From IMG/VR virus record IMGVR_UViG_3300028886_000055, positions 1-64,000 of that record: a DNA stretch of 64,000 nucleotides; one strand, written 5' to 3'. The notes beneath the pieces were generated by a model. The model was not told the DNA's origin, searched no databases, and saw only the letters and a program-made list of their open reading frames with translations. Source of the DNA: a virus. Taxonomy: Duplodnaviria; Caudoviricetes. Below, in pieces: positions 1 to 64,000 of this stretch. A program made the translations under genes and the position numbers. Numbering within the stretch: the stretch's first letter is position 1; each line of letters starts with the position of its first letter.

Positions 1-165
1 TATTGTCCACAAGCAGTAGCAGAAGATTTATTTGGATTTTGGTTCGAACATCCGATGTTTACGACTATAAATACCAGAATTCTTTGTTGGAACAATATAG
101 TGTATGATTTAATATATGTAAATGCACATACACAAGAGTATTATTTTGAGATTCATGAATTTTAA
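1..165 (+). CDS. hypothetical protein, 5'-truncated by window edge
   Basis: Frame 1 is open from base 1 to TAA at 163-165 (YCPQAVAEDLFG...YYFEIHEF*) and overlaps the ATG at 155 of the next gene. Confidence 0.55.
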   Translation, partial: YCPQAVAEDLFGFWFEHPMFTTINTRILCWNNIVYDLIYVNAHTQEYYFEIHEF

Positions 166-553
166 ATATTATAAATCAAAGTATTATTATACTTTAAGAA
201 CTTTTATTAAAGGTTTTCTTCTAAAGAATGTTAGCAAAAGATCTAACGGAGAAAAAGAAGTAGCCAAATATTTAAACGGAGCTAAGATTAAGTATAAAGA
301 ACAAGTTCCACTTAAATTGCCACATAGACAAGTATTTCTTGATTTTCAATTAGAAGATGGTACTGTCATAGAATATAATGGTAGACAACATTATGAATAT
401 ACACCGTATTTTCATAAATCTATGGATGATTTTGAACGTCAAGTAAAAAGAGATACAGAATTACGAAATTATTGTCACGATAATGGAATAAGATTACTTG
501 AAATTCCATATAGTGTTAAAAATATAAACAAATTTCTAAAAGAACAATTGTAA
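155..553 (+). CDS. PD-(D/E)XK / DUF559-like endonuclease domain protein
   Basis: SNGEKEVAKYL...YKEQV...FLDFQL...IEYNGRQHY...RDTELRNYC...LLEIPY is typical of very-short-patch/DUF559-like nucleases. ATG 155 preferred over 122 because the upstream ORF runs to 165. Confidence 0.7.
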   Translation: MNFKYYKSKYYYTLRTFIKGFLLKNVSKRSNGEKEVAKYLNGAKIKYKEQVPLKLPHRQVFLDFQLEDGTVIEYNGRQHYEYTPYFHKSMDDFERQVKRDTELRNYCHDNGIRLLEIPYSVKNINKFLKEQL

Positions 554-847
554 ATGGAAGCACAAGAATTATTGGAAATTGTTAAAAGTATAGATTATGA
601 TAAAATGCATTTATTAATAATGCATCCTATAGATAAAGACAATATTTATTGTGAAGTGATATCTCAAAAATCCGAAAAAATTGTATGTAAAATTGTAATA
701 AAGTATGAAAACGATAAAATTACAATTTTAAAATGTAAAAACAAGAGTGGATTTGATGAAATAGAAAAGGATTTAGGGGAATTCACTTTATTTAATCTGA
801 TATACTTTGTAGCTTTATGTTCGCAACTTGAAAATTGTATAGTATGA
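554..847 (+). CDS. hypothetical protein
   Basis: 97-aa ORF abutting both neighbours. Confidence 0.6.
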   Translation: MEAQELLEIVKSIDYDKMHLLIMHPIDKDNIYCEVISQKSEKIVCKIVIKYENDKITILKCKNKSGFDEIEKDLGEFTLFNLIYFVALCSQLENCIV

Positions 848-2046
848 ATAAAACTTTAGTATCTTTAGACAGTAAAGGTAAGGTTAGAGTTGTTGAAATA
901 AGTTATGATTGGAGTCCTACGGATAATGGATTTGTTATTCGTAGGATTACCGGTCAACTTGGAGGCAAACAAACTCAACAACCAGATATTTTAGTTGAGA
1001 AAGGTAAAGCTGGAAGAACGGTTACTGAACAAACAGTACTACAATTCAATTCTCATCTTAAAAAGTATCTAGATAAAGGTTATAAAGAATGGGAAGATAT
1101 TCTAGATGAAGCTAAAATTAAAGAAGCTTTAGGTGATATTAAGACAGGTCAAGATGGTATAATTAAACCTATGTTAGCTAAACAAGCTGATAAGGTCGCT
1201 AATAAGTTCTTTGATAGAGATTTCTATGGCTCAAGAAAACTTAATGGTGTAAGATGCCTTATCTATTATAAAGATGGTGAAGTACATACATCGTCAAGAG
1301 GAGCTATTAACTACAACTTAGCTATTTATCATATAATTAATCATCCGACTTTAATCAAATTCTTTGAAAACAATCCTACAATTATATTAGATGGCGAGAT
1401 TTATGTTCATGGTTGGACACTAAACAGAATAAGTGGTTTATGTAGACATATAGAAAAGATTTCTGCCACTGAACCGTTACAATTCTATTGGTACGATATT
1501 TACGATACTGCAAATCCAGATTTAACCTTTAAAACAAGATGGGAATTAATGCAGAATATTGCTAAATATGATTTAATTCTTGGAGATTTTGATCCAGAAC
1601 GAGAATGGAAAGAGGGAGAACTTAAGATTCAATTCTTACCACAAATACCAATGACTGGATGGTCAACTATCAAGAAATATCACGATAAATATGTTGCTGA
1701 AGGATTTGAAGGTCTTGTGATTCGTAAAATTGATGCTGTTTATGGTCCTGGCAAGCGCAGCAATGATATGATAAAAGTGAAAGAATATATGGATAGTGAG
1801 TTCGAAATTGTAGGATTATCTGAAGGTCTTCGTGATGAGGATATGTGCTTTGTAATGAAAACAGAAGATGGACAAGAGTTTAAAGCAAAACCTCACGGTG
1901 ATCGTGCTCAAAAACAATGGTATCGTGAACATTTAGATGAACTTATAGGTAAAATGGCTACTATTAAATACTTTGAAATGTCAGGTAAAGAAGGTAGCTC
2001 AATTCCTCAACAACCCCAATTTGTATGCGTAAGAGACTATGAATGA
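835..2046 (+). CDS. ATP-dependent DNA ligase
   Basis: PMLAK, motif I RKLNGVRC, LDGEIY, FYWYDIY, EGLVIR, KVK and a C-terminal OB-fold-like region. True start may be ATG 844. Confidence 0.93.
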   Translation: MYSMNKTLVSLDSKGKVRVVEISYDWSPTDNGFVIRRITGQLGGKQTQQPDILVEKGKAGRTVTEQTVLQFNSHLKKYLDKGYKEWEDILDEAKIKEALGDIKTGQDGIIKPMLAKQADKVANKFFDRDFYGSRKLNGVRCLIYYKDGEVHTSSRGAINYNLAIYHIINHPTLIKFFENNPTIILDGEIYVHGWTLNRISGLCRHIEKISATEPLQFYWYDIYDTANPDLTFKTRWELMQNIAKYDLILGDFDPEREWKEGELKIQFLPQIPMTGWSTIKKYHDKYVAEGFEGLVIRKIDAVYGPGKRSNDMIKVKEYMDSEFEIVGLSEGLRDEDMCFVMKTEDGQEFKAKPHGDRAQKQWYREHLDELIGKMATIKYFEMSGKEGSSIPQQPQFVCVRDYE

Positions 2047-2275
2047 TGAGAAAAAAATCTATTGCGTTGATACTAAGGTAGAAACATTTATCCGAGAATG
2101 GTATTATGCAGATTCAGATGAAGATGCTATTAAAAAAGCTAAAGAAGGTGATTATGAAGCTATAGATTCTGAAACGTTACCCGAATTTTCATTTTATCCT
2201 AAAGATGAAACTGGTGAATATTATATAGAAGTATATGACCCTAATTATGAATCAATATATAACAACTTATGGTAA
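2039..2275 (+). CDS. small acidic hypothetical protein (ADSxExA motif)
   Basis: 78-aa ORF overlapping both neighbours, with YYADSDEDAIKKA. Confidence 0.7.
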   Translation: MNDEKKIYCVDTKVETFIREWYYADSDEDAIKKAKEGDYEAIDSETLPEFSFYPKDETGEYYIEVYDPNYESIYNNLW

Positions 2276-2475
2276 ATAAACTTTATAACTCAACAGTTGA
2301 TATTGTACACGATTTTGGAACTATAACTATTCCTATCTCTGAATTTATAGATAAAGAAGATCTTCAAGATATAGTTGAAGATAATCTAAATATACGAGAT
2401 CTTATGTGGGAGATTCAAGACTTAGCGTATGAATATTTCACAAGTACTTTAAAAGTTGAGGTCAATGGTTTGTAA
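2269..2475 (+). CDS. hypothetical protein
   Basis: 68-aa acidic ORF in a tightly packed operon. Confidence 0.6.
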   Translation: MVNKLYNSTVDIVHDFGTITIPISEFIDKEDLQDIVEDNLNIRDLMWEIQDLAYEYFTSTLKVEVNGL

Positions 2476-2884
2476 TAAGGATAACATTATTATTATTAGT
2501 CCAAAGCTATTAATGCGTGGACCAGCTTATGGCTGTGAAGAAAAAACTAAAGATGATTGGTTGTATTGTGAAAAAGGCCATAATCTGTCAGTATTTGGAT
2601 TTGATGATTGGTTGTTATTAGAAACTAAAGGTACTGATTTTGAACTTTATAATAACAATGACCGTTTAGCTAGATGTTCTATTACAAATAATCAAATAGC
2701 TGTAGTATTTGAAGATAATATCAACGATTATAATCCATACTTTAAAAGATGGTTTGAAGAACATCCGTTTAAAGCAATTCGTATTCCAGAGTTTGATGGA
2801 AGTATTTATATCGAAGGTGATAAAATCGTTGGAAAAAAGGATGGACTAGTTTTTGAAAGTTATATAATAAATGAAGACGTATAA
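2456..2884 (+). CDS. hypothetical protein
   Basis: 142-aa ORF overlapping both neighbours. Start may be 2465. Confidence 0.65.
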   Translation: MRSMVCNKDNIIIISPKLLMRGPAYGCEEKTKDDWLYCEKGHNLSVFGFDDWLLLETKGTDFELYNNNDRLARCSITNNQIAVVFEDNINDYNPYFKRWFEEHPFKAIRIPEFDGSIYIEGDKIVGKKDGLVFESYIINEDV

Positions 2885-3077
2885 AATTGATTATACAATG
2901 TCAGGTACTGTTACTGATTGTTGTAGAGCTTGGGTTCATGCTGATTCGGAAGAACAAGCAATTGACTATTTAAAAAGCTGGGATTGGGATCAAATTGAAG
3001 ATACTGAAGTTCTAGATACTCAATATGATGACGATTATGACATTGTTGATATAGAAGATGTAATCGAGGAAAAATGA
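2871..3077 (+). CDS. small acidic hypothetical protein (ADSxExA motif)
   Basis: WVHADSEEQAIDYL. ATGA overlap with the polymerase start. Confidence 0.7.
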   Translation: MKTYKIDYTMSGTVTDCCRAWVHADSEEQAIDYLKSWDWDQIEDTEVLDTQYDDDYDIVDIEDVIEEK

Positions 3078-4960
3078 TAATTAAAGGACTTCCTGTATAT
3101 GTATATGATGTTGAAGTCTTTCCTAATGCATTTACTTGTACTATAAAAAATTCTGAAACTGGAGAATATAAGATCTTTGAAATCTCCGAAAGAAAAAATC
3201 AAGTTTGGGACATAATCGATTTCTTTACAAGTGGTGGTAAAATGATTTGTGGGTACAATAACATCCACTATGATAATCCAATCATCAATTTTTTAATTGA
3301 TAATAAGGAAGCAGCACTATCTACTACTTATAATATAATCTGTCAAGATATATTTACATTAAGTCAAGAAATAATTAATAGCAAAGATCACAATTTTACT
3401 TCTTGGTCTAAATGGAAATATATGAATTATTTTCCAACTCTTGATTTACTTACAATGTTATTTTCTCAAAAACTTCGTTGTGGCTTAAAAGAAATGCAAG
3501 TCACAATGAAGTTTAGAAATGTACAAGAATATGAAGGAGACTTTGATAGATGGTTACCAGTTTCAGAGATTGATAATGTCATAAAATATAATATCAACGA
3601 CGTTGATAGCACTGAGGAGTTACTTAATCGCTGTAAAGAAGAAATAGAATTAAGAGAAGGTATCGAAAAGGAATTTGGAATATCTGTATTAAGTAAAGAC
3701 GGTATGACTATCGGAACAGAAATTCTAAAAACTAAATATCTTGAAAAGACAGGTAAGAAGTGGAAAGATATTAAAGATTTAGGTACTCCTTGTGATATAA
3801 TAGATCTTAACAAAGTAATATTTCCATTTATAAAATATGATACTCCAATTTTGCAAGACTTACTAACTGAAATGAAACAACAGAAAGTAAGTGCTGGTCG
3901 TAAAGGTTATGAAAAACATTTCTTATTAGATAATGTTGAAGTAACTGTAGGAGTTGGAGGCATCCATACTAAAAATGATCCCGAGAAGATTATACCTGAC
4001 CCTGAAACAGAACTTCTTCTTGACAGCGATGTAAATTCACTATACCCGAGTCTTATTATAGCTTATCATTTAGTACCTCCACAGCTTGGTAAAGAATTTG
4101 AAGAAATCTATGGTGAAATTAGAGAAGATAGATTATATGCCAAACATCATCCAGAAATTCCAGGTAATAAAATTAAGAATAGTACATATAAGCTTGCTCT
4201 AAATGGCGCAACTGGTAATTATCAGAATGAACATAGTTGGTTATATAGTCCTTTTACTGTAATGCAGATTAGAATTAATGGTCAATTACTACTCTTACGA
4301 TTAACAGAGATGTTACTTGCTGCTGGTGCTAGACTTAAACAATTAAATACAGATGGAGTACTTTATACAATACCTAAATCTGTAGATTATCAAGCTATTC
4401 TTAAGAAATGGGAGGAAGAAACTAAGCTAACTCTTGAAACTGAAGAGTACGAAGCATTTTATCAGTTTGCAATTAATGATTATCTTGCAGTAGGTAAAGG
4501 GTATAAAGAAACCCACAATCCGAAGTTATTAAAAAAGAAAGGATTGTTTATTGATACTGTAACTTTGGGTAAAGGTATGCAACCAATGATTATACCTAAA
4601 GCATTAAATGCGTATTTTGCAGACGGTATTCCTCCTGAAGAAACGGTAATGAATAGTCAAGACATTAACGATTTTATAACTTATCAGAAAGTAGATAAGA
4701 AGTTTAAAGTGATATATGAAGATAAAGCTATTACTAGAATTAATCGGTTTTATGTTGCTAAAAATGCACCTTATCTATTTAAACAAAAGCCTGGTGGAAA
4801 TCCAGAAAACTTATTAAAAGCATCCGGAGTTAGAATTGTTAATGATTTGACAAAGATTAAAGAATTTCCAAAAGATGTTAATTATAGTTATTATCTTGCA
4901 GAAATTCGTAAAATTATTAGTAAATTTGAAAATAAAGTATTATCTTTATGGGAGGTATAA
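3074..4960 (+). CDS. polB: family B DNA polymerase with 3'-5' exonuclease
   Basis: ExoI YDVEVF, ExoII GYNNIHYD, ExoIII YNINDV, motif A DSDVNSLYPS, motif B YKLALNGATG, motif C QLNTDG. Confidence 0.92.
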   Translation: MIIKGLPVYVYDVEVFPNAFTCTIKNSETGEYKIFEISERKNQVWDIIDFFTSGGKMICGYNNIHYDNPIINFLIDNKEAALSTTYNIICQDIFTLSQEIINSKDHNFTSWSKWKYMNYFPTLDLLTMLFSQKLRCGLKEMQVTMKFRNVQEYEGDFDRWLPVSEIDNVIKYNINDVDSTEELLNRCKEEIELREGIEKEFGISVLSKDGMTIGTEILKTKYLEKTGKKWKDIKDLGTPCDIIDLNKVIFPFIKYDTPILQDLLTEMKQQKVSAGRKGYEKHFLLDNVEVTVGVGGIHTKNDPEKIIPDPETELLLDSDVNSLYPSLIIAYHLVPPQLGKEFEEIYGEIREDRLYAKHHPEIPGNKIKNSTYKLALNGATGNYQNEHSWLYSPFTVMQIRINGQLLLLRLTEMLLAAGARLKQLNTDGVLYTIPKSVDYQAILKKWEEETKLTLETEEYEAFYQFAINDYLAVGKGYKETHNPKLLKKKGLFIDTVTLGKGMQPMIIPKALNAYFADGIPPEETVMNSQDINDFITYQKVDKKFKVIYEDKAITRINRFYVAKNAPYLFKQKPGGNPENLLKASGVRIVNDLTKIKEFPKDVNYSYYLAEIRKIISKFENKVLSLWEV

Positions 4961-5133
4961 CAATAAGTGGTTCTAGTAATGCTAGAGCTACACAAAAACT
5001 ATTAAGTGAAATTTTAAGTTTTCTTTTTGAACAGAAATATGGAGAGATGAAATACTTTACTGAACCTCAGAAAAAGTCATTAGAAAAGGTAAGTAGAGAT
5101 TTACGAAGAGTTATAAAGAAAGCAGATGCCTGA
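4948..5133 (+). CDS. hypothetical protein
   Basis: 61-aa ORF overlapping both neighbours. Confidence 0.55.
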   Translation: MGGITISGSSNARATQKLLSEILSFLFEQKYGEMKYFTEPQKKSLEKVSRDLRRVIKKADA

Positions 5134-5446
5134 TAATGTAAATCATCCATCACATTATACCTGGCTTAAGGATAAATGTGGTATAGAAGTAATTGATATA
5201 ACTAGACATCTAGATTTTGATCTAGGTAATGCTTTAAAATATATCTTGCGGGCAGGTCATAAATCGGAATCTGGTATGTCTAGTTTAGATAAAGCTATTG
5301 AAGATTTAAGAAAAGCAATCTTCTATTTGGAAGATAAAATCAAACTACTAGAAAATGAAAAATACTCAAACGACAGTACATACCCAAAAATTAACTGGGT
5401 ATGTAGCCAAACCCAAGATAACTACAAAACGGTATATGAGAATTGA
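5126..5446 (+). CDS. DUF3310 family (SaV-like / putative nucleotide kinase-like) protein
   Basis: DNVNHPSHY...IEVIDI...GNALKYILRAGHK...EDLRKAIFYL signature. Confidence 0.88.
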   Translation: MPDNVNHPSHYTWLKDKCGIEVIDITRHLDFDLGNALKYILRAGHKSESGMSSLDKAIEDLRKAIFYLEDKIKLLENEKYSNDSTYPKINWVCSQTQDNYKTVYEN

Positions 5447-5549
5447 AGGTCAGTTACAAGATAGATTCTCACAAATTAGTGAAGATATATTTGTTGTGGG
5501 TAAATATATGTTTGTACCTGAAGAATTGTTTGAGAAGACATTGTTATGA
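5436..5549 (+). CDS. small hypothetical protein
   Basis: In-frame ATG 5436 within track ORF 5355..5549. ATGA overlap with thioredoxin. Confidence 0.4.
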   Translation: MRIEGQLQDRFSQISEDIFVVGKYMFVPEELFEKTLL

Positions 5550-5788
5550 AACTATTAAAATTTACTGCTAATTGGTGTTCAAGTTGTAGGCAACAATCTG
5601 AAATTCTAAAGGATTTTAATGACATCCTTATAGAAGAAATAGATATTGAAGAACAGTTTGAATTAGCTGATGAATACGGAATTAGAAATTTACCAACAAT
5701 GATTCTATTAGATGATGAAGGAAAAGAAAAATATAGATTTATTGGAGTAACTACTCTCGATAAAATTAGAGGATTCTTAAATGAATAA
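5546..5788 (+). CDS. thioredoxin
   Basis: KFTANWCSSC CxxC site and YGIRNLPT cis-Pro motif. Confidence 0.88.
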   Translation: MKLLKFTANWCSSCRQQSEILKDFNDILIEEIDIEEQFELADEYGIRNLPTMILLDDEGKEKYRFIGVTTLDKIRGFLNE

Positions 5789-5957
5789 AATAGGTTTTGA
5801 TATGTTTATAATACTAAACATTTTGTCTGGTATTATATGTGTATTAGGAATATTATATTTAAATCCAATCTTCTGGAGTATTTATCTTATTTTTCTTATA
5901 GTGCATTATTATACGTTAACTAAAGATTTTGAATTTAATCAATATATAAAGAAATGA
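5781..5957 (+). CDS. small membrane protein (2 hydrophobic segments)
   Basis: Below the ORF-track cutoff: MNKIGFDMFIILNILSGIICVLGILYLNPIFWSIYLIFLIVHYY...KK*. Overlaps both neighbours. Confidence 0.6.
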   Translation: MNKIGFDMFIILNILSGIICVLGILYLNPIFWSIYLIFLIVHYYTLTKDFEFNQYIKK

Positions 5958-6868
5958 AGTTAATTAATCCGAGTTTTGAAATAATTCAACAAGAAGTTCC
6001 AACAATTAAACTTGATAAAGATAGATACATTCTACATGGAGAACTCATAGAAGATGCTAAGAAACAAATAGAATTGGCTGGAAGAATATGCTATAAATCG
6101 GAAGATAAAATAACAGAAGATTCTTATAAAAAGTTCTTTGAAATGATTAAATCTAAAGGACATTTATCTGTTCTAGAACATGGAACTATTTATCTTAAGA
6201 TTGTAGTAGGTTCTCCTATGTATGATGATCATTATCTTAAAAAAGCAGATATAGTTCAAATCTTTAAAAAGAATCCTTATTCTAAAGTGGTTGAAAATAG
6301 AGAAGAGCTTGCTTATGAAGGAGTATCAATGGAAAGTATTCCTGCATTTTATATAACTACTAATTATAGGGTTATAGAAGAAATGTTCACAGGTGGAGGT
6401 ATGTTTAAAACTAAACCGTCAGATGTATTTGAATATTTATGTCTACCTACCGAACATCATAAGAAAAGAATATCTGTAAAGTTTACTTGTTCTAGAGCTA
6501 TAGCACAGGAATTAACAAGACATCGTGTGTTTAGTTTTAGTATGGAATCTCAAAGATATTGTAACTATTCTAAAGGAAAGTTTAATAATGAGATTACTTT
6601 TATCCAACCGCAATATAGTATCAATAATCCGAAGTTTGAAAAAGCGTTACAAGATTCTGAAAATGCATATTTTTATCTTCTTAGTACTGGACAAACTCCA
6701 CAAGAAGCTAGAGAAGTATTACCTAATGCTACTAAAACTGAATTATTCATGACTGGATATATAGATGATTGGAAAGATTTCTTTAAGTTGAGAACCTCGG
6801 ATGCAGCACATCCAGAAATGCGTAGATTGATTATTCCGTTACAAAAAGAGTTTGAAAATGTACAGTGA
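5954..6868 (+). CDS. thyX: FAD-dependent thymidylate synthase
   Basis: AGRICY, GHLSVLEH, SRAIAQELTRHRVFSFSMESQRY (RHRx7S), EAREVLP, LRTSDAAHPEMR. Confidence 0.95.
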   Translation: MKLINPSFEIIQQEVPTIKLDKDRYILHGELIEDAKKQIELAGRICYKSEDKITEDSYKKFFEMIKSKGHLSVLEHGTIYLKIVVGSPMYDDHYLKKADIVQIFKKNPYSKVVENREELAYEGVSMESIPAFYITTNYRVIEEMFTGGGMFKTKPSDVFEYLCLPTEHHKKRISVKFTCSRAIAQELTRHRVFSFSMESQRYCNYSKGKFNNEITFIQPQYSINNPKFEKALQDSENAYFYLLSTGQTPQEAREVLPNATKTELFMTGYIDDWKDFFKLRTSDAAHPEMRRLIIPLQKEFENVQ

Positions 6869-7013
6869 TAAGGAAAGTTATTTATGGTATGTAAAGCAAA
6901 TGGTTAGTCCAAGATGGTTTGAAAAGATGCCAAAAGAATTTGTAATTGCTGTAAGATGTTACCTTGCGTTAGTTCAACATATGAATTATATTAACGAGAA
7001 ATATAAGAAATGA
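6858..7013 (+). CDS. small hypothetical protein
   Basis: 51-aa ORF (MYSDKESYLW...KYKK*) filling the gap between thyX and the lipoprotein, with ATGA overlap. Confidence 0.5.
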   Translation: MYSDKESYLWYVKQMVSPRWFEKMPKEFVIAVRCYLALVQHMNYINEKYKK

Positions 7014-7267
7014 AAAAGTTATTGATTTTATTAGTTCTACTAATCGGTGCAACATCTTGTGTAGTAACTGATGAAGTTCCAACTACTGAAGTAGTATTAA
7101 ATTATGGAACTCCATATTACTATCAAGATAGATTAGTATACTATTATTACAATGGATACTACTACTATCCTCCTAGGTATCCTAGATATAGGCAACCTAT
7201 TAGACCTGTACCTAGACCACCTAGATATGATGGTAGAAGAGATAATAGGCCTCATCGTAGGCATTAA
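7010..7267 (+). CDS. lipoprotein with Tyr-rich core and Pro/Arg-rich tail
   Basis: MKK-hydrophobic-ATSC lipobox, then YYYYNGYYYYPP and RPVPRPPRY. Confidence 0.8.
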   Translation: MKKLLILLVLLIGATSCVVTDEVPTTEVVLNYGTPYYYQDRLVYYYYNGYYYYPPRYPRYRQPIRPVPRPPRYDGRRDNRPHRRH

Positions 7268-7292
7268 TGTTTAACTTTAATTTATTTAATTT

Positions 7293-8312
7293 ATGCGTAA
7301 GTTTTTTATGATTATGGCTGCTGTAGCAGCAATGTTTGTTAACGCTCAGACATTTGAGCAGAGTAAGTTTATTGATAATACTTATGTTCGCATTGATGGA
7401 GGTGCAACCGCGTTAACTCATCCAGGATGCAATGGATACGAGGACTGGGGTCATACAATCCAGGGAGTGATTGGTGCTGAGATTGGTAAATGGATCACAC
7501 CAAAGTTTGGTGTTGCCTTTGAAGGTGATTTCGGTATTCGCAACGGCAGTAAGTTAGGATTTGCTCAGTGGGAACGTACTGGAAAGAAGTCTCAGAACTT
7601 TAACTACATGACTGTAACAGGTCTCGTTAAGGGTAATTTGAGCAACATCTTTGGTGGTTATAAGCCTCGTACTGTTGAGTTTGTTTTAGCAACTGGTCCG
7701 ATGTGGATTCATGGTTATCCTGGCAAGAACTATATGAATGACTTTGGCGTTAAGTTTCAGGGTGAGATTAATGTAAATGTTACTAACCGAGTTCAACTTA
7801 ATTTCATTCCCGAATTTAATTATAATTTGACTGGCTTGTATAGCTATGGGACTAACGAACATCCTCGTTTTGACAGTCGTAATAGCTGGTATGGTTTAAA
7901 AGTTGGCGCTACTTATAAGATTGGTAAGCAATTTACTGAGTGTCCATTCCAGTATACACAAGGCGATATTGACCATCTAAATGAGCAAATTAACGAGCTT
8001 CGTAACCGTCAACCTGAAACTAAGATTGTTGAAAAGATTGTTGAGGTTAGTGCCAAGATTCCTTATGCTATAGTGATGTTTGATAAGAATAGTGCTGAGC
8101 TTACTGATACAGCTAAGGAGATGCTGAACGGTATTCAAGGTTCAGTAACAGTTGTTGGTTCAGCTAGTCCAGAAGGTAGTAAGGTTCGTAACGATAAACT
8201 TGCTAATGAGCGTGCAAATGCTGTTGCTAACTATCTTAAGAATCGTGGTGTTAATGTAACTAATACTAACGGAGATGCTGCTATCGGCTCTCGTGTAGCT
8301 ATAATTAAGTAA
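7293..8312 (+). CDS. OmpA-family outer-membrane protein (beta-barrel + peptidoglycan-binding OmpA_C domain)
   Basis: Signal peptide ending VNA-Q, amphipathic beta strands (IGKWITPKFGVAF, GLKVGATYKIG), coiled-coil linker, then VMFDKNSAELT...GSASPEG...NDKLANERANAVANYL. Bacteroidota OmpA architecture. Confidence 0.9.
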   Translation: MRKFFMIMAAVAAMFVNAQTFEQSKFIDNTYVRIDGGATALTHPGCNGYEDWGHTIQGVIGAEIGKWITPKFGVAFEGDFGIRNGSKLGFAQWERTGKKSQNFNYMTVTGLVKGNLSNIFGGYKPRTVEFVLATGPMWIHGYPGKNYMNDFGVKFQGEINVNVTNRVQLNFIPEFNYNLTGLYSYGTNEHPRFDSRNSWYGLKVGATYKIGKQFTECPFQYTQGDIDHLNEQINELRNRQPETKIVEKIVEVSAKIPYAIVMFDKNSAELTDTAKEMLNGIQGSVTVVGSASPEGSKVRNDKLANERANAVANYLKNRGVNVTNTNGDAAIGSRVAIIK

Positions 8313-8313
8313 A

Positions 8314-8595
8314 ATGCTTATTGAGGAAAGACTTGATAGAATCGAAAAGACGTTACAAGAAATCCTCAATATTATAAAAGAAAATTCTACGCCCATTGAT
8401 TTTAGTGGGCGTAGATTTCTTGGATTGGAAAACGTCTTTGACATAACAGATGATATCAATCCTATGATTAGACAGGGTGATATATATACTGTTAAAGAAA
8501 ATAATAGTGTTGATTTACATTTTGGTAATAGACACGTAACATTACAAACTCCTGAGTTAATTTACAAGTATAACGATAAAATTCACTGGTTATGA
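8314..8595 (+). CDS. hypothetical protein
   Basis: 93-aa ORF with an N-terminal coiled-coil-like segment. Confidence 0.6.
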   Translation: MLIEERLDRIEKTLQEILNIIKENSTPIDFSGRRFLGLENVFDITDDINPMIRQGDIYTVKENNSVDLHFGNRHVTLQTPELIYKYNDKIHWL

Positions 8596-8753
8596 AAAGG
8601 TACATTTATAATATTCAATATAATAAGCAAGACACAGAATTTGATATGGTTTACGTTGATGCTAACAATCCAAAAGAAGCATTAGTGAAACTTAAAAGGC
8701 AATTTCCTGGAGTATATAAAAAGCATTTTGTCAGAATCGAAAAGGATTTGTAA
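8592..8753 (+). CDS. small hypothetical protein
   Basis: 53-aa ORF below the track cutoff (MKRYIYNIQY...VYVDANNPKEALVKLK...). ATGA and TAATG overlaps. Confidence 0.55.
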   Translation: MKRYIYNIQYNKQDTEFDMVYVDANNPKEALVKLKRQFPGVYKKHFVRIEKDL

Positions 8754-9046
8754 TGGCTAATATTTGTGAAAATACATTTTATGCATACTCAGAAGATCCA
8801 AAAAATATCGAATATATTAGAGAGTTTCTTAAAGACAATTTTGAAGCTGATATTGATTGGGATAATGACTATGTTAATGCTTATTTTGACTCTAAATGGA
8901 CATTTCCAAAAGAATTGATGGATAATATGTATGATAACATTCCTAATAAGGAAGACATTTATATGCGTTGTTTATCTGTTGAATACGGTTGTTTATATCA
9001 CGCTTTAAATATTGCTGATAGTGATGGTGGATGGAGAGAAGTATAA
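8753..9046 (+). CDS. DUF1281/YubB-like ferredoxin-fold protein
   Basis: N-terminal MANICEN and YFDSKWTFP resemble the MPNWCxN...FxTAWxPP pattern of this family. Confidence 0.55.
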   Translation: MANICENTFYAYSEDPKNIEYIREFLKDNFEADIDWDNDYVNAYFDSKWTFPKELMDNMYDNIPNKEDIYMRCLSVEYGCLYHALNIADSDGGWREV

Positions 9047-9314
9047 CTTAAAGTATGAAAAGCGATATGGCTCAAGTTTCCGAAATCCTTGGAGTCAAGA
9101 AGTTTTACTTCAAAATGGTATAAGAAATTTTGGAGGAAACGATCAGTGTTTATGGATTCATTCTGGAGCAAATGCATATTGCTTTATAAAAGATTTTGAC
9201 AATGTTGAATATTCTCTTAGTCAATTATCTGCAAGTGAAGCTCAGGATTATCTTGAAAATAATTACGATAGAAAAGAAAATATTCAAGAAGTTATAGATA
9301 AATGGATAAAATAA
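9012..9314 (+). CDS. hypothetical protein
   Basis: ORF in a packed operon. Start uncertain (an internal ATG gives MVDGEKY). Confidence 0.55.
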   Translation: MLIVMVDGEKYNLKYEKRYGSSFRNPWSQEVLLQNGIRNFGGNDQCLWIHSGANAYCFIKDFDNVEYSLSQLSASEAQDYLENNYDRKENIQEVIDKWIK

Positions 9315-10000
9315 AAATTTGTGCGATAAGTGACCTTCATGGTTACTTACCTACTGATATTGTCCCCTGCGATATAGTTCTTATCGTTGGGGACATTTTA
9401 CCTTTAGAGGTCCAATCAGACGTTTTGAGAGCAGAAATGTGGACAATGAGTAATCTATCAAACTGGATACAGAACTTGCCGTGTACCCACTGTATCGGCG
9501 TCCTAGGCAATCATTCAATAGCATATTCTAGAAAACCTGAGATTTTAGATAGGTTATATAAAGCCACAAAAAATAAAGTTGAATTCTTAGAAAACACAGA
9601 AACCAATGTTATATTTGAAAATAGAACAATTAAAATATGGGGCAGTCCGTGGTGTAAGATATTCGGTAACTGGGCATATATGGCCAGTGACGAAAAATTA
9701 CAAGAATATTATTCTACGATGCCGAAATTCTGTGACATAGTTATAACACACGATGCTCCAGCTGCTGGAGATTTAGGTACTATAACAGAAGGATTTCAAA
9801 AAGGTGTAAAAGCAGGTAATAAAGTACTTGCTAAAATAATAAAAGAAAAACAGCCACAAATAGCGTTGTCTGGACATATCCATTCTTCAAATCATAAATT
9901 AGAAAAGAAGAAGGGATTTGGAAATACGTTATTTGCAACTGTTAGTCTTGTTAACGAGAATTATCAACCGATTTATGAACCTTTATATTTTGAAATATGA
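9302..10000 (+). CDS. calcineurin-like metallophosphoesterase
   Basis: ISDLHG, VGD, LGNH, ITHDAP, SGHIH motifs. Confidence 0.9.
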   Translation: MDKIKICAISDLHGYLPTDIVPCDIVLIVGDILPLEVQSDVLRAEMWTMSNLSNWIQNLPCTHCIGVLGNHSIAYSRKPEILDRLYKATKNKVEFLENTETNVIFENRTIKIWGSPWCKIFGNWAYMASDEKLQEYYSTMPKFCDIVITHDAPAAGDLGTITEGFQKGVKAGNKVLAKIIKEKQPQIALSGHIHSSNHKLEKKKGFGNTLFATVSLVNENYQPIYEPLYFEI

Positions 10001-11025
10001 AGAATACTATTAATTATTATTTTAATGGATTATTAAAGAATGATGTAAGTATAGAAGAATATAGTGATGATGCTTTTATGTATCGTCTATTCTATGAAAT
10101 TCATGGTACAGTACCATATGTAATGTATTTCTTTGATGGAATTGACGAGGACGATAACGAGGAATTAATTAATGGTGAATTTGATTGGAAAGAAACTAGT
10201 AAGCTTATTAAAAAGATTCCTGGATGTGAAACTTATAAGTGGAAAGGTAATACAATTTACTATACTGATGATTGGATTTGCCATAAAGGGACTATTTTTA
10301 ATATAACTCCAGATATTCCAGAAGAATTATCTAATTGTATTCAAATAACTAAAAAGGATACAGCTAATCTCATCTTTGTATCGGTTTCTAATAAAGGGCA
10401 ATTCATTAAACGTTTATTGCCTGTCAATGAACTTGACATTGATTATGATATAAATTATAATGAAGATTTTCCGCATGAAAGAATTGAGGAAATACTCACA
10501 GGTGATAAGTCTTCTCTTTTACTTATGTTCGGGATTCCTGGTACTGGTAAAACTTCGTTTCTACGTAAAATGATTAAGGATCATCCTGAGCAAAAGTTCT
10601 ATTGGTTAGATAGTAGTATGTTTAGTATGATTAATAGTACTGAGTTTATGGAGTTCCTACTCGATAGTAAAGGTGGAGTATTTGTTCTTGAGGATTGTGA
10701 ATCCGTTGTTAAGGATAGAAATACAAATTATAACAATTTGATCACTCCTATTCTCAATATTTCTGACGGTATGCTTGGTGATTCTTTAAAGTTAAAATTC
10801 TTCTGTACCTTTAATACTAGTCTTAAAAACATAGATCAAGCATTACTTAGAAAAGGTAGGTTATCATTAAAATATGAATTTGGTAAGCTAAAGAAAGATC
10901 GAGTTCAGAAATTATTCGATAAACTTGGTATTGAAGCAACTGCTACTCAAGATATGGCTCTTTGTGATGTTTATAATTATCTTGAAGATAATGGCCAAAA
11001 AGAAGCGAAGAAGATTGGATTTTGA
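9997..11025 (+). CDS. AAA+ ATPase
   Basis: Walker A GIPGTGKTS, Walker B VLEDCE, ILNISDG, TFN...IDQALLRKGRL, C-terminal KKIGF. Confidence 0.9.
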   Translation: MKNTINYYFNGLLKNDVSIEEYSDDAFMYRLFYEIHGTVPYVMYFFDGIDEDDNEELINGEFDWKETSKLIKKIPGCETYKWKGNTIYYTDDWICHKGTIFNITPDIPEELSNCIQITKKDTANLIFVSVSNKGQFIKRLLPVNELDIDYDINYNEDFPHERIEEILTGDKSSLLLMFGIPGTGKTSFLRKMIKDHPEQKFYWLDSSMFSMINSTEFMEFLLDSKGGVFVLEDCESVVKDRNTNYNNLITPILNISDGMLGDSLKLKFFCTFNTSLKNIDQALLRKGRLSLKYEFGKLKKDRVQKLFDKLGIEATATQDMALCDVYNYLEDNGQKEAKKIGF

Positions 11026-11157
11026 TATAATACGAGAATATCCAACTAATCGTATATATTATTCTCCAGCTAAATTTAGAGGAATTAGACATAGTAAACT
11101 TATAGGATTTATAGAATTAAAAGGAATTAGATACTGGTCAGATTATATATAAACAGT

Positions 11158-11301
11158 ATGAAAAAAAGAAAAAGAAAAAAATTTGGATTCTTTATTGAAG
11201 AAGATTTTGATTTCACGTTTACATTTTTCAAAAGATTTTTTGTAGTATTTAAATTGCCAAATAAAGGCTGTAAAAAAGAACCTTATTTTGAATATAAATA
11301 A
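11158..11301 (+). CDS. small basic hypothetical protein
   Basis: 47-aa ORF (MKKRKRKKFGFF...EYK*) ending just before the terminator. Confidence 0.35.
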   Translation: MKKRKRKKFGFFIEEDFDFTFTFFKRFFVVFKLPNKGCKKEPYFEYK

Positions 11302-11302
11302 T

Positions 11303-11343
11303 AAAAGGATTATCAGACATTTGTCTGGTAATCCTTTTTTTTT
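11303..11343. terminator. bidirectional intrinsic terminator between the convergent arms
   Basis: AAAAGGATTATCAGACA-TT-TGTCTGGTAATCCTTTTTTTTT: long hairpin with A- and T-tracts on either side, located where + and - genes converge. Confidence 0.85.
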
Positions 11344-14300
11344 CATGCTAATGAGTTATTCGTGGCTTCTGACATTTTCTACAAACCTCTCCATAATCCA
11401 CTAGTACTTCTATATGCCGCAGAATTAGTATAAATCCACGCATCTAACGATTTTCCTACTTCATTTCCTGTAACAATATTCTTTCCAGCTTTCCAAGTAG
11501 ATTTTACAAAGTTAGCTGCAGTAGCATACGCAGGAACTTCTGAATCCATTATATTTCCACCAAAAACATTCAATAAATTAAAGTTATCAGCAGAACCGTT
11601 TATTGCTCGATAAACCATATTAAATCCTTCGTCTGATATAGCTCTACCTAAAGTATATGGAGATTTATCTTTCTTTCTATTTTCTTTCCACATTGAAAGT
11701 AAGGTTTTAACAATACCTCCGAGAATTGCCCACATTAACAACTTGTATGCAAGTAATCTTAAATTTTGACGTTTAGCATCACAGTCTTGAACATTTTTCC
11801 AAGCTCCAATCAATCCTAAATTTTTGGTATCTCTGCAAAAATCTCTTAATGTATAAAATATTCCTTCCATGTAAGATTTAGCAACATCCATAACTGGTTC
11901 TCTAGGATCGTTTGGTTCTAATTCACTTTCTGGAACGGGTATTAAACTTTCTTCTCCGTTAACATCTATAACTCTTTTCCAAAATAAAAGATTTCCATCA
12001 GCATCAGTAGCTTGTTTTCTAACATTTGTTTCATACTCTTTAGGTGACAAAAACCATTGTGTTTTGTTTGCTGTAAGATATGTAGAAAATTGTAAAAATA
12101 AAGAGCCTAACGCATGCTTTTCTGCTTGAATTCTTAACTCGTGATCATAATAGCCATAAAGTCTATCGGCAAAAGATTTTAACGCTACTATTTCTTTAGG
12201 AGCGTAAGGTTCTGGTAAAGCATCACCTTCCTTTAAATTATATCCAGCTTCATTGAAATCTCGTAACATGGATAAGTATAAACCTTGCTATTTCGAATCT
12301 GTACATTTTGTACCATCCCAAGTAGAAAAACGTTTATCTTTTTTCATATTATATTTTAATCCGTTCTCATAACTACAAGCATCAAAACATCCATCATGTT
12401 TCATTTTAGCTATTAAAATAACCATTCTATTTGTATAGTCACCAGCTGTTGTAGTCCAGAATAATTTATCTTTAAAGTTAAATAATCCAACTTTACCAGA
12501 TTTTGTTTTTCTAGCCAATTGCGCATAATCCATATCTGAAATACCAAATGCTGCATTTAAAGATTCTAATAATGTAACACCGGCTAAACTTTCTGTACTA
12601 TCCTTTATTACAACTTTATAAGCATCTATATAATCAGCTTTTGTAAAACCTTTTCCTTCACCCCAAGTATCCCCTACAAAAATACCAATACCTTTCCATA
12701 ATCCATCTAATACATCACGAATTGGAGCAAATACATTACCTACAATCATAGAATAACTTGCAGCCATTTTAGCTTTTCGGATCAAATGAGTATTTTCTTT
12801 TTCCTAAGCTGACAATAGTGTAACATTATGTATTGACTACTTTACGAAATTATCTAAATAATCTAAATTAACACTAGTATCTAATCCTGCCTAATTGCCC
12901 CAAGCTTCTATTAAGAATTTAGCTACTGCAATATGTGGTAATAATTTATCTAGTTCATCTCGTCGAATATAAGTTAACTCATGTTGTAGTACAATATTTT
13001 CTACATTAGTTTCCCAAAAACCTAATGGTTTAGATTGCAATAACTATGTTCGTTTATACTAATCGTCATCACTTTCAGTATATCTAATAAATATTTTATT
13101 TCTCTATTCTGCTTTCTAAAAAGCCTCATATTCAGACTCAGTATATACGTTTGCTTCTTCTCTTCGAAAAACTTCTTTAGCTTCTTTTCCAAAAGATACT
13201 ATTTCTTTAAATTCCTATTTAATAGTATCTTCTAGATGATCTCTATTTAGCTTTGAACCAGCAGCAGCTTCTTGAATAGGAACCCAATACCATTTCTATC
13301 CTCTTTTTTGTTTCTCTTTTTGAACTTCTGGAGAAGATTCTGAATAACTTTCTAATCCCCAACGTCTTCTATTTATTATCCATAATACTTTTCTTAAAAA
13401 TTTCTTCTCTGTATCAGATAATGTAGTATCAGTATCAGGGTTTTTAAATACTAAATTAGGATTTAATTTTCCATCTTTTTCTTCAAATAGGTTTCTATAT
13501 AATATAGACTAATTTCCTAATGTTAAATTTTGGGATTGTGAATATCCTTTATCCTTCCATAATTTTTTAACGTGATTTTCAAAGAAATCGTCTTTAAAAT
13601 GTACGAAAGTTCTTCTAATTTTTTGAAAACTTTGTAAAGCACTATTAGTTAAATTTGCTTCATTTCTATAAGGTATCACATCTGCTGTTACAGTCATAGA
13701 TCCATTAAACAAAGTATTTTTACTAGCTTGTCCAATAGTTTGCATTTCTTGAATTCCATACCAATCTCCTTTTGCATACATATAAGTTTGCAATATTATT
13801 AAATACAAATTTAATAGTTCTAATTTCTATTTATCACCTTGTACAGCACTTATAGCATTTGCATATCCATCTTTTAAAAATTCTCCAGGAGATTTATCAG
13901 CTGTAATCAGCTGAATTATTTTCATACATTCTTCTGCTACAATCTATCTATTTAATACCTATAATTTTTCAATTCTTTCTTGAATAGTATGTAATAAAGA
14001 CTAATCACTTATTGCAACATGTCCTAAAGTTGTTATAACGTGATTTTTTAAGTTTTCAATATCTGAAATAAATGCTTTTTCTAACTGTGCAATATTTGTA
14101 GTTACTCCAGCTTCTTTACATAGCTGTTTATAATCTGCTATTAACATTGAGTTTTGAATACTTAAGGTATTACCTGTAAAAGGATTCATTACTTTAAGTT
14201 CTCCAATGTGTTCATCTTTTAATTCAGACCAACATTCATCTAAAGCTACCAACAATTCCATAAATTTGATATTTCCTTGTGTAGCCTATAATTTTACTTT

Positions 14301-15941
14301 TCCAGAAATCTAATGGTTCTTTTTAAATGCTCCAAGTATTGTATTTCCAAAACCTAAATTTATAGTATCATTTAAATTATCTTCTCCCGTTAATATGATA
14401 AAATCAATTTGTCCAGTATTTTTGTTTTGAAAAGCTCCAATTCCTAAAGCTTCTAATTTAGGTAATGCTTTATATTCCCAATCATCAGTTGCATATTTAT
14501 TTAGTGCCATACTAATTCTGCCAGCACTTGAACTATTTGAAGATATAGATGTAAGAGATGCGTGATTGTTTATTACATTTTGTATTTTTCTTAAAAATAA
14601 GCCTAATTTATTTATATCAGCTTTCTTTTCAGCATCAATTACTTTAGCGACTTTTTCTCTTAACTCAGTATTAGTTTCTGCTGGAGAACTTTCTTTTACA
14701 TAATAAATATTACCATGCCTATCCTAAAATTCGTAGGACATTCCTGGTTTAGTAGATATAACTACATATTTTTTTATAAAATTAGTAACTTTTCTAGATC
14801 TAGAATCCTATACAATATTATGAGTTGGAAATAATTTCTATACTTTACTAGTAACATCGTGTGTTATTACCCCATTGAAATCAGCTTCATTTAACGTGAC
14901 AGGGATAAGGTTATTTAAATCTCTCCAAATTTCTCCAACATAAGGATCTAATCTAGAACTCTTATCTCTTCTTAATGCAATAGTTCTATCTACTATTTCG
15001 CCGAATGCTATTTCTTTTAATGTAGTATCATCATTTTCAAAGAACTAAACAGGAACAATATTTAATGTCATATTTTTAATATTGTATCCTTTCTATGCCA
15101 ATACTTGTCTAATAGCTCCAAGATAGTAATCTCTTTTTTGTCTCTTTACGTCTGGCTATTCTAATTCATTTTTCGCAGAAGATTTAAATAAAAATACGTG
15201 AGGTACACCATAACTATCAATAGCTACTAAATCTATATTTACATATAATTTTTTAGAAGTTCCGTTTAAGTCTGCTGTTAAACTTACATTTGGAATTATA
15301 TGTTCTACATTCACACCAGTAAGTGTTAGTATTTTATTTCTAACTTTCTATAGCTAACTTAAAAAATTAGAAAGCATAGCGTCACTTTTTAGCCATTCGT
15401 CCTATATTTCTGAAGGAAATGTACTTCTTATAACTCTTTTGATACCTTCTAATGTTCTAGATGTAGTATCATTAAAATAATTATTTAAAAGAATGTGTAA
15501 ATAATATGCTCTAGTTTCAGTTCTTTCAAACGATTCAAATAGTTTTTTTATTTCTTCGTCAGTTAATTTGTTTTCATTTTTTAACGTTGAAGCTAATTTT
15601 TCTGGATCGTAAGGTTCTGTAAACGGAGTCATTCCGTCTATTTTTTTTCCACCTTCTATAAACTAATGTAGTTCTATATAATCTTCATTATCGGGAATAT
15701 CATATAACTCGTCTTTATTTTTTGAATAAGTAGCTCTTTTAATCCTTGTTGTAGATTTTAATTCTTTTAATCTTTTAATGGCATCTTCTTGACTTAAATC
15801 TTTACTTTTTATTACATCTGATTCGTTAGTAATGTCAAATTTATCAGCTATTTCATTACGTAATGCATCAAAATCTGTAAAACTTTCAGTGCCAGTTAGC
15901 TCTCCATTTTCTATTATATTTAAAATCCATGTACAGTCCAT
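11343..15941 (-). CDS. giant virion cargo protein A (~1532 aa, TAG=Gln)
   Basis: Seven track fragments share one frame and each ends in TAG. Start MDCTWIL at 15941, TGA at 11343. Has a degenerate PD-(D/E)XK-like segment and a hydrophobic helix near the C-terminus. Confidence 0.85.
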
Positions 15942-15943
15942 AA

Positions 15944-18484
15944 TTATTCACATATTTCTTCTATATAACTTTCAGAATGTTCTTTAAATTGAGAATTTCT
16001 AATCATTCTAGCAATCAAATTAGTAACCTATCTTGATTCTGTTGCTTCTATAAGTTCATTTGCATCTACTGGTTCTTTTTCAAAAATCATTGATCCAAAG
16101 TTTTCAATTATCTGCTATAAATCTTTAGTTAATATCTATTCTAATTCAAGATTTTCGGCACCCTATCCTAATGCAAACGCTTTAATTATTATATTGCGAA
16201 ATTCTTTTTTAAACCTATTTAAGGTTTTCTCGATATTTTCGTTATTATAAAAATTAATGACAATTTGCTATCCGAATTCTTTACCCAATAAAGTCACAAA
16301 TAATTCTTCTTGTAAATCCAACTCAGACCTGTAATCTCTAAATTTTCTAAAACGTTTTATCTAATCCTAATAATCAGGTAATTGTGTTACTAAACTAGTT
16401 AAACTATAATATGTTTTAGGATCTCTTACTTTTAAAATACCTAAAGCTAAATGCATATATTCGTGAATAACATCTCCTGCATCTCCACGTTCAATATTTA
16501 CATAAATTTGTCCATTAAAAATAAACGCTCTTGCTCTTTTAACACTATCTGGAAATCGTACTTTTTTTCCATTAATTTCCATACCATTTTTAATATCGTC
16601 ATCATTAATAATAGTACAATTTACTCCAAAATGATCTTTAAGATGATTTACTACTGCTAATAAATCTCTTTTTATATTAAACCTCGGGATGGTTATAAGT
16701 TGAGAAGGATGCGCCTCTTTTACTTCACTAAAAGTAACAGTACTCAGGTTTTTCTTTTTTCCTTGTTTAACATTCTCTACTTTTAAAATCTTAAATTCGC
16801 TTACTTCCATCTCATCTAAAACCTAGTCTATTATTTTATATCTAGTAGTAGGATCTACTGAGAATATAGTAGAAAGTTCTAATATTTCTCCAGAATCTAT
16901 TTTATCCTAAAGTAAATCAGTAGCTCTCATTAGAAAAAATTCTAAGTCAGATATTTCCTACATTCTTTCTAAATATTTCTATTTCTAAGCACTATCTTTA
17001 AAAAAATCAAAATATCCAAAACTGTTTAAAAACTAATCTACGTCTACAGTCATATCCTACCAAAATAAATTGGTAGGTAATTTAGCTGGTTTCCATCTAC
17101 TACTCAATATACTAATATCATGTATAAATTTTACCTTTGGATAATGTTTAATAGGAATCATACTGCCAGGTGTAAGCTTAGAATTTTTAATATCTACCTA
17201 TAATTTTTTAAATCCCGAAACTAATATTTTATTTTTAAAATTATAAATAGTAGTTCTAGCTCCAGAATAAGTTTTATCTGAATTTCGTATTTTTCTTCTT
17301 TCTTTAGTAATAAAAGCTCTAGCTTCTCTAAGATTATCAAATCTTCTTAATCGTTCACTGAGTTTTTCAGTTGAAAACATTAGTGATTGTCCAACATAAT
17401 ATTGACCTAAATGTTCTACAATATTAAATCCAAAATTATATTCTATCAACCTAGTAGATGATCCATAAAAATTTGGACTTAATAAATGAATATTGGGATT
17501 TTTTACAGGATCAAAAAATAACGTTTTTAATTTATAATGATCGGTTGCTTCATACTATATCCTTATAAATAAATTATTATAACTCAATTTTGTATTGAAA
17601 TCATAAATCCATTGTTGCAATATTTCTAACGGATCACCTTCTAAACTATCTTCTTTTATAATTTTTTCTAGTTCTTCTTTTGAAATAATATCACCTTTTA
17701 TGATTCTACTTAAATACTTTTCAGATGGATCTGAAGAATCTGGATTTAAAAGAGCCTAAGATTGAATTGGAGTAATAGTATCACGTATAACATCCTCTAA
17801 AATCTATAACTAGTCTTTATCAACGTTTGATTTATAATAAATGTCTCCAAATATATAAACTAATAATTCAGATAATCTTCTTCCAGAATCTTCTATTTCA
17901 GATAATCTATTCATTATTATTTTTAGTCTAGTGTTAGATGTATATTTATCAGCTTTCTCTAATAAATCATCAAATATATTCTATACAGCTTTAATCAATT
18001 CGGAATATCTTTGATCTTGTTTCAATAATGCTTTATATGCTATAGACATTTTCATTACTTGTATAAGCTTTGAATTTCTAGTTTCAGAATTACGTAAAAT
18101 AGAATCGTCTATTACAAATTTTAATTCTCCATCTTGACCTATCTACATATCTAAACCTGTTCCAGATAAATTATTTACAAGTAAAATATTATCCATAAAG
18201 TGTGATTCATCAAATATATCCTAATTGTTAAGATTTGGATTTAAATATTTTGTAATTAATTTAAATAAAGATGAATTTCCAACTTCAGTTCCTAATGTAT
18301 TATTAGAAAGATTAAATACACGAGGCACATATCCGGATTTATCTAACAAATCTATTAACTCACCTAATTGATCTGAGTTAAATAAATCTGTAATTATATT
18401 TTCTAAATTATTTCTATTTTCTTCAGAAATAGGGATGGATATTTCACCACCCCTAACATTAATTATAGCTTCACAGTTTGCCAT
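15944..18484 (-). CDS. virion cargo protein B with zincin metallopeptidase motif (~846 aa, TAG=Gln)
   Basis: Fragments 16367, 17198 and 18221 are in frame. Start MANCEAI, end EEICE-TAA. RAFIFNGQIYVN...DVIHEYMH (HExxH). Confidence 0.85.
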
Positions 18485-18485
18485 G

Positions 18486-21400
18486 TTATGAACAATTTAC
18501 ATTAATAGATAATATTCTTGACATCATTAGATTCTTAACTTTTTCTTTTATTTGCTCTAAGTTCATATTCTTTGTAATTTTATGTTTTAATAAACTTATT
18601 TCCATATCTGAAATTCCTTGTAATCCGCTATAGTTACTATTCAAATGGCTTCCTAGACTTTTTACAAAAGATAATCCAGGGAATCTATTATAGTTAGGTT
18701 CGTCTGGCTATTCTTCCGATGTAATATTTCCAGATCTTACATAAAGATCGAACCCGCCTGTATCAGGATTATATATTCTAACATATATAAAATCTTTATA
18801 TTCATATGAATTATAATTATATCTAGTAACAACAGGAGCAGCTGCTTTCTAGAAAGGTTCTACAGTATACACAGGAATTAATGGTTCTCTACTTTTATCT
18901 TTAGCATCCATTTGTCTAAAATAATCAGGAATTAAAGTAGATTCATCATTTACAAAAGGTATAAGAATAGGATTTAAATTGTCTCTAGTTAGCTTATCTT
19001 TGGATGTTATTAAGTCATATATGAAAAACCAATCAATCAACGGTCTTCCAAAAATTTTTATTTTCCCAATCTTAGGGATTTCTTTTAAATACAAATTATA
19101 TTTATCCTAACTATATCCAGATTTAGCAACTTCAAAGAAATTAATAAATCCAAATTTGCTTACAATAATATCCATACCAGAATAACTATCTCTAGTTGTT
19201 CCATTAGCAAGATCATGTAATAAAACACTATCTGCTAGTTTCATTTTATCACTTTGATCAAGATCTATTAATAATGCAGGATTCTTTAATAATTCTAAGA
19301 AAGTATTTTCAAACCAATATTTAAATTTAGATATCGATTCAGATGAAGAAATATTTATTAATTCATCTTCCTCTTGAATTTTTCTCTTTAGGCTATCGTT
19401 CTATCTTCTAACTGTCATGGTTCCACTTTCTATTGGAAAAGATATATCCTATTGAACAAGATATCCATAAATCATCTATGAATCAATAACTCTATTTATC
19501 TAATTCCACTAACTCTTATTAACAGTAGCTTTACTTGTTTTTGGATCTTTTTCAGCATTTAATAAATCTTTTCGTATTTTACGCATCAATTCAAATCTAC
19601 TTGAAACAGCATCAATACTTCTTACACCATTAAATATATCAATAAAAGCCTAACGTATATGAGGAGAATGCCAAATAACATCTAACACATTAAAACAAGT
19701 TTTAGAATTATCTGCTAAAGCAATAGCAGTAAGCCTATATTGTTCATCATTGAAAAATCTTTTTAAATCAAAGTTCGTTAATAACTCATTATTTTGAACA
19801 TAGCTTGATTTTGAAAGTTTTGAATCAGCTTTCTAAAACTGTTTAGTTATATCTGCTTCTAGCTTTACTAAATATTCAATAAAATCATGTGGTACTGGAG
19901 GAACTCCCTAGTTTATTTTTAAAAATCTAGCTAACATACTTATTTCATCACCACCTTTCAATAATGTTTTAAAAGTTTCCATTCTTTGTGGACTAGTTTC
20001 TGGATCATAATGCTACTAGTATTCTAAAAATTTTATTTTAAATCTATTTAAAGCTTGCCAATTATATGTATTAGTTAACGGTGTTTCTGTAAAAGCATCA
20101 AAAAACTCCTATGTAGTAAGTATTAACTACCCATCTTCATTAGTATATGATCGTTTGGCTTTTTCTTTATAAATAACTGATAAATATTGTATAAATCTTT
20201 CTTTTGTCCAATTTTTAAATTCAGGATATTTTTTCTCCAATCTGTTTAGAATTTCTTTCCAAGAGTCTTCAGATAAAATTGGCATACGAGGTCCAATTAA
20301 GAATCTTTCAATCGTACTATTTATATATGTTTGTTTTGTAGGATCAAACATGTTTTCTCTACATTGATTTAATATAAAATCGATATCGTCAGAAATCATT
20401 AATTCTGCAACATCTCTTAAATCAATATTCAATATTGCAGAGAATAAATATATTTTCATATATTTAGGATCAGCATTAATTTTTCTTAAAATTAATTCTT
20501 TAGCATTATCTGTTGCAGCAGAAATAATCGCAGATATAGTAAGAGCAGTATTTTCAGAACCTTCGTCGTATTTTATTAGCTATTCTTTAATTTCTTCCTC
20601 TGGAACACCTCTCGAATTTAAATATTTTCTTATTGCATTTTTTATATTATCATTTTGATCTGGTGTTAATACCGAGTTATTTATAGAAGGTAAAACAGTT
20701 ATTCTTTCTTTTGATTTTCCAGGAAAAGTTATTGTAAAATTAAAAGGAAGACGTCTTAATCTATGAATATCTCCAGATGAAATACTATCCATATAATGAT
20801 AAATCAATGCAAAATTATCTTTAGCACCATTTGCACCAACACCAATACCCATTTTTCCAGATAAGTTATCTTCAGTAGTAATATTTACCATAGAAGGGCA
20901 TGAAGAAATTAATCTTCTATTTCTTAAACCAAGTGGGGATTTTTCAGATGCTGGACCTAATACACCAAAAGATACTGGAGATTGAGCATTAATCAAATTC
21001 CTTGGGTCTGTAACGACATCCATAATACCGTATGCAACTACATTCTTAAATATTTGCTAAATTTCATATCTTGAAGGTTTAGATCTATCATATTTAACAC
21101 TATCATCTAAATTAGAGAAGTATGTAGTATGTCTGTTAATAGCTTTCATTAATACTTCTTCTACAAGATCTCTTTTAATAGTTTTTTTGTCTTGTTTTTC
21201 AGATACTATGTGTTTCTTTCTTACTTCATTATTTATGAATACTAATTCATTGTCACCAACTAACTTAAGAATTTCTACTATATCATTATGTCCACTACCA
21301 TAAAACAACTACTATTCGTTACCATTATATTTACTTAACAATCTATCTGCTAGAAAACTAATATCTACACCTTTCTTAGACTGAGTTACAGTTTTACCAG

Positions 21401-24400
21401 AAGGAATAGGAATTGTCCTTGATTTTTCAAATTCTTCTACATTTGACATTATGAAGAATGGAGACCATGTATACAATAAACCAGAATCTTTAATTGATAA
21501 AGCCATAGCATACGCTTTATCAATATCATAATCAGAACCCTGAATCCAAGTCTGAAAATGTGATACTTGAATTTGATTGCTATCTGTGTCTAAGAATCCC
21601 ACTACACGCATTTTCATAAACGATTGTTGCGTCTATGCTGGAATACGAGCCACTATTAATTTTAACGATTCTTTAAATGAATTACAAATAGATCTCGCTT
21701 TATTTTCATCCATCTAAAATGCATCATTAATAGTTGTTATAATTGAAGTTTTAGTAATTTCATCATCTTTTAACTATTCCATAATCTATTTATGATTTTT
21801 AGGAATTCTAAGATGTGATTTTTCTTCTAATTCGGTGAAGAAATCGAGTAATGTATTTTTATCTATTTTAGTATGCTAATTTATTATTAACGATTCATTA
21901 TCTTTAGAATAAATTTTAGAGGCAGCTTTAGCATCTACAGCATAATATATTGTTTCATTAGTGTTACCTGGAGATAATATTTGCATTACACAATCTTCCC
22001 AAACAGGTTCTTGTTTAGTAGTACCGTCTTTCTAAATGACTTCTTTTGTAATAACTTTTCCATCCTTATCACGTTTAACTCTACTTCTAGGATAAAGATT
22101 ATTTCCATTAGCATCCTATACCCATTGAAATTCTCCATCATTATGTACATATACATAATTTACTGGTATTATCTTACTTTCATCAGGTTTAGTAAATGTG
22201 ACATAAGTATGTTTTCGTGTAGAATTAGTAAAACATAGATCCCAACCTCTTTCTATTGCAGGCTAATTTGCTTCTCTAAATCTTTCTAAGAAAAATTTAT
22301 AATCTTTCTCTATAATATCTGCAATACTATCACCAGCTCTTAATTTAAATTGTGTTGCAAAAATTCTAGGAATCTTTGCTTCATAATCGGTAATTCTTAA
22401 TGTATTCTTTTGATAAGGATGTAATTTTCCATCTTCTCCAGTAAATAATCCATTATATACATTATTTAATTCCTACTAAATTGCTCTTTCTGCTAACTTC
22501 TTTTCTAATTCAGAACTATCTTCACTTTGTAAAATTTCGATATTTTTCTTTATAATAGGTAATAACCATAAGTTTCTACGAGTACCTTTAATAGTTTTAG
22601 TTTCACCTTCTATAGTTATTACGTTTCCACTATTTTCTGTAACTGTAAATACCCACTATCCATCTTTATTATACTATTGATTAATAGTTCCAGTTATTAT
22701 TCCAACTTTTTTAGTCTTATCGTTTATAACTTTTAGGCCTTCTAATTTTCCATCCGCATTATAAACTAATTCATAAGAACTATTTTGAAATATCTTTCTA
22801 GGCTCAGAACTAACAACATTTTTAATAACAAATTCTTGTCTATTAGAATCCTTAAAAGAAATAGTAGTTGGCTATAGATCCCTAGGTGTTGAATAATCAA
22901 CAATAAATCCTTCATATTTATCAGGATTACTATATTCATATAAAGTATTAGGATTATCTATGTATACAGATTCTATATTAGCTGGATGATTCAAATCCTA
23001 AATATAAGTTTCTGAAGTTGGATTATATATTCTAGGAGTACCTGTATCATCTTTTTTTATAATAAATACAACCTAACCTAACTATAATTCGCTAGGAGTT
23101 TTAACAACATCTTTTTTTCCAGCAACGTAACTTTTAATCGTTGCGTGTTTGATAAAGTTTTTAAAATTCTAAACAACCTATCTATTTGGATCTTCGAACT
23201 AATTTTCTCCAAATTCTGGTCTTGCTTCTGGTTCTGTTTGAACATACTAAATAATTAATGTTAGAATATCTTTAACCTATGCTGGTAATGTTTCACTTAT
23301 GTTAATTACTCCATTTAAATCATAGATATTTTTAACAATTTTATATAGTTTACTTAATACATCAATATCAGGATATTTCTAATCTTCCGTTATTAAAGGG
23401 TTGTTTCCATCTAAAACCTATGTTATAGTATTATTTTTATTGTCTAATGTAACTTCTAATTTTCGTGGATATCTTTTACCATCTTTGTCAAAAGCATATC
23501 CTAAATCCTAGCTATAAACATTTCCTTGATTATCTACATTATTTATCCAAGCTAACATGTCAGAGAAACTCCTAATTCCAGATCCTGGAATATTGAAACT
23601 TTTAGTCCAACCAAAAGATGGAACCATAATTAATCCAGATCCTGGAAATTTACGTTTAATAGCTACAGCATTTATATTAGATATTATAGTAGTTACAGCC
23701 TAAACAAATGCACTAGCTTCTGAAAATGGAAGAATCATATCATCGATATTAAATTCACCTTTCGCTTTATTAAATAAATCCTATAATGCTAAAATATGTT
23801 CTTGATACAAACTTACAGCACCGTCTTTATGTTTAAAGTTTTTAATTAATATTTTACCAATAATTTTATATAATTCTTCTTTTCTTCCAGATACTTTTGC
23901 AAAATTTTCTAAAGCTCTTAATAACTCGAGTGTTTTTGCAGCAGATATTTTTGCTAAAGTTTCATATATAGTTTTTGCCTATTTGAAAGATGTACCTTTT
24001 TCTACTAATGCAGATATAACCTAAGTAAATTCAGTGAGTGTAGATTCACCATCAGTAACTAAATGATCATAATCCTAAACCATTAAATATCCAGAAGTAC
24101 GTAATGTCATAGTATTCAATTCTGTAGGATCTTTACTATTCCACATACTTTTAGGATTAATATTAGCAGCTCCGTTTTTAATTGCAGAATTATTTACTAA
24201 TGATGCTATAAACTTACCTTTTAAAGGCTAATATGTATTACTCTAGGTCTAATAATTTTCTGTTGTAGCTTCTCCTACACGTTCACCTTCAGTAACATAT
24301 GTTCTACCTATATTGTTTACATAATTGACTAAAGTATATAAAGATGTATCTCCATATACAAATTCACCATTTATGAAATTTTCAGAAAAACATCCGCCAA

Positions 24401-27400
24401 GAATTTTATATAATTCCCATAAACTATTTATAGTTACAGTTTCTGTTGTTACAGTATCGTCAATTGCCTTTACTTTACCATTACTATTAAACACTTGTAC
24501 TTTTTCAATAGTATATCTATGGTCTCCTTCAGCTTTTTTAATACTTCTTAATTGATAGTGTCTTCCATTTTCATAATAATAAATAGGATTTCCATCACTC
24601 ATGTCAGATACATTGATTGTTTCCTATTGTAAATTCTTAGTAAGATCTATTTTCCAAGTATCGTAACGTATGAGATTACCTTCATTATCGTATATAGGAA
24701 CGTCTGTAACTTTTCTTCGTTCTGTCCTAATAGGTTTTCCGTTTTCATCTTTTTCTAAAACTTGAGTATATTCTGGAATAGCATCTAATCCATCTCCATA
24801 TTCTTCATCAAATTTTAAATCAGTCATCAACTAGAATAACCTTAAAAGATTTGCAGAGTTAGGACCTTCATAATTTAAAGAATCACGTATTGTTTTATTC
24901 ATCATTGCAAATGATGCGTATTTTATTAAAATATTTGATCCATATTCACCATGCTAATCTCTAACAATACTTTTTATTACATCTTTGCCAGCACAATCTT
25001 GCTAAGATAACTAAACTAATAAAGTAAATATAGGATTTGTAATTGCAGATCCATCGTTCCCGTCTAATTCTTCTGTTTTTCCTAAGATGTTAAACGCAGT
25101 TGCTTGTAAATCTTCCATTATGGCAATTCTAACTTTTGGAGGAACTCCCTATATATCATCTTGTAATAGAAGAACTCCAGGAACACCTAAATCAACAGTT
25201 CGTTTAAAAGAAGAGTTAGTTCTTGCTGACTCTTCCATAACCATTAAATCATTCCAACTAGTTGCTGTTGAAGCGTATTTTTTTAATTTACCGGTACCGT
25301 GACCTATTTCAGATCCAGATGAAATTCCTTTTAGATTTTGAATCAATAAATAGTTACTATAAAAATATCGTTCTATTATAGGATTAATAGTACAACTTCT
25401 ATTTAATCTATTTTTATCAAACACTGGATTACCATCACTATCTTTTGCTAAAATTATATAACCAGTATTTTCATCAATCCATTCATCAGCTAAAGTTACA
25501 GTATCCTAAGATTTTTTCCCTTCTTGAAGCTTTATACCATTAGCATCAAATGATTCAAAAATCTATTTAAGTGAGTTATCTTCACTAGGTAATAATTTAA
25601 AATCTGTAGATAAATCTTTAACGTATTCAATAATTTGGCTTCTAAACTAGGCATCTATATTATTAGTACCTTCTGCAAACAGATATTGAGAGTAATGATA
25701 TATTTGATAGTTAATTCCATATTTAAATCCAGGAATATAAGATTTAGAATAATGAATTTCTTTTATAAATTTTTCATTTATATTGTTAGCACATTTATTT
25801 AAAACTGATATTCTTTCATCTGTAGCTGCTAACATAAAACCAGCAAATACTTCATAACTCCAAGTATTAATATCTGTGATGCTTGCATTTTGTATAGCAG
25901 ATACAAATTCCATTAGTTTTGATTTAATATCTGCATTAGCAACTCCAGTAACAGATATATTTTTAGCATCTTCTATCCAACGCTTAAAAATATCAGGATT
26001 AGTTTCAGCTAAATTACGTATTATATTTCTATAACTATTAACTATATTTTTACCAATTTGTCTATACTATTTCCCAACTGTATTTTGAATAATAGTTTTT
26101 AATTGAGCTATAGGAATAGTTCCAAAATCAATATACTACTAAGTACCATTAATAGTAAATTTAAGTTTATTTTTTGGTATTTTGAAATTAGGAATTGTAG
26201 TTTTATCAGCATAAGTAATATGATGTATATAAACATCAGTAGCATCTGAATTAATTAAAGGTAATAAAAATCTATTAAATAAAGCATCGTAATTCAATTC
26301 TGCAGCAGACATTTCCGATACTTTTTTAGTTTTACCGAATTGATTAGTTGCGTCTACATAAACTCTTGGAGGTTCTAGTAGTAATGAATTAGCACCATGT
26401 TCAGTAAAAAATAAATTATCATTTAAAACTCCAATATTTTCCTCTTTATATCCACGTTTTGATTTTACTTTACGTTTAGTGTCTCGTAATATATCTAACC
26501 CGTAATGATATAAATGATTTATCATAGTAAACTATCTAGTCATTGGTAATTTATTACCTTGTTTATCAGTCACATATCTAAAATGTCTTCCTAATATATC
26601 ATTATATGCTTCTGCTAATAAATTTATGGGTAGAGATGCTTGTCCCCATATAAACTTAATACTATCAGATCCTTCATTATAATAATCAGATACTTTACCG
26701 TTTACAAAACCTATTGTTGAATTTAAAAATTTTGTAATTTCAAATTCTGGATTATCTTTTCTTATATCATTAATTTTATTTACAAGCAATATATTTCTCG
26801 CAGAAATATTAAGTAATTCTGAAATACCCTACTGGATAACTCTAATTGTAGCAGTATCTTTATTACCTGTATATCCATACATCTAAAGCCACTATAATAA
26901 AATAGGTAGCTCTTCTCCGGCTAAATCTACTCCTGGAAGTAAATCAGTTATTGCTTCTAATAATTTTAAAGTTATTAAATAACCTTTATTATTTGGATCT
27001 GTTAAATCTAAATTGCCTATTTTAGTTACTTTAGACTACGTATTACGTTTTGTTGTAAAATATTCTCTAATTTCTTTTATTGATGGGAATTGTAAAGATA
27101 ATTCTTCCTTATCAATATCTTTTTCTACAAACTTTCCAGTTTTTTCATCTTTTACTATTTCTGTTTTCTATCCTTCTGTAAATATTTTAAGATTTGTAAA
27201 AGTTGGATTCCCATCAACATATTCTACAATCTATATTCTTTCATCATTAGAAATATTAGTAGTAGTTATACCATCAGATAACCTTTTAGGATTTATTAGT
27301 AACTATATAGATTCTTTCTCGTTTAACTTTAAAGTTAGAAATATACCACCAGATGCTTTTCTTAAACTATTTGGAGATTCTTTTGGGATAGGATTTCCAT

Positions 27401-28988
27401 CAGAATATTTAGATTCTTCCTTATAAAAACTTAAATTATATTTATTTATGTTTCTTTTTATCGTTTTTGATGTTTTTAAAGCTTGGCTTGAAGCAGCATC
27501 AAATTGAATTCTAGTTCTCTAAATATTACCTGTATTTAAATCTTTCACAACAGTTATACCTAATTTAGAATCAAATTCTACCTACACATAATCAGTTTTC
27601 TCGTTCCTTAATATAGCTCCTACTAAAGTAGATACAATACTAAACTATGTATTAACTTTTGATCCATATATTCTATTTCTATGTTCAATTTTCATTAAAG
27701 AATAAGCTCCATTAAAGAATCTCTAATATATAGAATTAAGTATGATTCTGTCACTATCAGTCAGATGAAATGCGGATTGATAATTTTTAGTAGGTCTTGT
27801 TAAAATTCTCAATATTTTTAACATACTACTTACTGGTTTTCTAGGTAAATTCTAAATTGGCTCTAATATTTCTTTAGCATCCTCTAATGATCTGACATTT
27901 TCCAAATTAGTTACTAACTTAATTTTATGAAACGCCATCATTACATCATCATAAGTTACATAACCGTCCTATTTTCCATTTAAGTCAATCTTAGGTGTGC
28001 CCTCGATTAACATCTTTCCGAGCACACCCATTTGACTTTCACCGTCATCCATTCTATCAGTTCCAAAAGGTTTCTTAGTTCCTCTATCTAAACTTATAGA
28101 ATAAACATTATCTTTTAATCCTGCAAATAATACTCCTTTATTTATACTTAATAATTTTGGAAATTTTTCATGTACAAAATTATCAAATCCCATACTTTTT
28201 CCATCAGAACTTAATAATATAAATGCTTTTAATGCTCGAATTCTTTTTTTAGCTTTAGGTGAATTATCATATGCATCTAAATATAATTCGTTCATTTTTG
28301 CATCATTATAGTGTTTGTTTGCAAGATTTATTATTTCATTATACCATTTTAGACCGTCAGCACTAATATTGCCAACTGAATTTAATAAACTGTCTGGTTT
28401 AACAGGAATAGCTATTCCAGAATCTTCAAGATAATTAGCAAGATCTGTTAATAGTTCTATTTTATAATCTCTAATAGCTCTATTTAACTCTTTAGGATTA
28501 TTAATAAGAATTGTACGAGTATCATAGTCTACAATCAATTTGTCAGATAATTCTTGTTTTATTTGTTCAACAATGCGAGTTTTGAAATTAATTCTATCCT
28601 TGAAAAGATCTCTCAATCTTTCATTTAATGACTATAATAACTCTGGTTCTTCATAATCCTAGTTATCATTACTTGTTTTATCTTCGTCTATATTTTCTCT
28701 ATTTTCAGATTCAGTTTTTGTAGGAATATTTTCCTCCACATATTGTCTTAAAGCATCTCTATAAGCATCTTCAGGACTTCTTCCAGGATCTATGGCTCTT
28801 ATTATATTCTTTATAGCAAGAACCTCTTCAGGATCGCTTAAGTTAGAATCTGAAAAAAACTTATCAAAAACTTTCTTTGCTATAACATTAGGATTATTTT
28901 CATCCGAAAATGCAATTTCGCAACTTATATCATCCTGTAAATTTGAGAGTTCCTCATCAGTTAAAAATTTTATACTCTTACAACTCAT
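18486..28988 (-). CDS. virion-associated two-barrel RNA polymerase (~3500 aa, TAG=Gln)
   Basis: Thirteen fragments share one frame. Catalytic GSDYDIDK (DxDxD, 21519-21533) is preceded by VARIPA(Q)TQQSF. ELDGNDGSAITNP and KRKFPG segments present. crAss-like vRNAPs such as phi14:2 gp66 have DFDID. Confidence 0.9.
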
Positions 28989-28992
28989 ATTA

Positions 28993-31900
28993 TTATAAAT
29001 TTACAAATTTGCAACTCAAAGAGTCTTGTGTAATAACTCTGTGTACTAATTTTCCATATACTTTTATTGACATGTTATTAGTACTCATATAAATAATTCT
29101 TAAATCTCTAAGAAACTTCATTAAATCATTAACTCCAAGTTTATCTAAACTAATTACTATTCCTGGAACAGCTTTATTTAAAACTTCCATAACTCTGTTC
29201 CAAGCATCTAACGTATTTGAATTAGTAAGATCAAACTAATCTTTATTATCTTCTTTTATAAAATTTAAAGCATCCTTAAAGATTTGATCAATTTCATTAT
29301 TATAAATTCTATGTTCCCCTTTATTCTATAAACTTTCTTCACTAAATGTAATTACGTTAGTAGTTTCAGGGCTACCATCGATATGTAATAGCTATTTTGC
29401 TCCATCTGACGTAATATTAAAACTTTTCTAGATTCCATCTTCAATATATGTAAAGAATCCGTTTTCTAGTGTTATAGATTGTTCTCCGATAAATTTAGCT
29501 AAAGTTTCTCTAGTTTCAATTTTAATAGACCTATCTGTATTATCTGTTATAATATTTATCTTTATAGGAGCTTTAGTACCATTACGTTTAATGAATCTAA
29601 ATAAAGTACTTTTATAAGTAAAAATTTCTGCAAGTTTATTTCTAAAAGTAAATAATAAATGTTTATCAGGATCTCGATCATTTCTAAATAATTCTTCTAA
29701 CTAATCTTTAGGATATCTAGATTTAGTTTCAAGTATATTTTTATCTCGTGCATCAAAAGACTAAAGCCAAGCATCCTTTATTGATTTTAAAAATTTCTTT
29801 TCATCTTCATCTGCATCTTCTTCAGTAATTCCGAGATCTTTTAGAAAATCAGTTACAGATTTAGGTAATTCTGCTTTACTATATCTACTATCTGGAGCTT
29901 TTACATCAGCAGCTTCTTCCATCTCTAACTCTACAACCATGTTCGGATCCTAGATCAATACATTTACTTTAAATTGTTCTAAATAATTTAAACTAAATAA
30001 AGGTCTATATTTTTTCTATATAGTTTCACTTCCAGAAGTATCTTTTTCAATTTTGGCATGATAAAATACACCATAAGGAAAACGTACAAATTTTTTAATA
30101 GTATCTCCTATACCAGTTTTGTCTCTATCAAGTGAATAATTAGAATATATTGTGTCTCCCACATATTTCTTACCATGAAACATGATGTTTAGCATACTAT
30201 TAAATATATTTATTCCAGCAACATTTAATTCTCCATCATTAATAGCACGCATTTTACTAGGAAGTATATTATCTGCCATATCTCTGAATGCTTCAATATC
30301 GGCTTCTACTATACTCTATGTTGTTACATCAGAACTAGTATCTTCAAAAACATCATGTTCTCCACTATTTTCTCTAGTTATATTAACTCTACGTATTGCT
30401 CTATATGCCTAAGATAATAAAGTAATCATTAAATTACCTTTTGCAATTTGCAGTTCCGTACCGTTTATATCAATATGTCCTGCAGCAACTGATTTAATTT
30501 TATCTCCGATCATTACTTGTTTATGACCTTCTATTAATTCAGTTTTAGACATAGATGCTAAATTAGAAGATATACCGTATGTACCTCCAACTAAATCAAT
30601 TATATCATCTAGTAATCCGACCCACAAGTCTAAAACTTCTTTGCTTTTAATTAATACTCTATTACTTCTAGAACCTATTGCAATTGCAGTATCCTAACTA
30701 GTAACTAACTATACTATTCCATTTTTTCCAATAGTACCATTCCATTCACTATCAGGTTTATGAGCTAATTTCTCCTATAAACTTATAAGTTCTGCACGCC
30801 AATTCCAAATGCTAGTAAACATATTAATACCAGTCATATTAGAAGCCTAAGTATCCAAAAATTTAGCAAGAGATTGACCTTCAAGGCTATTTATTACTTC
30901 TTTTTGTATATCAAATAATCCACGAGTGATTGTACCATTACTTCTAAAACTGGTAACCCACTATCCTTCAAAATCAAGAATTACTTTTCTAATTTGTGCT
31001 CCAGTTTTACCGCCAGCTTTATTCTATTCATAAAGTTTTGGCAAATCTTCAGGTTGAATTTTAATCCACTTTTCTTCAATTTCATCCCAACGATAATGAT
31101 CATTTGTTACAAACATTACAGGTTTACCTGCATATCGTCTTTCATCAGGATCTTCATTAGCACTACTTACATAAATCGGACTTGTTATTGCATTAGGATT
31201 AAGTTTTTTAAACTATTCCATGTTATAAAAAGTCTCACTGCCTAATCTATGTAAATTAGTAAAATTTGTTGGAGGTTGTGCTTTAACTTTTATTTCAATT
31301 TCAGGATTACTTGAATTAAGTTTTGCTTTTTGTTCTGCAATATAATTAGCGTAAGCTCTTGCATCAGCTCTACTTTCTATTGTTTTTGCCCCAGCTATCC
31401 ATGTTTCTGGATCAGCTATTGCGCCTAACGTAATTCTTTTTTTGCCATATCTTGTATTAAATTCATACACTAGCTATCCAACAATTTTATCTAAATTAAA
31501 ATCAGGGATAGGTGTTATTGGTTTATCGCTATTATTAAATTCATGTTTTAATACGATTTTAAATTCTCCACTCTAATCATTAATAGCTGCGTATAAATCA
31601 TTTACAATATTAGAAGCTTCATCAGTTTCATCATCAGGATCTGGAAATAAGTCATTGTTATCTAATATTATTTGATTAAGAATCTCGCTAGCTTCTTCTA
31701 AATTATGATATAATAAAACACTCTTTATTTGTAAAAATACTTTTTCTATTTTTTCCTTATCAGAATTTTCAGAAAATAAACTCTAAAGCATTTGTAAATC
31801 TCCGTTCTCATCACCCTATCTAGTATAAAATCCATAAGTTCTTATCTTATTTTTAATAATTTTTCCTTCTGAATTTTTTTCTACTTCTATTTCTGGTGTA

Positions 31901-34900
31901 GGATCAGTTAATGGTGTTTCCTCTTCTTTATCGTTTATAACAGGATCGTCCTCCATTTTTTCAGAATTTCTATTATAATCTGATAATTTAGTTTCTATTA
32001 ATTCTAAAATTTTTAATTCCGAATCAGGTACATCAGTTTTTTCATTTATATGTTTTTCAAGAGAATCCTTAAAGGTAGTAAAATTTGATAATAAATCATC
32101 ATAATCATCTCCTAAAAATGTTTTAAATTCTGGAGATTCGAGCCATCCGTCAATTACTTGAGCACGATCTTTTATTATTCCTAATTTAGTAATTAAATCT
32201 GAGGTTTTTGAAATTATTTCTTCAAACTATGCACGAAGTTTATTGATTTCATCTAATAAATGGTCAAAATCAGCATCATCTTTTACTTGCTTATTTATTT
32301 CACCTAACTGTTGAAGTAAATTATCTTTATTAGTACGACTTATTTCTGAATTCTCTATATCAGTAGTAAGTTGAGTTATGGCTTTTGTTACTCCTTCTAA
32401 GTCTGCAGTAATGACTGGTGGTGTTGGAGGAATTGGTGAAGCAGATTTATAATCTTCCAATTGATTAATACTCTCCGCTAATTCTTCTAATCTTTTATCA
32501 GACAATTCTTTTAATTTTTCTGCAAGTTTATCTGCATCAAGACTTTTTTCAACATAAGATGTAGGTATAGTTTTTAAATTTGGAAAAATCTTAGTTAAAT
32601 TTTTATCAACAATTAACGTTCCAGTTTCTGAACGAGTTAACATTGTATATAGATTTGAAACATAATCACTTATATCAGATCCATGTTTTTCAAAATTGAT
32701 GTCTACTATAACGTAAGGTGCTTCCAAACCCTATACTTTATCTGGAGTTAAAGACTAAATTTTTTCAGAAAATTCCGATTTTAATTTTGTAATTATAGGA
32801 TTTTCACTTTCATCATAAACATATATTAACTATTCTCCAGTTGCAAGTAATTTTCTGATTTTTGATTCTTCTAAACTAGAAACAATTTTTTCACCTGATA
32901 ATGGTTCATCTTCTCCTTCATAGTATAACAATGGCTTGGTATCAAACAATATTTGTAGATCATTCTATATTTTAGGAATAGTCGTCTTGTTTATTTCCTA
33001 ATCTGCATAACTAGCCATTGTTACAAGAACCTCTCCATTTTTGCGTTTCTAAATAGTTTTAGAACGCATACTTACACTTAATTTAGGAGCTTCTATAAAG
33101 AAAGCATTAAATCGATTTGGATTTTCTATTCGTTTAACTTCTTTAGAATTATCTTTATATTCATAACCATTCTAAAAAGAATCTCCGGAAAAATTTACAA
33201 TTATATTTAATTTCTATGCTAATGCAGATAATATCAAACCTGTAGCAATATCTAAATGAGTATACTCATCAACAATAATATTTCGAATTTTATCAGTATT
33301 TCTAAATTTTATTTTTGATAATAATTTTTCTAATTTTGTTTCATAAGTATCCTTATCAAAAGAAAACAACTTACTATTTTCTTTATTTTCAATATATTTC
33401 TTGAATTCTGCAAATTCTTCAGGATCTAAAATATGTTCAATAAAAGATTCTATAGTAAACTATTTTTCTGCATTAATTATACTATTCGCATTTTTGACCT
33501 ATGTATCATAAGGAGCAATTACATACGTATCAGTTCTAGCTTTATCTACATAATTACATTGTAGTTCATTTAATATAACTAGCATGGTTGTTTTTCCAGC
33601 ACCGCCTACACCGTTTACTCCAAATATATTAAGTAGTCTATGTAATTTTGTTTCAATAGGTCCTGGAACTTTATCAAATATTTCACTACTACTTACAAAA
33701 TCTTTAAATAATTCTTTGTTTTTAGAAAAAGCTGTACCTAAAAATAATAAATGTTCCTAAGCAGGTAGTGGTACTTTACTATATTTTGGCAATACAGATT
33801 GATAAAGTTGGTTAAATTCTTTTTTAGGTAAAGATATTACCGCAAATAAATAGTTTGCAACATCTATAGGCATTAAAGATTCAGTATGCTAATCAATTAT
33901 AGTAGACTATCTTAAAGATAAATCTCGTTTGTTAAAAATTTTTATAACTTGCGGGACAATTATTTTTGCTAATTCTACATCCGATAAACCAGTTTTATCT
34001 TTTATGTATAAATAATTGTTAGCAACTTTCTATTCAAGTTCATCTAATTCAAGTCTTCCTGATTCATCAACATCTTCTTTATCAATTAATTTCTAAAGGA
34101 TAGGCGTATCTATATCAGAAATGCCATCAAATAATTTTATACCATTAACTTGAATAGAATGTAATTCACTATAGTCTCCAACTCCTTTTAATACGCTACC
34201 TAACATTCTATTTAGATTCTATCCTGTTTGTTTTTGGGCATTTAAAGAATTTGCAGAATTTAAATTAGATATTCTTTTGAGAAATTCTAACTATGTTCTT
34301 AACTAGTTTATATCACCTTTCATCATTTCTGCTAAATCCGATCTAATTATTCCTAGCTATTTAATACCAGATAATTTAGATATAAAATCATTATATATAG
34401 CATTATGTCCATAAAGTTTATTTAAAGATAACTCTTCACTAGATGCTGCGTTTATTAGAGATTCAACTATATCTAAAGCAGTTAATGCAGATTCTATTTC
34501 TTTCATCTAGACATTATCTAGTTCAAAACCTTCAATACTAGATTTATCAAGAATCCCATTTAATTTTTCTAGTAAGTCAAACACTGTAGAATTTGTACTA
34601 CCTGTTTCAACCTAAATTTGCTTTAAAAATTCGTATAATGGACTGTTTTTAACTGTAGATAACTCAGAATCTAATTCTTTCTATAATATATAATTTTCAG
34701 TATTTCTTGCGATTTCAGAAAATGCTAAAACAGAAGATATTATTTTATTTTTTACATCTTCATAAAGCTAAAATTCATAATCATCTGCCTAATCTAATTC
34801 TAAAATTGCTTCAAATGTACTAAATAAATCTCTAATATTATTTTCTATTTCTGCATCATTATCTCCGTTTATTTTATCGATTATTTTCTATATATCATTA

Positions 34901-37900
34901 CTTAGATTAGTTAATTCTTTATTAAGTGTTGAAATCTATTCTTTACTTTCAAATAACGGATCAACACCATTTGTTATATTAAGTAGATTTTCTTGTAATT
35001 CAGTTAACTAATTATCAATATCCGCCTACTTGTCAAGAATTTCTGAATCAGTACCATATATTCTTAAAATAGTTTCTAATGAGGTAGTACCTATTGCTTT
35101 TTGAAGTAGTCTCTTAGTTTGTGTATCAATAAAGCCAACGTCTTTAAATTTTTTAATAATTTCTCTGATTTTAGTTGCTTTATTTTTAAGAGCTTCTTTA
35201 TATTTAACTCGATTTTCTAAATCAATTTCTGTTCTTCTTACAGCCTTTTGAGCATCATCTAACTACTAAAATTCCTTAATTTCTTCAGGTGATAATAATA
35301 GTTCTGGCTAATTAGGATCGTAGTTATCTGGATTGTAATATTCTGGATTATATTCTATTTTTAAAATAGGATCTATATCAACTTTACCATCCAAAAACAT
35401 TTCTTTTAATTCATCAATACTACTTACCTTTCCAGCTTGAATTAACTCATCTGTCCTTTCTTGATCTACTAACTCATTCCAAAGTATTTCTCTTACTTTA
35501 ACATGTTCTTCATAAGAATTTGCTTTATCATTAACCGTTTCTGTAAATTTTTCATTAAAATGTTTGTATAAATTATAAGCCTCATCAAATTTATCATATT
35601 TAGTTGCTTCTTTATATTTAATAAAATCTTCTTGTAATTTAGTTAACTATTCAGCAGTTAATTCTTCTTTCTCTTTACCTGTTTTAGCTTTTATATATTG
35701 ACTAAAATTTGCTTTATAGAAAGGATAATTTACAGATTCATCGATTTCAAACAATAACTTATCTACATACTCTGCAGAGGACTATTCTGAAAAGAAAAAA
35801 TCTCTACGTTTTCTTAAATCAGATAATTCTTTTTCTAATTTAGCTAAACCTGCTTCATATGCATTATGTTGTTCAGTTTTTCCATTATTTGTAGCACGTT
35901 CTTTAGATTCAACTACGTCTGGAGAAGTTTTCTTATACTATTCTATTTCAAGGATTTTATCAGCAATTTGCTAAGAAATTTTATTAAAATCCATAACTAG
36001 TCTAGATTGAGTTCCAGTTATACCAACAGCTTCTTGTATTTTTGATAATCTTTGATCCCCAAGTATTATTTTATCTAATACCTAATCATCAGACATATCT
36101 AGACCTTCTTGATGTAAAGCTCTATCAGTAACTTCTATAACTCTTCTAATCTAATTAGCAATTAAACTATTTTGTGAATCCTTTTCATTATCTGCAGTTA
36201 ACCAATTTAAAGTTTCGCCAACCTGTTCTGTTTTTGTTCCAGATAATGTAGTGCTTCCTAACTTACCTTTAGATTGAAGGACTCCTAATTCTTTAAGCAA
36301 TTCAGATTTTTTACCGTTTCTTAATAAATACGTTAATTCCTATTTTTCATTATCAGGACGTGTATTTCTACCCTATACCGTATCTACTCCATAAAAAACT
36401 GCACCGCCAATTGCACCTCCAAAGAAATTCATTAAATAACGATCTCCAGCATTATCCCAAGCATCCATTTTATCTTTACTTACAGTTAATCCTAGATCCT
36501 ATAACATATTAAACGTAGATTTAGTAAAATCTGTTACAAGTTCTTCAGAAACTTCTTCAATACCTTCACCTAATGACTTTCCAAAAAATCCTAATGAATG
36601 TTCTTTTATACCTTGCCAATATTTACTAGAAGCATTTCTGGCACTATCCATAATTTTGAATAATTTACTTCTAGTATCTTTAATACCTTGTGCAATCTAA
36701 TAGCCTTTCGATATATCCTATTTTAAAGTATTAATAGCTGCTCTATATATTTTAGCATCGCTTTGTAATTCAGGAAAAAATAACTCACCTAGACCTGTTC
36801 TATCTACTTTATACATTCCTAACGCTGCGCCCCATGCCATTAAAGCAGCCTCTGTTTTAGTAGCACCTTGAGCTAATGTATCTTCATAGATTTCAAATGC
36901 CTGCATACCAGCCATATACCCAAGAGATGCATTAGCTGCCATTCTATTATTAGCTTCAAGTAGTGGTTTTAATTTATTTTCTGATAATAGTTTATAAGCA
37001 CTATTTATGTTTTGAGATAAATCATTATATGTTCCTTGTAATCTAACAGTAGATTCTAAACCTTTTTGACTAGCTTCATTCGCTAATTGCTTATTTAAAT
37101 TATTAATCTTACTAGCATTTGCCTTTTTAAATAAATCAGCTATCGTTCTTTGTTGCTGCCACTATAATGCTACATCTGCAATAGTATTTGCAAAATTTTC
37201 AAGACTAAATAAATGTGATTGAGAATATTCAGAAGTACTTCCTTTAAACGATCTACTAATACCCTACATCTAATTAAAGAAAGGTAACGTAGTATCTTCT
37301 TTAGAAAAATTACCAGCAATTGTATTATATAACGTAGGTAATAAATCCATTAATTGAGTACCAACCATAGCGTAACCATAATACGGAGCTATAGGTGTAA
37401 ATAATGGTATTATAGAAGCAGCTGTTTTAGCAAGAGTTCCAGATACAGATTTGTCTAATCCGTCAGAGTCAAAGAAATCGTATTTATTTAAAGAAGAACC
37501 ATCTACAGTTAAAGTATCAAAAATAGATTTTACTTTCTTACCATAAGCACTTCTTCCACCAAGAGTTTCATAATAATAATCGCCATCCTCATTAACTTTA
37601 TATTCTCCTTTTTTGTGTTTTATTTTTGCACCAGTTATTGGATCAATTGTTTCCGTATCTGAATCATAAGTTGCTAAAACTAGCGGTTCAAATATAGATT
37701 TAACATATCCGACAAGTGAATTTTCTAAAGCATCGTCGTTTGGAGTACGATCAATAAATTCCTATTTTGTCCAATCATAAATTTTAGATTTTTGAGCTGC
37801 TTCAGATATTGTAATTGTTGGATCACTAATGCTTCCGATTCCACCAAATCCATAAACTTGTTTTAAAGGATTAGCTACTTTTTTAAATTCAATTTCAGGC

Positions 37901-38214
37901 TTTTTTATTTTAGCTCCAACTGGTCTAGTTGAATTATACATATCATATTCATAGTCCTAAGCCATCTTAGAAACAATATCATCATCATTTAGTGATTGGT
38001 ATGATGCAGCTGCAATATTATAAGCTTGTTCAAATTTGGCTTTATCAAATTTACCATCTGTTTGATATAGCTATTGTATATATTTATTATTTTCATAATA
38101 ACTTTTCTCTCGGAGTTGTGTATTCTCTGGAGTTAATCCTACCTATGAAAATTGAGATATTTCAAAGGTAGGGTTTTCTGATATAGCTAAAAACCAATCG
38201 TTTTCTTTATTCAT
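28993..38214 (-). CDS. giant virion cargo protein D with superfamily-1 helicase domain (~3073 aa, TAG=Gln)
   Basis: Fragments in frame from MNKENDW (38214) to SCKFVNL-TAA. Walker A GVGGAGKTT (~33586-33612), Walker B IIVDEYTH, motif III SGDSF(Q), motif V KV(Q)GLE, motif VI LYTMLTRS. Confidence 0.87.
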
Positions 38215-38216
38215 AA

Positions 38217-40094
38217 TTATTCTAATTTAGAAGCACTTGCTGAAACATAATTGCTTGATTTTTTCATTGTATCTATATATCGTATATCATTCTATTTTAA
38301 AGAACTTGAATTCTATGCCATTACAGGATGCTGTCCAGAAGCGATCATAGCTGTATCTGTAGAATTTAATACTGGAATAAAAATCATACCAGCATATATT
38401 TTATCACCTACTGATACTGGATGATCTTTAGAAGATAGAGTATTTATCATTGTTGACTATATTCCTTTAGAATCTTTCTATTCTACAAGAAACTGTTCAT
38501 TGTCTATTTCTACTAATGCTGGATCAACAACACCGTCCTGTTTTCCAAACATACCTAAGAAACCACTTGAGCTTGCACTACCATAAGCTTTTGTCATTAA
38601 GAATGGTTTAACTTTGCTAGGATTCCAAGAACCATCTGGTAATAAATAATCTTCAAACCCGTGTTCTCTAAGAATACGTATTTGATCTTGTACATTATAA
38701 TTTCCAGATTCAATTATTTTATAAGCTTCTGTGAATTTTTTAATTAAATCAAAGTCAGGGTGTATTGTTCCATTCTTATCTAAAGCATACGGTAATATAG
38801 CTCTACTTAATTGAGTACCGTCATACATTATTTGATCATATTTAGATGGATCTATTCGCTAGTTTCCAAAATAAACTCCATTTCTGACATCACTGATTGA
38901 AGCTATACCCTAATTTAAGAAATTACTTAAAGAAGTCCGTTGGATTGGTTTTCCATCATTTCCAACAGGTTGTCCATAAAATTGTCCATTTACAACCATA
39001 GCTGTATGTCCTCCTGGAACTAATGTAATATTCTCATTTTGACCACCCATTCCAGTCTAATATTCATATAAGCCAGTAACTTGAATATCTCCAATTCTTT
39101 TACCTTCATTATCAGTAGCACCTTTAGTCGCTTGATTATCAAAGCTGACTTTCATATCCTATTCGTCAGTTAATCTACCTTGCAATAAATCAATAAGAAC
39201 AGAATCAACCGTAGTCCCATTTTCAGAAGCCCTATTCATAAGAACTGCACGTTCCTAGCGGGATAAAGATTTACTTAAATAATTTAAAAACGCTTTTGCT
39301 TGACTATTCTAAGAAACAGTTTTACTAGTTACTTTATAAACTCCATCTTCACCTTGTCCAATAATTTGTTCATAGCCTTTCATTAATTCTGCATTTTTAC
39401 TATCTTTATGAACAAATCCTTCTCGACTCATTGTACTTTTACCAAGTTTATCGATTTTATCAGTAATAGATTTTTCTATATCAGCAAAACTAATACTAGA
39501 TGCTACTAACGTTGTGAGTCCTCCTTTGTCCATAGCATGACCAGGAACATAAGCACGCATCTAAAGTAATTGTCCATTTGTAAGACGCTCAAATTTAGCT
39601 TCGTCTATTTCAGCGCTAGGCGATTTTAAATCAATTTTACCAGTTTCTCTATCTCTAACATAGATATGGCCGTCCTTAGTAACGGCAACCTAATCTAATG
39701 TTCCTTTTTCACGAGCGTGTTTTATAGCATCGTCATATTCTGCTTTATTCTATTTAATCTCAGGTAACATAGATAATAATTTAGTATAAATACGTTCCTA
39801 AGAATGTGGGTCTAATGGATCTACTGAATTACCAAATACATCAGCTTTCTATAAAAAATACTAAACATCACTCGGTAAACCATTTTCCATTAATATCTTC
39901 TACATCTCTTTATTTAAAAAACCGATATCTGAACTACTGCCGCTTTTTGAAGAGCTGGAGGACTTAGAGGAACTTGTAGATTCGGCACTTGCCGAACTAC
40001 TTCCAATTCCAGCATAAGCAGGTAGTGCCTACTCTACATTAGTATAGCTGACGAAGGCGGGTAAGCCTCCGCCAGCTAATTTTTTTATTCTCAT
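38217..40094 (-). CDS. virion cargo/structural protein E (~625 aa, TAG=Gln)
   Basis: Start MRIKKLAGGG, Ser-rich N-terminal linker, fragments 38478 and 39309 in frame, TAA at 38217. Confidence 0.8.
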
Positions 40095-43000
40095 TTTATT
40101 CCAACTGCTTTTTTAATTAAATCAGCTGAGAGTTGTGATACTAAAGCCATCGCTTTACGATGTTCTCTCTTATCTTCTCTTATATTCTTATAAGTTTCTC
40201 TAGCTGCTTGTCGAATATTCTTATTTATCTCGTTAGTTGTTTTTAAAGCTTGTCTTTCTGCAGCACTTAAAGTACCTCCAGATTTCAAACCTTTTGTAAC
40301 ATAATTTTTATAAATACCTCCAGTTATTCCAGGAACTTCTATAACTGGAGTTCTCTTTAATTGAAATGGTGTATAAGTATAATATTGTGATAATCCTCCA
40401 TATAAAACATCATACATTTCTCTAGAAACATCTTTAATCTATTTCTAATATTCTGGAGAAACTTCTCTTGCAAAGTAATTCCAAAAATCTCCATTATATT
40501 CTTTATATTTAGGATTATTTTCATTCCAGTTTTTAGCTTCCTATGACTATCTAGCTTTATAATTTTCCATAATAAGATCGTTCTTTTTCTCATATTCACT
40601 AGTAACCTTATATTTCCAATTATCAATTTCAGCTTGTCTTCGAAGAACATCTTCGTCACGATAACGTTTTTCAATACCTGCAAGGAAAGGTTGCCATATT
40701 TGTTCAAAGTTAGCAGTAAGTCTAGCGGCCTCGGCTTGTAATCTATTATTGTAAGCGGCTGTAACTCTACTTCTATTTTCGTTACCTGTAGCTACTTCCT
40801 GTGCTGCATTTTCATCATTAACCTAATTAAGTATTTGTAATGTCTTCCAATACATTTCGCTATCCTCAGCGTTACCTTGTTGTAAAGCCTAAGTAGCTTT
40901 CTACGCAGCTTCTAATCGTGCAGCATAATTAGTATCAGCATCACTACTTATTGGTCTCTAAGCAGCAGCATTAATTTTACCTGCCAACTCTTGAGCTAAC
41001 ATCTTAGCATTATAGTTACCATGAAGAATTGCAGTCTAATGCTATGGATCAAGTAGAGCAGTTTGCATCTACTTAGTAAGTTCTGTAACCTTATTGTTTA
41101 CATTCTCACCCCATAACGCTCTACCTAAAGCAATCGCATCCGCGGGATTTATATTTTTAATATAATTTAATACGTCCTCTCCGATCGTTTGAGCTTTAGT
41201 TTTACTCTAAGGATTACCATTACCTACAGCTTTAAATTGTCCTGTGTTTGGATCGTATTGTACTTCTTCACCAGTTAATGGATCAGTATGTGTCTAGCTA
41301 ATGCCATTTTCCTAAGTTGGCTAACTATTTGTTAATTTTAACATATAGTAATTAGTAGTAGGGTCTAGATAAATATCGGCTCCTACATCTTGCCAACGTT
41401 TCACTAAAGCCTTATAATCTTCTGAACCTTCATCAAAATCCCCTTTTCTACCAAGAATTCGTCTATCATCAGTTTGTGCTCCATATAAACCATCAGCAAC
41501 ATAAGTTTTATCCCAACTATCACCGTATCCGTCTTTTCCAACATTCCTATTATAATTAGTATCATAAGCACCATTTTTCCATTGAGCTTTAATACCTTTA
41601 GTATTTACAAAATCGTAATCATTAATAATAGCGTTCTGATAATCACTAGTGTTCTAATCAAAAGATACAGAATTATTTAACTATCCGTTTGTTGTATTTG
41701 TAGAATATATAGCACTGTGTTTAGTCTACATATTATTATAGGCATCAATGATTTTTTTCTTTTCTTCTAAAGTTTTGGCGTTTTTTAATCTTTCTAATAA
41801 ATCAGCCTCAATGTTATCATAAACATTAACTCTCCAGTTATTTCCATCTCCAAACTAGACATTGCTAAACTAATTACCACCAGCATATTTAGGAATAGAA
41901 CCTCCTTGCTGGTATAAAGAAATAACCCTAGAAATAAATCCGCCTTGCTGGTTAAATGTTATTTGATAACCCTATGTCATCGCATCAGCAATACTCATTT
42001 CTAAAGTTTCTTTACCTTTTTTAACAGTAACTTTAGTATTGGGGGAAATTCTCTATAATTTAGAATCTTTAGTAGCAAATACTACATTTCCGTTTCTATC
42101 TACTACAAGAACTGCGTTTTTATCTTTTAAAGCGCTCTACACAAATTTTATCTGTTTTTCTCTCTCGGCTTTTGTTCGAATAAGTTTAGAAGTGTTACCT
42201 GAAGATATATTGCGTTGCTCTAATAATAAAGGACGTGAAGGTATAGAAACCTTAGGATTAGATAATCCTGCAAACTAAGGCTGTGTAGAAAAAACTGTTC
42301 CATAATTGGGTTTACCTGGAGTAAATCTTGAAGTAGGCAATCCTAATGGATATTCACCTCGATTTAATCCGTGCATGATAGAAGCTTGTAAAGGACTTTC
42401 TGTTCTAGTTATTAATGACCGTGTACGATAAGGTGTAAATTCTGGAAATTCAGTACGCTAAGTTGCAGCTCTTCTAGCTCTATTCTATGCTCTTAATTCT
42501 GCGGCATTAACCTAAGATACTGTTCTTGCACCTTGTCCTTCAACAGTAGCTAATCTTTGGTCTGGCTATCCTGACCATCTTCTAAATTCTTCATCAGACA
42601 TCCGTGTTCTAGAAAAACTAGGCATCCAAGAAGGCATATGTAAATTCTATCGCCGATTATAAAAACGCTCAGATCTAGCATTCATAGGTAGACCCTAAGC
42701 TCTTAACCAATCTCTACGTTCATTAGGTTTAACTTCTTCTATAGATTTTAACTGCCGATTTCCGATATTTCTACTATACCAACTTGTACCTTCGTTTGTT
42801 GTAATAGGATTTCTACTACCTGCAAGCCAATAACGTCTACCACCTTCTGCAACATGTGCTCCATTTAAGAAATCATTTCCAAGAATTTCCTCTGCTTGTG
42901 CAGCTGTTTTCCCTTTAATTTTATTATATTGTTCAGGAGTCAATTCTTTAGAAAATCTACCCTTTTGTTCATTCTATAATTCTATAGTACGTTTACCCTC

Positions 43001-45226
43001 ACTAGGCTTACTAGCTCTAAATTCTGATTTAGTTTGTACTGCAGTTCTAGTACCTGCGCTCAGTGTTTGAATACCTCTAGCTATTGCTAATAATTCATCA
43101 TTTGTTAAGGATGAAAATCCTTTTTCTGTTAATTTCTTTGTTGCATTATATGCTTCTGGTAAAGTCTAAGTTGCTTGAAACGCTAACAATAATTTTGGCG
43201 CAAATCTAGTTAATACTTTAGCAGTTCTTGCAATAGGTGCTGATGCTCCTAATCCAGGAACTAGACCTAAAGCAGATATACCAATATTTATACCTAAATT
43301 TTTAGCTACGTCCAACTTACTTACTCTAGGATCGTTAACATCTGCATATAAATAAGATCCAAGACTACCGATACCTCCAACCCATGTTACTGGATCAGCT
43401 GCACCACCTGCAAGTGAACCTATAGTTTCTACGATATCAAAACCTGCACCTGCAATATTTGCCCAATCATAGTCTGTAAGTCCTCCAATAGGACTCTAAC
43501 CATGCTTCACTGCTCTATCAATCTCATCCTATTTTTTCTTTTGTTCAGCTTTCTATCTCCTTAATTCTTCAACAGTTACTCCTAAATCAGTTGCTTCGTC
43601 TATTTCAGCTTGACGTTTTTGAGACTAAATTTTATCGTAATTATTCCAGAATTGTGTAGTAGGATCAACACTGTTTCCCTAATTTAAAGCTGCATACATT
43701 AAACTTGCGCCAGACTATGCTTTTAATACACCTCCATTTTTATTAGATTGAGTTTGTTCAGTAGACTATTGTGTTGTAGACTACTAACCAGCATATTTAT
43801 TAGATAAAGTTAAATAATCAGATAACCAATTATCAGAAAGATTGGCATTGTTCTACTAATTATATAATTTAGTAAAATTGTTTAAAAGTTGTTTTTGATA
43901 ACGCTCCTAAAAATCATGCATAGATACTACTTTAATAGTATCGTTAACATAAGCCAAAACAGTTTCGTTTTCATAATCTTCACTGCCTGGAATTATATAC
44001 GCCTTATATCGTTGACTACCATCGTGTAAATCTGTAGTTTCATCTGCAGTCAAACCCATAGAAACTAACTGCTTCATAAGACCTCTCCACATATAAGGAT
44101 TTATTCTTCCAGAATATACATCTTTTATTGCTTGATTTAAAAATTTCTGAAATGAACCTTTTGTAAAATTAGAAAAATTATAAGCATCATTGGCTTTCTC
44201 TTTTAAATAAATCTTATTATATTTATTTATACTATTATATCGTTTATACCAATCACCTTTACGCCATTTAACATAATTATCTAAGGATTGTTCAACACTT
44301 TTATACTAATCTAATTTCTATAAGTCCTTAAGTTCCTCTCCTGGAGCATTTTGTAACTCATTATATTTACGTTCTTCTAAAGCAATATAGTCGGCAATTC
44401 CTTGTTCAGTATTTATACCTGCTGCAATTGCAGCCTAACGCCATTCTTTACGTTTATCTTCAATAGATACAGGTTTTAGTTCATCAGTATCGCTTGTTTT
44501 AGCTTCTCCTTTTAATAGATTGGCTAATCCGTAACCACCTAGTGCAGCATACGCTTTTTCAATTTCTGGATTTAATTCATCAGTATAAGGGTTTTCTAGT
44601 AATTGTAATAGATTAGCCCGTTTTGTATTAAATCCTTCTACGTCTTTATACTCATCAGCACTATAGTTTAAATCAGCAAGAGCTTGTCTAAATATAGTAT
44701 ATCTATCCTATGGCGTAAGTTTATACCATCCTTCTTGCATAGCTTCTGCATTACCGCCATAATTATTATCCATAATCTTTTTGGCAATATCCTATGTCAA
44801 TGATGAACCTATATTTTTAAGTTCTGGAGCTTTATATTCACTCATAACATTGTTATTAAATAACGTATTGTAATAAGCAGTACCTAAAGTTGCTCCAGCA
44901 CGTTTATCATTAGTTATATCACGTTTAAATAATCCTTTACCTTTCGTATTAAATGTTCCATCAGATTCATATTCCTATGAAACATTGTTCATTTTATTAT
45001 GTCCGTAACTTAGTTCTCCTGATTTAAGTCCAGCTAGAGAATACTCCAAATAATCTCTTACTGCATTTTGAGTTTCAGCATCCCAGTTATTTGCTTTAGC
45101 GTGTGCCTCAAAGTTACCCCATACATTTCTTTCTATATCATCGTAGTTGTAATCTTTACCATCTATTTTCACAATAGTTGGTTTAGTTTTACCACCTTCC
45201 TAATATTTTCTTATTACTTGTGCCAT
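40091..45226 (-). CDS. large virion cargo protein F (~1711 aa, TAG=Gln)
   Basis: Start MAQVIRKY(Q)EGG. Fragments 40091, 42695, 43907 and 44975 in frame. TGA overlaps the next ATG. Gly/Ala-rich hydrophobic stretch at ~43100-43470. Confidence 0.82.
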
Positions 45227-45238
45227 ATATTACTAAAT

Positions 45239-45277
45239 AAAAATAAAGGGAGAAACCATTAGCTCCTCCCTCTATTT
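45239..45277 (-). terminator. intrinsic terminator-like hairpin
   Basis: Minus strand AAATAGAGGGAGGAGCT-AAT-GGTTTCTCCCTTTATTTTT. Confidence 0.6.
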
Positions 45278-45290
45278 AATTAAACATTAA

Positions 45291-45575
45291 TTATCTAACT
45301 CGTACTAGTTTAGCACCACGTCTTGCATAAGTGGGTTCCTCAGCAGGAGCCTCTTGAGGTGCTCCACCACCTTGTGCTAATTGCATAAGTGCTTGGCAAA
45401 CAGCCATAGCTGCTTCACAATTTTGTTCTTGTAATGCCTATTGAGCAACTTGTAAAATTTGCATCATAGGATCTTCACCACCTTGCTCAGGTGCTGGTGC
45501 GCCACCTTCCATTGGTGCGCCTTCTTCCATAGGGGCTTCCATTGGGCCACCTTCCTAAAAGCGTTTAATTCTCAT
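45291..45575 (-). CDS. small Ala/Gln/Pro-rich virion protein G (94 aa, TAG=Gln)
   Basis: MRIKRF(Q)EGGPMEAPMEEGAPMEGGAPAPEQGGEDPMMQILQVAQ(Q)ALQEQNCEAAMAVCQALMQLAQ...YARRGAKLVRVR-TAA. Missed by the code-11 track. Confidence 0.8.
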
Positions 45576-45632
45576 AATTATTAATAATTAAAATTTTAGT
45601 TAATAAACAATATATTGTTACTGATATATCTA

Positions 45633-45664
45633 CAAATATATAATTATAAATTTTATATTCCAAT
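45633..45664 (-). promoter_or_regulatory. Bacteroidota sigma-A-type promoter candidate
   Basis: Minus strand ATTG-N20-TATATTTG matches the (T)TTG-N19-21-TAnnTTTG consensus, in a non-coding gap upstream of gene G. Confidence 0.5.
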
Positions 45665-45718
45665 TATTTTTAGCAAATAATAAAAATATTAGGCTTATGT
45701 ATTATTATCAGTCTTTCT

Positions 45719-46585
45719 TCATTTTTTAGAAACGGTTTCATTCCAATCTTTTACTATATTTTTTACATCAGTTTCAGATAAAGCAATAAAACTCCAAACA
45801 TATTTAATTTCTCCTCTTTTTCCATAAGGTTTCCTTAAACTAACAGCTTTACTAATTCTAGTACTCTAATATTTCTATTCTCGTTCTGCTTGCAATGCAG
45901 ATTCCCAAATATTAACTAGTTCACCTTGTAAAGTATACTAGAAAACTTGTTTAGATTTCCCATTTAACTTTCCAGTTCTTCCTGTACCTCCTTTATGTTT
46001 TGGTATATCTGGTTTTCCAATATTTTCTTTCGAATCACCATATCGCCATTGATAATTTTTAGAAGTGTACGATTTTCCTCTGCAAACGGCAATTATCTAA
46101 CTTGAATCACACCCTGTTGCTAATTGTGCATTTGCTGCAGAATCATAAGTAGCGATATAATTACCGTCGATATCGTACTAAGATACCTATTTAATCACAG
46201 AGGCTTTTAATTTAATTTTATGTTCTTCAGATAGATGTGTGCCATAACTAGGATGATCACTTCCTCTTAATTGTCTACCTCCTATTGTCATATTGTATCC
46301 ATTTTTAAACGAATCGTATTGTCCTATATAATAGATTTCTCTATCATTTAAAATATCAATAGTTTCTTCTAAAGTTTCTTTAAAAATAGTATATAACACT
46401 TCATATTGAAAAGAATCCCAACCGTATTTTCTTATTGCTGTGTAAAATTTAGAATTATACTATTTGCATTCTGTATTAAACGCATTATGCTCATGTTGAC
46501 GTTTTCTTCTATTTTCATCCGTAGTCTATCCTATATAACATTTACCACTAGGACTTGTATATTTATATATAATACCTTTTATCAT
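45719..46585 (-). mobile_element. free-standing GIY-YIG homing endonuclease with NUMOD repeats (288 aa, TAG=Gln)
   Basis: MIKGIIYKYTSPSGKCYIG(Q)T...REIYYIGQYDSFKNGYN, a NUMOD3-like HLSEEHK segment, and two V-x-(Q)-Y-x-x-x-G NUMOD1-like repeats. TGA at 45719. Confidence 0.88.
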
Positions 46586-46623
46586 AACTTATTAACATTA
46601 ATCATTATAAATCATCATTAAAC

Positions 46624-47208
46624 TTATTTCTGGACTACATATTCAGGCTTTCTACCATCCTAACGGTCTAATTCCTAAAATATATATCTTCCAAGTGCTT
46701 TATAATCTTTATCGAGTTTAGAAGCTTCTGCTTTTTTAGCTTTCTTAATAAGAATTTTAGTTGAACGTCTACTAAAAATACGTTCACCTCCTTGAAGTTC
46801 CATTTGAACACTTCCATCTGGAGCTATGACCTGCATAGGTGGCTGTTTAGAATTAGATTTATCTTCTTCTTCAGAATCTTCAAATTCAAGTTCATCACCT
46901 TCTTCGATTCCAGAATTCTGATTAACTTCAAGTACGTATTTTACATTATCTTCTTCAACAATAGTCTTATCTTCTGGTTTACCCTAATAAATAGATATTA
47001 CTTCCTAATCTTCATCAATGAAAATAATATCCAAAGGTATAAGTGTATCTTTCATCCAAAAACCAACTGTCTAAGGTTTATCATAAACAAAAAGCATACC
47101 CTAATCATTTGGCAAATTTTTTATTCCTTGTAAACCTTCTTCTTTCTCAGCTTCAGTTTCGGCTAGTTCTACTTTATACTATTTTCCTCCAATTTCAATT
47201 ATTTCCAT
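46624..47208 (-). CDS. DUF192 domain protein (194 aa, TAG=Gln)
   Basis: YKVELAETEAEKEEGL...GMLFVY...FWMKDTLIPLDIIFID...YVLEVN, plus a C-terminal extension ending DGRKPEYVVQK. Confidence 0.85.
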
Positions 47209-48788
47209 TATTCTACTGATTCTATTAGATTAGTTCTATCATCTGTATTATGAAGTATCTCTTTTACTAAAAGTTTACCCGCTTCAATGGCATATTTATC
47301 TTCTTTATCTTCATGCCACTTTTTACGCAAATCTTCTATTTTATTAGTAACGTCAAGTGTAAATATAATTTCTGAATGTTCAATCTCAGCGTGTTGTATT
47401 ACTTCTCCACCTTCTTTAGTGATTACAGGAATTCCTTTAGTAGTAACATGAGTTAAATCGTCATTAACCTAATCTAGGTGGTTTAATCTAGCATGTAATG
47501 CTCCTTCAGGAATAACATTCATTTGTCCACCTTGTTTAAACTCTTCAACTTTCATACCCTCCTAACCTTTAGGAGTTAAATGCTCACGTTCACCTACCGT
47601 TTCCCATCTTTCAGAACTAACTGTTCCATCTTTATTCATAAATACAGTAGTACCGTTAGCTAATCTAATGGGCACTTTTCCTTGTATTTGTTCTTTAGTT
47701 AAATCAGTAGGAACTTCTACATATTTACCAGTAGCTACATCGATAGTTTGAATAGAACGTTTTAATTTATTACCTATTGCATATTTACTAACAACTCTAC
47801 GACTAAACTACATACCATGACGTGCGGCACGCATTTGTTGAATACCACCAGATAAGTCTATAGATTGTTGATTTGCAACAAACGGAGTAGAACCTTGAGC
47901 AGCAAGATTATTAATCGTGTTAGTATCAACAATACCACTAATTGTATGTTTCATATTTGATGTAAATTCAGTTAATTGATTTTGTTTATTTCTAGCACCA
48001 CTACTAAATAAACCATATTTCTTACCAGCACCAATTTGAGTAACATCTTGTGTAGTCAAGAATCCCTAGAATCCACCGTTTGTAGACTTATCGAGTTCAG
48101 CATTACGAGTATAAGTATTAGCTTTTTTACCTCCAAAGCCATTAATGAGTCCAAGAGGAGTTAAGTTAAGAAATGCTGAATTTAAGATAGCATCAGTTTT
48201 TGTTATACCATCAGTACCACCACCGATTTTACTAACAGCATTACCTACTAATTTACCAACACCCATTGCGCCACTAACTATATTACCTATTGGTCCAAAA
48301 TTAGCAGCCGCTTTTTGAATAGTATCGTAAGTGGTATCCATTCCTTTAGTAATACCACCATATTTACCATTTAAACCTCGTTTACCAATCATATCACCAA
48401 TAGCGGATGCAGTATCACCTATAACTCCACCGTATTGTCCTCCAAACTTACCTGCTTTGGAATTCATAAAACCTCCTGTAGCAGATTTCTAATCATTAAA
48501 TGCTTTAAATGCAGATTTTACATTCTTATTAGCCTACTATATATTATATTGAGATGTTATTTGTCCTGGGGTTGCTGCGTTTATAATGTCATTACCTTTT
48601 TCATCGACCCCTGTTTTTACAGCATGTTGTGAAGCTGTCATTGCTCCTACTGGTACACTTGGATTCGGATTAATTAATGTGTTTATATTAAAATTTAATC
48701 TCTAACCACCACTAGGAGCACCATTCATTGACATACCTAAACTTGATAAATCAATGTTATTTAAAGCGTTATTTAAACTATTAGGCAT
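47208..48788 (-). CDS. Gly-rich virion/cargo protein J (~526 aa, TAG=Gln)
   Basis: Fragments 47808 and 48066 in frame. C-terminal FKQGGQMNVIPEGALHARL...GIPVI...HAEIE domain. TAATG overlap with the DUF192 gene. Confidence 0.78.
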
Positions 48789-48790
48789 AA

Positions 48791-51700
48791 TTAATTATAA
48801 CTTTCTTTATATTGAGTAATAATGGCAGAGATAATAGCTAACTAATCTCCAGTATATCTTACTCTAATTCGTACATATTTATCTCTTATTCTTGTCTATT
48901 TTAAACGTCCCCAATAATCAGTTTCTACATCTTGTGGGACTTCTATTTCACCTTTAGCTATCAAATCTTCCGGAATAGGATTCATAGCAACATTAATTGG
49001 AGGTTCGTTTATCCAAGTTTCATTCTTTTCAGCATAATTAATAGATGGTATTTGAATGTCCCAATTATCTTCTGCATATTTACAATTACCTAATCTACGT
49101 CCATATTCAATTTTCTTATAAAGAATTCCATTTTCTTCTTTGACTTGGACATTATGACTCATATAGTATTGCTTTAATCTCTTAGCATCAGGTTCATCCG
49201 TTCCACAAATAGCCTACCATTCATAACCATCTATAGGATAGGCTTTGATATGTGTTGCTACATCGAATTCATTTACAGAACTATCATAGACTATTTCAGA
49301 ACCACTCATCGATTGATAATCCTAAGATTTAGAAGTAAGTCGCTGATAAGTATCATAGATTTTATTTTTCTTATCTACATGAGATACTGTTAATGGAAAC
49401 ATTACAGATTTAGGACTTCTATTAGGATTTACTTTGTCTTTATAATTCTTATCATACGACAGATAAGTGTTCTAATAATTATTTGAATAAACTTGTTTAG
49501 TCTTCTCCTAACGATAATACATATTAGGTTTCTCATCTTTAAAATCATAAACCTGACCTACTACTTCATAATGGAATGATTCTGGCTATGTCTTATTAGC
49601 GATCATTTTAAGGTTATTGAAGATTTTATGTACATTAGGATTATCTGCAACTATAAACTCAAATTCAAACGGATGCTATTCATTATACCAATTGCACCAG
49701 TTGTTCTCTTTATTGTGTTCCCAAAGATAGTTGGCGTCAATAATTTTTTGAGTTTTTAAACCTCCTTGCTAAAGAGAATATTCGTTATCAAACGAATAAT
49801 AAATATTATTAATGTTACCAGAATAAGAAGGAATCCAAGAATAAAATGTTGTAAATTTCTTAGTTATTTCATTATAACATAAATTCCAACCAAGATAATC
49901 ATCATCTATTACTTTAAAGAAAGTAAACATAATGTCTTGTTTATGTTTATTATAATGTGATTTTACATTTAGACTAAGTACATTAGGTTTAGTTTCCTAT
50001 TCATTTACGTCAAGATTGTCTTTTAAGAATTTCTATAACTTAAGGTCAGACAGAACTTCAAACGAATCTCCATAATGCCAAATTTTTTTAGCTACTGTAT
50101 CAATACCATAAACTCCAGTAGCAGTTTGTATTACACTATCAGCCCACTATGAACCGTATTCAGTAGATAGGAACCTTGGTTTATCAGACAATACTTTATT
50201 AGTATCAATGTACGAAAATCCAGATTGTGAATTAGTAGCAACAGCACGTTCATTAACTTCAATTAAAGCAATAGCGTGTTCAAACACACAGATGAGATAA
50301 CCGTCATAATAGTTAACTAATTTGACAATTTCACCATACTATCTAGTATAATCCTAAAATGCAGTTTTTCTAAATGTTCTAAAGTTGTTTATATATGAAT
50401 CCTTAACTGCTAAATCAGAATAAACTATTCTATTTGAAAAATTAGTTTTTAACGCCGGCACTTCTTCCTAAAGGACATACATCTATTCTCCAAGCGACTT
50501 TTCATAAGCTCCATTTTGAACATAAGAATCAGGAATTTTATAGTTAGAAGACGTATTAAATTTTTCTAATGGATAAAAACTTCTACTCTTATTCATGGTA
50601 GCTCTTTCAGTTATATTTGACCCATCAGTACTACGCATACATAAATTAGTGGAAGATAAAACTTTTACTGTTATCCAATGTCCTAATTGTACAGTATTTA
50701 CATCGGCACGATTTAAAAACTATAAGGCGTTTGTATTCATAGCAGAATCGTGTTTATTAACAACATATAAGGATATGTCATCTATACCTTTTACAATAAT
50801 CTAACGTTGTTGCACATCTAACTGAAATCTTAAACCCTTGCCTAAAGTTTTAATATCTGCTATTTCATCGTCGATTGCAAACGAAGGATCTATAAAATTT
50901 CTATTCATACGATGTGTAAAATTACAAATATAACAATCCCCTGAGTATTCATTTGATAAAATGTCGTTTATAGAATATCGTTTACTAATCGGATAATATT
51001 CGCTAGAATCATTCTATCTTAATGTTAAAGCATTTTCTATTACATTTTCATAATTAGGAACAAGTATTTCTATAATTTTATAAACGTCTTGTTTATTAGT
51101 AACTACTAATTTATTATTTATGTACTGTTCTATACCAACATAAGGACCAAAAACTCCTCTAACTATTCCCGAAATGTTAACCTAATCTCCTGTTTTTGTT
51201 TCTTTTTCTTTAAAATTTATTCCATCAATTTCATTATCTTTTTCTTTTAGATCAAATCCTGTATAATAATGTGTAAACGGTAATTTAAATCTGAATGCTT
51301 CTGAAGGGTTACCTGCTTTAGAAGAATATATATTTTCTTTATTTTTTACGGCTTCTGTATTCTCAGGAACGGCTTGAACAAATGTTTTATCGTGTACTGT
51401 ATTATCTTTAAATTTTGTTATATTATTAGGATAAATGTGTAATAAATCATCTTCCTAACTATACTATTGTGTATAAACAGTACGATAATTTAATTCTCCT
51501 CCTGTAAAAATTGTATTATATTCTTGTTGCTTTACTTCATATTCGGGACATATAAACGCGTCTGCTGTAGGTTCTATAAATTTATCGTTTTCTAAAACTT
51601 TAGTATCCGTTTTCTTTTTTTCTATGTTTTCTCTCGCGTATTTTCTAAATAACCATGTTGCATTAAGTTTAGTCAAAGAGTCTTTTCCGATATGCTCCAT

Positions 51701-53560
51701 ATACAAACCATCACCACTCTAACCTAAATACTTAATATTGAATCTATAAATAGGCTTCGTATATTCAGTTATTCCTGTATTACGTAAGGTAAATCTATTA
51801 TCATTTCTATTTTCATAATACGGCTAAAGTATTGACTAAGTAAACCAATCTGTTATATTTTCATGCTAAGTGTTTGTGTTTTCTAAAGTTCCATACAATA
51901 ATGGTAATCTAGAGTATTCTTTATCATATCCTATTCTTACACCTTGAGCCAATATTGTTTTAATTCGTTTTTGTCTAACAAAGAAAAATCCAACTATACC
52001 TAAATTTTTAAGATCTTGTTTTATCTAATTTATGTTAAATTTAACAGATATAGGTTTATTAGTAGATAACACATCAAAATCTGGAACTTTATATATTCCA
52101 AATTTGTTTAACTAATTACCAACTTTTCCAGATATATTAAATACAGGAGTTAAAGTATAAGAGCTGGTTATAAACACTATTCCAAATCGATAAAATTCAT
52201 TAGGCCAATATCCTACACGATAATATATATTATTCGTATTATAGTATCCATTCTTAACGTCTTGGTTTTTCGTAGTATCATTATAGCGTCCATCCAAATT
52301 TCCTATAACATTTATAGATTCTTGCTCAAACACACAATCAATCTTCAGAGATAACTATTCTAAATTTTGATAATGCTAATCCTATTTAGATAAATTACCA
52401 TAGAACAATATATTCTAATTAATACTCTATGCTTTAGCTTTATCTATCGTTAGATAATTAGTATTTATAGTTGTGGAATCAACATCTGTAGTTGGTTCAA
52501 ATCCAGATATAATAAACGTAGAATAATGTTCTTTTTTCTATTCATCATAACTAACTTCAAAATATTTATTTATTTTTTCATAAGTTGTTAAAGCATTGCC
52601 ACTAGCATCTGATGAATTGCGAGAGTAGTAAACATAAACTCTACTAAATTGTCTTGGAATATTAGATAAAGTAAAACCAACTTGTTTATAACTATTTTCA
52701 TTTTCTAGACCTCCATCAATACTGAAAGGATCATTTAAATTACCTTTGTGACAAGTTACCATACTTGACTATCCAACAAAATCAGACTCATTATCATCTG
52801 CATCAGCAAGAGTAAAGTAAAAAGTATATGTTCCTACTTTAAGATTACCACTAGTCTAAACTCCATCAAATTTAATGTCAACGATGTTATTTACTATCTT
52901 ATGTAAAGATGTAGAGTATTCAAAATCTTCTTCAAAATAAATATTTGTATCATTATCTCCAGACCTATCTACTAATTCGTATTCATTATCTCCATATAAT
53001 GAAAATCTAGTATTTATAAGTCTAGGCATATTTTTATTATCTGTAAATATAAGATTTATTGACCCATCATAAGATTTCTAACAATCTATAGTTAATGGAT
53101 GTTCTATATCAAAGTTGAGAGATTTAGTATTAAACTAGGAGTTTACAAGAGTTGTTATTTTCTATTCTTCAGATAGGTTTTTAAACTCATTTGCTGTTAT
53201 GTCAGATAAATAATTGTGTAAAGGCTCGTATCGGTATATCAGTTTACCTCTTTTGTTAGAATAATCTGGAGAGGGAAATGTTCCGATTTCACAATAGTTG
53301 GTTTTCGGATCAACCGAAAATATATAAAGTATACCTCCAAACTCTTTGAGTCCGATAGGTACAAATCCATCTTTTAACTAAACATATGTATCTTTTTCAA
53401 TTGGAATTTTAGAATTACCTACATCATTTTGCAGGATTAGTTCATTTCCATTATATGTAATTAGAGTGCCATTTAAACAGTTAGTTAATACATTATTAGG
53501 AGTAGCTAGAGGATGTGCGTCCATTACTAAACCGTCTTGAAACGTATTAGTTGCGTTCAT
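48791..53560 (-). CDS. tail stabilization / muzzle protein (~1589 aa, TAG=Gln)
   Basis: N-terminus MNATNTFQDGLVMDAHP...LTNCLNGTLITYNGNELILQNDVGN, GYWPNEFYRFGIVF, and C-terminus RDKYVRIRVRYTG...AIITQY match the crAss-type muzzle pattern. Confidence 0.82.
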
Positions 53561-54114
53561 ATTATATCATAATTTTTACTATCTATCATAAGATCTTTTA
53601 ATGTCATTGCTTTTTCTCTTGAATATACCAACTATACATTTTTAATAGTAGCTTGCTCTCTATAATACTAATATCCTAAATCTGTAATTGCTTTAAATCT
53701 GACAAAATGCTTCATACCGTCATAAAATACTTTTGCGGCATCTAAACATTTAAACATTGTTACTTTGTTAACTTTAATGTTTTTAATAGGGTTGACTTTT
53801 GTTAATTTCTCATAATATTTATCTGGAACAGCTAAATGGTAGTATCCATCCCAGTTATGTTTCTGTTCAAAAATATATCTGATTTTCATAAGTAACTTAC
53901 GTTTATAATAATGGTAATGTTTAATACCATCATAAGTTAATTCACCTACATAAAACCATAAATCTTTGTTCTATATTTGAACGTCTAACCCTCGCCTTAC
54001 TAATCTGAACATAAGACGAAATCCAAAGTTTACAATTTTTTTAATATCGGATTTTAAAACATTAGGATATTTCTCTTGCAGCTAATCTATATAATCATCA
54101 ACATATTTAATCAT
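53557..54114 (-). CDS. conserved crAss-like protein, IHF/HU-like (185 aa, TAG=Gln)
   Basis: MIKYVDDYID(Q)LQEKYPNVLKSDIKKIVNFG... ATGA overlaps at both ends. Position in the tail block. The fold call is tentative. Confidence 0.6.
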
Positions 54115-54554
54115 CAGTAATAAGATTTACCATTATTTGCATTTTCAGCTATCTTCATTTTTCTTTTAGTATCAAGATGGATAGGTTTTTCTACAGTATA
54201 ACCAGCTTTTTGATATTTAAATATAGGTAAATATCCTGTAAAATTAGTAGATAAATAATCTATTTCTTTCCAAAGTCCACGTTTTCTACGTTTTAAGAAT
54301 TCTTCATCCGAATATCCTTTAATATAAATTTCTGCAGTTACGCCTTTAGCTAATCTAAAATCAAACGTATTACTATTATCTATAATATCGTCTATTATTA
54401 ACTATAATGCATCTGCAAAAATCATATTAGCAAGATATTCTTTATGTTCTGATTTTACAAGTTCTTTAACGTATTTACGTTCTGTCTTGATACGTCTATT
54501 GTTAAACGGAAGAAATAACTAAGGTCCATTTATAGCATGTCCAAGAGCATACAT
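54114..54554 (-). CDS. conserved crAss-like protein, IHF-like (146 aa, TAG=Gln)
   Basis: MYALGHAING...LIIDDII...IDYLSTNFTGY...NNGKSYY-TGA. The fold call is tentative. Confidence 0.6.
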
Positions 54555-54555
54555 A

Positions 54556-55248
54556 TTAATTAATTGGTTTAAATGACTTTCCGTATATCTTTCTATTAAA
54601 TGTAACTTTTGCATCAAGAATCTTATCCATATCATTCTGATTAATGTATTCAGAAACTCTTGCTGCATCACATAATTGCAACCATCTTTGATTTAAGAGT
54701 TGTGCTTCCTAGATAATTGCCTGATTATGAGTTCTCATACCTTCTTTAAATTTCTAAATATAAGCGATAAAACAAGCTATCGCATCTTTCTATTTCTCAT
54801 TTACATAAGGTAGTCCTTCATCATCAACTTCTTGTCCTTTATATAAGATTTGAATCGGACCATATTCTTTATCAAAGAAAAGTTGATCTCCAACTCTCTC
54901 ATATTTTACATATTTACCTCGTTGGTATAGAGGGTCTTGAAACTCTTTTAATGATTCAATATATGATTCTGTAAACTGTGAGTGAAAATCTCCATTAGGC
55001 GTATCGTTAGTTACTCTATTCCAATCTTCATAGAAATAATTAACCGATTCAATTACATCACAATTACAGGGTAAAGTTACTTGTTTGTTTGCACAATCTA
55101 CGTCTACAACAAATCTATATAATCTTGTATTATGTAAACCTATCTTATTCCAAGCGATTAAAGCAATTTCAATAAGACTATCTGAGTCTGTAAGATCTAC
55201 ATCATACATAAGGTTGGCCTACCACAAAGCTGCTTTAATACTATCCAT
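54556..55248 (-). CDS. tail ring/tubular protein (230 aa, TAG=Gln)
   Basis: MDSIKAALW(Q)ANLMY...LPCNCDVIESV...ILYKG...DDEGLPYV...LCDAARV...YGKSFKPIN. Gene order in the crAss tail block. Confidence 0.72.
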
Positions 55249-55934
55249 TATTTAGGTACTTGATTATTAGGTTGCTAAGGTTGTAATAACTATTTATAAT
55301 AATAAATCTTCTTTTTAGTTATTCTTTCCTTAATTTCTGCATCTAAGAAAGACATATTGTTCATATCTGCATCACATTCGCATCCAAATTTACTAAGTTG
55401 ACGTTCATCTTTAAATACACCAATTACTGTAACACGTTTGACAAAAGGCGCATTAAATACCCAACAATCACACATTCCGTTTTCATTTGGTGATACGTTT
55501 ATATACACATAAGGTTTATCATTTCCCCATTTCCTATAACGTCTATAACGTAGATTATTAGCTTTTGTATAAACAACAAACGGATTCTAGAGGTCTGGAG
55601 AACCTATGTATTCAATACCTACATCTCCAAAATCAGTTAACAATATCGGTATTTCGAAATGCATTGTAGGAGTTCCTCCCCATAAAGAGTTGTTTTCCTA
55701 ACATTTAGAACAGTTCTCAATATCTTTACAATCTATAGGTATACAAGATATTGTTCGCATTAAATCCTACTTAGGAATAATCCCTTTTAATGTATACTAC
55801 TTAATTACTGCAAGTCTTTCTTCTGCTATTTCGTCTTCTAACTATTCTAAAGATAAAGTTAGAGTTGAAGAATAACCTCTTAAACCTCCAACTATATCGT
55901 TATAAATAGCTGATGCTAATTTACTATATGCCAT
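55248..55934 (-). CDS. tail ring protein (228 aa, TAG=Gln)
   Basis: MAYSKLASAIYNDIVGGLRG...HFEIP...IEYIGS...FNAPFVK...PNNQVPK. Confidence 0.7.
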
Positions 55935-55937
55935 AAT

Positions 55938-55966
55938 AAAAAAGGTGGTGGAATCCCACCACCTTT
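55938..55966 (-). terminator. intrinsic terminator
   Basis: Minus strand AAAGGTGGTGG-GATT-CCACCACCTTTTTT, after the auxiliary capsid gene. Confidence 0.8.
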
Positions 55967-55976
55967 AGCTTTTTAA

Positions 55977-57110
55977 TCAAGGATTAGTTTCTTCATTATC
56001 TGTGGAACTATCAGTAGCTGGTTTATTTACTGTACTAGCTTTTCTGGTTTCATCATGTTCAAACTTTTCAATTGTAGCTGGATCATGAGTAGGATCATCA
56101 TTAAGAATGTCACCCTATGTACCGCCTTCACCAGAACGAACACCTGTAACAGTAATAAGTTTTTTATTCCAACCGATGTTTTCAATTGCATGTAACAAAG
56201 CATCGTCAAGACCTGCACCGCAACCACAAGCGGGAACAAAGAAAACATGAGTAGTCTTTGAATGAGTTACCTCACCAACAGCCGAACCACCAAGAACACC
56301 ACGGCAAGAAATCTAATGAATAGTATATTGAGTATACTTGTTGCCAGGAATAGGCATTTCGCTTTCGTTGAGAGATTTCCAGCGGAAGTTCTCCATAGTA
56401 GGAAGACGAAGATCCTTAAGTAACTCTTCATAAGTACCAAAGCCATTTACACCCTGATAAGCATGGATAAACTCTTTCTCAGATTTCCAAACAGGTTGCT
56501 TAGAAGTATCACAGGTATTTTCACCCTCATAACAATCGAATTCCGTAAGTTCATCAACTGTTACCCAACCACCTTCATGATAGGTGCAGCAATCAGAAAT
56601 TTCAGGAACATAAACCTTCAATTGTGCTTCTGTAAACCAACCATAGTTATCGTTTTCAAAGATTAAGTTATTGCCGTCATAAGAAACTTTTAGATAAACA
56701 TCACCATAAAGACGAATAATCTTATTGATCATCTTAGAAATCTTTTCAGCGGTATTCTATTTGTTTGTCCACTCATAATGGAAATCTTTACCTTTAAAGA
56801 CAAAATCATTACTATAGAAAGAATTGTTGTCACCAGAACGTTTTAGATAGAAGTCTAATTTGAATCGCTTAGCATTCTTAATATCATCATCTGCAGCAAC
56901 AGCGGCGTTAAAACCAGCAATGTTAATCTTAAGCTTTGCGTTCATAGGAGCAATATAAGGATTACGATAAATAGCAACAACATCCTCATATTTAAACAAT
57001 TTATTCTCTAGTCTAAGCATATCTTTGCTAGAGTTATCGCCGTTTCCAACAGGATTAATTTCAATCATGTCGGCATCATGAATGAACGTAGTAGTTGTGA
57101 AATCAAACAT
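55977..57110 (-). CDS. probable auxiliary capsid / abundant structural protein (377 aa, TAG=Gln)
   Basis: MFDFTTTTFI...YSNDFVFKGK...GFGTYEELLKDLRLPT...AVGEVTHSKTTHVFFV. Only 3 TAG codons, and it has its own terminator. Confidence 0.68.
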
Positions 57111-57135
57111 AATTATTAAATTTTTTTAAAGTTTA

Positions 57136-58122
57136 TTACTATTGCTGGGCTGGTGGTGCAATAGTCTAATTGACCGCCATATTGGTCTATAATCTTGGAT
57201 CGCTTGCGTTCTCCATAACAAGTTTTACCAACCCATTTAATATCTCTTGACAGACATAATCAGGAAACTCTAGTACCTAAGATGTATCAATGGTGCTGTC
57301 AAGTTGTTCTTGTGTAAGTCTTATATATTGTGGAGTTTTTAAATAGTCAACTCGCACTAAAACTGGTTCAAATACAGAATCGTCCTTTCCATAACGTATC
57401 TCCATTCTAACTGCAGATTTATTACCATAACGATGTCCAGGAAGTCGTTCAATTTGATCATCTTTTGTAGAATCATATGGAACTTTATTACTTTCATATA
57501 ATTTTCTAGAAAGCCCGGAAAGATTAAGTTTAATCAATCCGTTTTCTTCCTTAACTGCAGATATTACAGGATCTGTTCCAGTTCCTAATGGAGATTGTTC
57601 ATCAGTATGATACTCATTAGTTGGAAGCTCATAGGTACCATCTTCTGTCATTGTATTCACATTATGAATAAAGAAATATGGTCTTTTATAAGAAGGCCTC
57701 ATATAAACATTATTTACAATTTGAGACCACATATCTGACGTTAATCTAGAAGCTCCAAATTCTACAGTACTTCCATTATCATAACAATCGTATTTCTTTT
57801 TCACTTTAAATACAACTAAACAGTTTAGAATGTGATAATAGTCGGGAGGTAATTCTACTTCCCATATATTTTCGTAATTTGAACCATAACCACCGTAAAC
57901 CTTTGTGTCTACTCGTCTTGGCTTTAAAGGTTGAGTTGCTTTTAAAACTCTTAAGTTATCCGATGTCTATTGACTTGAATCGTAGACATTATAACTCATA
58001 TTAATATATTGACTAATTGCCTTATTTATAAAGTGATTATAATCTTCAAGGAGTAGACTAGGAGCCTGAACTTTATTTAACTCTGTCAATGCTCCTAGTA
58101 ATAATTTACGAGCAGTAGTCAT
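57136..58122 (-). CDS. structural ring/neck protein (328 aa, TAG=Gln)
   Basis: MTTARKLLLGALTELNKVQAPSLLLEDYNHFINKAI...LPPDYYHILNC...YMRPSYKRPYF...EFPDYVCQEI...ENASDPRL. Confidence 0.72.
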
Positions 58123-58127
58123 ATATT

Positions 58128-58979
58128 TTATTCTTTATTTTTAGTCTTTTTATTACTATCTTCTTTAGCTGCTTCGAGTTCAGGATAAGTATCTCTCTTA
58201 ATGAGTTCGAGTATCTTCTTATTTTTAGGATCTTTTAGATAAGCTAGAACTGCATCTTCAGTAATTCCAAGAACTATATCATCTGCATAAACGTAAACCT
58301 TGTTTTTGATATTAATAACGTGCTTTTCTCGGGCTTCAATAATAAGCAAACGGATACCAGTATCTGAACCAGCGTATACATCAATAATTCTTTGAGGATC
58401 ACGTTGTGCAATATCTAGTAAGTATTCAGTAACTTCAGAATCTGGTGCAGCTTTCATATCTTTACCAAGTAAACGTGCATGGAATACACGTCCCATAGCA
58501 CCTTTTTCATCATCAAAGATATAAGCTTCTGCTTTATGACGAAGTTGACGAGTACTAATACGTTTAACACTTTCAAGCTCAGGAGCCTCAACGTATAGTT
58601 CAGCCAAACCATAACGTGCGTTCATCTTACCACGTGCATCTTCACCGTCAATAAGAAGATTACCTTTTGAATCTCGGGCATCTCTAGATAGGGCAATGAT
58701 TGATGAATGTTTAATACATTCCCATTCTGCTTTTTCCCAGGGATCTTCTAGGTTTAATGTTGTTCCATCTTTTACCTCAAATACTTGAGTTTCTGGAATT
58801 AAAACTTCTCCAGAATTTCTGTCTTTATCAGACAAAATCATATCACCCATACTATTTACCCTGCGAACACAGTCTGGGTATCGTCCTGTGATAGGGTCTT
58901 TTGCTACACCAAGAATATATTTATCTATAACCTTGCCATAGACACTTCTCAAAACAATAATATTTTTATCCATAATCAT
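58128..58979 (-). CDS. conserved capsid-module protein downstream of MCP (possible portal-vertex auxiliary protein)
   Basis: Intact 283-aa ORF without TAG. Function inferred from gene order only. Confidence 0.65.
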   Translation of the reverse strand: MIMDKNIIVLRSVYGKVIDKYILGVAKDPITGRYPDCVRRVNSMGDMILSDKDRNSGEVLIPETQVFEVKDGTTLNLEDPWEKAEWECIKHSSIIALSRDARDSKGNLLIDGEDARGKMNARYGLAELYVEAPELESVKRISTRQLRHKAEAYIFDDEKGAMGRVFHARLLGKDMKAAPDSEVTEYLLDIAQRDPQRIIDVYAGSDTGIRLLIIEAREKHVINIKNKVYVYADDIVLGITEDAVLAYLKDPKNKKILELIKRDTYPELEAAKEDSNKKTKNKE

Positions 58980-58996
58980 TAATCCATATTAAAATA

Positions 58997-59027
58997 TTTA
59001 GTAGGGAGAATTAACTCCCTACTAAAT
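58997..59027 (-). terminator. intrinsic terminator after the major capsid gene
   Basis: ATTTAGTAGGGAG-TTAATT-CTCCCTACTAAAT followed by ATTTT on the minus strand. Confidence 0.7.
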
Positions 59028-59083
59028 TTAAAGTTAAATACCGTATATACTTAAATGTACATACTTAAACTAAGCGTGTAGTA

Positions 59084-62000
59084 TTAAGCTTCGCGTAGTA
59101 TAAAGCTCCTGTCAAATGTTACCTATAAGGCTCTTTATCCTTATATTCTACAGTTTCTTATTTAAGTTATATCTGTAGTTCAGACTATATCATCACCTCA
59201 TTGAGGTGTCGGGCACTCGTGTTAGGATTATTGTTTGTGCTACTCACCTATTAGTCGTTAGAGGTTTATCGTACTTTTATACACTTCCGATACTTCCTAC
59301 GGGATTGTCCACTTCTGGAGGTTCCCCGATTTCACCCGATTTGCTACTAATGTCACCATTAGAAGCCTCACAGTTTGTTATTTTATACGTTTTGTGATAA
59401 ATCCATCCAGAATTACAATACTTTCTCATATGATTTGGATTGCATTCAATATTTATCAGCTCTATTTTAATACAAAACTTCTGTAAGGATTAAATACAGC
59501 GATTGAAGCATAGCCCCAGTTAACTAACTTAGAACCTGCTACAGTACTTGAAACTACACCACTGCTTAGACCATCAAGACCGCCTACACCAGCAATCTTA
59601 TTATACATAAAGTCACCGCCTTTAAGAGTGAACATTGCAACAGCAGGATTACCACTAGTACTATCGCTAGTCAAGTCAATCATCATTGCAAAACCCTTCT
59701 CGCTACCAAACTCACGAGTAAACGTTCTATCAACGATGAACGAAATTGTATTACCTGCAAAATTGTAAGAATTATAAGTAGCGCCTACATTAAGGTAACC
59801 ATTAGCTTCCTTAGACCATAGGTATGTACCATCTGGTTTATAGTTAGCAAGCCAAGCACCAAGTTTGTTTTGGATATCCATCCAAGCCTTTTCGTTGCAA
59901 ATAAAGGCGTACTTGTTGCCTGTAGGCTTCTCAGCCTTCTGATTCATCATACCAATAGCTGTCTGCATAGCATCAACAGTCAACTCGCTGTAAATATACT
60001 TGCTAGCATAGCGTTCAACCTGAGGAATTAAACCATCGTACATATAAATAGGACGATTAGTGTTAGGATCTACAATAGTCGCTTTACCATTCTTATCAAC
60101 ATTGCTCTTACCGAATAGGAGAGCACGGTTACGAACCTCAAGGAAGTTCTTTAACAAGTTTTTCTCAACTGTATCCATCTTGTAAATGGTCTCACTTAGA
60201 AGCTTGCCGTTACCGTCACCTTTGCCGATAGAGATAAATTGAGTCTCCGTTGCTTTATAAAGTGCAGAATAGGTATCATCACAACGATGTGTACCAATAT
60301 AACCACGATGTTTCTCAATATTACTCTAATATTTTACATACATTAATGTTAGCTTTATGTCACCATAAAGATCAGACTATATCTTAATCTAAATATTTAA
60401 ATACAAATCCTTTACAATGTTCTCGTTTTCCTTGTGCTACTAACTTAGCATTTTTATAACCAGCTTTTACACAGTCAGTCATTGTATTAAATTCTTCAAG
60501 AAGATTTCCATCATCATCAAATCTACCAACTTTACCTCCAACATAAGGTTTGTCAACAGTTCCCATATTTCTATGTTTTAATTTCTTCATAAAGGGAACT
60601 TTTTCGTAAGAAAACTAATAGCCTAAAAATTGATGTCCTTCTTTAATTGCCCTAGGTAAATGACCTCCACCTTTTGCTGAAGGATTTAAAAATCGGCCTG
60701 CAGAATTCACACTATCAAACTCTCTTACAAAATTTCCATCTAAATCATACATATAAACAGCTTTTCTTGGATTAGCACAATCAGGAAGTCTTCCTCCTAA
60801 CGCTAGATTATATACATCCTCTCTTTGTAAAAATTCTTTATTTACTAATTCTTCTTCAAGCTTATATGCATCTTTTTCATTTTCAAATTCTTTTATTGTA
60901 GTTCTAACAAAATTTTTAACTCCGTATTTTTTAACTGCGGATTGAAAAGGAGTTTTAGGATTCATATAAGTTGTAGGTCTATATATTGATACACCATTTC
61001 CGATATAACCGTCAAAATCATCCTGCTCCGTACCATGTACTCCTATATAAATTTTATTATTAATTTTACAGACTGTTTGATATACTATATATTTCATTTT
61101 GTATTTAAATTTTAGATTTATTCCATTTCGGAGTTTATTTCTCCTACGTCTTTCAGACTAGTCGTTGAACCTTCCTTAGTACTTCTCAATGAGTTTGTAT
61201 TATCTAAGGCTTGGCTGCTGATTGTCTTAAAAAAGAGTTCCCAGCAATTAGAAATATTTTTTTAATTTTTCGCTGTCGTAGCATCAGCGGAAGAGAGCAA
61301 TGTAAAAGGACCATAAAGTCTAAGGGTCACCCTCTTCGTGTAATTCGGGCATATAATTTGCTATAAAGCGAGCAGTATCACCAACAGAATATTCTGTGGG
61401 GTCAATACCATTCTTTAAATCAGTAGTAATGTATCGACATTCACAAATCCAATAGTTATCAGCTCTACGGATAGGTCTAGCAATTACTTGGAACTGTTCA
61501 AAGGTATTATCCATACGAAAAGTATCATATTTTTCAAAATAACGCTCTTTGAAAGCAAACATAATAGAAGTGCCATTGCAACCATCACCTTCAGGTGTTG
61601 CAGCAAGTTCTATACGTTTAATGTAATTTGTTTCAACCTCCCATTCAAAAGTCATACCATCAATTGACTGGAACTTATCAGCCTTCTTCAAATCACGATA
61701 GAAGACATTTCTAAGAGCTTCAGTAAGATAACCTGCTGTAAGCTCAGGATACATTCTACTTACAATACCCAATCTTTCTGGGCGAGTACCAAGGAACTTA
61801 TAGAAATCTTCATAAGTTCTTGTTTCCAATTTTGTTACCGTATTAGTTCTTTATCTAACACTTCTAATGTTTTATCATCACATTAGTTCAGACTATATCA
61901 TCATCTTAAAATAAGATGTTTCGCGCTCGTGTCGAAATATTGTTTGTGTTACTCATTCATTAGTCGTTGAACCTTCTTAGTACTTTTACACACTTCCTAA

Positions 62001-62135
62001 GCTTGGCTACTGATTACCCCAATTTTAATTGAAGGGCTCCCAGTAATTCACGAAATTTGCAATTAGTTATCACTAACTAATGGAGCGAAATTCACTCATT
62101 GTTGGTCTTTTTGTTATGAAATTTGCTACGATCAT
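59084..62135 (-). CDS. major capsid protein, four exons (62135-62094, 61826-61329, 60340-59485, 59112-59084), 474 aa spliced
   Basis: Joined exons (1425 nt) read MIVANFITKRPTMS|ETRTYEDFYKFLG...PELHEEG|YVKY(Q)SNIEKHR...DGLIPQVERYA...AVFNP|YRSFILREA. Every junction has exon-U / intron-terminal G. Lies downstream of an acidic scaffold gene. Confidence 0.9.
59113..59484 (-). mobile_element. group I intron 3 in MCP (372 nt, no ORF)
   Basis: P7 halves CTCTAACGACTA / GATGATATAGTCTGA, P3 TCGGG/CCCGA, IGS CTGTGAGGCTT pairing with exon AATCCTT (U.G) and with ACAG (P10), terminal G. Confidence 0.85.
60341..61328 (-). mobile_element. group I intron 2 in MCP (988 nt) carrying a homing endonuclease
   Basis: AATTGCTGGGAA / AATCAGCAGCCAAG / GGTTCAACGACTA / AAGATATAGTC core. 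IGS GCTCTCTTC pairs with exon GAAGAGGGT. P10 TTTTACAT pairs with 3' exon ATGTAAAA. Confidence 0.92.
60384..61097 (-). CDS. intron-encoded GIY-YIG homing endonuclease with NUMOD1-like repeats (237 aa, TAG=Gln)
   Basis: MKYIVYQTVCKINNKIYIGVH...FDGYIGNG...YNLALGG and VYMYDLDGNFVREFDS. The two track ORFs join through one TAG at 60615. The TAA stop overlaps the intron S element. Confidence 0.9.
61827..62093 (-). mobile_element. group I intron 1 in MCP (267 nt, no ORF)
   Basis: AATTACTGGGA / AATCAGTAGCCAAG / GGTTCAACGACTA / GATGATATAGTCTGA core. P1 ATGAGT with GCTCCAT, P10 TTTC with GAAA, terminal G at 61827. Confidence 0.9.
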
Positions 62136-62151
62136 AAACTTAAAATCTTTA

Positions 62152-63183
62152 TTAAATTAAACTGTCATATAAATCACCATCTGTTTTTGGTGCTTTATTT
62201 GATTTACGTGGTTTCCTTACGACTGCCTTTGCAGAATTGACGTTACCACTTTTTGCATCTTCTACACCTCGGTTGTAATTGTTTCTAGCAACCTCGGTAA
62301 TTTGTTGTTTATAATAATTATTTAACTCTCTAAAAGCATCTTGACCTCTAGTTAACCACCAAGCCATCTAGAAAATCGCATTAGGGTCATTCAATGCTTT
62401 TGCTATATGTCTTACACCTGCTGCATCAGAATCAAGAATAAAGCTAGCAACAGTATTCATATCTTCATCAGACATTTCCATAGGAATGCCTCCAAGATCA
62501 ATATCTCTATTTTGTTCAATAGTATTAAGTATTGTATCTTTAAATTGATTCATCTGTTGTTCTTGAGCTTCTCGAGCCTATTCCTCATACTAAGTTCGTT
62601 CTTCATCTTCTTTAGCTTTATATTCACTACGTAATGCTTCAACTTTCTTTTGGAACAACTCCTCATTATTTTTAGCATTAGTAAGTTCTTCTACAGCTTC
62701 GTCTTCAGTGATATTAGGAATCTTCGATCGAAGATCATATACAAATAATTCTTCATCTGAATAATCGTCAATATTATAAACAGGTTCATTAGACCCTTGA
62801 TTCTGTAAATAATTCTAAATAGCCTGTTGCGCAATATAATTATTATAATCATCAACTGACCAATTATTGGTACGCATCGCATTTAGAAGATTAATTTCAG
62901 AATCGTCCAAATCTGCTGAATCATCACGATCATTCAAGATTGACATCTAATCCTCTAATGATAGTTCATTAAAAGGAACTTCTTCATATCCATTTTCAGT
63001 TTCAAATTTAACTGAATCTGGATTTATACCTTTACTTCTTAGAAAGTAATCGAGCACATCACCAGAATCATCTTCCTATTCAGAGTACTCATAAGATTCT
63101 TCCTAAGGCTCTTCCTCGTGTTCTTCAATTTGTGGATCATCGTTTTCCAGCAAATCGTCTTCCCAATTGTTTAAATCATCCAT
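62152..63183 (-). CDS. probable capsid scaffolding protein (343 aa, acidic, TAG=Gln)
   Basis: Very Asp/Glu-rich N-terminus and coiled-coil middle, directly upstream of MCP. Fragments 62152 and 62368 are joined by TAG. Confidence 0.72.
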
Positions 63184-63214
63184 AAATCATTAGTTCTTAT
63201 TAACATTAAATATC

Positions 63215-63862
63215 TCATTTCCGGGATTTTAAATAATTTATAATCCCTTTTACATGTCCATCAGCAATTTTCTATCTACCTTCATCTGTTGTGAGAAAAT
63301 CTAAATTTTCTCTACAAGTATAAAAAAAGTTCTCAGTTAATACTGCAGGACATAAGCTTTTTTTAATGATATAGAAATTACTTTCGTAATCTACATCTCC
63401 ATCTTTTGTATCTTTGCCGAACTTTTTATCGGGCATTTCATTTTTACAAGCTTCCCAAAGACAATCTGCTAATTTGTCGGAATTAGTTTTACCAACAGTA
63501 GTCCATACTGTCCAATAATTAGCTTTAGGAAACCATTCATTTCCAAGTCCTAAGGCATTAGCATGAATACTTACAAGTATTACATTTCCAGCTCCAAGTT
63601 TTTTACACCAATTGTTAACTCGATTAACTCTGCTGGCTAAACTAATGTCTTGATCTTCAGGAACTAGTAATTCTGCGTCATAATGTAACGCTTTTAACTG
63701 GTCAACAATTTTCTTTGCTACTAATCGGTTGAAAGTCCCTTCTCTAAAACGCTATTTATAAATAGTCTCATCGGTTATATCCGTTACTATTGGACTCGCT
63801 TTACCTTTTGTATAGTCCTTATTTCCGTGACCATTGTCAATTAGTATTTTTATATCAGCCAT
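63215..63862 (-). CDS. N-acetylmuramoyl-L-alanine amidase (Amidase_3, endolysin; 215 aa, TAG=Gln)
   Basis: ILIDNGHG...FREGTFNR...DISLASRV...LVSIHANA...CPAVLTENFFY. Two in-frame TAG codons (63752, 63272). Absent from the ORF track. Confidence 0.9.
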
Positions 63863-64000
63863 AATATACTTCCGATAATTAATCCTGTTATTGTACCAAT
63901 AGAATCTGCAAATACGTCATACCAATCCCATTTATTATTAGGATTAACCTTATCGCCGTATTCTTTTCCCCAGGCTGCAGCAGTAGATACTAGGATTCCA
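63850..64000 (-). CDS. small membrane protein (YfiM/VanZ-like pattern), 5'-truncated
   Basis: ...AAAWGKEYGDKVNPNNKWDWYDVFADSIGTITGLIIGSILWLI-TAA, overlapping the amidase start. Confidence 0.6.
   Translation of the reverse strand, partial: GILVSTAAAWGKEYGDKVNPNNKWDWYDVFADSIGTITGLIIGSILWLI

What the first reader, a model, noticed from the sequence alone, without database searches (positions are those of the whole stretch)
11343..64000. TAG reassigned to Gln across the whole late arm, while the early arm avoids TAG
Seen: minus-strand fragments line up in single frames, and those checked end at TAG. True gene ends are TAA/TGA abutting the next ATG. TAG sits at positions where Gln is conserved: SF1 helicase GDxx(Q) at 33172 and (Q)GLE at 32731, GIY-YIG YIG(Q)T, NUMOD1 V-x-(Q)-Y, RNAP RIPA(Q) at 21633, MCP KY(Q)SN at 60326. 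The + arm genes contain no in-frame TAG and end in TAA/TGA. Established: code-15 recoding is known in some crAss-like phages. Inference: early genes translate under either code, while virion and lysis genes need a suppressor switch.
Basis: partly seen in the sequence, partly recalled or inferred. Interest (0 to 1): 0.8.

Follow-up and report, generated by a model that had tools for sequence, protein, structure and literature searches.

The report
Phage late genes read TAG as glutamine
This is part of a large crAss-like gut or rumen phage whose virion, RNA-polymerase and lysis genes use the stop codon TAG as a glutamine codon while its DNA-replication genes avoid TAG; the case is clear but this kind of recoding is already published.

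Summary
Reading TAG as sense raises coverage by long ORFs in the window from 44% to 95%. The minus-strand genes (11143-64000, continuing to about 99.7 kb of the 139.7-kb record) hold 374 in-frame TAGs, 47% of all Gln-type codons. They end only in TAA or TGA. The 21 plus-strand genes (122-11025: DNA polymerase, ligase, thymidylate synthase, kinase) hold none in 3,522 codons, although off-frame TAG is equally common there.

TAG means Gln. At 44 TAG columns in six genes, relatives that do not recode TAG show Gln as the commonest residue in 30% of columns (background 3.6%; true-Gln control 40%). Gln beats Glu by 14 nats and Lys by 19. In close relatives TAG swaps mainly with CAA and CAG.

A phage tRNA-CUA lies outside the window at 94078-94152 (-). 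No release factor or GlnRS gene was found. A complete 155-kb relative has the same layout.

Some plus-strand genes beyond the window do carry TAG. The timing switch is inferred, not shown.

All of this matches published descriptions of crAss-like, probably Zeta-group, phages (PMC7886860, 10.1101/2021.08.26.457843, PMC9523058, PMC12386605). This scan has noted the same phenomenon in at least 34 other genomes. It is ordinary and of low interest.

The parts
122..11025 (+). Distal end of the plus-strand replication arm: 21 genes with no in-frame TAG and only TAA/TGA stops. It includes ATP-dependent DNA ligase (844-2046), DNA polymerase (3074-4960), nucleotide kinase (5126-5446), thymidylate synthase-like (5954-6868) and an HNH endonuclease (122-553).
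11143..64000 (-). TAG-recoded minus-strand arm as far as the window reaches; it continues to about 99.7 kb of the record. 24 genes, 374 in-frame TAG (47% of TAG+CAA+CAG), stops TAA or TGA only.
18486..28988 (-). Giant 3,500-aa ORF with 79 TAG. It has an RNAP-like ARIPA(TAG)TQQSF motif followed 40 residues later by DYDID (DxDxD, residue 2486). This is the putative virion RNA polymerase of crAss-like phages.
   Evidence: no profile or PDB hit
28993..38214 (-). Giant 3,073-aa ORF with 71 TAG. An SF1 helicase core lies at residues about 1531-1865, with TAG at the Gln of motif GDxxQ (33172) and of QGxE (32731).
45719..46585 (-). GIY-YIG / NUMOD1 homing endonuclease with 8 TAG, including YIG(TAG)T.
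59456..60451 (-). Major capsid protein fragment (Pfam Crass_capsid, PHROG major head protein) with 6 TAG. The capsid gene region is broken by group I introns.
63215..63862 (-). Amidase_3 endolysin with 2 TAG.
11026..11365 (.). Convergent junction of the two arms. The cumulative GC-skew maximum is at 11365.

Best explanation
The window is part of a large crAss-like phage, probably of the Zeta group. Its record is 139.7 kb and about 78% complete. In this phage UAG is decoded as glutamine by a phage-encoded amber-suppressor tRNA (anticodon CUA, at 94078-94152 on the minus strand, outside the window).

Genes for virion proteins, the packaged RNA-polymerase block and lysis use TAG for nearly half of their Gln positions. 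They terminate only with TAA or TGA, so in a standard-code host they can give full-length proteins only once the suppressor tRNA is present.

The replication and nucleotide-metabolism genes on the other arm contain no TAG, so they read the same under either code.

Shown here: TAG is a sense codon. It behaves as Gln. A full-length tRNA-CUA gene is present. TAG use differs sharply between the two arms.

Inferred: the host GlnRS charges the tRNA, the host uses the standard code, and the arrangement serves to time or gate late-protein synthesis.
For: Coding density and stop usage support TAG as sense.

TerL relatives fetched as DNA fall into standard-code, TGA-recoded and TAG-recoded sets.
- In the 29 standard-code loci, our 17 TerL TAG positions align to CAA/CAG in 100 of 375 cells (background Gln 3.3%). 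Gln fills 24-27 of 28 cells at columns 228, 245, 453 and 622.
- Over 44 TAG columns in six genes the commonest residue is Gln in 30%, Glu 18% and Lys 7%. This matches the true-Gln control (40/14/7%) and not the Glu control (57% E, 5% Q) or the Lys control.
- Empirical likelihood places Gln above Glu by 14.3 nats and above Lys by 18.8 nats, with each column counted once.
- In close relatives our TAG aligns to TAG 122, CAA 44, CAG 10, GAA 13 and AAA 9. Their TAG aligns to our CAA 38 and CAG 9.

The tRNA-CUA is found by ARAGORN and scores 58.2 bits on Rfam tRNA (cut-off 29). Relatives G002 and G003 carry a tRNA-CUA too.

The complete 155-kb relative G002 shows the same TAG-rich and TAG-poor arms.

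Both arms have the same coding-strand GC skew and the same off-frame TAG frequency, so base composition does not explain the asymmetry.

Published work:
- Late-gene TAG/TGA recoding with suppressor tRNAs in crAss-like phages, including code switches within the Zeta group (PMC7886860).
- Replication genes in standard code, and a code-switch model (10.1101/2021.08.26.457843).
- Gln at TAG shown by metaproteomics in crAss-like phages (PMC9523058).
Against: - There is no protein-level evidence for this phage.
- The tRNA's isotype is ambiguous. It has U1 and a GTAAT D-loop like the phages' tRNA-Gln, but its anticodon arm is identical to tRNA-Lys(UUU) of unrelated jumbo phages, and its discriminator is A73.
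- No RF2, RF1 or GlnRS gene lies in the held 139.7 kb, though the record is only about 78% complete.
- The split is imperfect. TAG-bearing genes lie in the plus arm at 100-120 kb, and TAG-bearing genes lie upstream of the tRNA on the minus arm.
- Expression timing and the host are unknown.
Confidence: 0.9

Rival explanations
1. TAG is a sense codon but stands for another amino acid, Lys or Glu, or for a mixture, rather than Gln.
For: The anticodon stem-loop and variable region of the tRNA-CUA are identical to tRNA-Lys(UUU) genes in three unrelated phage contigs. Its best overall match is a tRNA-Lys(CUU) at 76%, though those loci were selected by that very stem. Its discriminator is A73. Amber suppressors in E. 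coli are typically charged by GlnRS or LysRS (my own knowledge). Other reports of this scan claim TAG=Glu in some rumen phages (I did not check them). Glu is the second-best fit.
Against: Gln beats Glu by 14.3 nats and Lys by 18.8 nats. The profile of commonest residues at TAG columns mirrors true Gln columns, not Glu or Lys columns. In close relatives TAG exchanges with CAA/CAG 101 times, GAA/GAG 26 times and AAA/AAG 11 or more times. CAA is two substitutions away from TAG. TAG sits at the invariant Gln of SF1 helicase motifs. All three tRNA-CUA genes start with U1, as 5 of 6 tRNA-Gln do and no tRNA-Lys or tRNA-Glu does.
Confidence: 0.06
2. The in-frame TAGs are real stops: a decayed or pseudogenised phage, assembly error, or many short genes.
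For: Under table 11 the arm breaks into short ORFs.
Against: 374 TAG but no TAA or TGA occur in 17,043 in-frame codons, with chance about 1e-715. The TAG positions are conserved as TAG or Gln codons in relatives. Essential genes (TerL, portal, capsid) are affected in several independent contigs. A tRNA-CUA is present.
Confidence: 0.01
3. The recoding is real, but its role is not timing of late genes. The suppressor tRNA may mainly harm the host by read-through of host stops, or counter defence. Or the asymmetry may be a by-product of history, with late genes simply accumulating TAG after the tRNA arrived.
For: PMC7886860 and PMC12386605 raise the anti-host idea. Some Zeta phages keep a tRNA-CUA with no recoding (PMC12386605). 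TAG-bearing genes sit upstream of the tRNA, and a few sit in the plus arm, so the layout is not a clean switch.
Against: The plus-arm genes in the window have none of about 100 expected TAGs, which points to active avoidance. Avoidance and enrichment follow gene function even across strands: TAG-bearing LysM/endolysin-like genes lie in the plus arm, and a TAG-free exonuclease block lies in the minus arm. The same pattern holds in a relative with 44% TerL identity.
Confidence: 0.2

Closest known systems
TAG-to-Gln ('genetic code 15') recoded crAss-like phages (Yutin et al. 2021, PMC7886860; Borges et al., 10.1101/2021.08.26.457843; Peters et al. 2022, PMC9523058)
   Same: In-frame TAG in TerL, portal, capsid, RNAP-block and lysis genes. 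Gln at those positions in standard-code relatives. A phage tRNA-CUA. Replication genes compatible with the standard code. Arms that follow GC skew. Low GC content.
   Different: Nothing of principle. This record is a more distant lineage: its TerL is 28-31% identical to named crAss-like phages and 57% to an unannotated gut contig. Nearly half of the Gln positions are TAG.
Zeta-group crAss-like phages ('Echekviridae' proposal, PMC12386605; Zeta group of PMC7886860)
   Same: Large genome: relatives are 127-162 kb and one complete relative is 155 kb. Sister clades use TAG, TGA or the standard code. The capsid gene is split by several group I introns with homing endonucleases. There is a giant RNAP gene block, a family A/B DNA polymerase and a tRNA cluster. 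In some non-recoded genes TAG is followed shortly by TAA or TGA.
   Different: Group membership was not tested by a labelled tree. The source is probably rumen or animal gut rather than human gut; that comes only from earlier notes of this scan.
TGA-to-Trp recoded phages (code 4: Agate, Jade, Lera)
   Same: The same logic: recoded late genes plus a suppressor tRNA. TGA-recoded TerL relatives of this very phage exist.
   Different: A different codon and amino acid. Here TGA is a true stop.

Membership tests
Code-15 (TAG to Gln) recoded phage | Essential conserved genes are broken by in-frame TAG and are restored as single ORFs when TAG is read as sense | tested here: met
   Coverage rises from 44% to 95%. 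With TAG read as Gln, TerL (17 TAG), portal, capsid and endolysin are recognised by profiles.
Code-15 (TAG to Gln) recoded phage | TAG positions correspond to Gln in relatives that use the standard code | tested here: met
   Gln is the commonest residue in 30% of 44 columns against 3.6% background. Gln is the best fit by 14 nats or more.
Code-15 (TAG to Gln) recoded phage | A suppressor tRNA with anticodon CUA is encoded by the phage | tested here: met
   94078-94152 (-) of the record, found by ARAGORN; Rfam tRNA 58.2 bits. Its Gln identity is not settled.
Code-15 (TAG to Gln) recoded phage | Recoding is concentrated in structural and lysis genes, while replication genes stay compatible with the standard code | tested here: met
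   Window: 0 TAG in 21 plus-arm genes against 374 in the minus arm. There are exceptions outside the window.
Code-15 (TAG to Gln) recoded phage | Gln is incorporated at UAG, and the host uses the standard code | not testable with these tools
   This needs proteomics and a known host. It has been shown for other crAss-like phages in PMC9523058.
Crassvirales / crAss-like phages | crAss-type major capsid protein and TerL | tested here: met
   Pfam Crass_capsid PF23898 at 30.1 bits (cut-off 27) on a capsid fragment. TerL matches phrog_6681 at 4.5e-72. TerL matches named crAss-like phages at 28-31% identity over about 80% of its length.
Crassvirales / crAss-like phages | A block of giant genes, one carrying the RNAP DxDxD catalytic motif | tested here: inconclusive
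   There are six ORFs of 625-3,500 aa at 11343-45226. DYDID lies 40 residues after an R-x-P motif in the 3,500-aa ORF. No profile or PDB sequence match was found.
Zeta group of crAss-like phages | Placement in the Zeta clade of a TerL or MCP tree | not tested
   No labelled Zeta sequences were at hand. Only the traits fit: genome size, introns, and mixed codes among relatives.

The most novel reading that the evidence does not exclude
The suppressor tRNA is a mosaic. It has a Gln-like 5' end and D-loop joined to an anticodon arm identical to phage tRNA-Lys(UUU). In this phage and in relative G002 it is the only tRNA seen on the late-gene strand, apart from the plus-strand tRNA cluster and within 10 kb of the GC-skew minimum. 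It is also on the minus strand in G003. It could therefore be transcribed with the late arm, giving a self-reinforcing code switch. Alternatively it could be charged ambiguously (Gln/Lys), so that late proteins are statistical mixtures.
Probability: 0.12. Interest if true: 0.45.

Novelty: already known. Interest (0 to 1): 0.17.

Why it matters
The practical point is annotation. Under the standard code more than half of this window is mis-called as short fragments, so any analysis of this phage must use TAG=Gln for the late arm.

Biologically it is one more clean example of code partitioning between replication genes and virion and lysis genes in crAss-like phages. It comes with a useful set of sister clades that use TAG, TGA or the standard code. 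It adds no new principle.

Tried and rejected
1. Typing the tRNA-CUA by similarity.
- A scan of viral contigs for its anticodon arm found tRNA-Lys(UUU) genes and one TGA suppressor in unrelated phages.
- The same pattern in 185,579 reference genomes gave only chance matches outside called tRNA genes.
- BLAST against 201 Bacteroidota genomes gave only short T-arm matches to tRNA-Met and tRNA-Thr.
- Pairwise identity to 112 phage tRNAs gave no consistent isotype for the three CUA tRNAs.
- The isotype remains unresolved.

2. Release factor (PF00472, PF03462) and GlnRS/GluRS (PF00749) genes were not found in the 139.7-kb record. The record is about 78% complete, so absence is not proven.

3. Pfam, PHROGs and PDB sequence searches of the giant ORFs gave nothing except an SF1 helicase core. 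A strict DxDGD search found nothing; the relaxed DxDxD search found DYDID.

4. TGA=W and TAA=Q readings were rejected on coding density and because TGA ends many genes.

5. A compositional or strand-bias explanation for the asymmetry was rejected, because coding-strand skew and off-frame TAG frequency are equal in both arms.

7. Searching relatives with the capsid fragment found only close, TAG-recoded relatives. These served for the synonymous-exchange test but not for a standard-code comparison within the window.
Full report
WHAT THE WINDOW IS. The window is bases 1-64000 of a 139,730-bp linear phage record with 31% GC, rated about 78% complete.

The named relatives of its terminase are crAss-like phages, at 28-31% identity. 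The best GenBank match is an unannotated human-gut contig at 57%. A capsid fragment passes Pfam's Crass_capsid threshold.

Cumulative GC skew turns at 11,365 and 97,463. These points coincide with the convergent and divergent junctions of two gene arms. The minus arm runs from about 99.7 kb down to 11.1 kb. The plus arm runs from about 100.4 kb to the record's end and, after a missing piece, through 1-11 kb.

CHECK OF THE OBSERVATION. Under table 11, ORFs of 100 aa or more cover 44% of the window. With TAG as sense they cover 95%, and with TGA as sense only 51%.

With TAG as sense, the minus strand from 11143 to 64000 becomes a tight row of 24 genes. Six are giants of 625-3,500 aa at 11343-45226. 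All end in TAA or TGA, and each lies within a few bases of, or overlaps, the next start.

These genes hold 374 in-frame TAG against 369 CAA and 51 CAG. Off-frame TAA+TGA occur at 9.2% per codon, so open frames of this length cannot arise by chance.

The 21 plus-strand genes at 122-11025 have no in-frame TAG in 3,522 codons and stop with TGA (11) or TAA (10). Off-frame TAG is as frequent there as in the minus arm, and both arms have the same coding-strand skew. Composition therefore does not explain the difference. At the minus-arm rate about 100 TAGs would be expected.

WHAT TAG STANDS FOR. I avoided database translations, because the public protein collection already holds this TerL translated with TAG=Gln (P0001, 100% identical).

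Instead I fetched the DNA of 53 TerL-encoding viral contigs and read the codons aligned to our TAGs. By their in-frame stops in TerL, the relatives fall into three sets: standard code, TGA-recoded and TAG-recoded.

In the standard-code set, our 17 TerL TAG sites align to CAA/CAG in 100 of 375 cells, against a Gln background of 3.3%. At four conserved columns Gln fills 24-27 of 28 cells.

I then extended the test to six genes and 44 TAG columns, using relatives that do not recode TAG. The share of columns with each commonest residue was:

| Columns | Gln | Glu | Lys |
|---|---|---|---|
| TAG columns | 30% | 18% | 7% |
| True Gln (CAA/CAG) control | 40% | 14% | 7% |
| True Glu control | 5% | 57% | 7% |
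| True Lys control | 4% | 5% | 49% |

Across all columns, Gln is the commonest residue in only 3.6%.

I also ran an empirical likelihood test using substitution frequencies from the same alignments. It puts Gln ahead of Glu by 14.3 nats and ahead of Lys by 18.8 nats, with each column counted once.

In close relatives (HSPs of 60% identity or more, including window genes 55248-63862), our TAG aligns to TAG 122 times, CAA 44, CAG 10, GAA 13 and AAA 9. Their TAG aligns to our CAA 38 times and CAG 9 times. CAA is two substitutions from TAG, so this exchange is what synonymous drift among Gln codons predicts.

Other reports in this scan claim TAG=Glu in some rumen phages. That is why I ran the Glu control. 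It does not apply here.

THE DECODING MACHINERY. ARAGORN finds seven tRNAs in the record. One has anticodon CUA, at 94078-94152 on the minus strand, and it scores 58.2 bits on the Rfam tRNA model. It lies outside the window.

It is the only tRNA on the late-gene strand. G002's tRNA-CUA is likewise its only minus-strand tRNA, and G003's tRNA-CUA is also on the minus strand.

Its features:
- U1 paired with G72, then G2-C71 and G3-C70.
- G10 and a GTAAT D-loop.
- Discriminator A73.

All three CUA tRNAs begin with U, as 5 of 6 tRNA-Gln in these phages do and no tRNA-Lys or tRNA-Glu does.

Its anticodon arm, however, is identical to that of tRNA-Lys(UUU) genes of unrelated jumbo phages. Similarity searches do not settle its isotype.

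No RF1/RF2 or GlnRS/GluRS domain is encoded in the held sequence.

GENE CONTENT OF THE TWO ARMS.

Plus arm in the window:
- ATP-dependent DNA ligase
- DNA polymerase
- nucleotide kinase
- thymidylate synthase-like protein
- metallophosphoesterase
- an HNH endonuclease

Minus arm in the window:
- A 3,500-aa protein with an R-x-P motif followed 40 residues later by DYDID. This spacing resembles the beta-prime double-psi barrel (my own knowledge).
- A 3,073-aa protein with an SF1 helicase core.
- Two GIY-YIG/NUMOD1 homing endonucleases.
- The capsid protein.
- An Amidase_3 endolysin.

Further along the minus arm lie portal and TerL.

In crAss-like phages the RNA polymerase is a virion protein made late and injected (my own knowledge; the gene block is described in PMC7886860). 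Its place in the recoded arm therefore fits.

LIMITS OF THE 'BY ARM' PICTURE. TAG's share of Gln-type codons rises along the minus arm: 29% at 84.5-100 kb, 40% at 64-84.5 kb and 47% in the window.

A block at 83878-86533, which includes an exonuclease, has 25 Gln codons and no TAG.

The plus arm at 100-120 kb holds several genes with internal TAGs. One is LysM/endolysin-like (111733-112800, 4 TAG) and another has 7 TAG.

A few plus-arm genes have a TAG one to eight codons before TAA or TGA. That pattern is already described for Zeta phages (PMC12386605).

So TAG use appears to follow gene function, and presumably timing, rather than strand as such.

The complete 155-kb relative G002 (TerL 44% identical, direct terminal repeats) shows the same layout of TAG-rich and TAG-poor arms.

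COMPARISON WITH WHAT IS KNOWN.
- Yutin et al. [quoted passage not shown] Branches within the Zeta group use TAG, TGA or the standard code. Zeta genomes are 145-192 kb, and their capsid genes are split by several group I introns.
- Borges et al. (10.1101/2021.08.26.457843) show crAss-like maps with replication genes in standard code and structural and lysis genes recoded. They propose the time-dependent code-switch model.
- Peters et al. (PMC9523058) report Gln at TAG by metaproteomics in two crAss-like phages.

Every element of the finding is therefore published. This scan has also logged the same phenomenon in at least 34 other genomes.

VERDICT. The phenomenon is already known, so interest is low. 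The only loose end with some novelty is the mosaic, isotype-ambiguous suppressor tRNA and its position on the late strand.

Noticed in passing
window 59084-63183 (-): The capsid gene region carries three group I introns by Rfam. One is at 61864-62104 (84 bits). One is seen as two halves, 61118-61264 and 60353-60478, flanking a GIY-YIG/NUMOD1 endonuclease ORF at 60384-61097. One is at 59163-59394 (40.7 bits). This fits the Zeta-group capsid genes described in PMC7886860.
   Followed up: partly
window 18486-28988 (-), residues 2444-2490: The 3,500-aa ORF has ARIPA(TAG)TQQSF followed 40 residues later by DYDID. This matches the spacing of the R-x-P...DxDxD catalytic region of RNA polymerases. No Pfam, PHROG or PDB sequence match was found for the whole protein.
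   Followed up: partly
window 45719-46585 (-) versus 122-553 (+): Homing endonuclease genes follow the code of their neighbourhood. The GIY-YIG gene in the recoded arm has 8 TAG among 17 Gln-type codons. The HNH gene in the replication arm has none.
   Followed up: partly
G000 94078-94152 (-), outside the window (L002:15079-15152): The tRNA-CUA is the only tRNA on the minus strand here. G002's tRNA-CUA is also its only minus-strand tRNA, and G003's is also on the minus strand. It combines U1 and a GTAAT D-loop like the phages' tRNA-Gln with an anticodon arm identical to tRNA-Lys(UUU) of unrelated jumbo phages.
   Followed up: partly
G000 83878-86533 (-), outside the window: A TAG-free block of four genes, including an exonuclease, lies inside the recoded arm. 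It has 25 CAA/CAG and 0 TAG. These genes are conserved in standard-code, TGA-recoded and TAG-recoded relatives.
   Followed up: no
G000 100-120 kb (+), outside the window: Some plus-arm genes have internal TAGs: 111733-112800 (LysM/endolysin-like, 4 TAG), 113011-113901 (4), 115003-116526 (7) and 116905-117576 (3). Others have a TAG 1-8 codons before TAA/TGA (108748-109629, 134800-135441, 129535-129705).
   Followed up: partly
L001:14348-16561 (-) = G000 77348-79561: The portal ORF is 737 aa from stop to stop, with 24 TAG. The first ATG leaves only 497 aa, so the true start is either non-ATG or the N-terminal part is arranged differently. A plus-strand ORF (79257-79445) overlapping it gave tblastn matches in many relatives.
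   Followed up: no
loci L026-L037 and L008-L024 (IMG/VR relatives): TerL relatives at 42-57% identity form a TGA-recoded set (5-10 in-frame TGA in TerL) and a standard-code set. Together with the TAG set they make a ready-made trio for studying code switching.
   Followed up: partly

Follow-up and report, generated by a model that had tools for sequence, protein, structure and literature searches.

The most abundant human gut viruses, the crAss-like phages, raise the question of how a megadalton protein cargo can be packed in set amounts and sent through a tail. The locus described here gives that question a specific form: four giant genes lie end to end, with a cysteine close to both of the facing termini at each of their three junctions, and we ask what these cysteines might be for. 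Throughout, ‘the window’ is the whole stretch of phage DNA that was analysed, 64,000 nt in length.

A block of four giant cargo genes

The giant-gene region is resolved by reading TAG as glutamine (TAG=Q), whereas translation table 11 leaves almost no ORFs there. Read in this way, the region carries a crAss-like phage RNA-polymerase cargo block, made up of genes D, RNAP, B and A, with two further cargo-type genes lying upstream of D:

38217-45226, minus strand: genes E (625 aa) and F (1711 aa), cargo-type, upstream of D; zero Cys each
28993-38214, minus strand: gene D, ‘head’ of the chain, 3073 aa with TAG=Q; 2 Cys; SF1 helicase-like core
18486-28988, minus strand: RNAP, giant virion-type RNA polymerase, 3500 aa with TAG=Q; 13 Cys, with Cys at +3 and -2
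21516-21539, minus strand: RNAP catalytic motif GSDYDIDK, residues 2484-2491, the DxDxD metal site of crAss-like two-barrel RNAPs
15944-18484, minus strand: gene B, 846 aa; 3 Cys, with Cys at +4 and -2; zincin-like (HExxH) C-terminal domain
16451-16465, minus strand: HEYMH motif of B; H674, E675 and H678 invariant across the family
11343-15941, minus strand: gene A, ‘tail’ of the chain, 1532 aa; 9 Cys, with Cys at +3 and none near the C-terminus

Together the four giants D, RNAP, B and A comprise 8,951 aa and 27 Cys. The helicase core of D (Viral_helicase1 / UvrD_C_2 / AAA_30) is the sole Pfam match among them, and PHROGs returned no family for any of the four. The RNAP motif aligns with crAss001 gp50 (which matches the window RNAP around this site), phi14:2 g066, p-crAssphage gp44, DAC15 gene 63 and crAss002 gp33; a DFDID motif has been described in phi14:2 gp66 (10.1101/2020.03.07.982082). 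In B, E726 and E727 are invariant in addition to the three zincin-type HExxH residues, p-crAssphage gp45 and orthologues of phi14:2 gp65 carry a zincin annotation for this domain, and a Foldseek search of the B model against the PDB gave zincin-type matches, none of them significant.

The closest known systems are the phi14:2 g067-g066-g065 and crAss001 gp47/gp50/gp49 blocks where, as in the window, extremely Cys-poor giants sit beside structural genes and follow the same terminal-cysteine rule, and which share the RNAP GxD[FY]D[IV]D motif and the zincin-like HExxH domain. The phi14:2 g066 product is the virion RNAP (PDB 6VR4); mass spectrometry and transcription assays have shown packaging and delivery for phi14:2 and crAss001, with proteins of both blocks detected in virions, and gp66 transcribes early genes once translocated (PMC10172136; 10.1101/2020.03.07.982082). 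From homology and gene position, the four giants of the window are probably packed in the capsid and injected likewise. The window differs in having four proteins, three junctions and a separate B (in phi14:2 g065 the HExxH domain and the tail protein are fused), in its TAG=Q recoding and much longer RNAP (3500 aa), and in an identity below ~35%; the N-terminal domain of its A protein resides in the head protein gp47 of crAss001.

Facing cysteines at every junction

The first-pass annotation had read the gaps among the four giant genes as 4, 1 and 2 nt, and their termini as follows: D ending LSCKFVNL, RNAP beginning MSCKSI and ending INVNCS, B beginning MANCEA and ending EEICE, and A beginning MDCTWI and ending ATNNSLA. 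It had also counted a Cys no more than six residues from the end at six of six inner termini and at neither of the two outer ones. All of these readings are reproduced exactly. The six codons, five of which are TGT, face each other thus:

29011-29013, minus strand: Cys codon (TGC) of D at position -6, C-terminal partner, junction 1
28980-28982, minus strand: Cys3 codon of RNAP, N-terminal partner, junction 1 (gap 4 nt)
18492-18494, minus strand: Cys3499 codon of RNAP (-2), C-terminal partner, junction 2
18473-18475, minus strand: Cys4 codon of B, N-terminal partner, junction 2 (gap 1 nt); an invariant B-family column
15950-15952, minus strand: Cys845 codon of B (-2), C-terminal partner, junction 3
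15933-15935, minus strand: Cys3 codon of A, N-terminal partner, junction 3 (gap 2 nt); an invariant A-family column

The terminal cysteine of D is Cys3068, its N-terminus (MNKENDW) has none, and the orthologue in MT835470 has one Cys overall, ending QNCKLNI. Cysteine makes up 0.30% of the four giants and 0% of E and F, as against 1.26% genome-wide, so that the chance of finding it at 6/6 ends is ~8e-12 at the giants’ own internal frequency, or ~1.5e-7 at the genome-wide one. In the window’s 19 other minus-strand ORFs, the six residues at either end are free of Cys; the E->D junction, which is equally tight (2 nt) and serves as an internal control, has Cys on neither side, and the tight F->E junction has none. 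At ~69-72 kb of the genome, the tail-spike ends NRICT and NNICS lack a partner with an N-terminal Cys and are a separate matter.

Conservation across Crassvirales

Scored in Crassvirales orthologues, as the first-pass annotation had proposed, the terminal cysteines stand far above background. All 4 Cys in the 5,398 aa of phi14:2 g067/g066/g065 are at inner termini, and the termini of crAss001 gp47 (-3), gp50 (+5/-9) and gp49 (+5) carry 4 of the 5 Cys of these proteins; the rule also holds in DAC15, p-crAssphage and crAss002. We then extended the survey to 80 IMG/VR loci, read with three genetic codes and yielding 164 non-redundant giant ORFs, in which the Cys fraction is 0.22% in the giants against 1.54% in neighbouring ORFs, and in which every giant with a single Cys (45/45) has it no more than 15 residues from an end.

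At the 115 distinct junctions in these loci, Cys is found on both sides in 106, on one side in 0 and on neither in 9; a further 21 of 21 junctions, those at which the following ORF continues past the locus edge, are paired. Seven of the nine Cys-less cases break the RNAP frame, four of them in the catalytic-motif zone where relatives have introns, and the other two border upstream Cys-free proteins outside the chain. Gaps at paired junctions range from -13 to +1086 nt, with five exceeding 250 nt. The pairing of facing termini is strongly supported by the sequences. The number of terminal cysteines is 2, 4 or 6, according to the number of junctions, on which ground a fixed four-Cys cluster was rejected.

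Several apparent exceptions fall away on inspection: the starts called for crAss002 gp33, L076, L078 and L099 are too long, an MSC or MDC lying in frame; in L098, L088, L100, L086, L034 and L038 the Cys is found 9-15 residues in; and the Cys-less L066 is cut by the contig end. For p-crAssphage gp47 (ending QSCR), p-crAssphage gp48 and crAss002 gp30, other cargo-type proteins which have a lone near-C-terminal Cys, no facing partner was identified, and a terminal Cys therefore need not always have a neighbour.

The same pattern is seen within families. Sampled as one representative per 50%-identity cluster, the B homologues that are complete at the C-terminus all have a Cys among their last four residues (125/125), and 113/147 start M-x(0-5)-C, the remainder looking truncated or fused; exactly two Cys are present in 45/97, internal Cys amounts to 0.13%, and the C4 and C845 columns are invariant, on a par with the HExxH residues. 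In the A family (24 sequences) Cys3 is invariant and a C-terminal Cys is absent. The offset is not fixed, reaching -15 and +11 in some lineages, and conservation in the flanks is poor, no position except the Cys exceeding ~25%. Some searches were far less productive: a related-locus search with B alone as query found nothing, tblastn against phage records gave one relative, and a homologous-protein search with A gave 5 proteins only. A split intein or trans-splicing was considered and rejected, as only 0-5 residues follow the upstream Cys (outliers up to 14) and 1-4 precede the downstream one, there are no conserved intein blocks, and the flanks are unconserved.

Natural fusions and opposite-strand heads

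The first-pass annotation had predicted that cysteines would vanish where neighbouring genes are fused, and had suggested that the proteins may be linked C-to-N in gene order. Fusions were mapped by phmmer, BLASTP being too insensitive. A head+RNAP fusion (L072) has 1 Cys, which is C-terminal; two RNAP+tail fusions (L084 and L101) have 1 Cys each, N-terminal; and L095, at 5,608 aa, has 0 Cys. In the last of these, the RNAP+tail fusion is shown by phmmer, which did not detect head homology, and we infer a fused head from its length and the position of the motif. The prediction is borne out, in that the fusions lack exactly the pair belonging to the fused joint and keep the other terminal Cys, which suggests that the pairs may replace a peptide bond. 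In those crAss-like phages whose RNAP polyprotein is fused into a single chain, the literature assumes cleavage into components (10.1101/2020.03.07.982082); the same domains are there carried by that chain (L095; partially L072, L084 and L101), as opposed to four genes in the window.

Relative to their partner, the heads crAss001 gp47 and DAC15 gene 61 are encoded on the other strand, yet end in Cys, which indicates that the order of the chain is set by the termini and not by gene adjacency. Paired termini and fusion loss support a C-to-N link between consecutive proteins; in view of these two heads, ‘gene order’ needs amending.

Structure predictions

For complex prediction we used the natural neighbours of a standard-code contig (L019), namely P0007 (the C-terminal domain of B) and P0155 (the N-terminal 330 aa of A). 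This pair reached an ipSAE of 0.58 against 0.00 for the best control, which is rated weak, passes at <=0.60 being wrong more often than right unless the complex is likely beforehand; no contacts are reported, contacts agreed between runs to 43% or more, and the pLDDT of the partners was 74 or higher. In the benchmark, the mark was reached by 58/80 solved complexes and by 2/110 mismatches. In the AF2 model of B, Cys3 opens the first beta-strand, with Cys786 beyond the last helix in a tail that is exposed, such that both terminal cysteines of modelled B appear accessible.

A proposed end-to-end tether

Bringing these observations together, we consider it probable, from the pattern of the sequences, that the facing cysteine pairs form a direct covalent link, most likely a disulfide, that joins the cargo proteins head-to-tail; physical contact of the pairs, the disulfide chemistry, its timing in the virion and a role in packaging, threading and/or ejection are what we infer. 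Each boundary is marked by two Cys, one a few residues before the upstream protein ends and the other at position 3-5 of its downstream neighbour. In the proposed mechanism, the disulfide of each facing pair would be made after the proteins had been sequestered in the capsid. Separately translated D, RNAP, B and A would thereby become a single quasi-linear thread of ~1 MDa, resembling the polyprotein of some lineages. Because the cysteines sit so close to the ends, the joint would carry stubs of just 1-6 residues, and could traverse the narrow tail channel, partly unfolded; for crAss001, it has been argued that the cargo must partly unfold for tail passage (PMC10172136). The near-total purge of other cysteines would avoid mis-pairing, and trapping by periplasmic oxidoreductases, before the reducing cytoplasm cuts the links and releases the subunits. 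More tentatively, and as something we would not yet expect to prove correct in full, Crassvirales at large might inject their RNAP machinery as one covalently continuous ~0.7-1 MDa pseudo-polyprotein, with terminal disulfides made in the capsid, ordered passage through the tail, and unlinking by thioredoxin of host or phage origin; on that view, splitting and fusing the genes would be freely interchangeable over evolution, a Cys pair being able to stand in for a peptide bond.

The extrusion order is called unexplained in the crAss001 structure paper, and a conserved tether would provide one thread, an order and a stoichiometry; it would also explain the purge of cysteines and the free splitting and fusing of the block among lineages. 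In favour of disulfides, crAss001 virions contain them between subunits of the tail hub, of rings R1/R2 and of the gp57 dimer, despite assembly in a reducing cytoplasm (PMC10172136). Against them, the same study reports disulfides in the tail only (PMC10172136), where they staple folded tail/portal-vertex subunits, with none in cargo or chain termini; the phage encodes a thioredoxin, a reductant; and, given synthesis in a reducing cytoplasm and an anoxic gut, an oxidant or catalyst is not obvious. No published description of the terminal-cysteine rule was found, and terminal cysteines go unmentioned in PMC10172136 and 10.1101/2020.03.07.982082.

In a rival reading, each facing pair would bridge a metal (e.g. 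Zn, Fe or Cu(I)), with a thiolate from each terminus, and nearby carboxylates and/or the N-terminal amine, in a clasp that dissolves at entry or on unfolding. No oxidant would be required in the reducing cytoplasm, the acidic residues that often precede the C-terminal Cys (E-x-C, EEC, NEC) could contribute, and pairing, parity and fusion loss fit equally well, these observations not distinguishing the chemistry. There is, however, one Cys per terminus, with no conserved His or second Cys and with poorly conserved flanks, and a site of two thiolates would tether weakly if ~1 MDa had to be drawn through a channel, such that we think a metal clasp unlikely. The lone C-terminal cysteines of p-crAssphage gp47/gp48 and crAss002 gp30, and a complex prediction that lends just weak support to facing contact, would sit more comfortably with each terminal Cys independently binding some third partner (the capsid interior, the portal, another cargo protein or a small molecule), or acting as a redox switch that activates after entry. 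We regard either as improbable, since they leave unexplained the strictness of the pairing (106 both, 0 single), the Cys-less head N-terminus and tail C-terminus, and the deletion by fusion of exactly the two Cys of that joint.

Fusion also bears on topology. The parity of N- and C-terminal Cys per genome would be satisfied just as well by middle proteins closed upon themselves, own N-Cys to own C-Cys, with the head C-terminus pairing with the tail N-terminus in a non-linear arrangement. Yet the RNAP+tail fusion loses RNAP-C/tail-N, and the head+RNAP fusion head-C/RNAP-N, so that it is the Cys on the two sides of a junction that vary together; with self-closure each fusion would orphan two partners, and the two-protein systems (p-crAssphage gp45/gp44, L084 and L103) have no doubly marked protein; we hold self-closure to be very improbable. 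As for a nucleotide or translational feature (TGT/TGC within a coupling or re-initiation signal), it might be read into the very tight junctions of the window and the predominance of TGT, but the opposite-strand heads of crAss001 and DAC15, taken with the gaps of more than 250 nt, place the rule at the level of protein; moreover, paired gaps span a wide range, the position of the Cys relative to stop and start varies, and E->D and F->E are tight without Cys. Chance, at ~1e-7 or lower in the window alone and with 45/45 single-Cys giants end-marked, belongs with it, and we give the two next to no credence. A direct link between facing cysteines remains our preferred reading.

Comparison with other translocated cargo

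In Schitoviridae (N4 gp50 vRNAP; DEV gp71-gp73), ejection proteins that are near Cys-free have been read as an adaptation to passage through the envelope/periplasm (PMC11445570). The likeness lies in a giant virion RNAP and companions with a Cys frequency far under the proteome average; in N4-like phages, though, Cys is removed altogether and terminal Cys are not described, whereas the window keeps an invariant one at each facing end. No sequence homology was detected between Schitoviridae ejection proteins and these crass proteins.

In di-chain AB toxins, one disulfide holds the chains together during membrane translocation, and cytosolic thioredoxin releases them. The logic that we propose is shared, in that an inter-chain disulfide would keep unfolded cargo attached and cytosolic reduction would free it. 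There is no homology, however, and the toxin chains arise from nicking of one polypeptide, as distinct from up to four separate gene products passing through a phage tail.

Introns and gene starts

The catalytic motif of the window RNAP is uninterrupted, whereas relatives have a group-I-like intron at exactly that point. In MT835470, L017 and L019, the catalytic motif is the site of introns or insertions, absent from sister contigs, that account for the Cys-free breaks of the RNAP; for annotators, a Cys-free break within RNAP can be taken as the sign of an intron. The start codons assumed in the first-pass annotation find support in homologues, where M-x(1-3)-C is kept, and the same pattern offers a rule for these giant genes, namely that the true start is the one that reads M-x(1-3)-C.

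Gene layout and identity of the cargo block

With the standard bacterial code there are almost no open frames in the giant-gene region, and reading TGA as Trp fails to open the gene run; with TAG read as Gln, a run of minus-strand genes opens up. In this TAG-recoded phage (genome 139.7 kb) the chain takes the form of four proteins with three junctions, the intergenic gaps at D/RNAP, RNAP/B and B/A being 4, 1 and 2 nt.

Giant genes of the window (TAG=Q frame)
28993-38214, minus strand: D, the 'head' of the chain, 3073 aa
18486-28988, minus strand: RNAP, 3500 aa
15944-18484, minus strand: B, 846 aa
11343-15941, minus strand: A, the 'tail' of the chain, 1532 aa

The recoding is limited to minus-strand late/virion genes (11343-64000, minus strand), with 22-79 in-frame TAG codons in each giant gene; the early arm (1-11025, plus strand) has none.

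The window RNAP contains the GSDYDIDK catalytic motif, around which it aligns with crAss001 gp50, phi14:2 g066 (PDB 6VR4), p-crAssphage gp44, DAC15 gene 63 and crAss002 gp33; an SF1 helicase core is found in D, and the C-terminal domain of B, with its invariant HExxH...EE, is the zincin-like domain annotated earlier in the RNAP block of p-crAssphage and phi14:2 (Foldseek of B gave no significant match for this domain). Together these identify D-RNAP-B-A as a crAss-like RNAP cargo block, which cultured relatives carry in their virions and deliver into the cell (PMC10172136; 10.1101/2020.03.07.982082). Pfam returned no match for A. Its N-terminal region shows a D...D-x-K pattern and shares homology with part of two head proteins, crAss001 gp47 (residues 1594-1882) and DAC15 gene 61, indicating transfer of domains between the head and tail proteins. 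A conserved IDLL...HIYDFK pattern at residues ~230-255 of the A family, in which D237 is invariant and K253 almost so, is reminiscent of a PD-(D/E)XK nuclease motif.

Terminal cysteines of the window

Re-translation gave termini identical to those read in the first-pass annotation, and the Cys reported near all six inner termini could be assigned to individual codons.

Inner-terminal Cys codons (all minus strand)
29011-13: D
28980-82: RNAP
18492-94: RNAP
18473-75: B
15950-52: B
15933-35: A

The four giants contain 27 Cys in 8,951 residues, such that the probability of Cys at 6/6 ends is ~8e-12 at their own internal Cys frequency, or ~1.5e-7 at the genome-wide 1.26%. The 19 remaining minus-strand ORFs in the window all lack Cys within six residues of either terminus, and the junction between D and the preceding gene, E, as tight as those of the chain, has Cys on neither side. 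The Cys-free E and F are consistent, from their composition, with ejected proteins lying outside the linked chain.

38217-45226, minus strand: E (625 aa) and F (1711 aa), upstream of D, zero Cys in both

Conservation across Crassvirales

The terminal-Cys pattern is a deep, order-wide rule, holding in the B and A families, in reference phages and across 80 loci. MT835470 (standard code, ~30% identical) follows it with still fewer Cys than the window: its D orthologue has one (ending ...QNCKLNI), its B orthologue two (MSC.../...ENC) and its A orthologue one (MAC...). Five more A homologues have Cys at +3 or +4 (5/5) and none at the C-terminus (0/5), with Cys3 of A an invariant column in an alignment of 24 sequences. 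A profile search across 1.84 billion representatives brought in 598 relatives of B; among the best 150 of these, Cys lies within the last four residues of all 125 that are C-terminally complete, 113/147 begin with M-x(0-5)-C, and of the 97 having both terminal Cys, 45 contain exactly two; internal Cys amounts to 0.13%. C4 and C845 of B are invariant columns, like the catalytic residues of the family.

Reference phages
crAss001: head gp47, one Cys, -3; RNAP gp50, +5, -9 and one internal; tail gp49, one Cys, +5
phi14:2: head g067, one Cys, the last residue; RNAP g066, two Cys, +3 and -2; tail g065, one Cys, +3

DAC15 and p-crAssphage also obey the rule, as does crAss002 if translation of gp33 begins from an in-frame MSC lying 32 codons into the annotated ORF; MSCTPSN at this point fits the M-x-C start seen throughout the family, and the annotated start probably lies 32 codons too far upstream (L022 17088-17186). 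Longest-ORF starts in L076, L078 and L099 are probably over-long likewise.

An RNAP-core alignment scan of gut and environmental metagenomes (code 11, TAG=Q or TGA=W) provided the 80 loci, in which Cys makes up 0.22% of 164 non-redundant giant ORFs vs 1.54% of adjacent ORFs, and all 45 single-Cys giants have it <=15 residues from an end. Across 115 distinct junctions, Cys is present on both sides in 106, on one side in 0 and on neither in 9; a further 21, in which the following ORF extends beyond the locus, are all paired. Seven of the nine Cys-free cases break the RNAP frame: four fall in the catalytic-motif zone, for which relatives have demonstrated introns, and three are L030, one of two in L053, and L083. 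The other two are borders to Cys-free proteins that lie upstream and do not belong to the chain. Apparent exceptions are explained by over-long ORF calls or Cys 9-15 residues in; L066, without Cys, is truncated by its contig end.

The MT835470 RNAP is split at the catalytic motif by a ~1-kb insertion, absent from sister contigs, and in L017 and L019 the motif is interrupted in the same place by a group-I-like intron; as these Cys-free breaks are an insertion or introns, they are not protein ends.

Group-I-like introns/insertion in the RNAP motif, between GSDY and DIDK
L001 14263-15322
L017 4112-4536
L019 4316-4668

The MT835470 intron carries a 234-aa ORF, and intron presence differs between near-identical contigs (L002 vs L004). 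The window motif (21516-21539) has no such intron.

Fusions and the pairing of facing termini

Cys had been expected to vanish where neighbouring genes are fused, and phmmer-confirmed fusions indeed lack exactly the pair belonging to the joint, whilst keeping the others.

Fusions shown by phmmer
L072: head+RNAP, 3,618 aa, one Cys, -2
L084: RNAP+tail, one Cys, +5
L101: RNAP+tail, one Cys, +3
L095: RNAP+tail, 5,608 aa, no Cys

The L095 head may also be fused, judging from motif position and length. Likewise, phi14:2 g065, in which the HExxH domain is fused to the tail protein, has a single Cys, and the window lineage, with B split from A, has an extra pair at the B/A joint. Each middle protein could instead be self-closed, its own N-terminal Cys joined to its own C-terminal one; the Cys gained and lost together are, however, those facing across joints, which favours pairing across junctions. 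Nor is the pattern a nucleotide signal, since the head proteins of crAss001 and DAC15 still end in Cys although their genes and the RNAP gene are on opposite strands, and gaps at paired junctions range from -13 to +1086 nt. Residues flanking the terminal Cys are scarcely conserved, the Cys alone being fixed, with weak beta-strand-like alternation alongside.

A proposed model for the link

A C-to-N link by disulfide or metal had been proposed for the block. Its pairing component is strongly supported by the comparative evidence; disulfide chemistry and a role in ejection are plausible, but unproven. In our preferred reading, facing termini are directly linked, which would make the whole block one 'thread', equivalent to a fused polyprotein, in which near-terminal Cys would give a slim joint and removal of other Cys would prevent mis-pairing; a Cys purge is known in N4-like ejection proteins (PMC11445570). 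A metal bridge between the facing Cys is the main rival, and we favour a disulfide: intermolecular disulfides occur in crAss001 particles, whose cargo is thought to cross the tail partly unfolded, in an order as yet unexplained (PMC10172136). The crAss001 atlas lists disulfides in the tail only (PMC10172136), the phi14:2 RNAP preprint (10.1101/2020.03.07.982082) does not contain the word cysteine, and literature searches with targeted reading turned up no mention of the terminal cysteines of the cargo block, in keeping with the first-pass statement that no description was known.

For the adjoining B and A orthologues from L019, a standard-code contig, complex prediction gave an ipSAE of 0.58 (runs 0.50, 0.60, 0.58) vs 0.00 for the best control; contacts agreed between runs by at least 43%, and partner pLDDT did not fall below 74. 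The mark is reached by 58/80 solved complexes and 2/110 mismatches, but a pass at <=0.60 is wrong more often than right unless the pair was already likely, and the result is rated as weak support, with no interface reported. In an AF2 model of B (pLDDT 81.8), Cys3 begins strand 3-10, and Cys786 sits in a tail beyond the last helix.

A thioredoxin of 80 aa (Pfam PF00085, E 1e-11) is encoded in the non-recoded early arm, and thioredoxin genes also occur in early regions of L017/L018 and p-crAssphage (gp39, gp37). The window protein could have a bearing on reduction of the links proposed here, or just a role in nucleotide metabolism.

5546-5788, plus strand: thioredoxin

Other terminal cysteines

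Upstream of the RNAP block, the smaller cargo-type proteins p-crAssphage gp47 and gp48 and crAss002 gp30 have a lone terminal Cys (ending ...KQSCR, ...YRCGGHRR and ...FRCGGKKKIA, respectively) and no obvious N-terminal Cys partner. Beyond the window, in a tail-spike run (genome G000 C1 66994-71980, minus strand), an 83-aa protein ends ...NRICT and an 856-aa protein ...NNICS; the proteins that follow start M(T/K)xQEL..W, without Cys, which marks this as a different, one-sided C-terminal Cys motif.

Follow-up and report, generated by a model that had tools for sequence, protein, structure and literature searches.

The third intron of the capsid gene (MCP) in the stretch of crAss-like phage DNA analysed here is very probably a decayed mobile element of composite structure, whose target is the nine final capsid-gene codons of crAss-like phages. 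The stretch comprises positions 1 to 64,000 of the record IMGVR_UViG_3300028886_000055, and is called the window in the following. The full element consists of three parts, i.e., a copy of the gene 3' end (tail A with its stop codon) starting exactly at the insertion site, a short spacer followed by a GIY-YIG-like homing endonuclease gene (HEG; NUMOD3, phrog_314), and a group I ribozyme with its guide sequence (IGS) at the HEG 3' end. Since the guide sequence lies there, tail A and the HEG fill the P1 loop, and tail B, which is exon 4 and the native end of the gene, comes after the ribozyme. In the window, a deletion of ~670 nt has taken the spacer together with ~190 codons from the start of the HEG, leaving tail A, a C-terminal coding remnant of the HEG and an apparently intact ribozyme. 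Ribosomes on the unspliced RNA should stop nine codons into the intron and yield ...NPYRSFVLKQS, a near-native full-length capsid protein, so that splicing failure would not be lethal. In addition, the duplicated tails would be direct repeats, and recombination between them would remove the element and leave mosaic tails.

The two ends of the capsid gene

The features concerned are listed below; relatives are denoted by their locus numbers (L002 and so on).

59486 to 60325, minus strand: 3' part of MCP exon 3, an open frame with 98-99% amino acid identity to L003/L002 (60325 is the start of the open frame only, not a mapped 3' splice site of intron 2)
59481 to 59488, minus strand: P1 5' strand, CCUU|ACAG, pairing with the IGS at 59373-59366
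Between 59485 and 59484, minus strand: 5' splice site, with U59485 in a U.G wobble
59456 to 59485, minus strand: tail A, a duplicate within the intron of the 9 final MCP codons and their stop (YRSFVLK-TAG-S-TGA), matching the L005 tail A at 25/29
59448 to 59455, minus strand: spacer remnant and deletion junction, from pairwise alignment with L005, L008 and L108
59280 to 59447, minus strand: 3' remnant of the HEG open reading frame, about the last 56-66 codons, with its stop at 59279-59277
59366 to 59373, minus strand: IGS CUGUGAGG, the P1 3' strand, whose CUGU also forms P10 with exon-4 ACAG; covariation in L005 (AUAG/CUAU)
59113 to 59373, minus strand: ribozyme core P2-P9.x with omega-G at 59113, from Rfam RF00028 and RNAalifold
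59113 to 59484, minus strand: whole intron 3, 372 nt, absent in L003/L016 and L002, which have a clean exon 3-exon 4 junction
59084 to 59112, minus strand: exon 4, the native MCP tail YRSFILREA*, contiguous with exon 3 in L003
58997 to 59026, minus strand: terminator-like hairpin 3' of the MCP gene, found by reading the sequence and conserved in L002 and L003

The gene after MCP begins at 58979, and an intronless MCP orthologue matches the Pfam family Crass_capsid (PF23898). On the minus strand, exon 3 ends with ...AAT CCT T, its final T being at 59485, and is followed by the intron (59484-59113, 3' terminus ...ATTTG) and by the 29 nt of exon 4 (59112-59084) with a TAA stop at 59086-59084. Exon 3 spliced to 59112 reads TAC AGG AGC TTT ATA CTA CGC GAA GCT TAA (YRSFILREA*), and the unspliced frame reads TAC AGA AGT TTT GTA TTA AAA TAG AGC TGA (YRSFVLK(TAG)S, TGA at 59458-59456). 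Spliced and unspliced messages are both predicted to encode full-length capsid protein. The splice and read-through coordinates and the two 9-residue tails described in the sequence-only reading hold on the minus strand, and the enlarged P1 loop that it described, containing the duplicate and ~100 nt, is found at 59480-59374 (107 nt, minus strand). Its translation of TAG as Q is justified three ways, namely by in-frame TAGs, which are common among neighbouring genes, by the alignment of TAG with Q at 7/13 positions of a standard-code relative, and by a suppressor tRNA with anticodon CUA encoded in the genome at 94078-94152.

Tail A and exon 4 are identical at 16/29 nt (13/17 over the first 17 by our own count, and 13/20 over the first 20), but tail A matches the tail A of L005 at 25/29. 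A degenerate 19-mer over both junctions has two matches in the 64 kb, just these, while shuffles expect 0.01; together with the homologues, this test rules out a chance likeness of the two tails. We have also observed that the junction of exon 3 with tail A in an element-bearing allele mimics the empty site.

The ribozyme of intron 3

Against Rfam RF00028, intron 3 gives a match over the full model (1-253, at 59394-59163) with 40.7 bits and an E-value of 6.6e-8, below the gathering threshold of 50, while intron 1 of this gene reaches 84 bits and intron 2 reaches 42 bits. The same search at E<=1 gives no match in L097, L098 and L102, which agrees with a lack of ribozyme in L098/L102 but misses even the obvious copy of L097. 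Given the sub-threshold score in the window and the miss in L097, the group I status rests on covariation, and the absence of a ribozyme in the free-standing loci rests on our reading of the sequences, since Rfam also missed L097. Minimum free energy folding of the whole intron recovers neither P1 nor P7, and such a single-sequence fold is uninformative here.

P1 has a U.G pair at the 5' splice site, CCUU|ACAG pairing with CUGUGAGG; P10 is formed by exon-4 ACAG with CUGU, and G59113, the omega-G, terminates the intron. Among eight lineages, the splice-site Pro codon shows three compensated pairs with the IGS (CCUU/GAGG, CCAU/GUGG and CCGU/GCGG), and the IGS also covaries with the starts of both the intron and exon 4, as ACAG/CUGU here vs AUAG/CUAU in L005. 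For five intron copies, RNAalifold predicts 65 pairs including the core helices, 22 of them with double compensatory changes, and the P7 strands GACUA/UAGUC are invariant among the aligned copies. The window copy has an intact P1, P10, omega-G and P7 and retains every alifold helix, and its differences from L005 in P2, P8, P9 and P9.1 are compensated according to the helices inspected by eye. The covariation shows that the ribozyme has been kept foldable, with its exact splice site, under selection. We infer that the intron 3 pre-mRNA self-splices to give ...NPYRSFILREA.

The native gene end and the mobile cassette

In L003/L016 (98% amino acid identity) and L002 (99%), exon 3 is joined straight to the exon-4 sequence, and in L003 this contiguous end is followed by the same 3'UTR and hairpin as in the window. 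As these intronless alleles have the exon-4 tail directly after exon 3, the comparison shows that exon 4 is the native MCP end. It also fits the consensus PYRSFI[LM][RK]E[AVI]* of the intronless, HEG-less family alleles. The surveyed tails of this type end with ...E[AVI]*, and the TAG-Ser ending is confined to intron-linked tails; L086, an exception found later, is a HEG-less allele that ends with RQF* and has TAG at codon 8.

Seven lineages (L004/L005, L008/L013, L097, L108, L109, L110 and L113) carry the full element, in the order exon 3, tail A, stop, spacer, HEG (249-259 aa), IGS, core, tail B, so that the HEG sits between tail A and the IGS. Window 59491-59454 aligns to L005 3832-3869 (34/38), window 59447-59361 aligns to L005 4541-4627 (78/87), and about 671 nt, i.e., the spacer and HEG codons 1 to ~193, are missing from the window vs L005. 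The remnant matches L005 HEG residues 183-248 with 77% identity (E 5e-30, tblastn-type search), overlaps the IGS and ribozyme P2-P6, and is the sole copy in the 139.7-kb record. Having neither a start codon nor the catalytic/N-terminal domain, the window HEG is not an intact open reading frame. The full-length HEG relatives can be assigned to the family by NUMOD3 (PF07460, E 5e-10) and phrog_314 'homing endonuclease' (E 1e-30). They have no match to the Pfam GIY-YIG model, and the likeness of their N-terminal ...YKI...EFYIGVRS... motif to GIY-YIG is a visual one only; a sequence search for a HEG relative in the PDB found none.

An in-frame copy of the gene end stands upstream of the endonuclease frame in the window and in the seven HEG-bearing intron lineages, and a recoded tail does so in L118/L062. 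Of the two ends, the displaced native one is the more similar to sister alleles, exon 4 and the UTR of the window being like L003 and tail A being like L005, and at least 4 MCP lineages are polymorphic for presence and absence at the one site. Tail A can therefore be identified as the gene end that a mobile HEG cassette, lodged in the P1 loop, brings along, and its likeness to L005 shows that it reached the window with the element from an L005-like donor. We further infer that the HEG cuts the empty allele site-specifically. The idea of the sequence-only reading that an invading element supplied its own gene 3' end thus receives strong support from the intronless sisters, the HEG relatives and the ribozyme-less cassettes. 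The comparison of intron-less with intron-containing relatives, which it had suggested as a check, presents exon 4 as native and tail A as the left end of the HEG cassette.

L118 and L062 show that a tail-plus-HEG cassette also exists at the same insertion site without any ribozyme. In these two loci the HEG end (...AGAATA) is immediately followed by a complete native tail and UTR; the displaced native tails of L118 and L062 are identical to those of the HEG-less alleles L065 and L047, and the gene end in use is a synonymously recoded copy with unchanged protein (YRSFIMKEV*). In L098-L104 and L114-L117, a free-standing HEG lies downstream of the stop codon. The tail of L053 is chimeric, its 5' half being cassette-type and its 3' half native, which is the outcome expected from excision between repeats. 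In L110, tail A is shortened to Y-S-A*, so a spare end is not indispensable.

We tentatively suggest, at somewhat less than an even chance, that these loci form a natural series at one site, i.e., free-standing gene-end-carrying cassette, ribozyme-embedded cassette, HEG-less intron (the window), and chimeric-tail excision footprints. If so, the ribozyme would be an exchangeable module that is gained or lost by a mobile-ORF element, and the spare gene end would make splicing dispensable and allow such transitions in an essential, highly expressed gene. In the HEG tree (20 proteins, IQ-TREE), the ingroup is a polytomy with intron and free-standing forms interleaved without support, and hence the tree does not polarise the order of events (HEG cassette into an intron, ribozyme added to a cassette, or ribozyme lost). 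Among roughly 100 MCP loci read individually, we have found no HEG-less, tail-less intron at the insertion site.

Two simple rules have been rejected. A self-immunity rule, with G as the first base of codon 8 in empty alleles and non-G in HEG-linked tails, fails in the tail A of L109 (GAA) and in the HEG-less L086 (TAG). That tail A is rebuilt from the recipient tail at each homing is contradicted by the donor-like tail A of the window, though such rebuilding may have happened in L005, L008 and L097.

Why tail A is retained

It is plausible, though we lean somewhat against it, that tail A is a selected fail-safe, as the sequence-only reading had offered. Purifying selection would keep tail A, a useful share of the capsid protein would be made from unspliced RNA, and splicing would be optional. 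This would go with coupled transcription and translation, ribosomes covering the P1 5' strand, and a P1 loop of 107-780 nt. Actually, 7/8 intron lineages retain exactly 9 codons plus stop at the native position, and the changes in the TAG group are all synonymous or conservative (TAT/TAC, ATA/ATG/GTA, TTA/ATA, AGA/AAA, the Ser codons AGC/AGT/TCT, and TAA/TGA), while the adjoining spacer varies from 4 to ~95 nt. Between L005 and L008, DNA identity is 86% in tail A and 73% in the HEG. In addition, the ribozyme-less L118/L062 and the free-standing L098 forms rely on the cassette tail alone, and Q appears viable at position 8 in view of L086. However, the reduced tail A of L110 does not fit this explanation, and the intron-linked tails leave the E-[AVI] ending that is otherwise near-invariant, whereas in L118, which has no ribozyme, the tail encodes the same protein sequence as the native one; this suggests a relaxed constraint once splicing is available. 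In L005, L008 and L097, moreover, tail A agrees with the tail B of its own locus at 18-19 of the first 20 nt, a likeness that could come from gene conversion or homing without protein selection, and the sample is of 8 lineages only.

We regard as unlikely a constraint at the RNA or DNA level only, by which tail A would be kept as a P1 strand, as the closing stem of the P1 loop and as homology for repair or gene conversion, with its protein irrelevant. ACAG is indeed a P1 strand, and the chimeric tail of L053 implies that the repeats do recombine. Moreover, AAGUUUU of tail A can pair with AAAACUU, which lies in the 3' end of the HEG directly before the IGS (window, L005, L108 and L109), and in L110, with tail A deleted, 11 nt of the spacer, AAAGUCUUUUU, are fully complementary to AAAAAGACUUU at this position. 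But this putative stem is A/U-rich, is missing from L097 and is weak in L008, and it spans codons 2-4 only, so that it does not account for the retained reading frame, the native-position stop or the conservative character of the changes in codons 5-9. As a general feature, a long P1-extension stem is suggested by the 11-bp complement in L110 but is inconsistent across lineages, and we have kept it only within this rival.

It is very improbable that the window ribozyme no longer splices, the capsid protein using tail A and exon 4 being a relic like that of L118. The HEG deletion does mean that decay has begun, the Rfam score is sub-threshold, and the ribozyme-less relatives prove such a state viable. 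Against this stand the intact P1, P10, omega-G, P7 and alifold helices and the compensated differences from L005, and the shorter P1 loop should aid folding. Since P1 and the core covary, the comparative evidence does not point to the splice-dead intron with a relic exon 4 that the sequence-only reading had named as its possible refutation.

Finally, tuned splicing that yields a QS-ended and an EA-ended capsid isoform, each with its own role, also proposed there, is hardly credible, because, although both ends are full length and differ at two C-terminal residues otherwise almost invariant in the family, nothing supports a regulated switch, the intronless sisters L002, L003, L007 and L006 manage with one end, tail A varies by lineage (QS, QI, EI, truncated), and the presence of the element fits mobile-element logic rather than phylogeny.

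Relation to known systems

The way in which HEGs and group I ribozymes came to be assembled has long been debated, for the most part on the basis of two or three phage cases. To our knowledge, an arrangement like that of intron 3 has not been reported from a phage, and it has analogues in fungal mitochondria. The present loci show that the gene-end duplication known from these mitochondria also occurs in phages.

Mitochondrial gene hybrids with mobile ORFs have been described in atp6 of Allomyces macrogynus and in atp6, atp9, cox2 and nad3 of Glomus (PMC3630166). In these hybrids, as here, an endonuclease ORF lies near the 3' end of a conserved gene with an in-phase foreign C-terminal copy, and the displaced downstream native C-terminal region is closer to sister taxa. 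L118/L062 have exactly this arrangement, and the window has it with a ribozyme added. The differences are that the host is a phage structural gene instead of a mitochondrial respiratory gene, that the duplicate has only 9 codons, and that most lineages here have a group I ribozyme between the ORF and the native end, so that the cassette could be spliced out and the native end used.

In Tremella fuciformis, the 5' ends of some mitochondrial introns duplicate the following exon, so that, as here, the intron starts with a homologue of the downstream exon; some such introns are spliced and others are not, and their gain and loss lead to gene-fragment exchange (PMC7315562). L053 and possibly L002 would be comparable footprints. 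The Tremella case concerns fungal mtDNA, longer duplicates and cDNA evidence, whereas here the P1/IGS geometry is resolved, and no series sharing one HEG with and without a ribozyme is described there (PMC7315562).

Two models for the assembly of mobile group I introns have been reviewed in PMC3984707, namely endonuclease-gene invasion, as for T4 sunY/I-TevII (Loizos et al.), and collaborative homing, as for cyanophage psbA with F-CphI (Zeng/Bonocora/Shub). In these models, too, the intron sequence next to the HEG is similar to the exon target, and homologous HEGs, whether free-standing or intron-borne, act on one gene end, which is putative in our case; unlike their partial target mimic, the copy here is a complete in-frame 3' exon. 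Since the homology of the free-standing L098-type HEG with the intron HEGs ends at the IGS (...YKITN), one illegitimate junction at the IGS would interconvert the free-standing and intron-borne forms.

For TAG-recoded crAss-like phages of the Delta/Zeta groups, PMC7886860 describes group I introns in MCP and further core genes. As far as the available part of that paper goes, those phages resemble the present one in the Crass_capsid MCP, the multiple MCP introns, the amber suppressor tRNA and a genome size of at least 140 kb; this part reports intron density and mentions neither an in-intron duplicate of the last exon nor a ribozyme-less cassette.

Overall, homologous HEGs are found here at the same nucleotide position of one gene in three states, i.e., free-standing, ribozyme-embedded and deleted, with empty alleles on hand for several host lineages and the cassette-ribozyme junction exactly at the guide sequence. 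For these reasons, the pathway of assembly or disassembly should be testable with sequences from public metagenomes. For the annotation of intron-rich, TAG-recoded crAss-like genomes, this means that a complete-looking capsid ORF may precede an intron and a second, native last exon, and that apparent synonymous recoding at a gene end may mark element traffic.

Two ends of the capsid gene

Intron 3, the last intron of the major capsid gene (MCP; its product is the Crass_capsid protein, PF23898), is a group I intron with the following layout, and its P1 loop is 107 nt long.

Exon 3 of MCP: minus strand, ends with ...GTA TTT AAT CCT T, last T at 59485
59488-59481: minus strand, P1 5' strand CCUU-ACAG (hyphen, splice site), pairs with CUGUGAGG
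59484-59113: minus strand, intron 3, Rfam RF00028 match across the whole model (40.7 bits, E 6.6e-8; short of the gathering score of 50)
59373-59366: minus strand, guide sequence CUGUGAGG, P1 partner of CCUU-ACAG

When 59485 is joined to 59112, the gene ends with TAC AGG AGC TTT ATA CTA CGC GAA GCT TAA (exon 4, tail B); when exon 3 is read straight into the intron, it ends with TAC AGA AGT TTT GTA TTA AAA TAG AGC TGA (tail A, TGA at 59458-59456). Each tail has nine codons; the two share 16 of 29 nt, with 13 of these among the first 17. Only two places in the window, tail A and exon 4, match a degenerate 19-mer that spans both junctions, against an expected 0.01. The window sequence, re-read, agrees in every detail with what the sequence-only reading had described for the tails, the junctions and the P1 geometry.

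The reading of TAG as Gln is justified, since in-frame TAGs are abundant in the genes adjoining MCP, stand opposite Q at 7 of 13 positions in an alignment with a standard-code relative, and can be matched with an amber-suppressor tRNA (anticodon CUA, labelled Pyl by ARAGORN) at 94078-94152 of the 139.7-kb record (G000:C1), outside the window, which itself holds no tRNA. This tRNA agrees with the TAG recoding, which extends throughout the window. A penultimate TAG (Gln) also occurs as the sole gene end, in the HEG-less, intronless allele L086 (...YVIR-TAG-F and stop, ~2780-2820).

Among relatives of exon 3 taken from IMG/VR, L003 (98% aa identity) and L002 (99%) lack an intron at the MCP 3' site. 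In L003, exon 3 is directly joined to ...TAT AGG AGC TTT ATA CTA CGC GAG GCT TAA, and the 3'UTR and terminator hairpin that come next are those of the window. In a first wider scan, all tails lacking both the intron and the homing-endonuclease gene (HEG) read PYRSFI(L/M)(R/K)E(A/V/I) and stop or a near variant, and TAG-Ser endings were confined to intron-linked tails; L086 was found later as a HEG-less exception. Since L003, L002 and the HEG-less alleles carry an exon-4-type end, this comparison of intronless with intron-containing relatives, which the sequence-only reading had proposed, shows that exon 4 is the end native to the gene, tail A being the newcomer.

A homing endonuclease in the P1 loop of related introns

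The same intron occupies the same site in seven more lineages (L004/L005, L008/L013, L097, L108, L109, L110 and L113). All of them have a tail A in frame with exon 3 and an exon 4 further downstream, and between tail A and the guide sequence each contains a complete ORF of 249-259 codons.

Predicted gene ends at the seven HEG-bearing loci (each followed by a stop codon)
Locus; tail A; tail B
L005; YRSFILRQS; YRSFILREA
L008; YRSFILRQS; YRSFILREA
L108; YRSFMIRQS; YRSFILREA
L097; YKSYIARQI; YRSYIAREI
L109; YRSFVIREI; YRSFILREV
L113; YRSFIAQQI; YRSFICQEI
L110; Y-S-A (18-nt deletion, in frame); YRSFIMREA

By its matches (Pfam NUMOD3, E 5e-10; phrog_314, E 1e-30) and an N-terminal GIY-YIG-like motif judged by eye, the predicted product is a homing endonuclease. 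In all intron forms the last 27-31 codons of the ORF overlap the ribozyme, covering the guide sequence and reaching into P2-P6 (L005 4615-4708; L008 4523-4616; window 59280-59373, minus strand). This overlap is constrained both as RNA and as protein, and the peptide ...GENGE.PE.DNPVGS... is kept across lineages.

Two blocks of the window align with L005: 59491-59454 with 3832-3869 (34/38) and 59447-59361 with 4541-4627 (78/87). The 671 nt of L005 between them are absent from the window, where HEG residues 183-248 survive (77% identity, E 5e-30) as the sole sequence of this HEG family in the record. The alignment thus shows the window intron to be a HEG-deleted copy of the element. L007 and L006 belong to the L008 lineage but are empty alleles (without intron or HEG), and their downstream sequence is identical. 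In several host lineages, then, the element is present or absent at a single site, the pattern expected of a homing element.

In L008 (3855-3875) the HEG start codon lies 2 nt past the tail A stop (TAG TCT TAA TT ATG), the spacers of other lineages being ~85-95 nt; endonuclease translation could there be coupled to capsid termination on unspliced RNA.

Cassettes without a ribozyme

Free-standing HEGs homologous to the intron HEGs (62-72% aa) also occur. In L098-L104 and L114-L117, MCP ends with YRSFILRCKE and stop, followed by a ~110-nt spacer, a 222-codon HEG and a terminator, after which the next gene begins; homology to the intron HEGs ends at ...YKITN, precisely where the guide sequence of the intron forms starts. 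In L118 and L062 the gene end is synonymously recoded (TAC CGT TCA TTT ATC ATG AAA GAG GTA TAA; protein YRSFIMKEV, same as native), and the HEG end ...AGAATA is directly followed by ACAGAAGCTT(C/T)ATTATGAAAGAAGTGTAA and UTR. As this native tail and UTR are identical to those of the empty alleles L065 and L047, the alignment places the cassette (tail plus HEG) at the intron's own position, CC(T/A)T-ACAG, with the complete native tail displaced behind it. Taken together with the newcomer tail A and the HEG-bearing relatives, these cassettes strongly support the suggestion of the sequence-only reading that an invading element supplied its own gene 3' end.

L053 (3301-3345) is an empty allele whose first 12 tail nucleotides are cassette-type, with Arg-Ser recoded CGT TCA, and the remainder native, as expected of recombination between both tail copies. 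L002 (~3020-3060) is another empty allele with recoded Arg-Ser codons (CGC TCG) beside the insertion site, and its 3'UTR is partly different. Either allele may be a scar left when the element was excised, or may resist the endonuclease.

Three orders of events are candidates: the HEG cassette may have entered a pre-existing intron, the ribozyme may have been added to the cassette, or L118-type forms may reflect ribozyme loss. The HEG tree is a polytomy, and the L109 ribozyme is flanked by ACAGAA microhomology that would yield the L118 junction. Composite introns can arise by two textbook routes (reviewed in PMC3984707), and the system is compatible with either.

Selection on splicing and a possible back-up end

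Synonymous variants of the Pro codon preceding the splice site are each matched by a compensating guide sequence: CCU/GAGG in the window, L005, L008 and L108, CCA/GUGG in L097 and L113, and CCG/GCGG in L109 and L110. The intron start, exon-4 start and guide likewise covary (ACAG/ACAG/CUGU in the window vs AUAG/AUAG/CUAU in L005). Of 65 consensus pairs in a five-copy ribozyme alignment, 22 show double compensatory changes (in P2, P6a, P7.1, P8, P9 and P9.1), and no helix is missing from the window ribozyme, which also retains omega-G and the invariant P7 strands. These observations show that P1 and the core have long been under selection, and they make a strong comparative case for splicing at 59485/59112 having been selected.

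Beyond the intron anatomy, the foreign tail A, the HEG deletion and the ribozyme-less cassettes at the same site, which the sequences establish, we propose that the transcript self-splices to give the native capsid end. Ribosomes on unspliced RNA would terminate after reading nine codons of the intron, and splicing failure would be buffered because a full-length capsid protein, ending KQS, would still be made. The endonuclease, now lost in the window, would formerly have cut empty alleles near the site and introduced the element from a donor resembling L005, and the duplicated tails would permit its clean loss.

Whether tail A is a real back-up capsid end is another matter, and we consider it a tentative possibility, on the doubtful side. 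In seven of the eight intron lineages tail A is still nine codons long and stops at the native position; in L110 it is truncated. Changes within the TAG group, among them AGY/TCT for Ser and TAA/TGA, are all synonymous or conservative, while the adjoining spacer varies from 4 to ~95 nt; between L005 and L008, tail A is conserved as the ribozyme is and more than the HEG (86% vs 73%). Ribozyme-less forms rely on the cassette tail, and HEG-less L086 ends with RQF. On the other hand, intron-linked tails deviate at the last two residues, which are elsewhere near-invariant, and the L118 tail does not, which suggests relaxed constraint where splicing is available. In L005, L008 and L097, moreover, tail A tracks the local tail B (18-19 of the first 20 nt), a match that gene conversion or homing could produce; the window tail A is of the donor type, matching L005 tail A at 25/29 positions and the window exon 4 at 13/20. 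Tail A may also partly serve RNA structure, as its AAGUUUU can pair with AAAACUU directly 5' of the guide. At this place in L110, an 11-mer from the spacer can instead form a perfect pairing.

Related systems and other introns

Mobile-ORF gene hybrids are known from fungal mitochondria, and the L118/L062 arrangement, with the native tail displaced behind the cassette, corresponds to them (PMC3630166). Intron 3 resembles those Tremella introns (PMC7315562) that start with a duplicate of the exon behind them. In the literature searched we have found neither a phage case of an in-intron last-exon copy nor one HEG family at one site with and without a ribozyme; the system bears on how mobile introns evolve. 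Delta/Zeta crAss-like phages are known to have MCP genes that are rich in introns and recoded at TAG (PMC7886860). The intron 3 core (59176-59288) shares 77% DNA identity with that of intron 1 of the same gene (61884-61997, minus strand), 83-85% with Carjivirus/crAssphage introns and 74-76% with Flavobacterium and Clostridium phage introns, and therefore one ribozyme family is widely spread. Intron 2 encodes another endonuclease, whose ORF itself requires one TAG as Q.

~60355-61264: minus strand, intron 2, Rfam matches to ribozyme halves at 61118-61264 and 60355-60387
60384-61097: minus strand, intact intron 2 ORF, 237 codons, GIY-YIG/NUMOD1 endonuclease

L071 and L074 (~3300-4600) have an extra group I intron after ...KLINWG, 11 codons upstream of the intron 3 site; its read-through, LTYRKVA and stop, does not duplicate the gene end.
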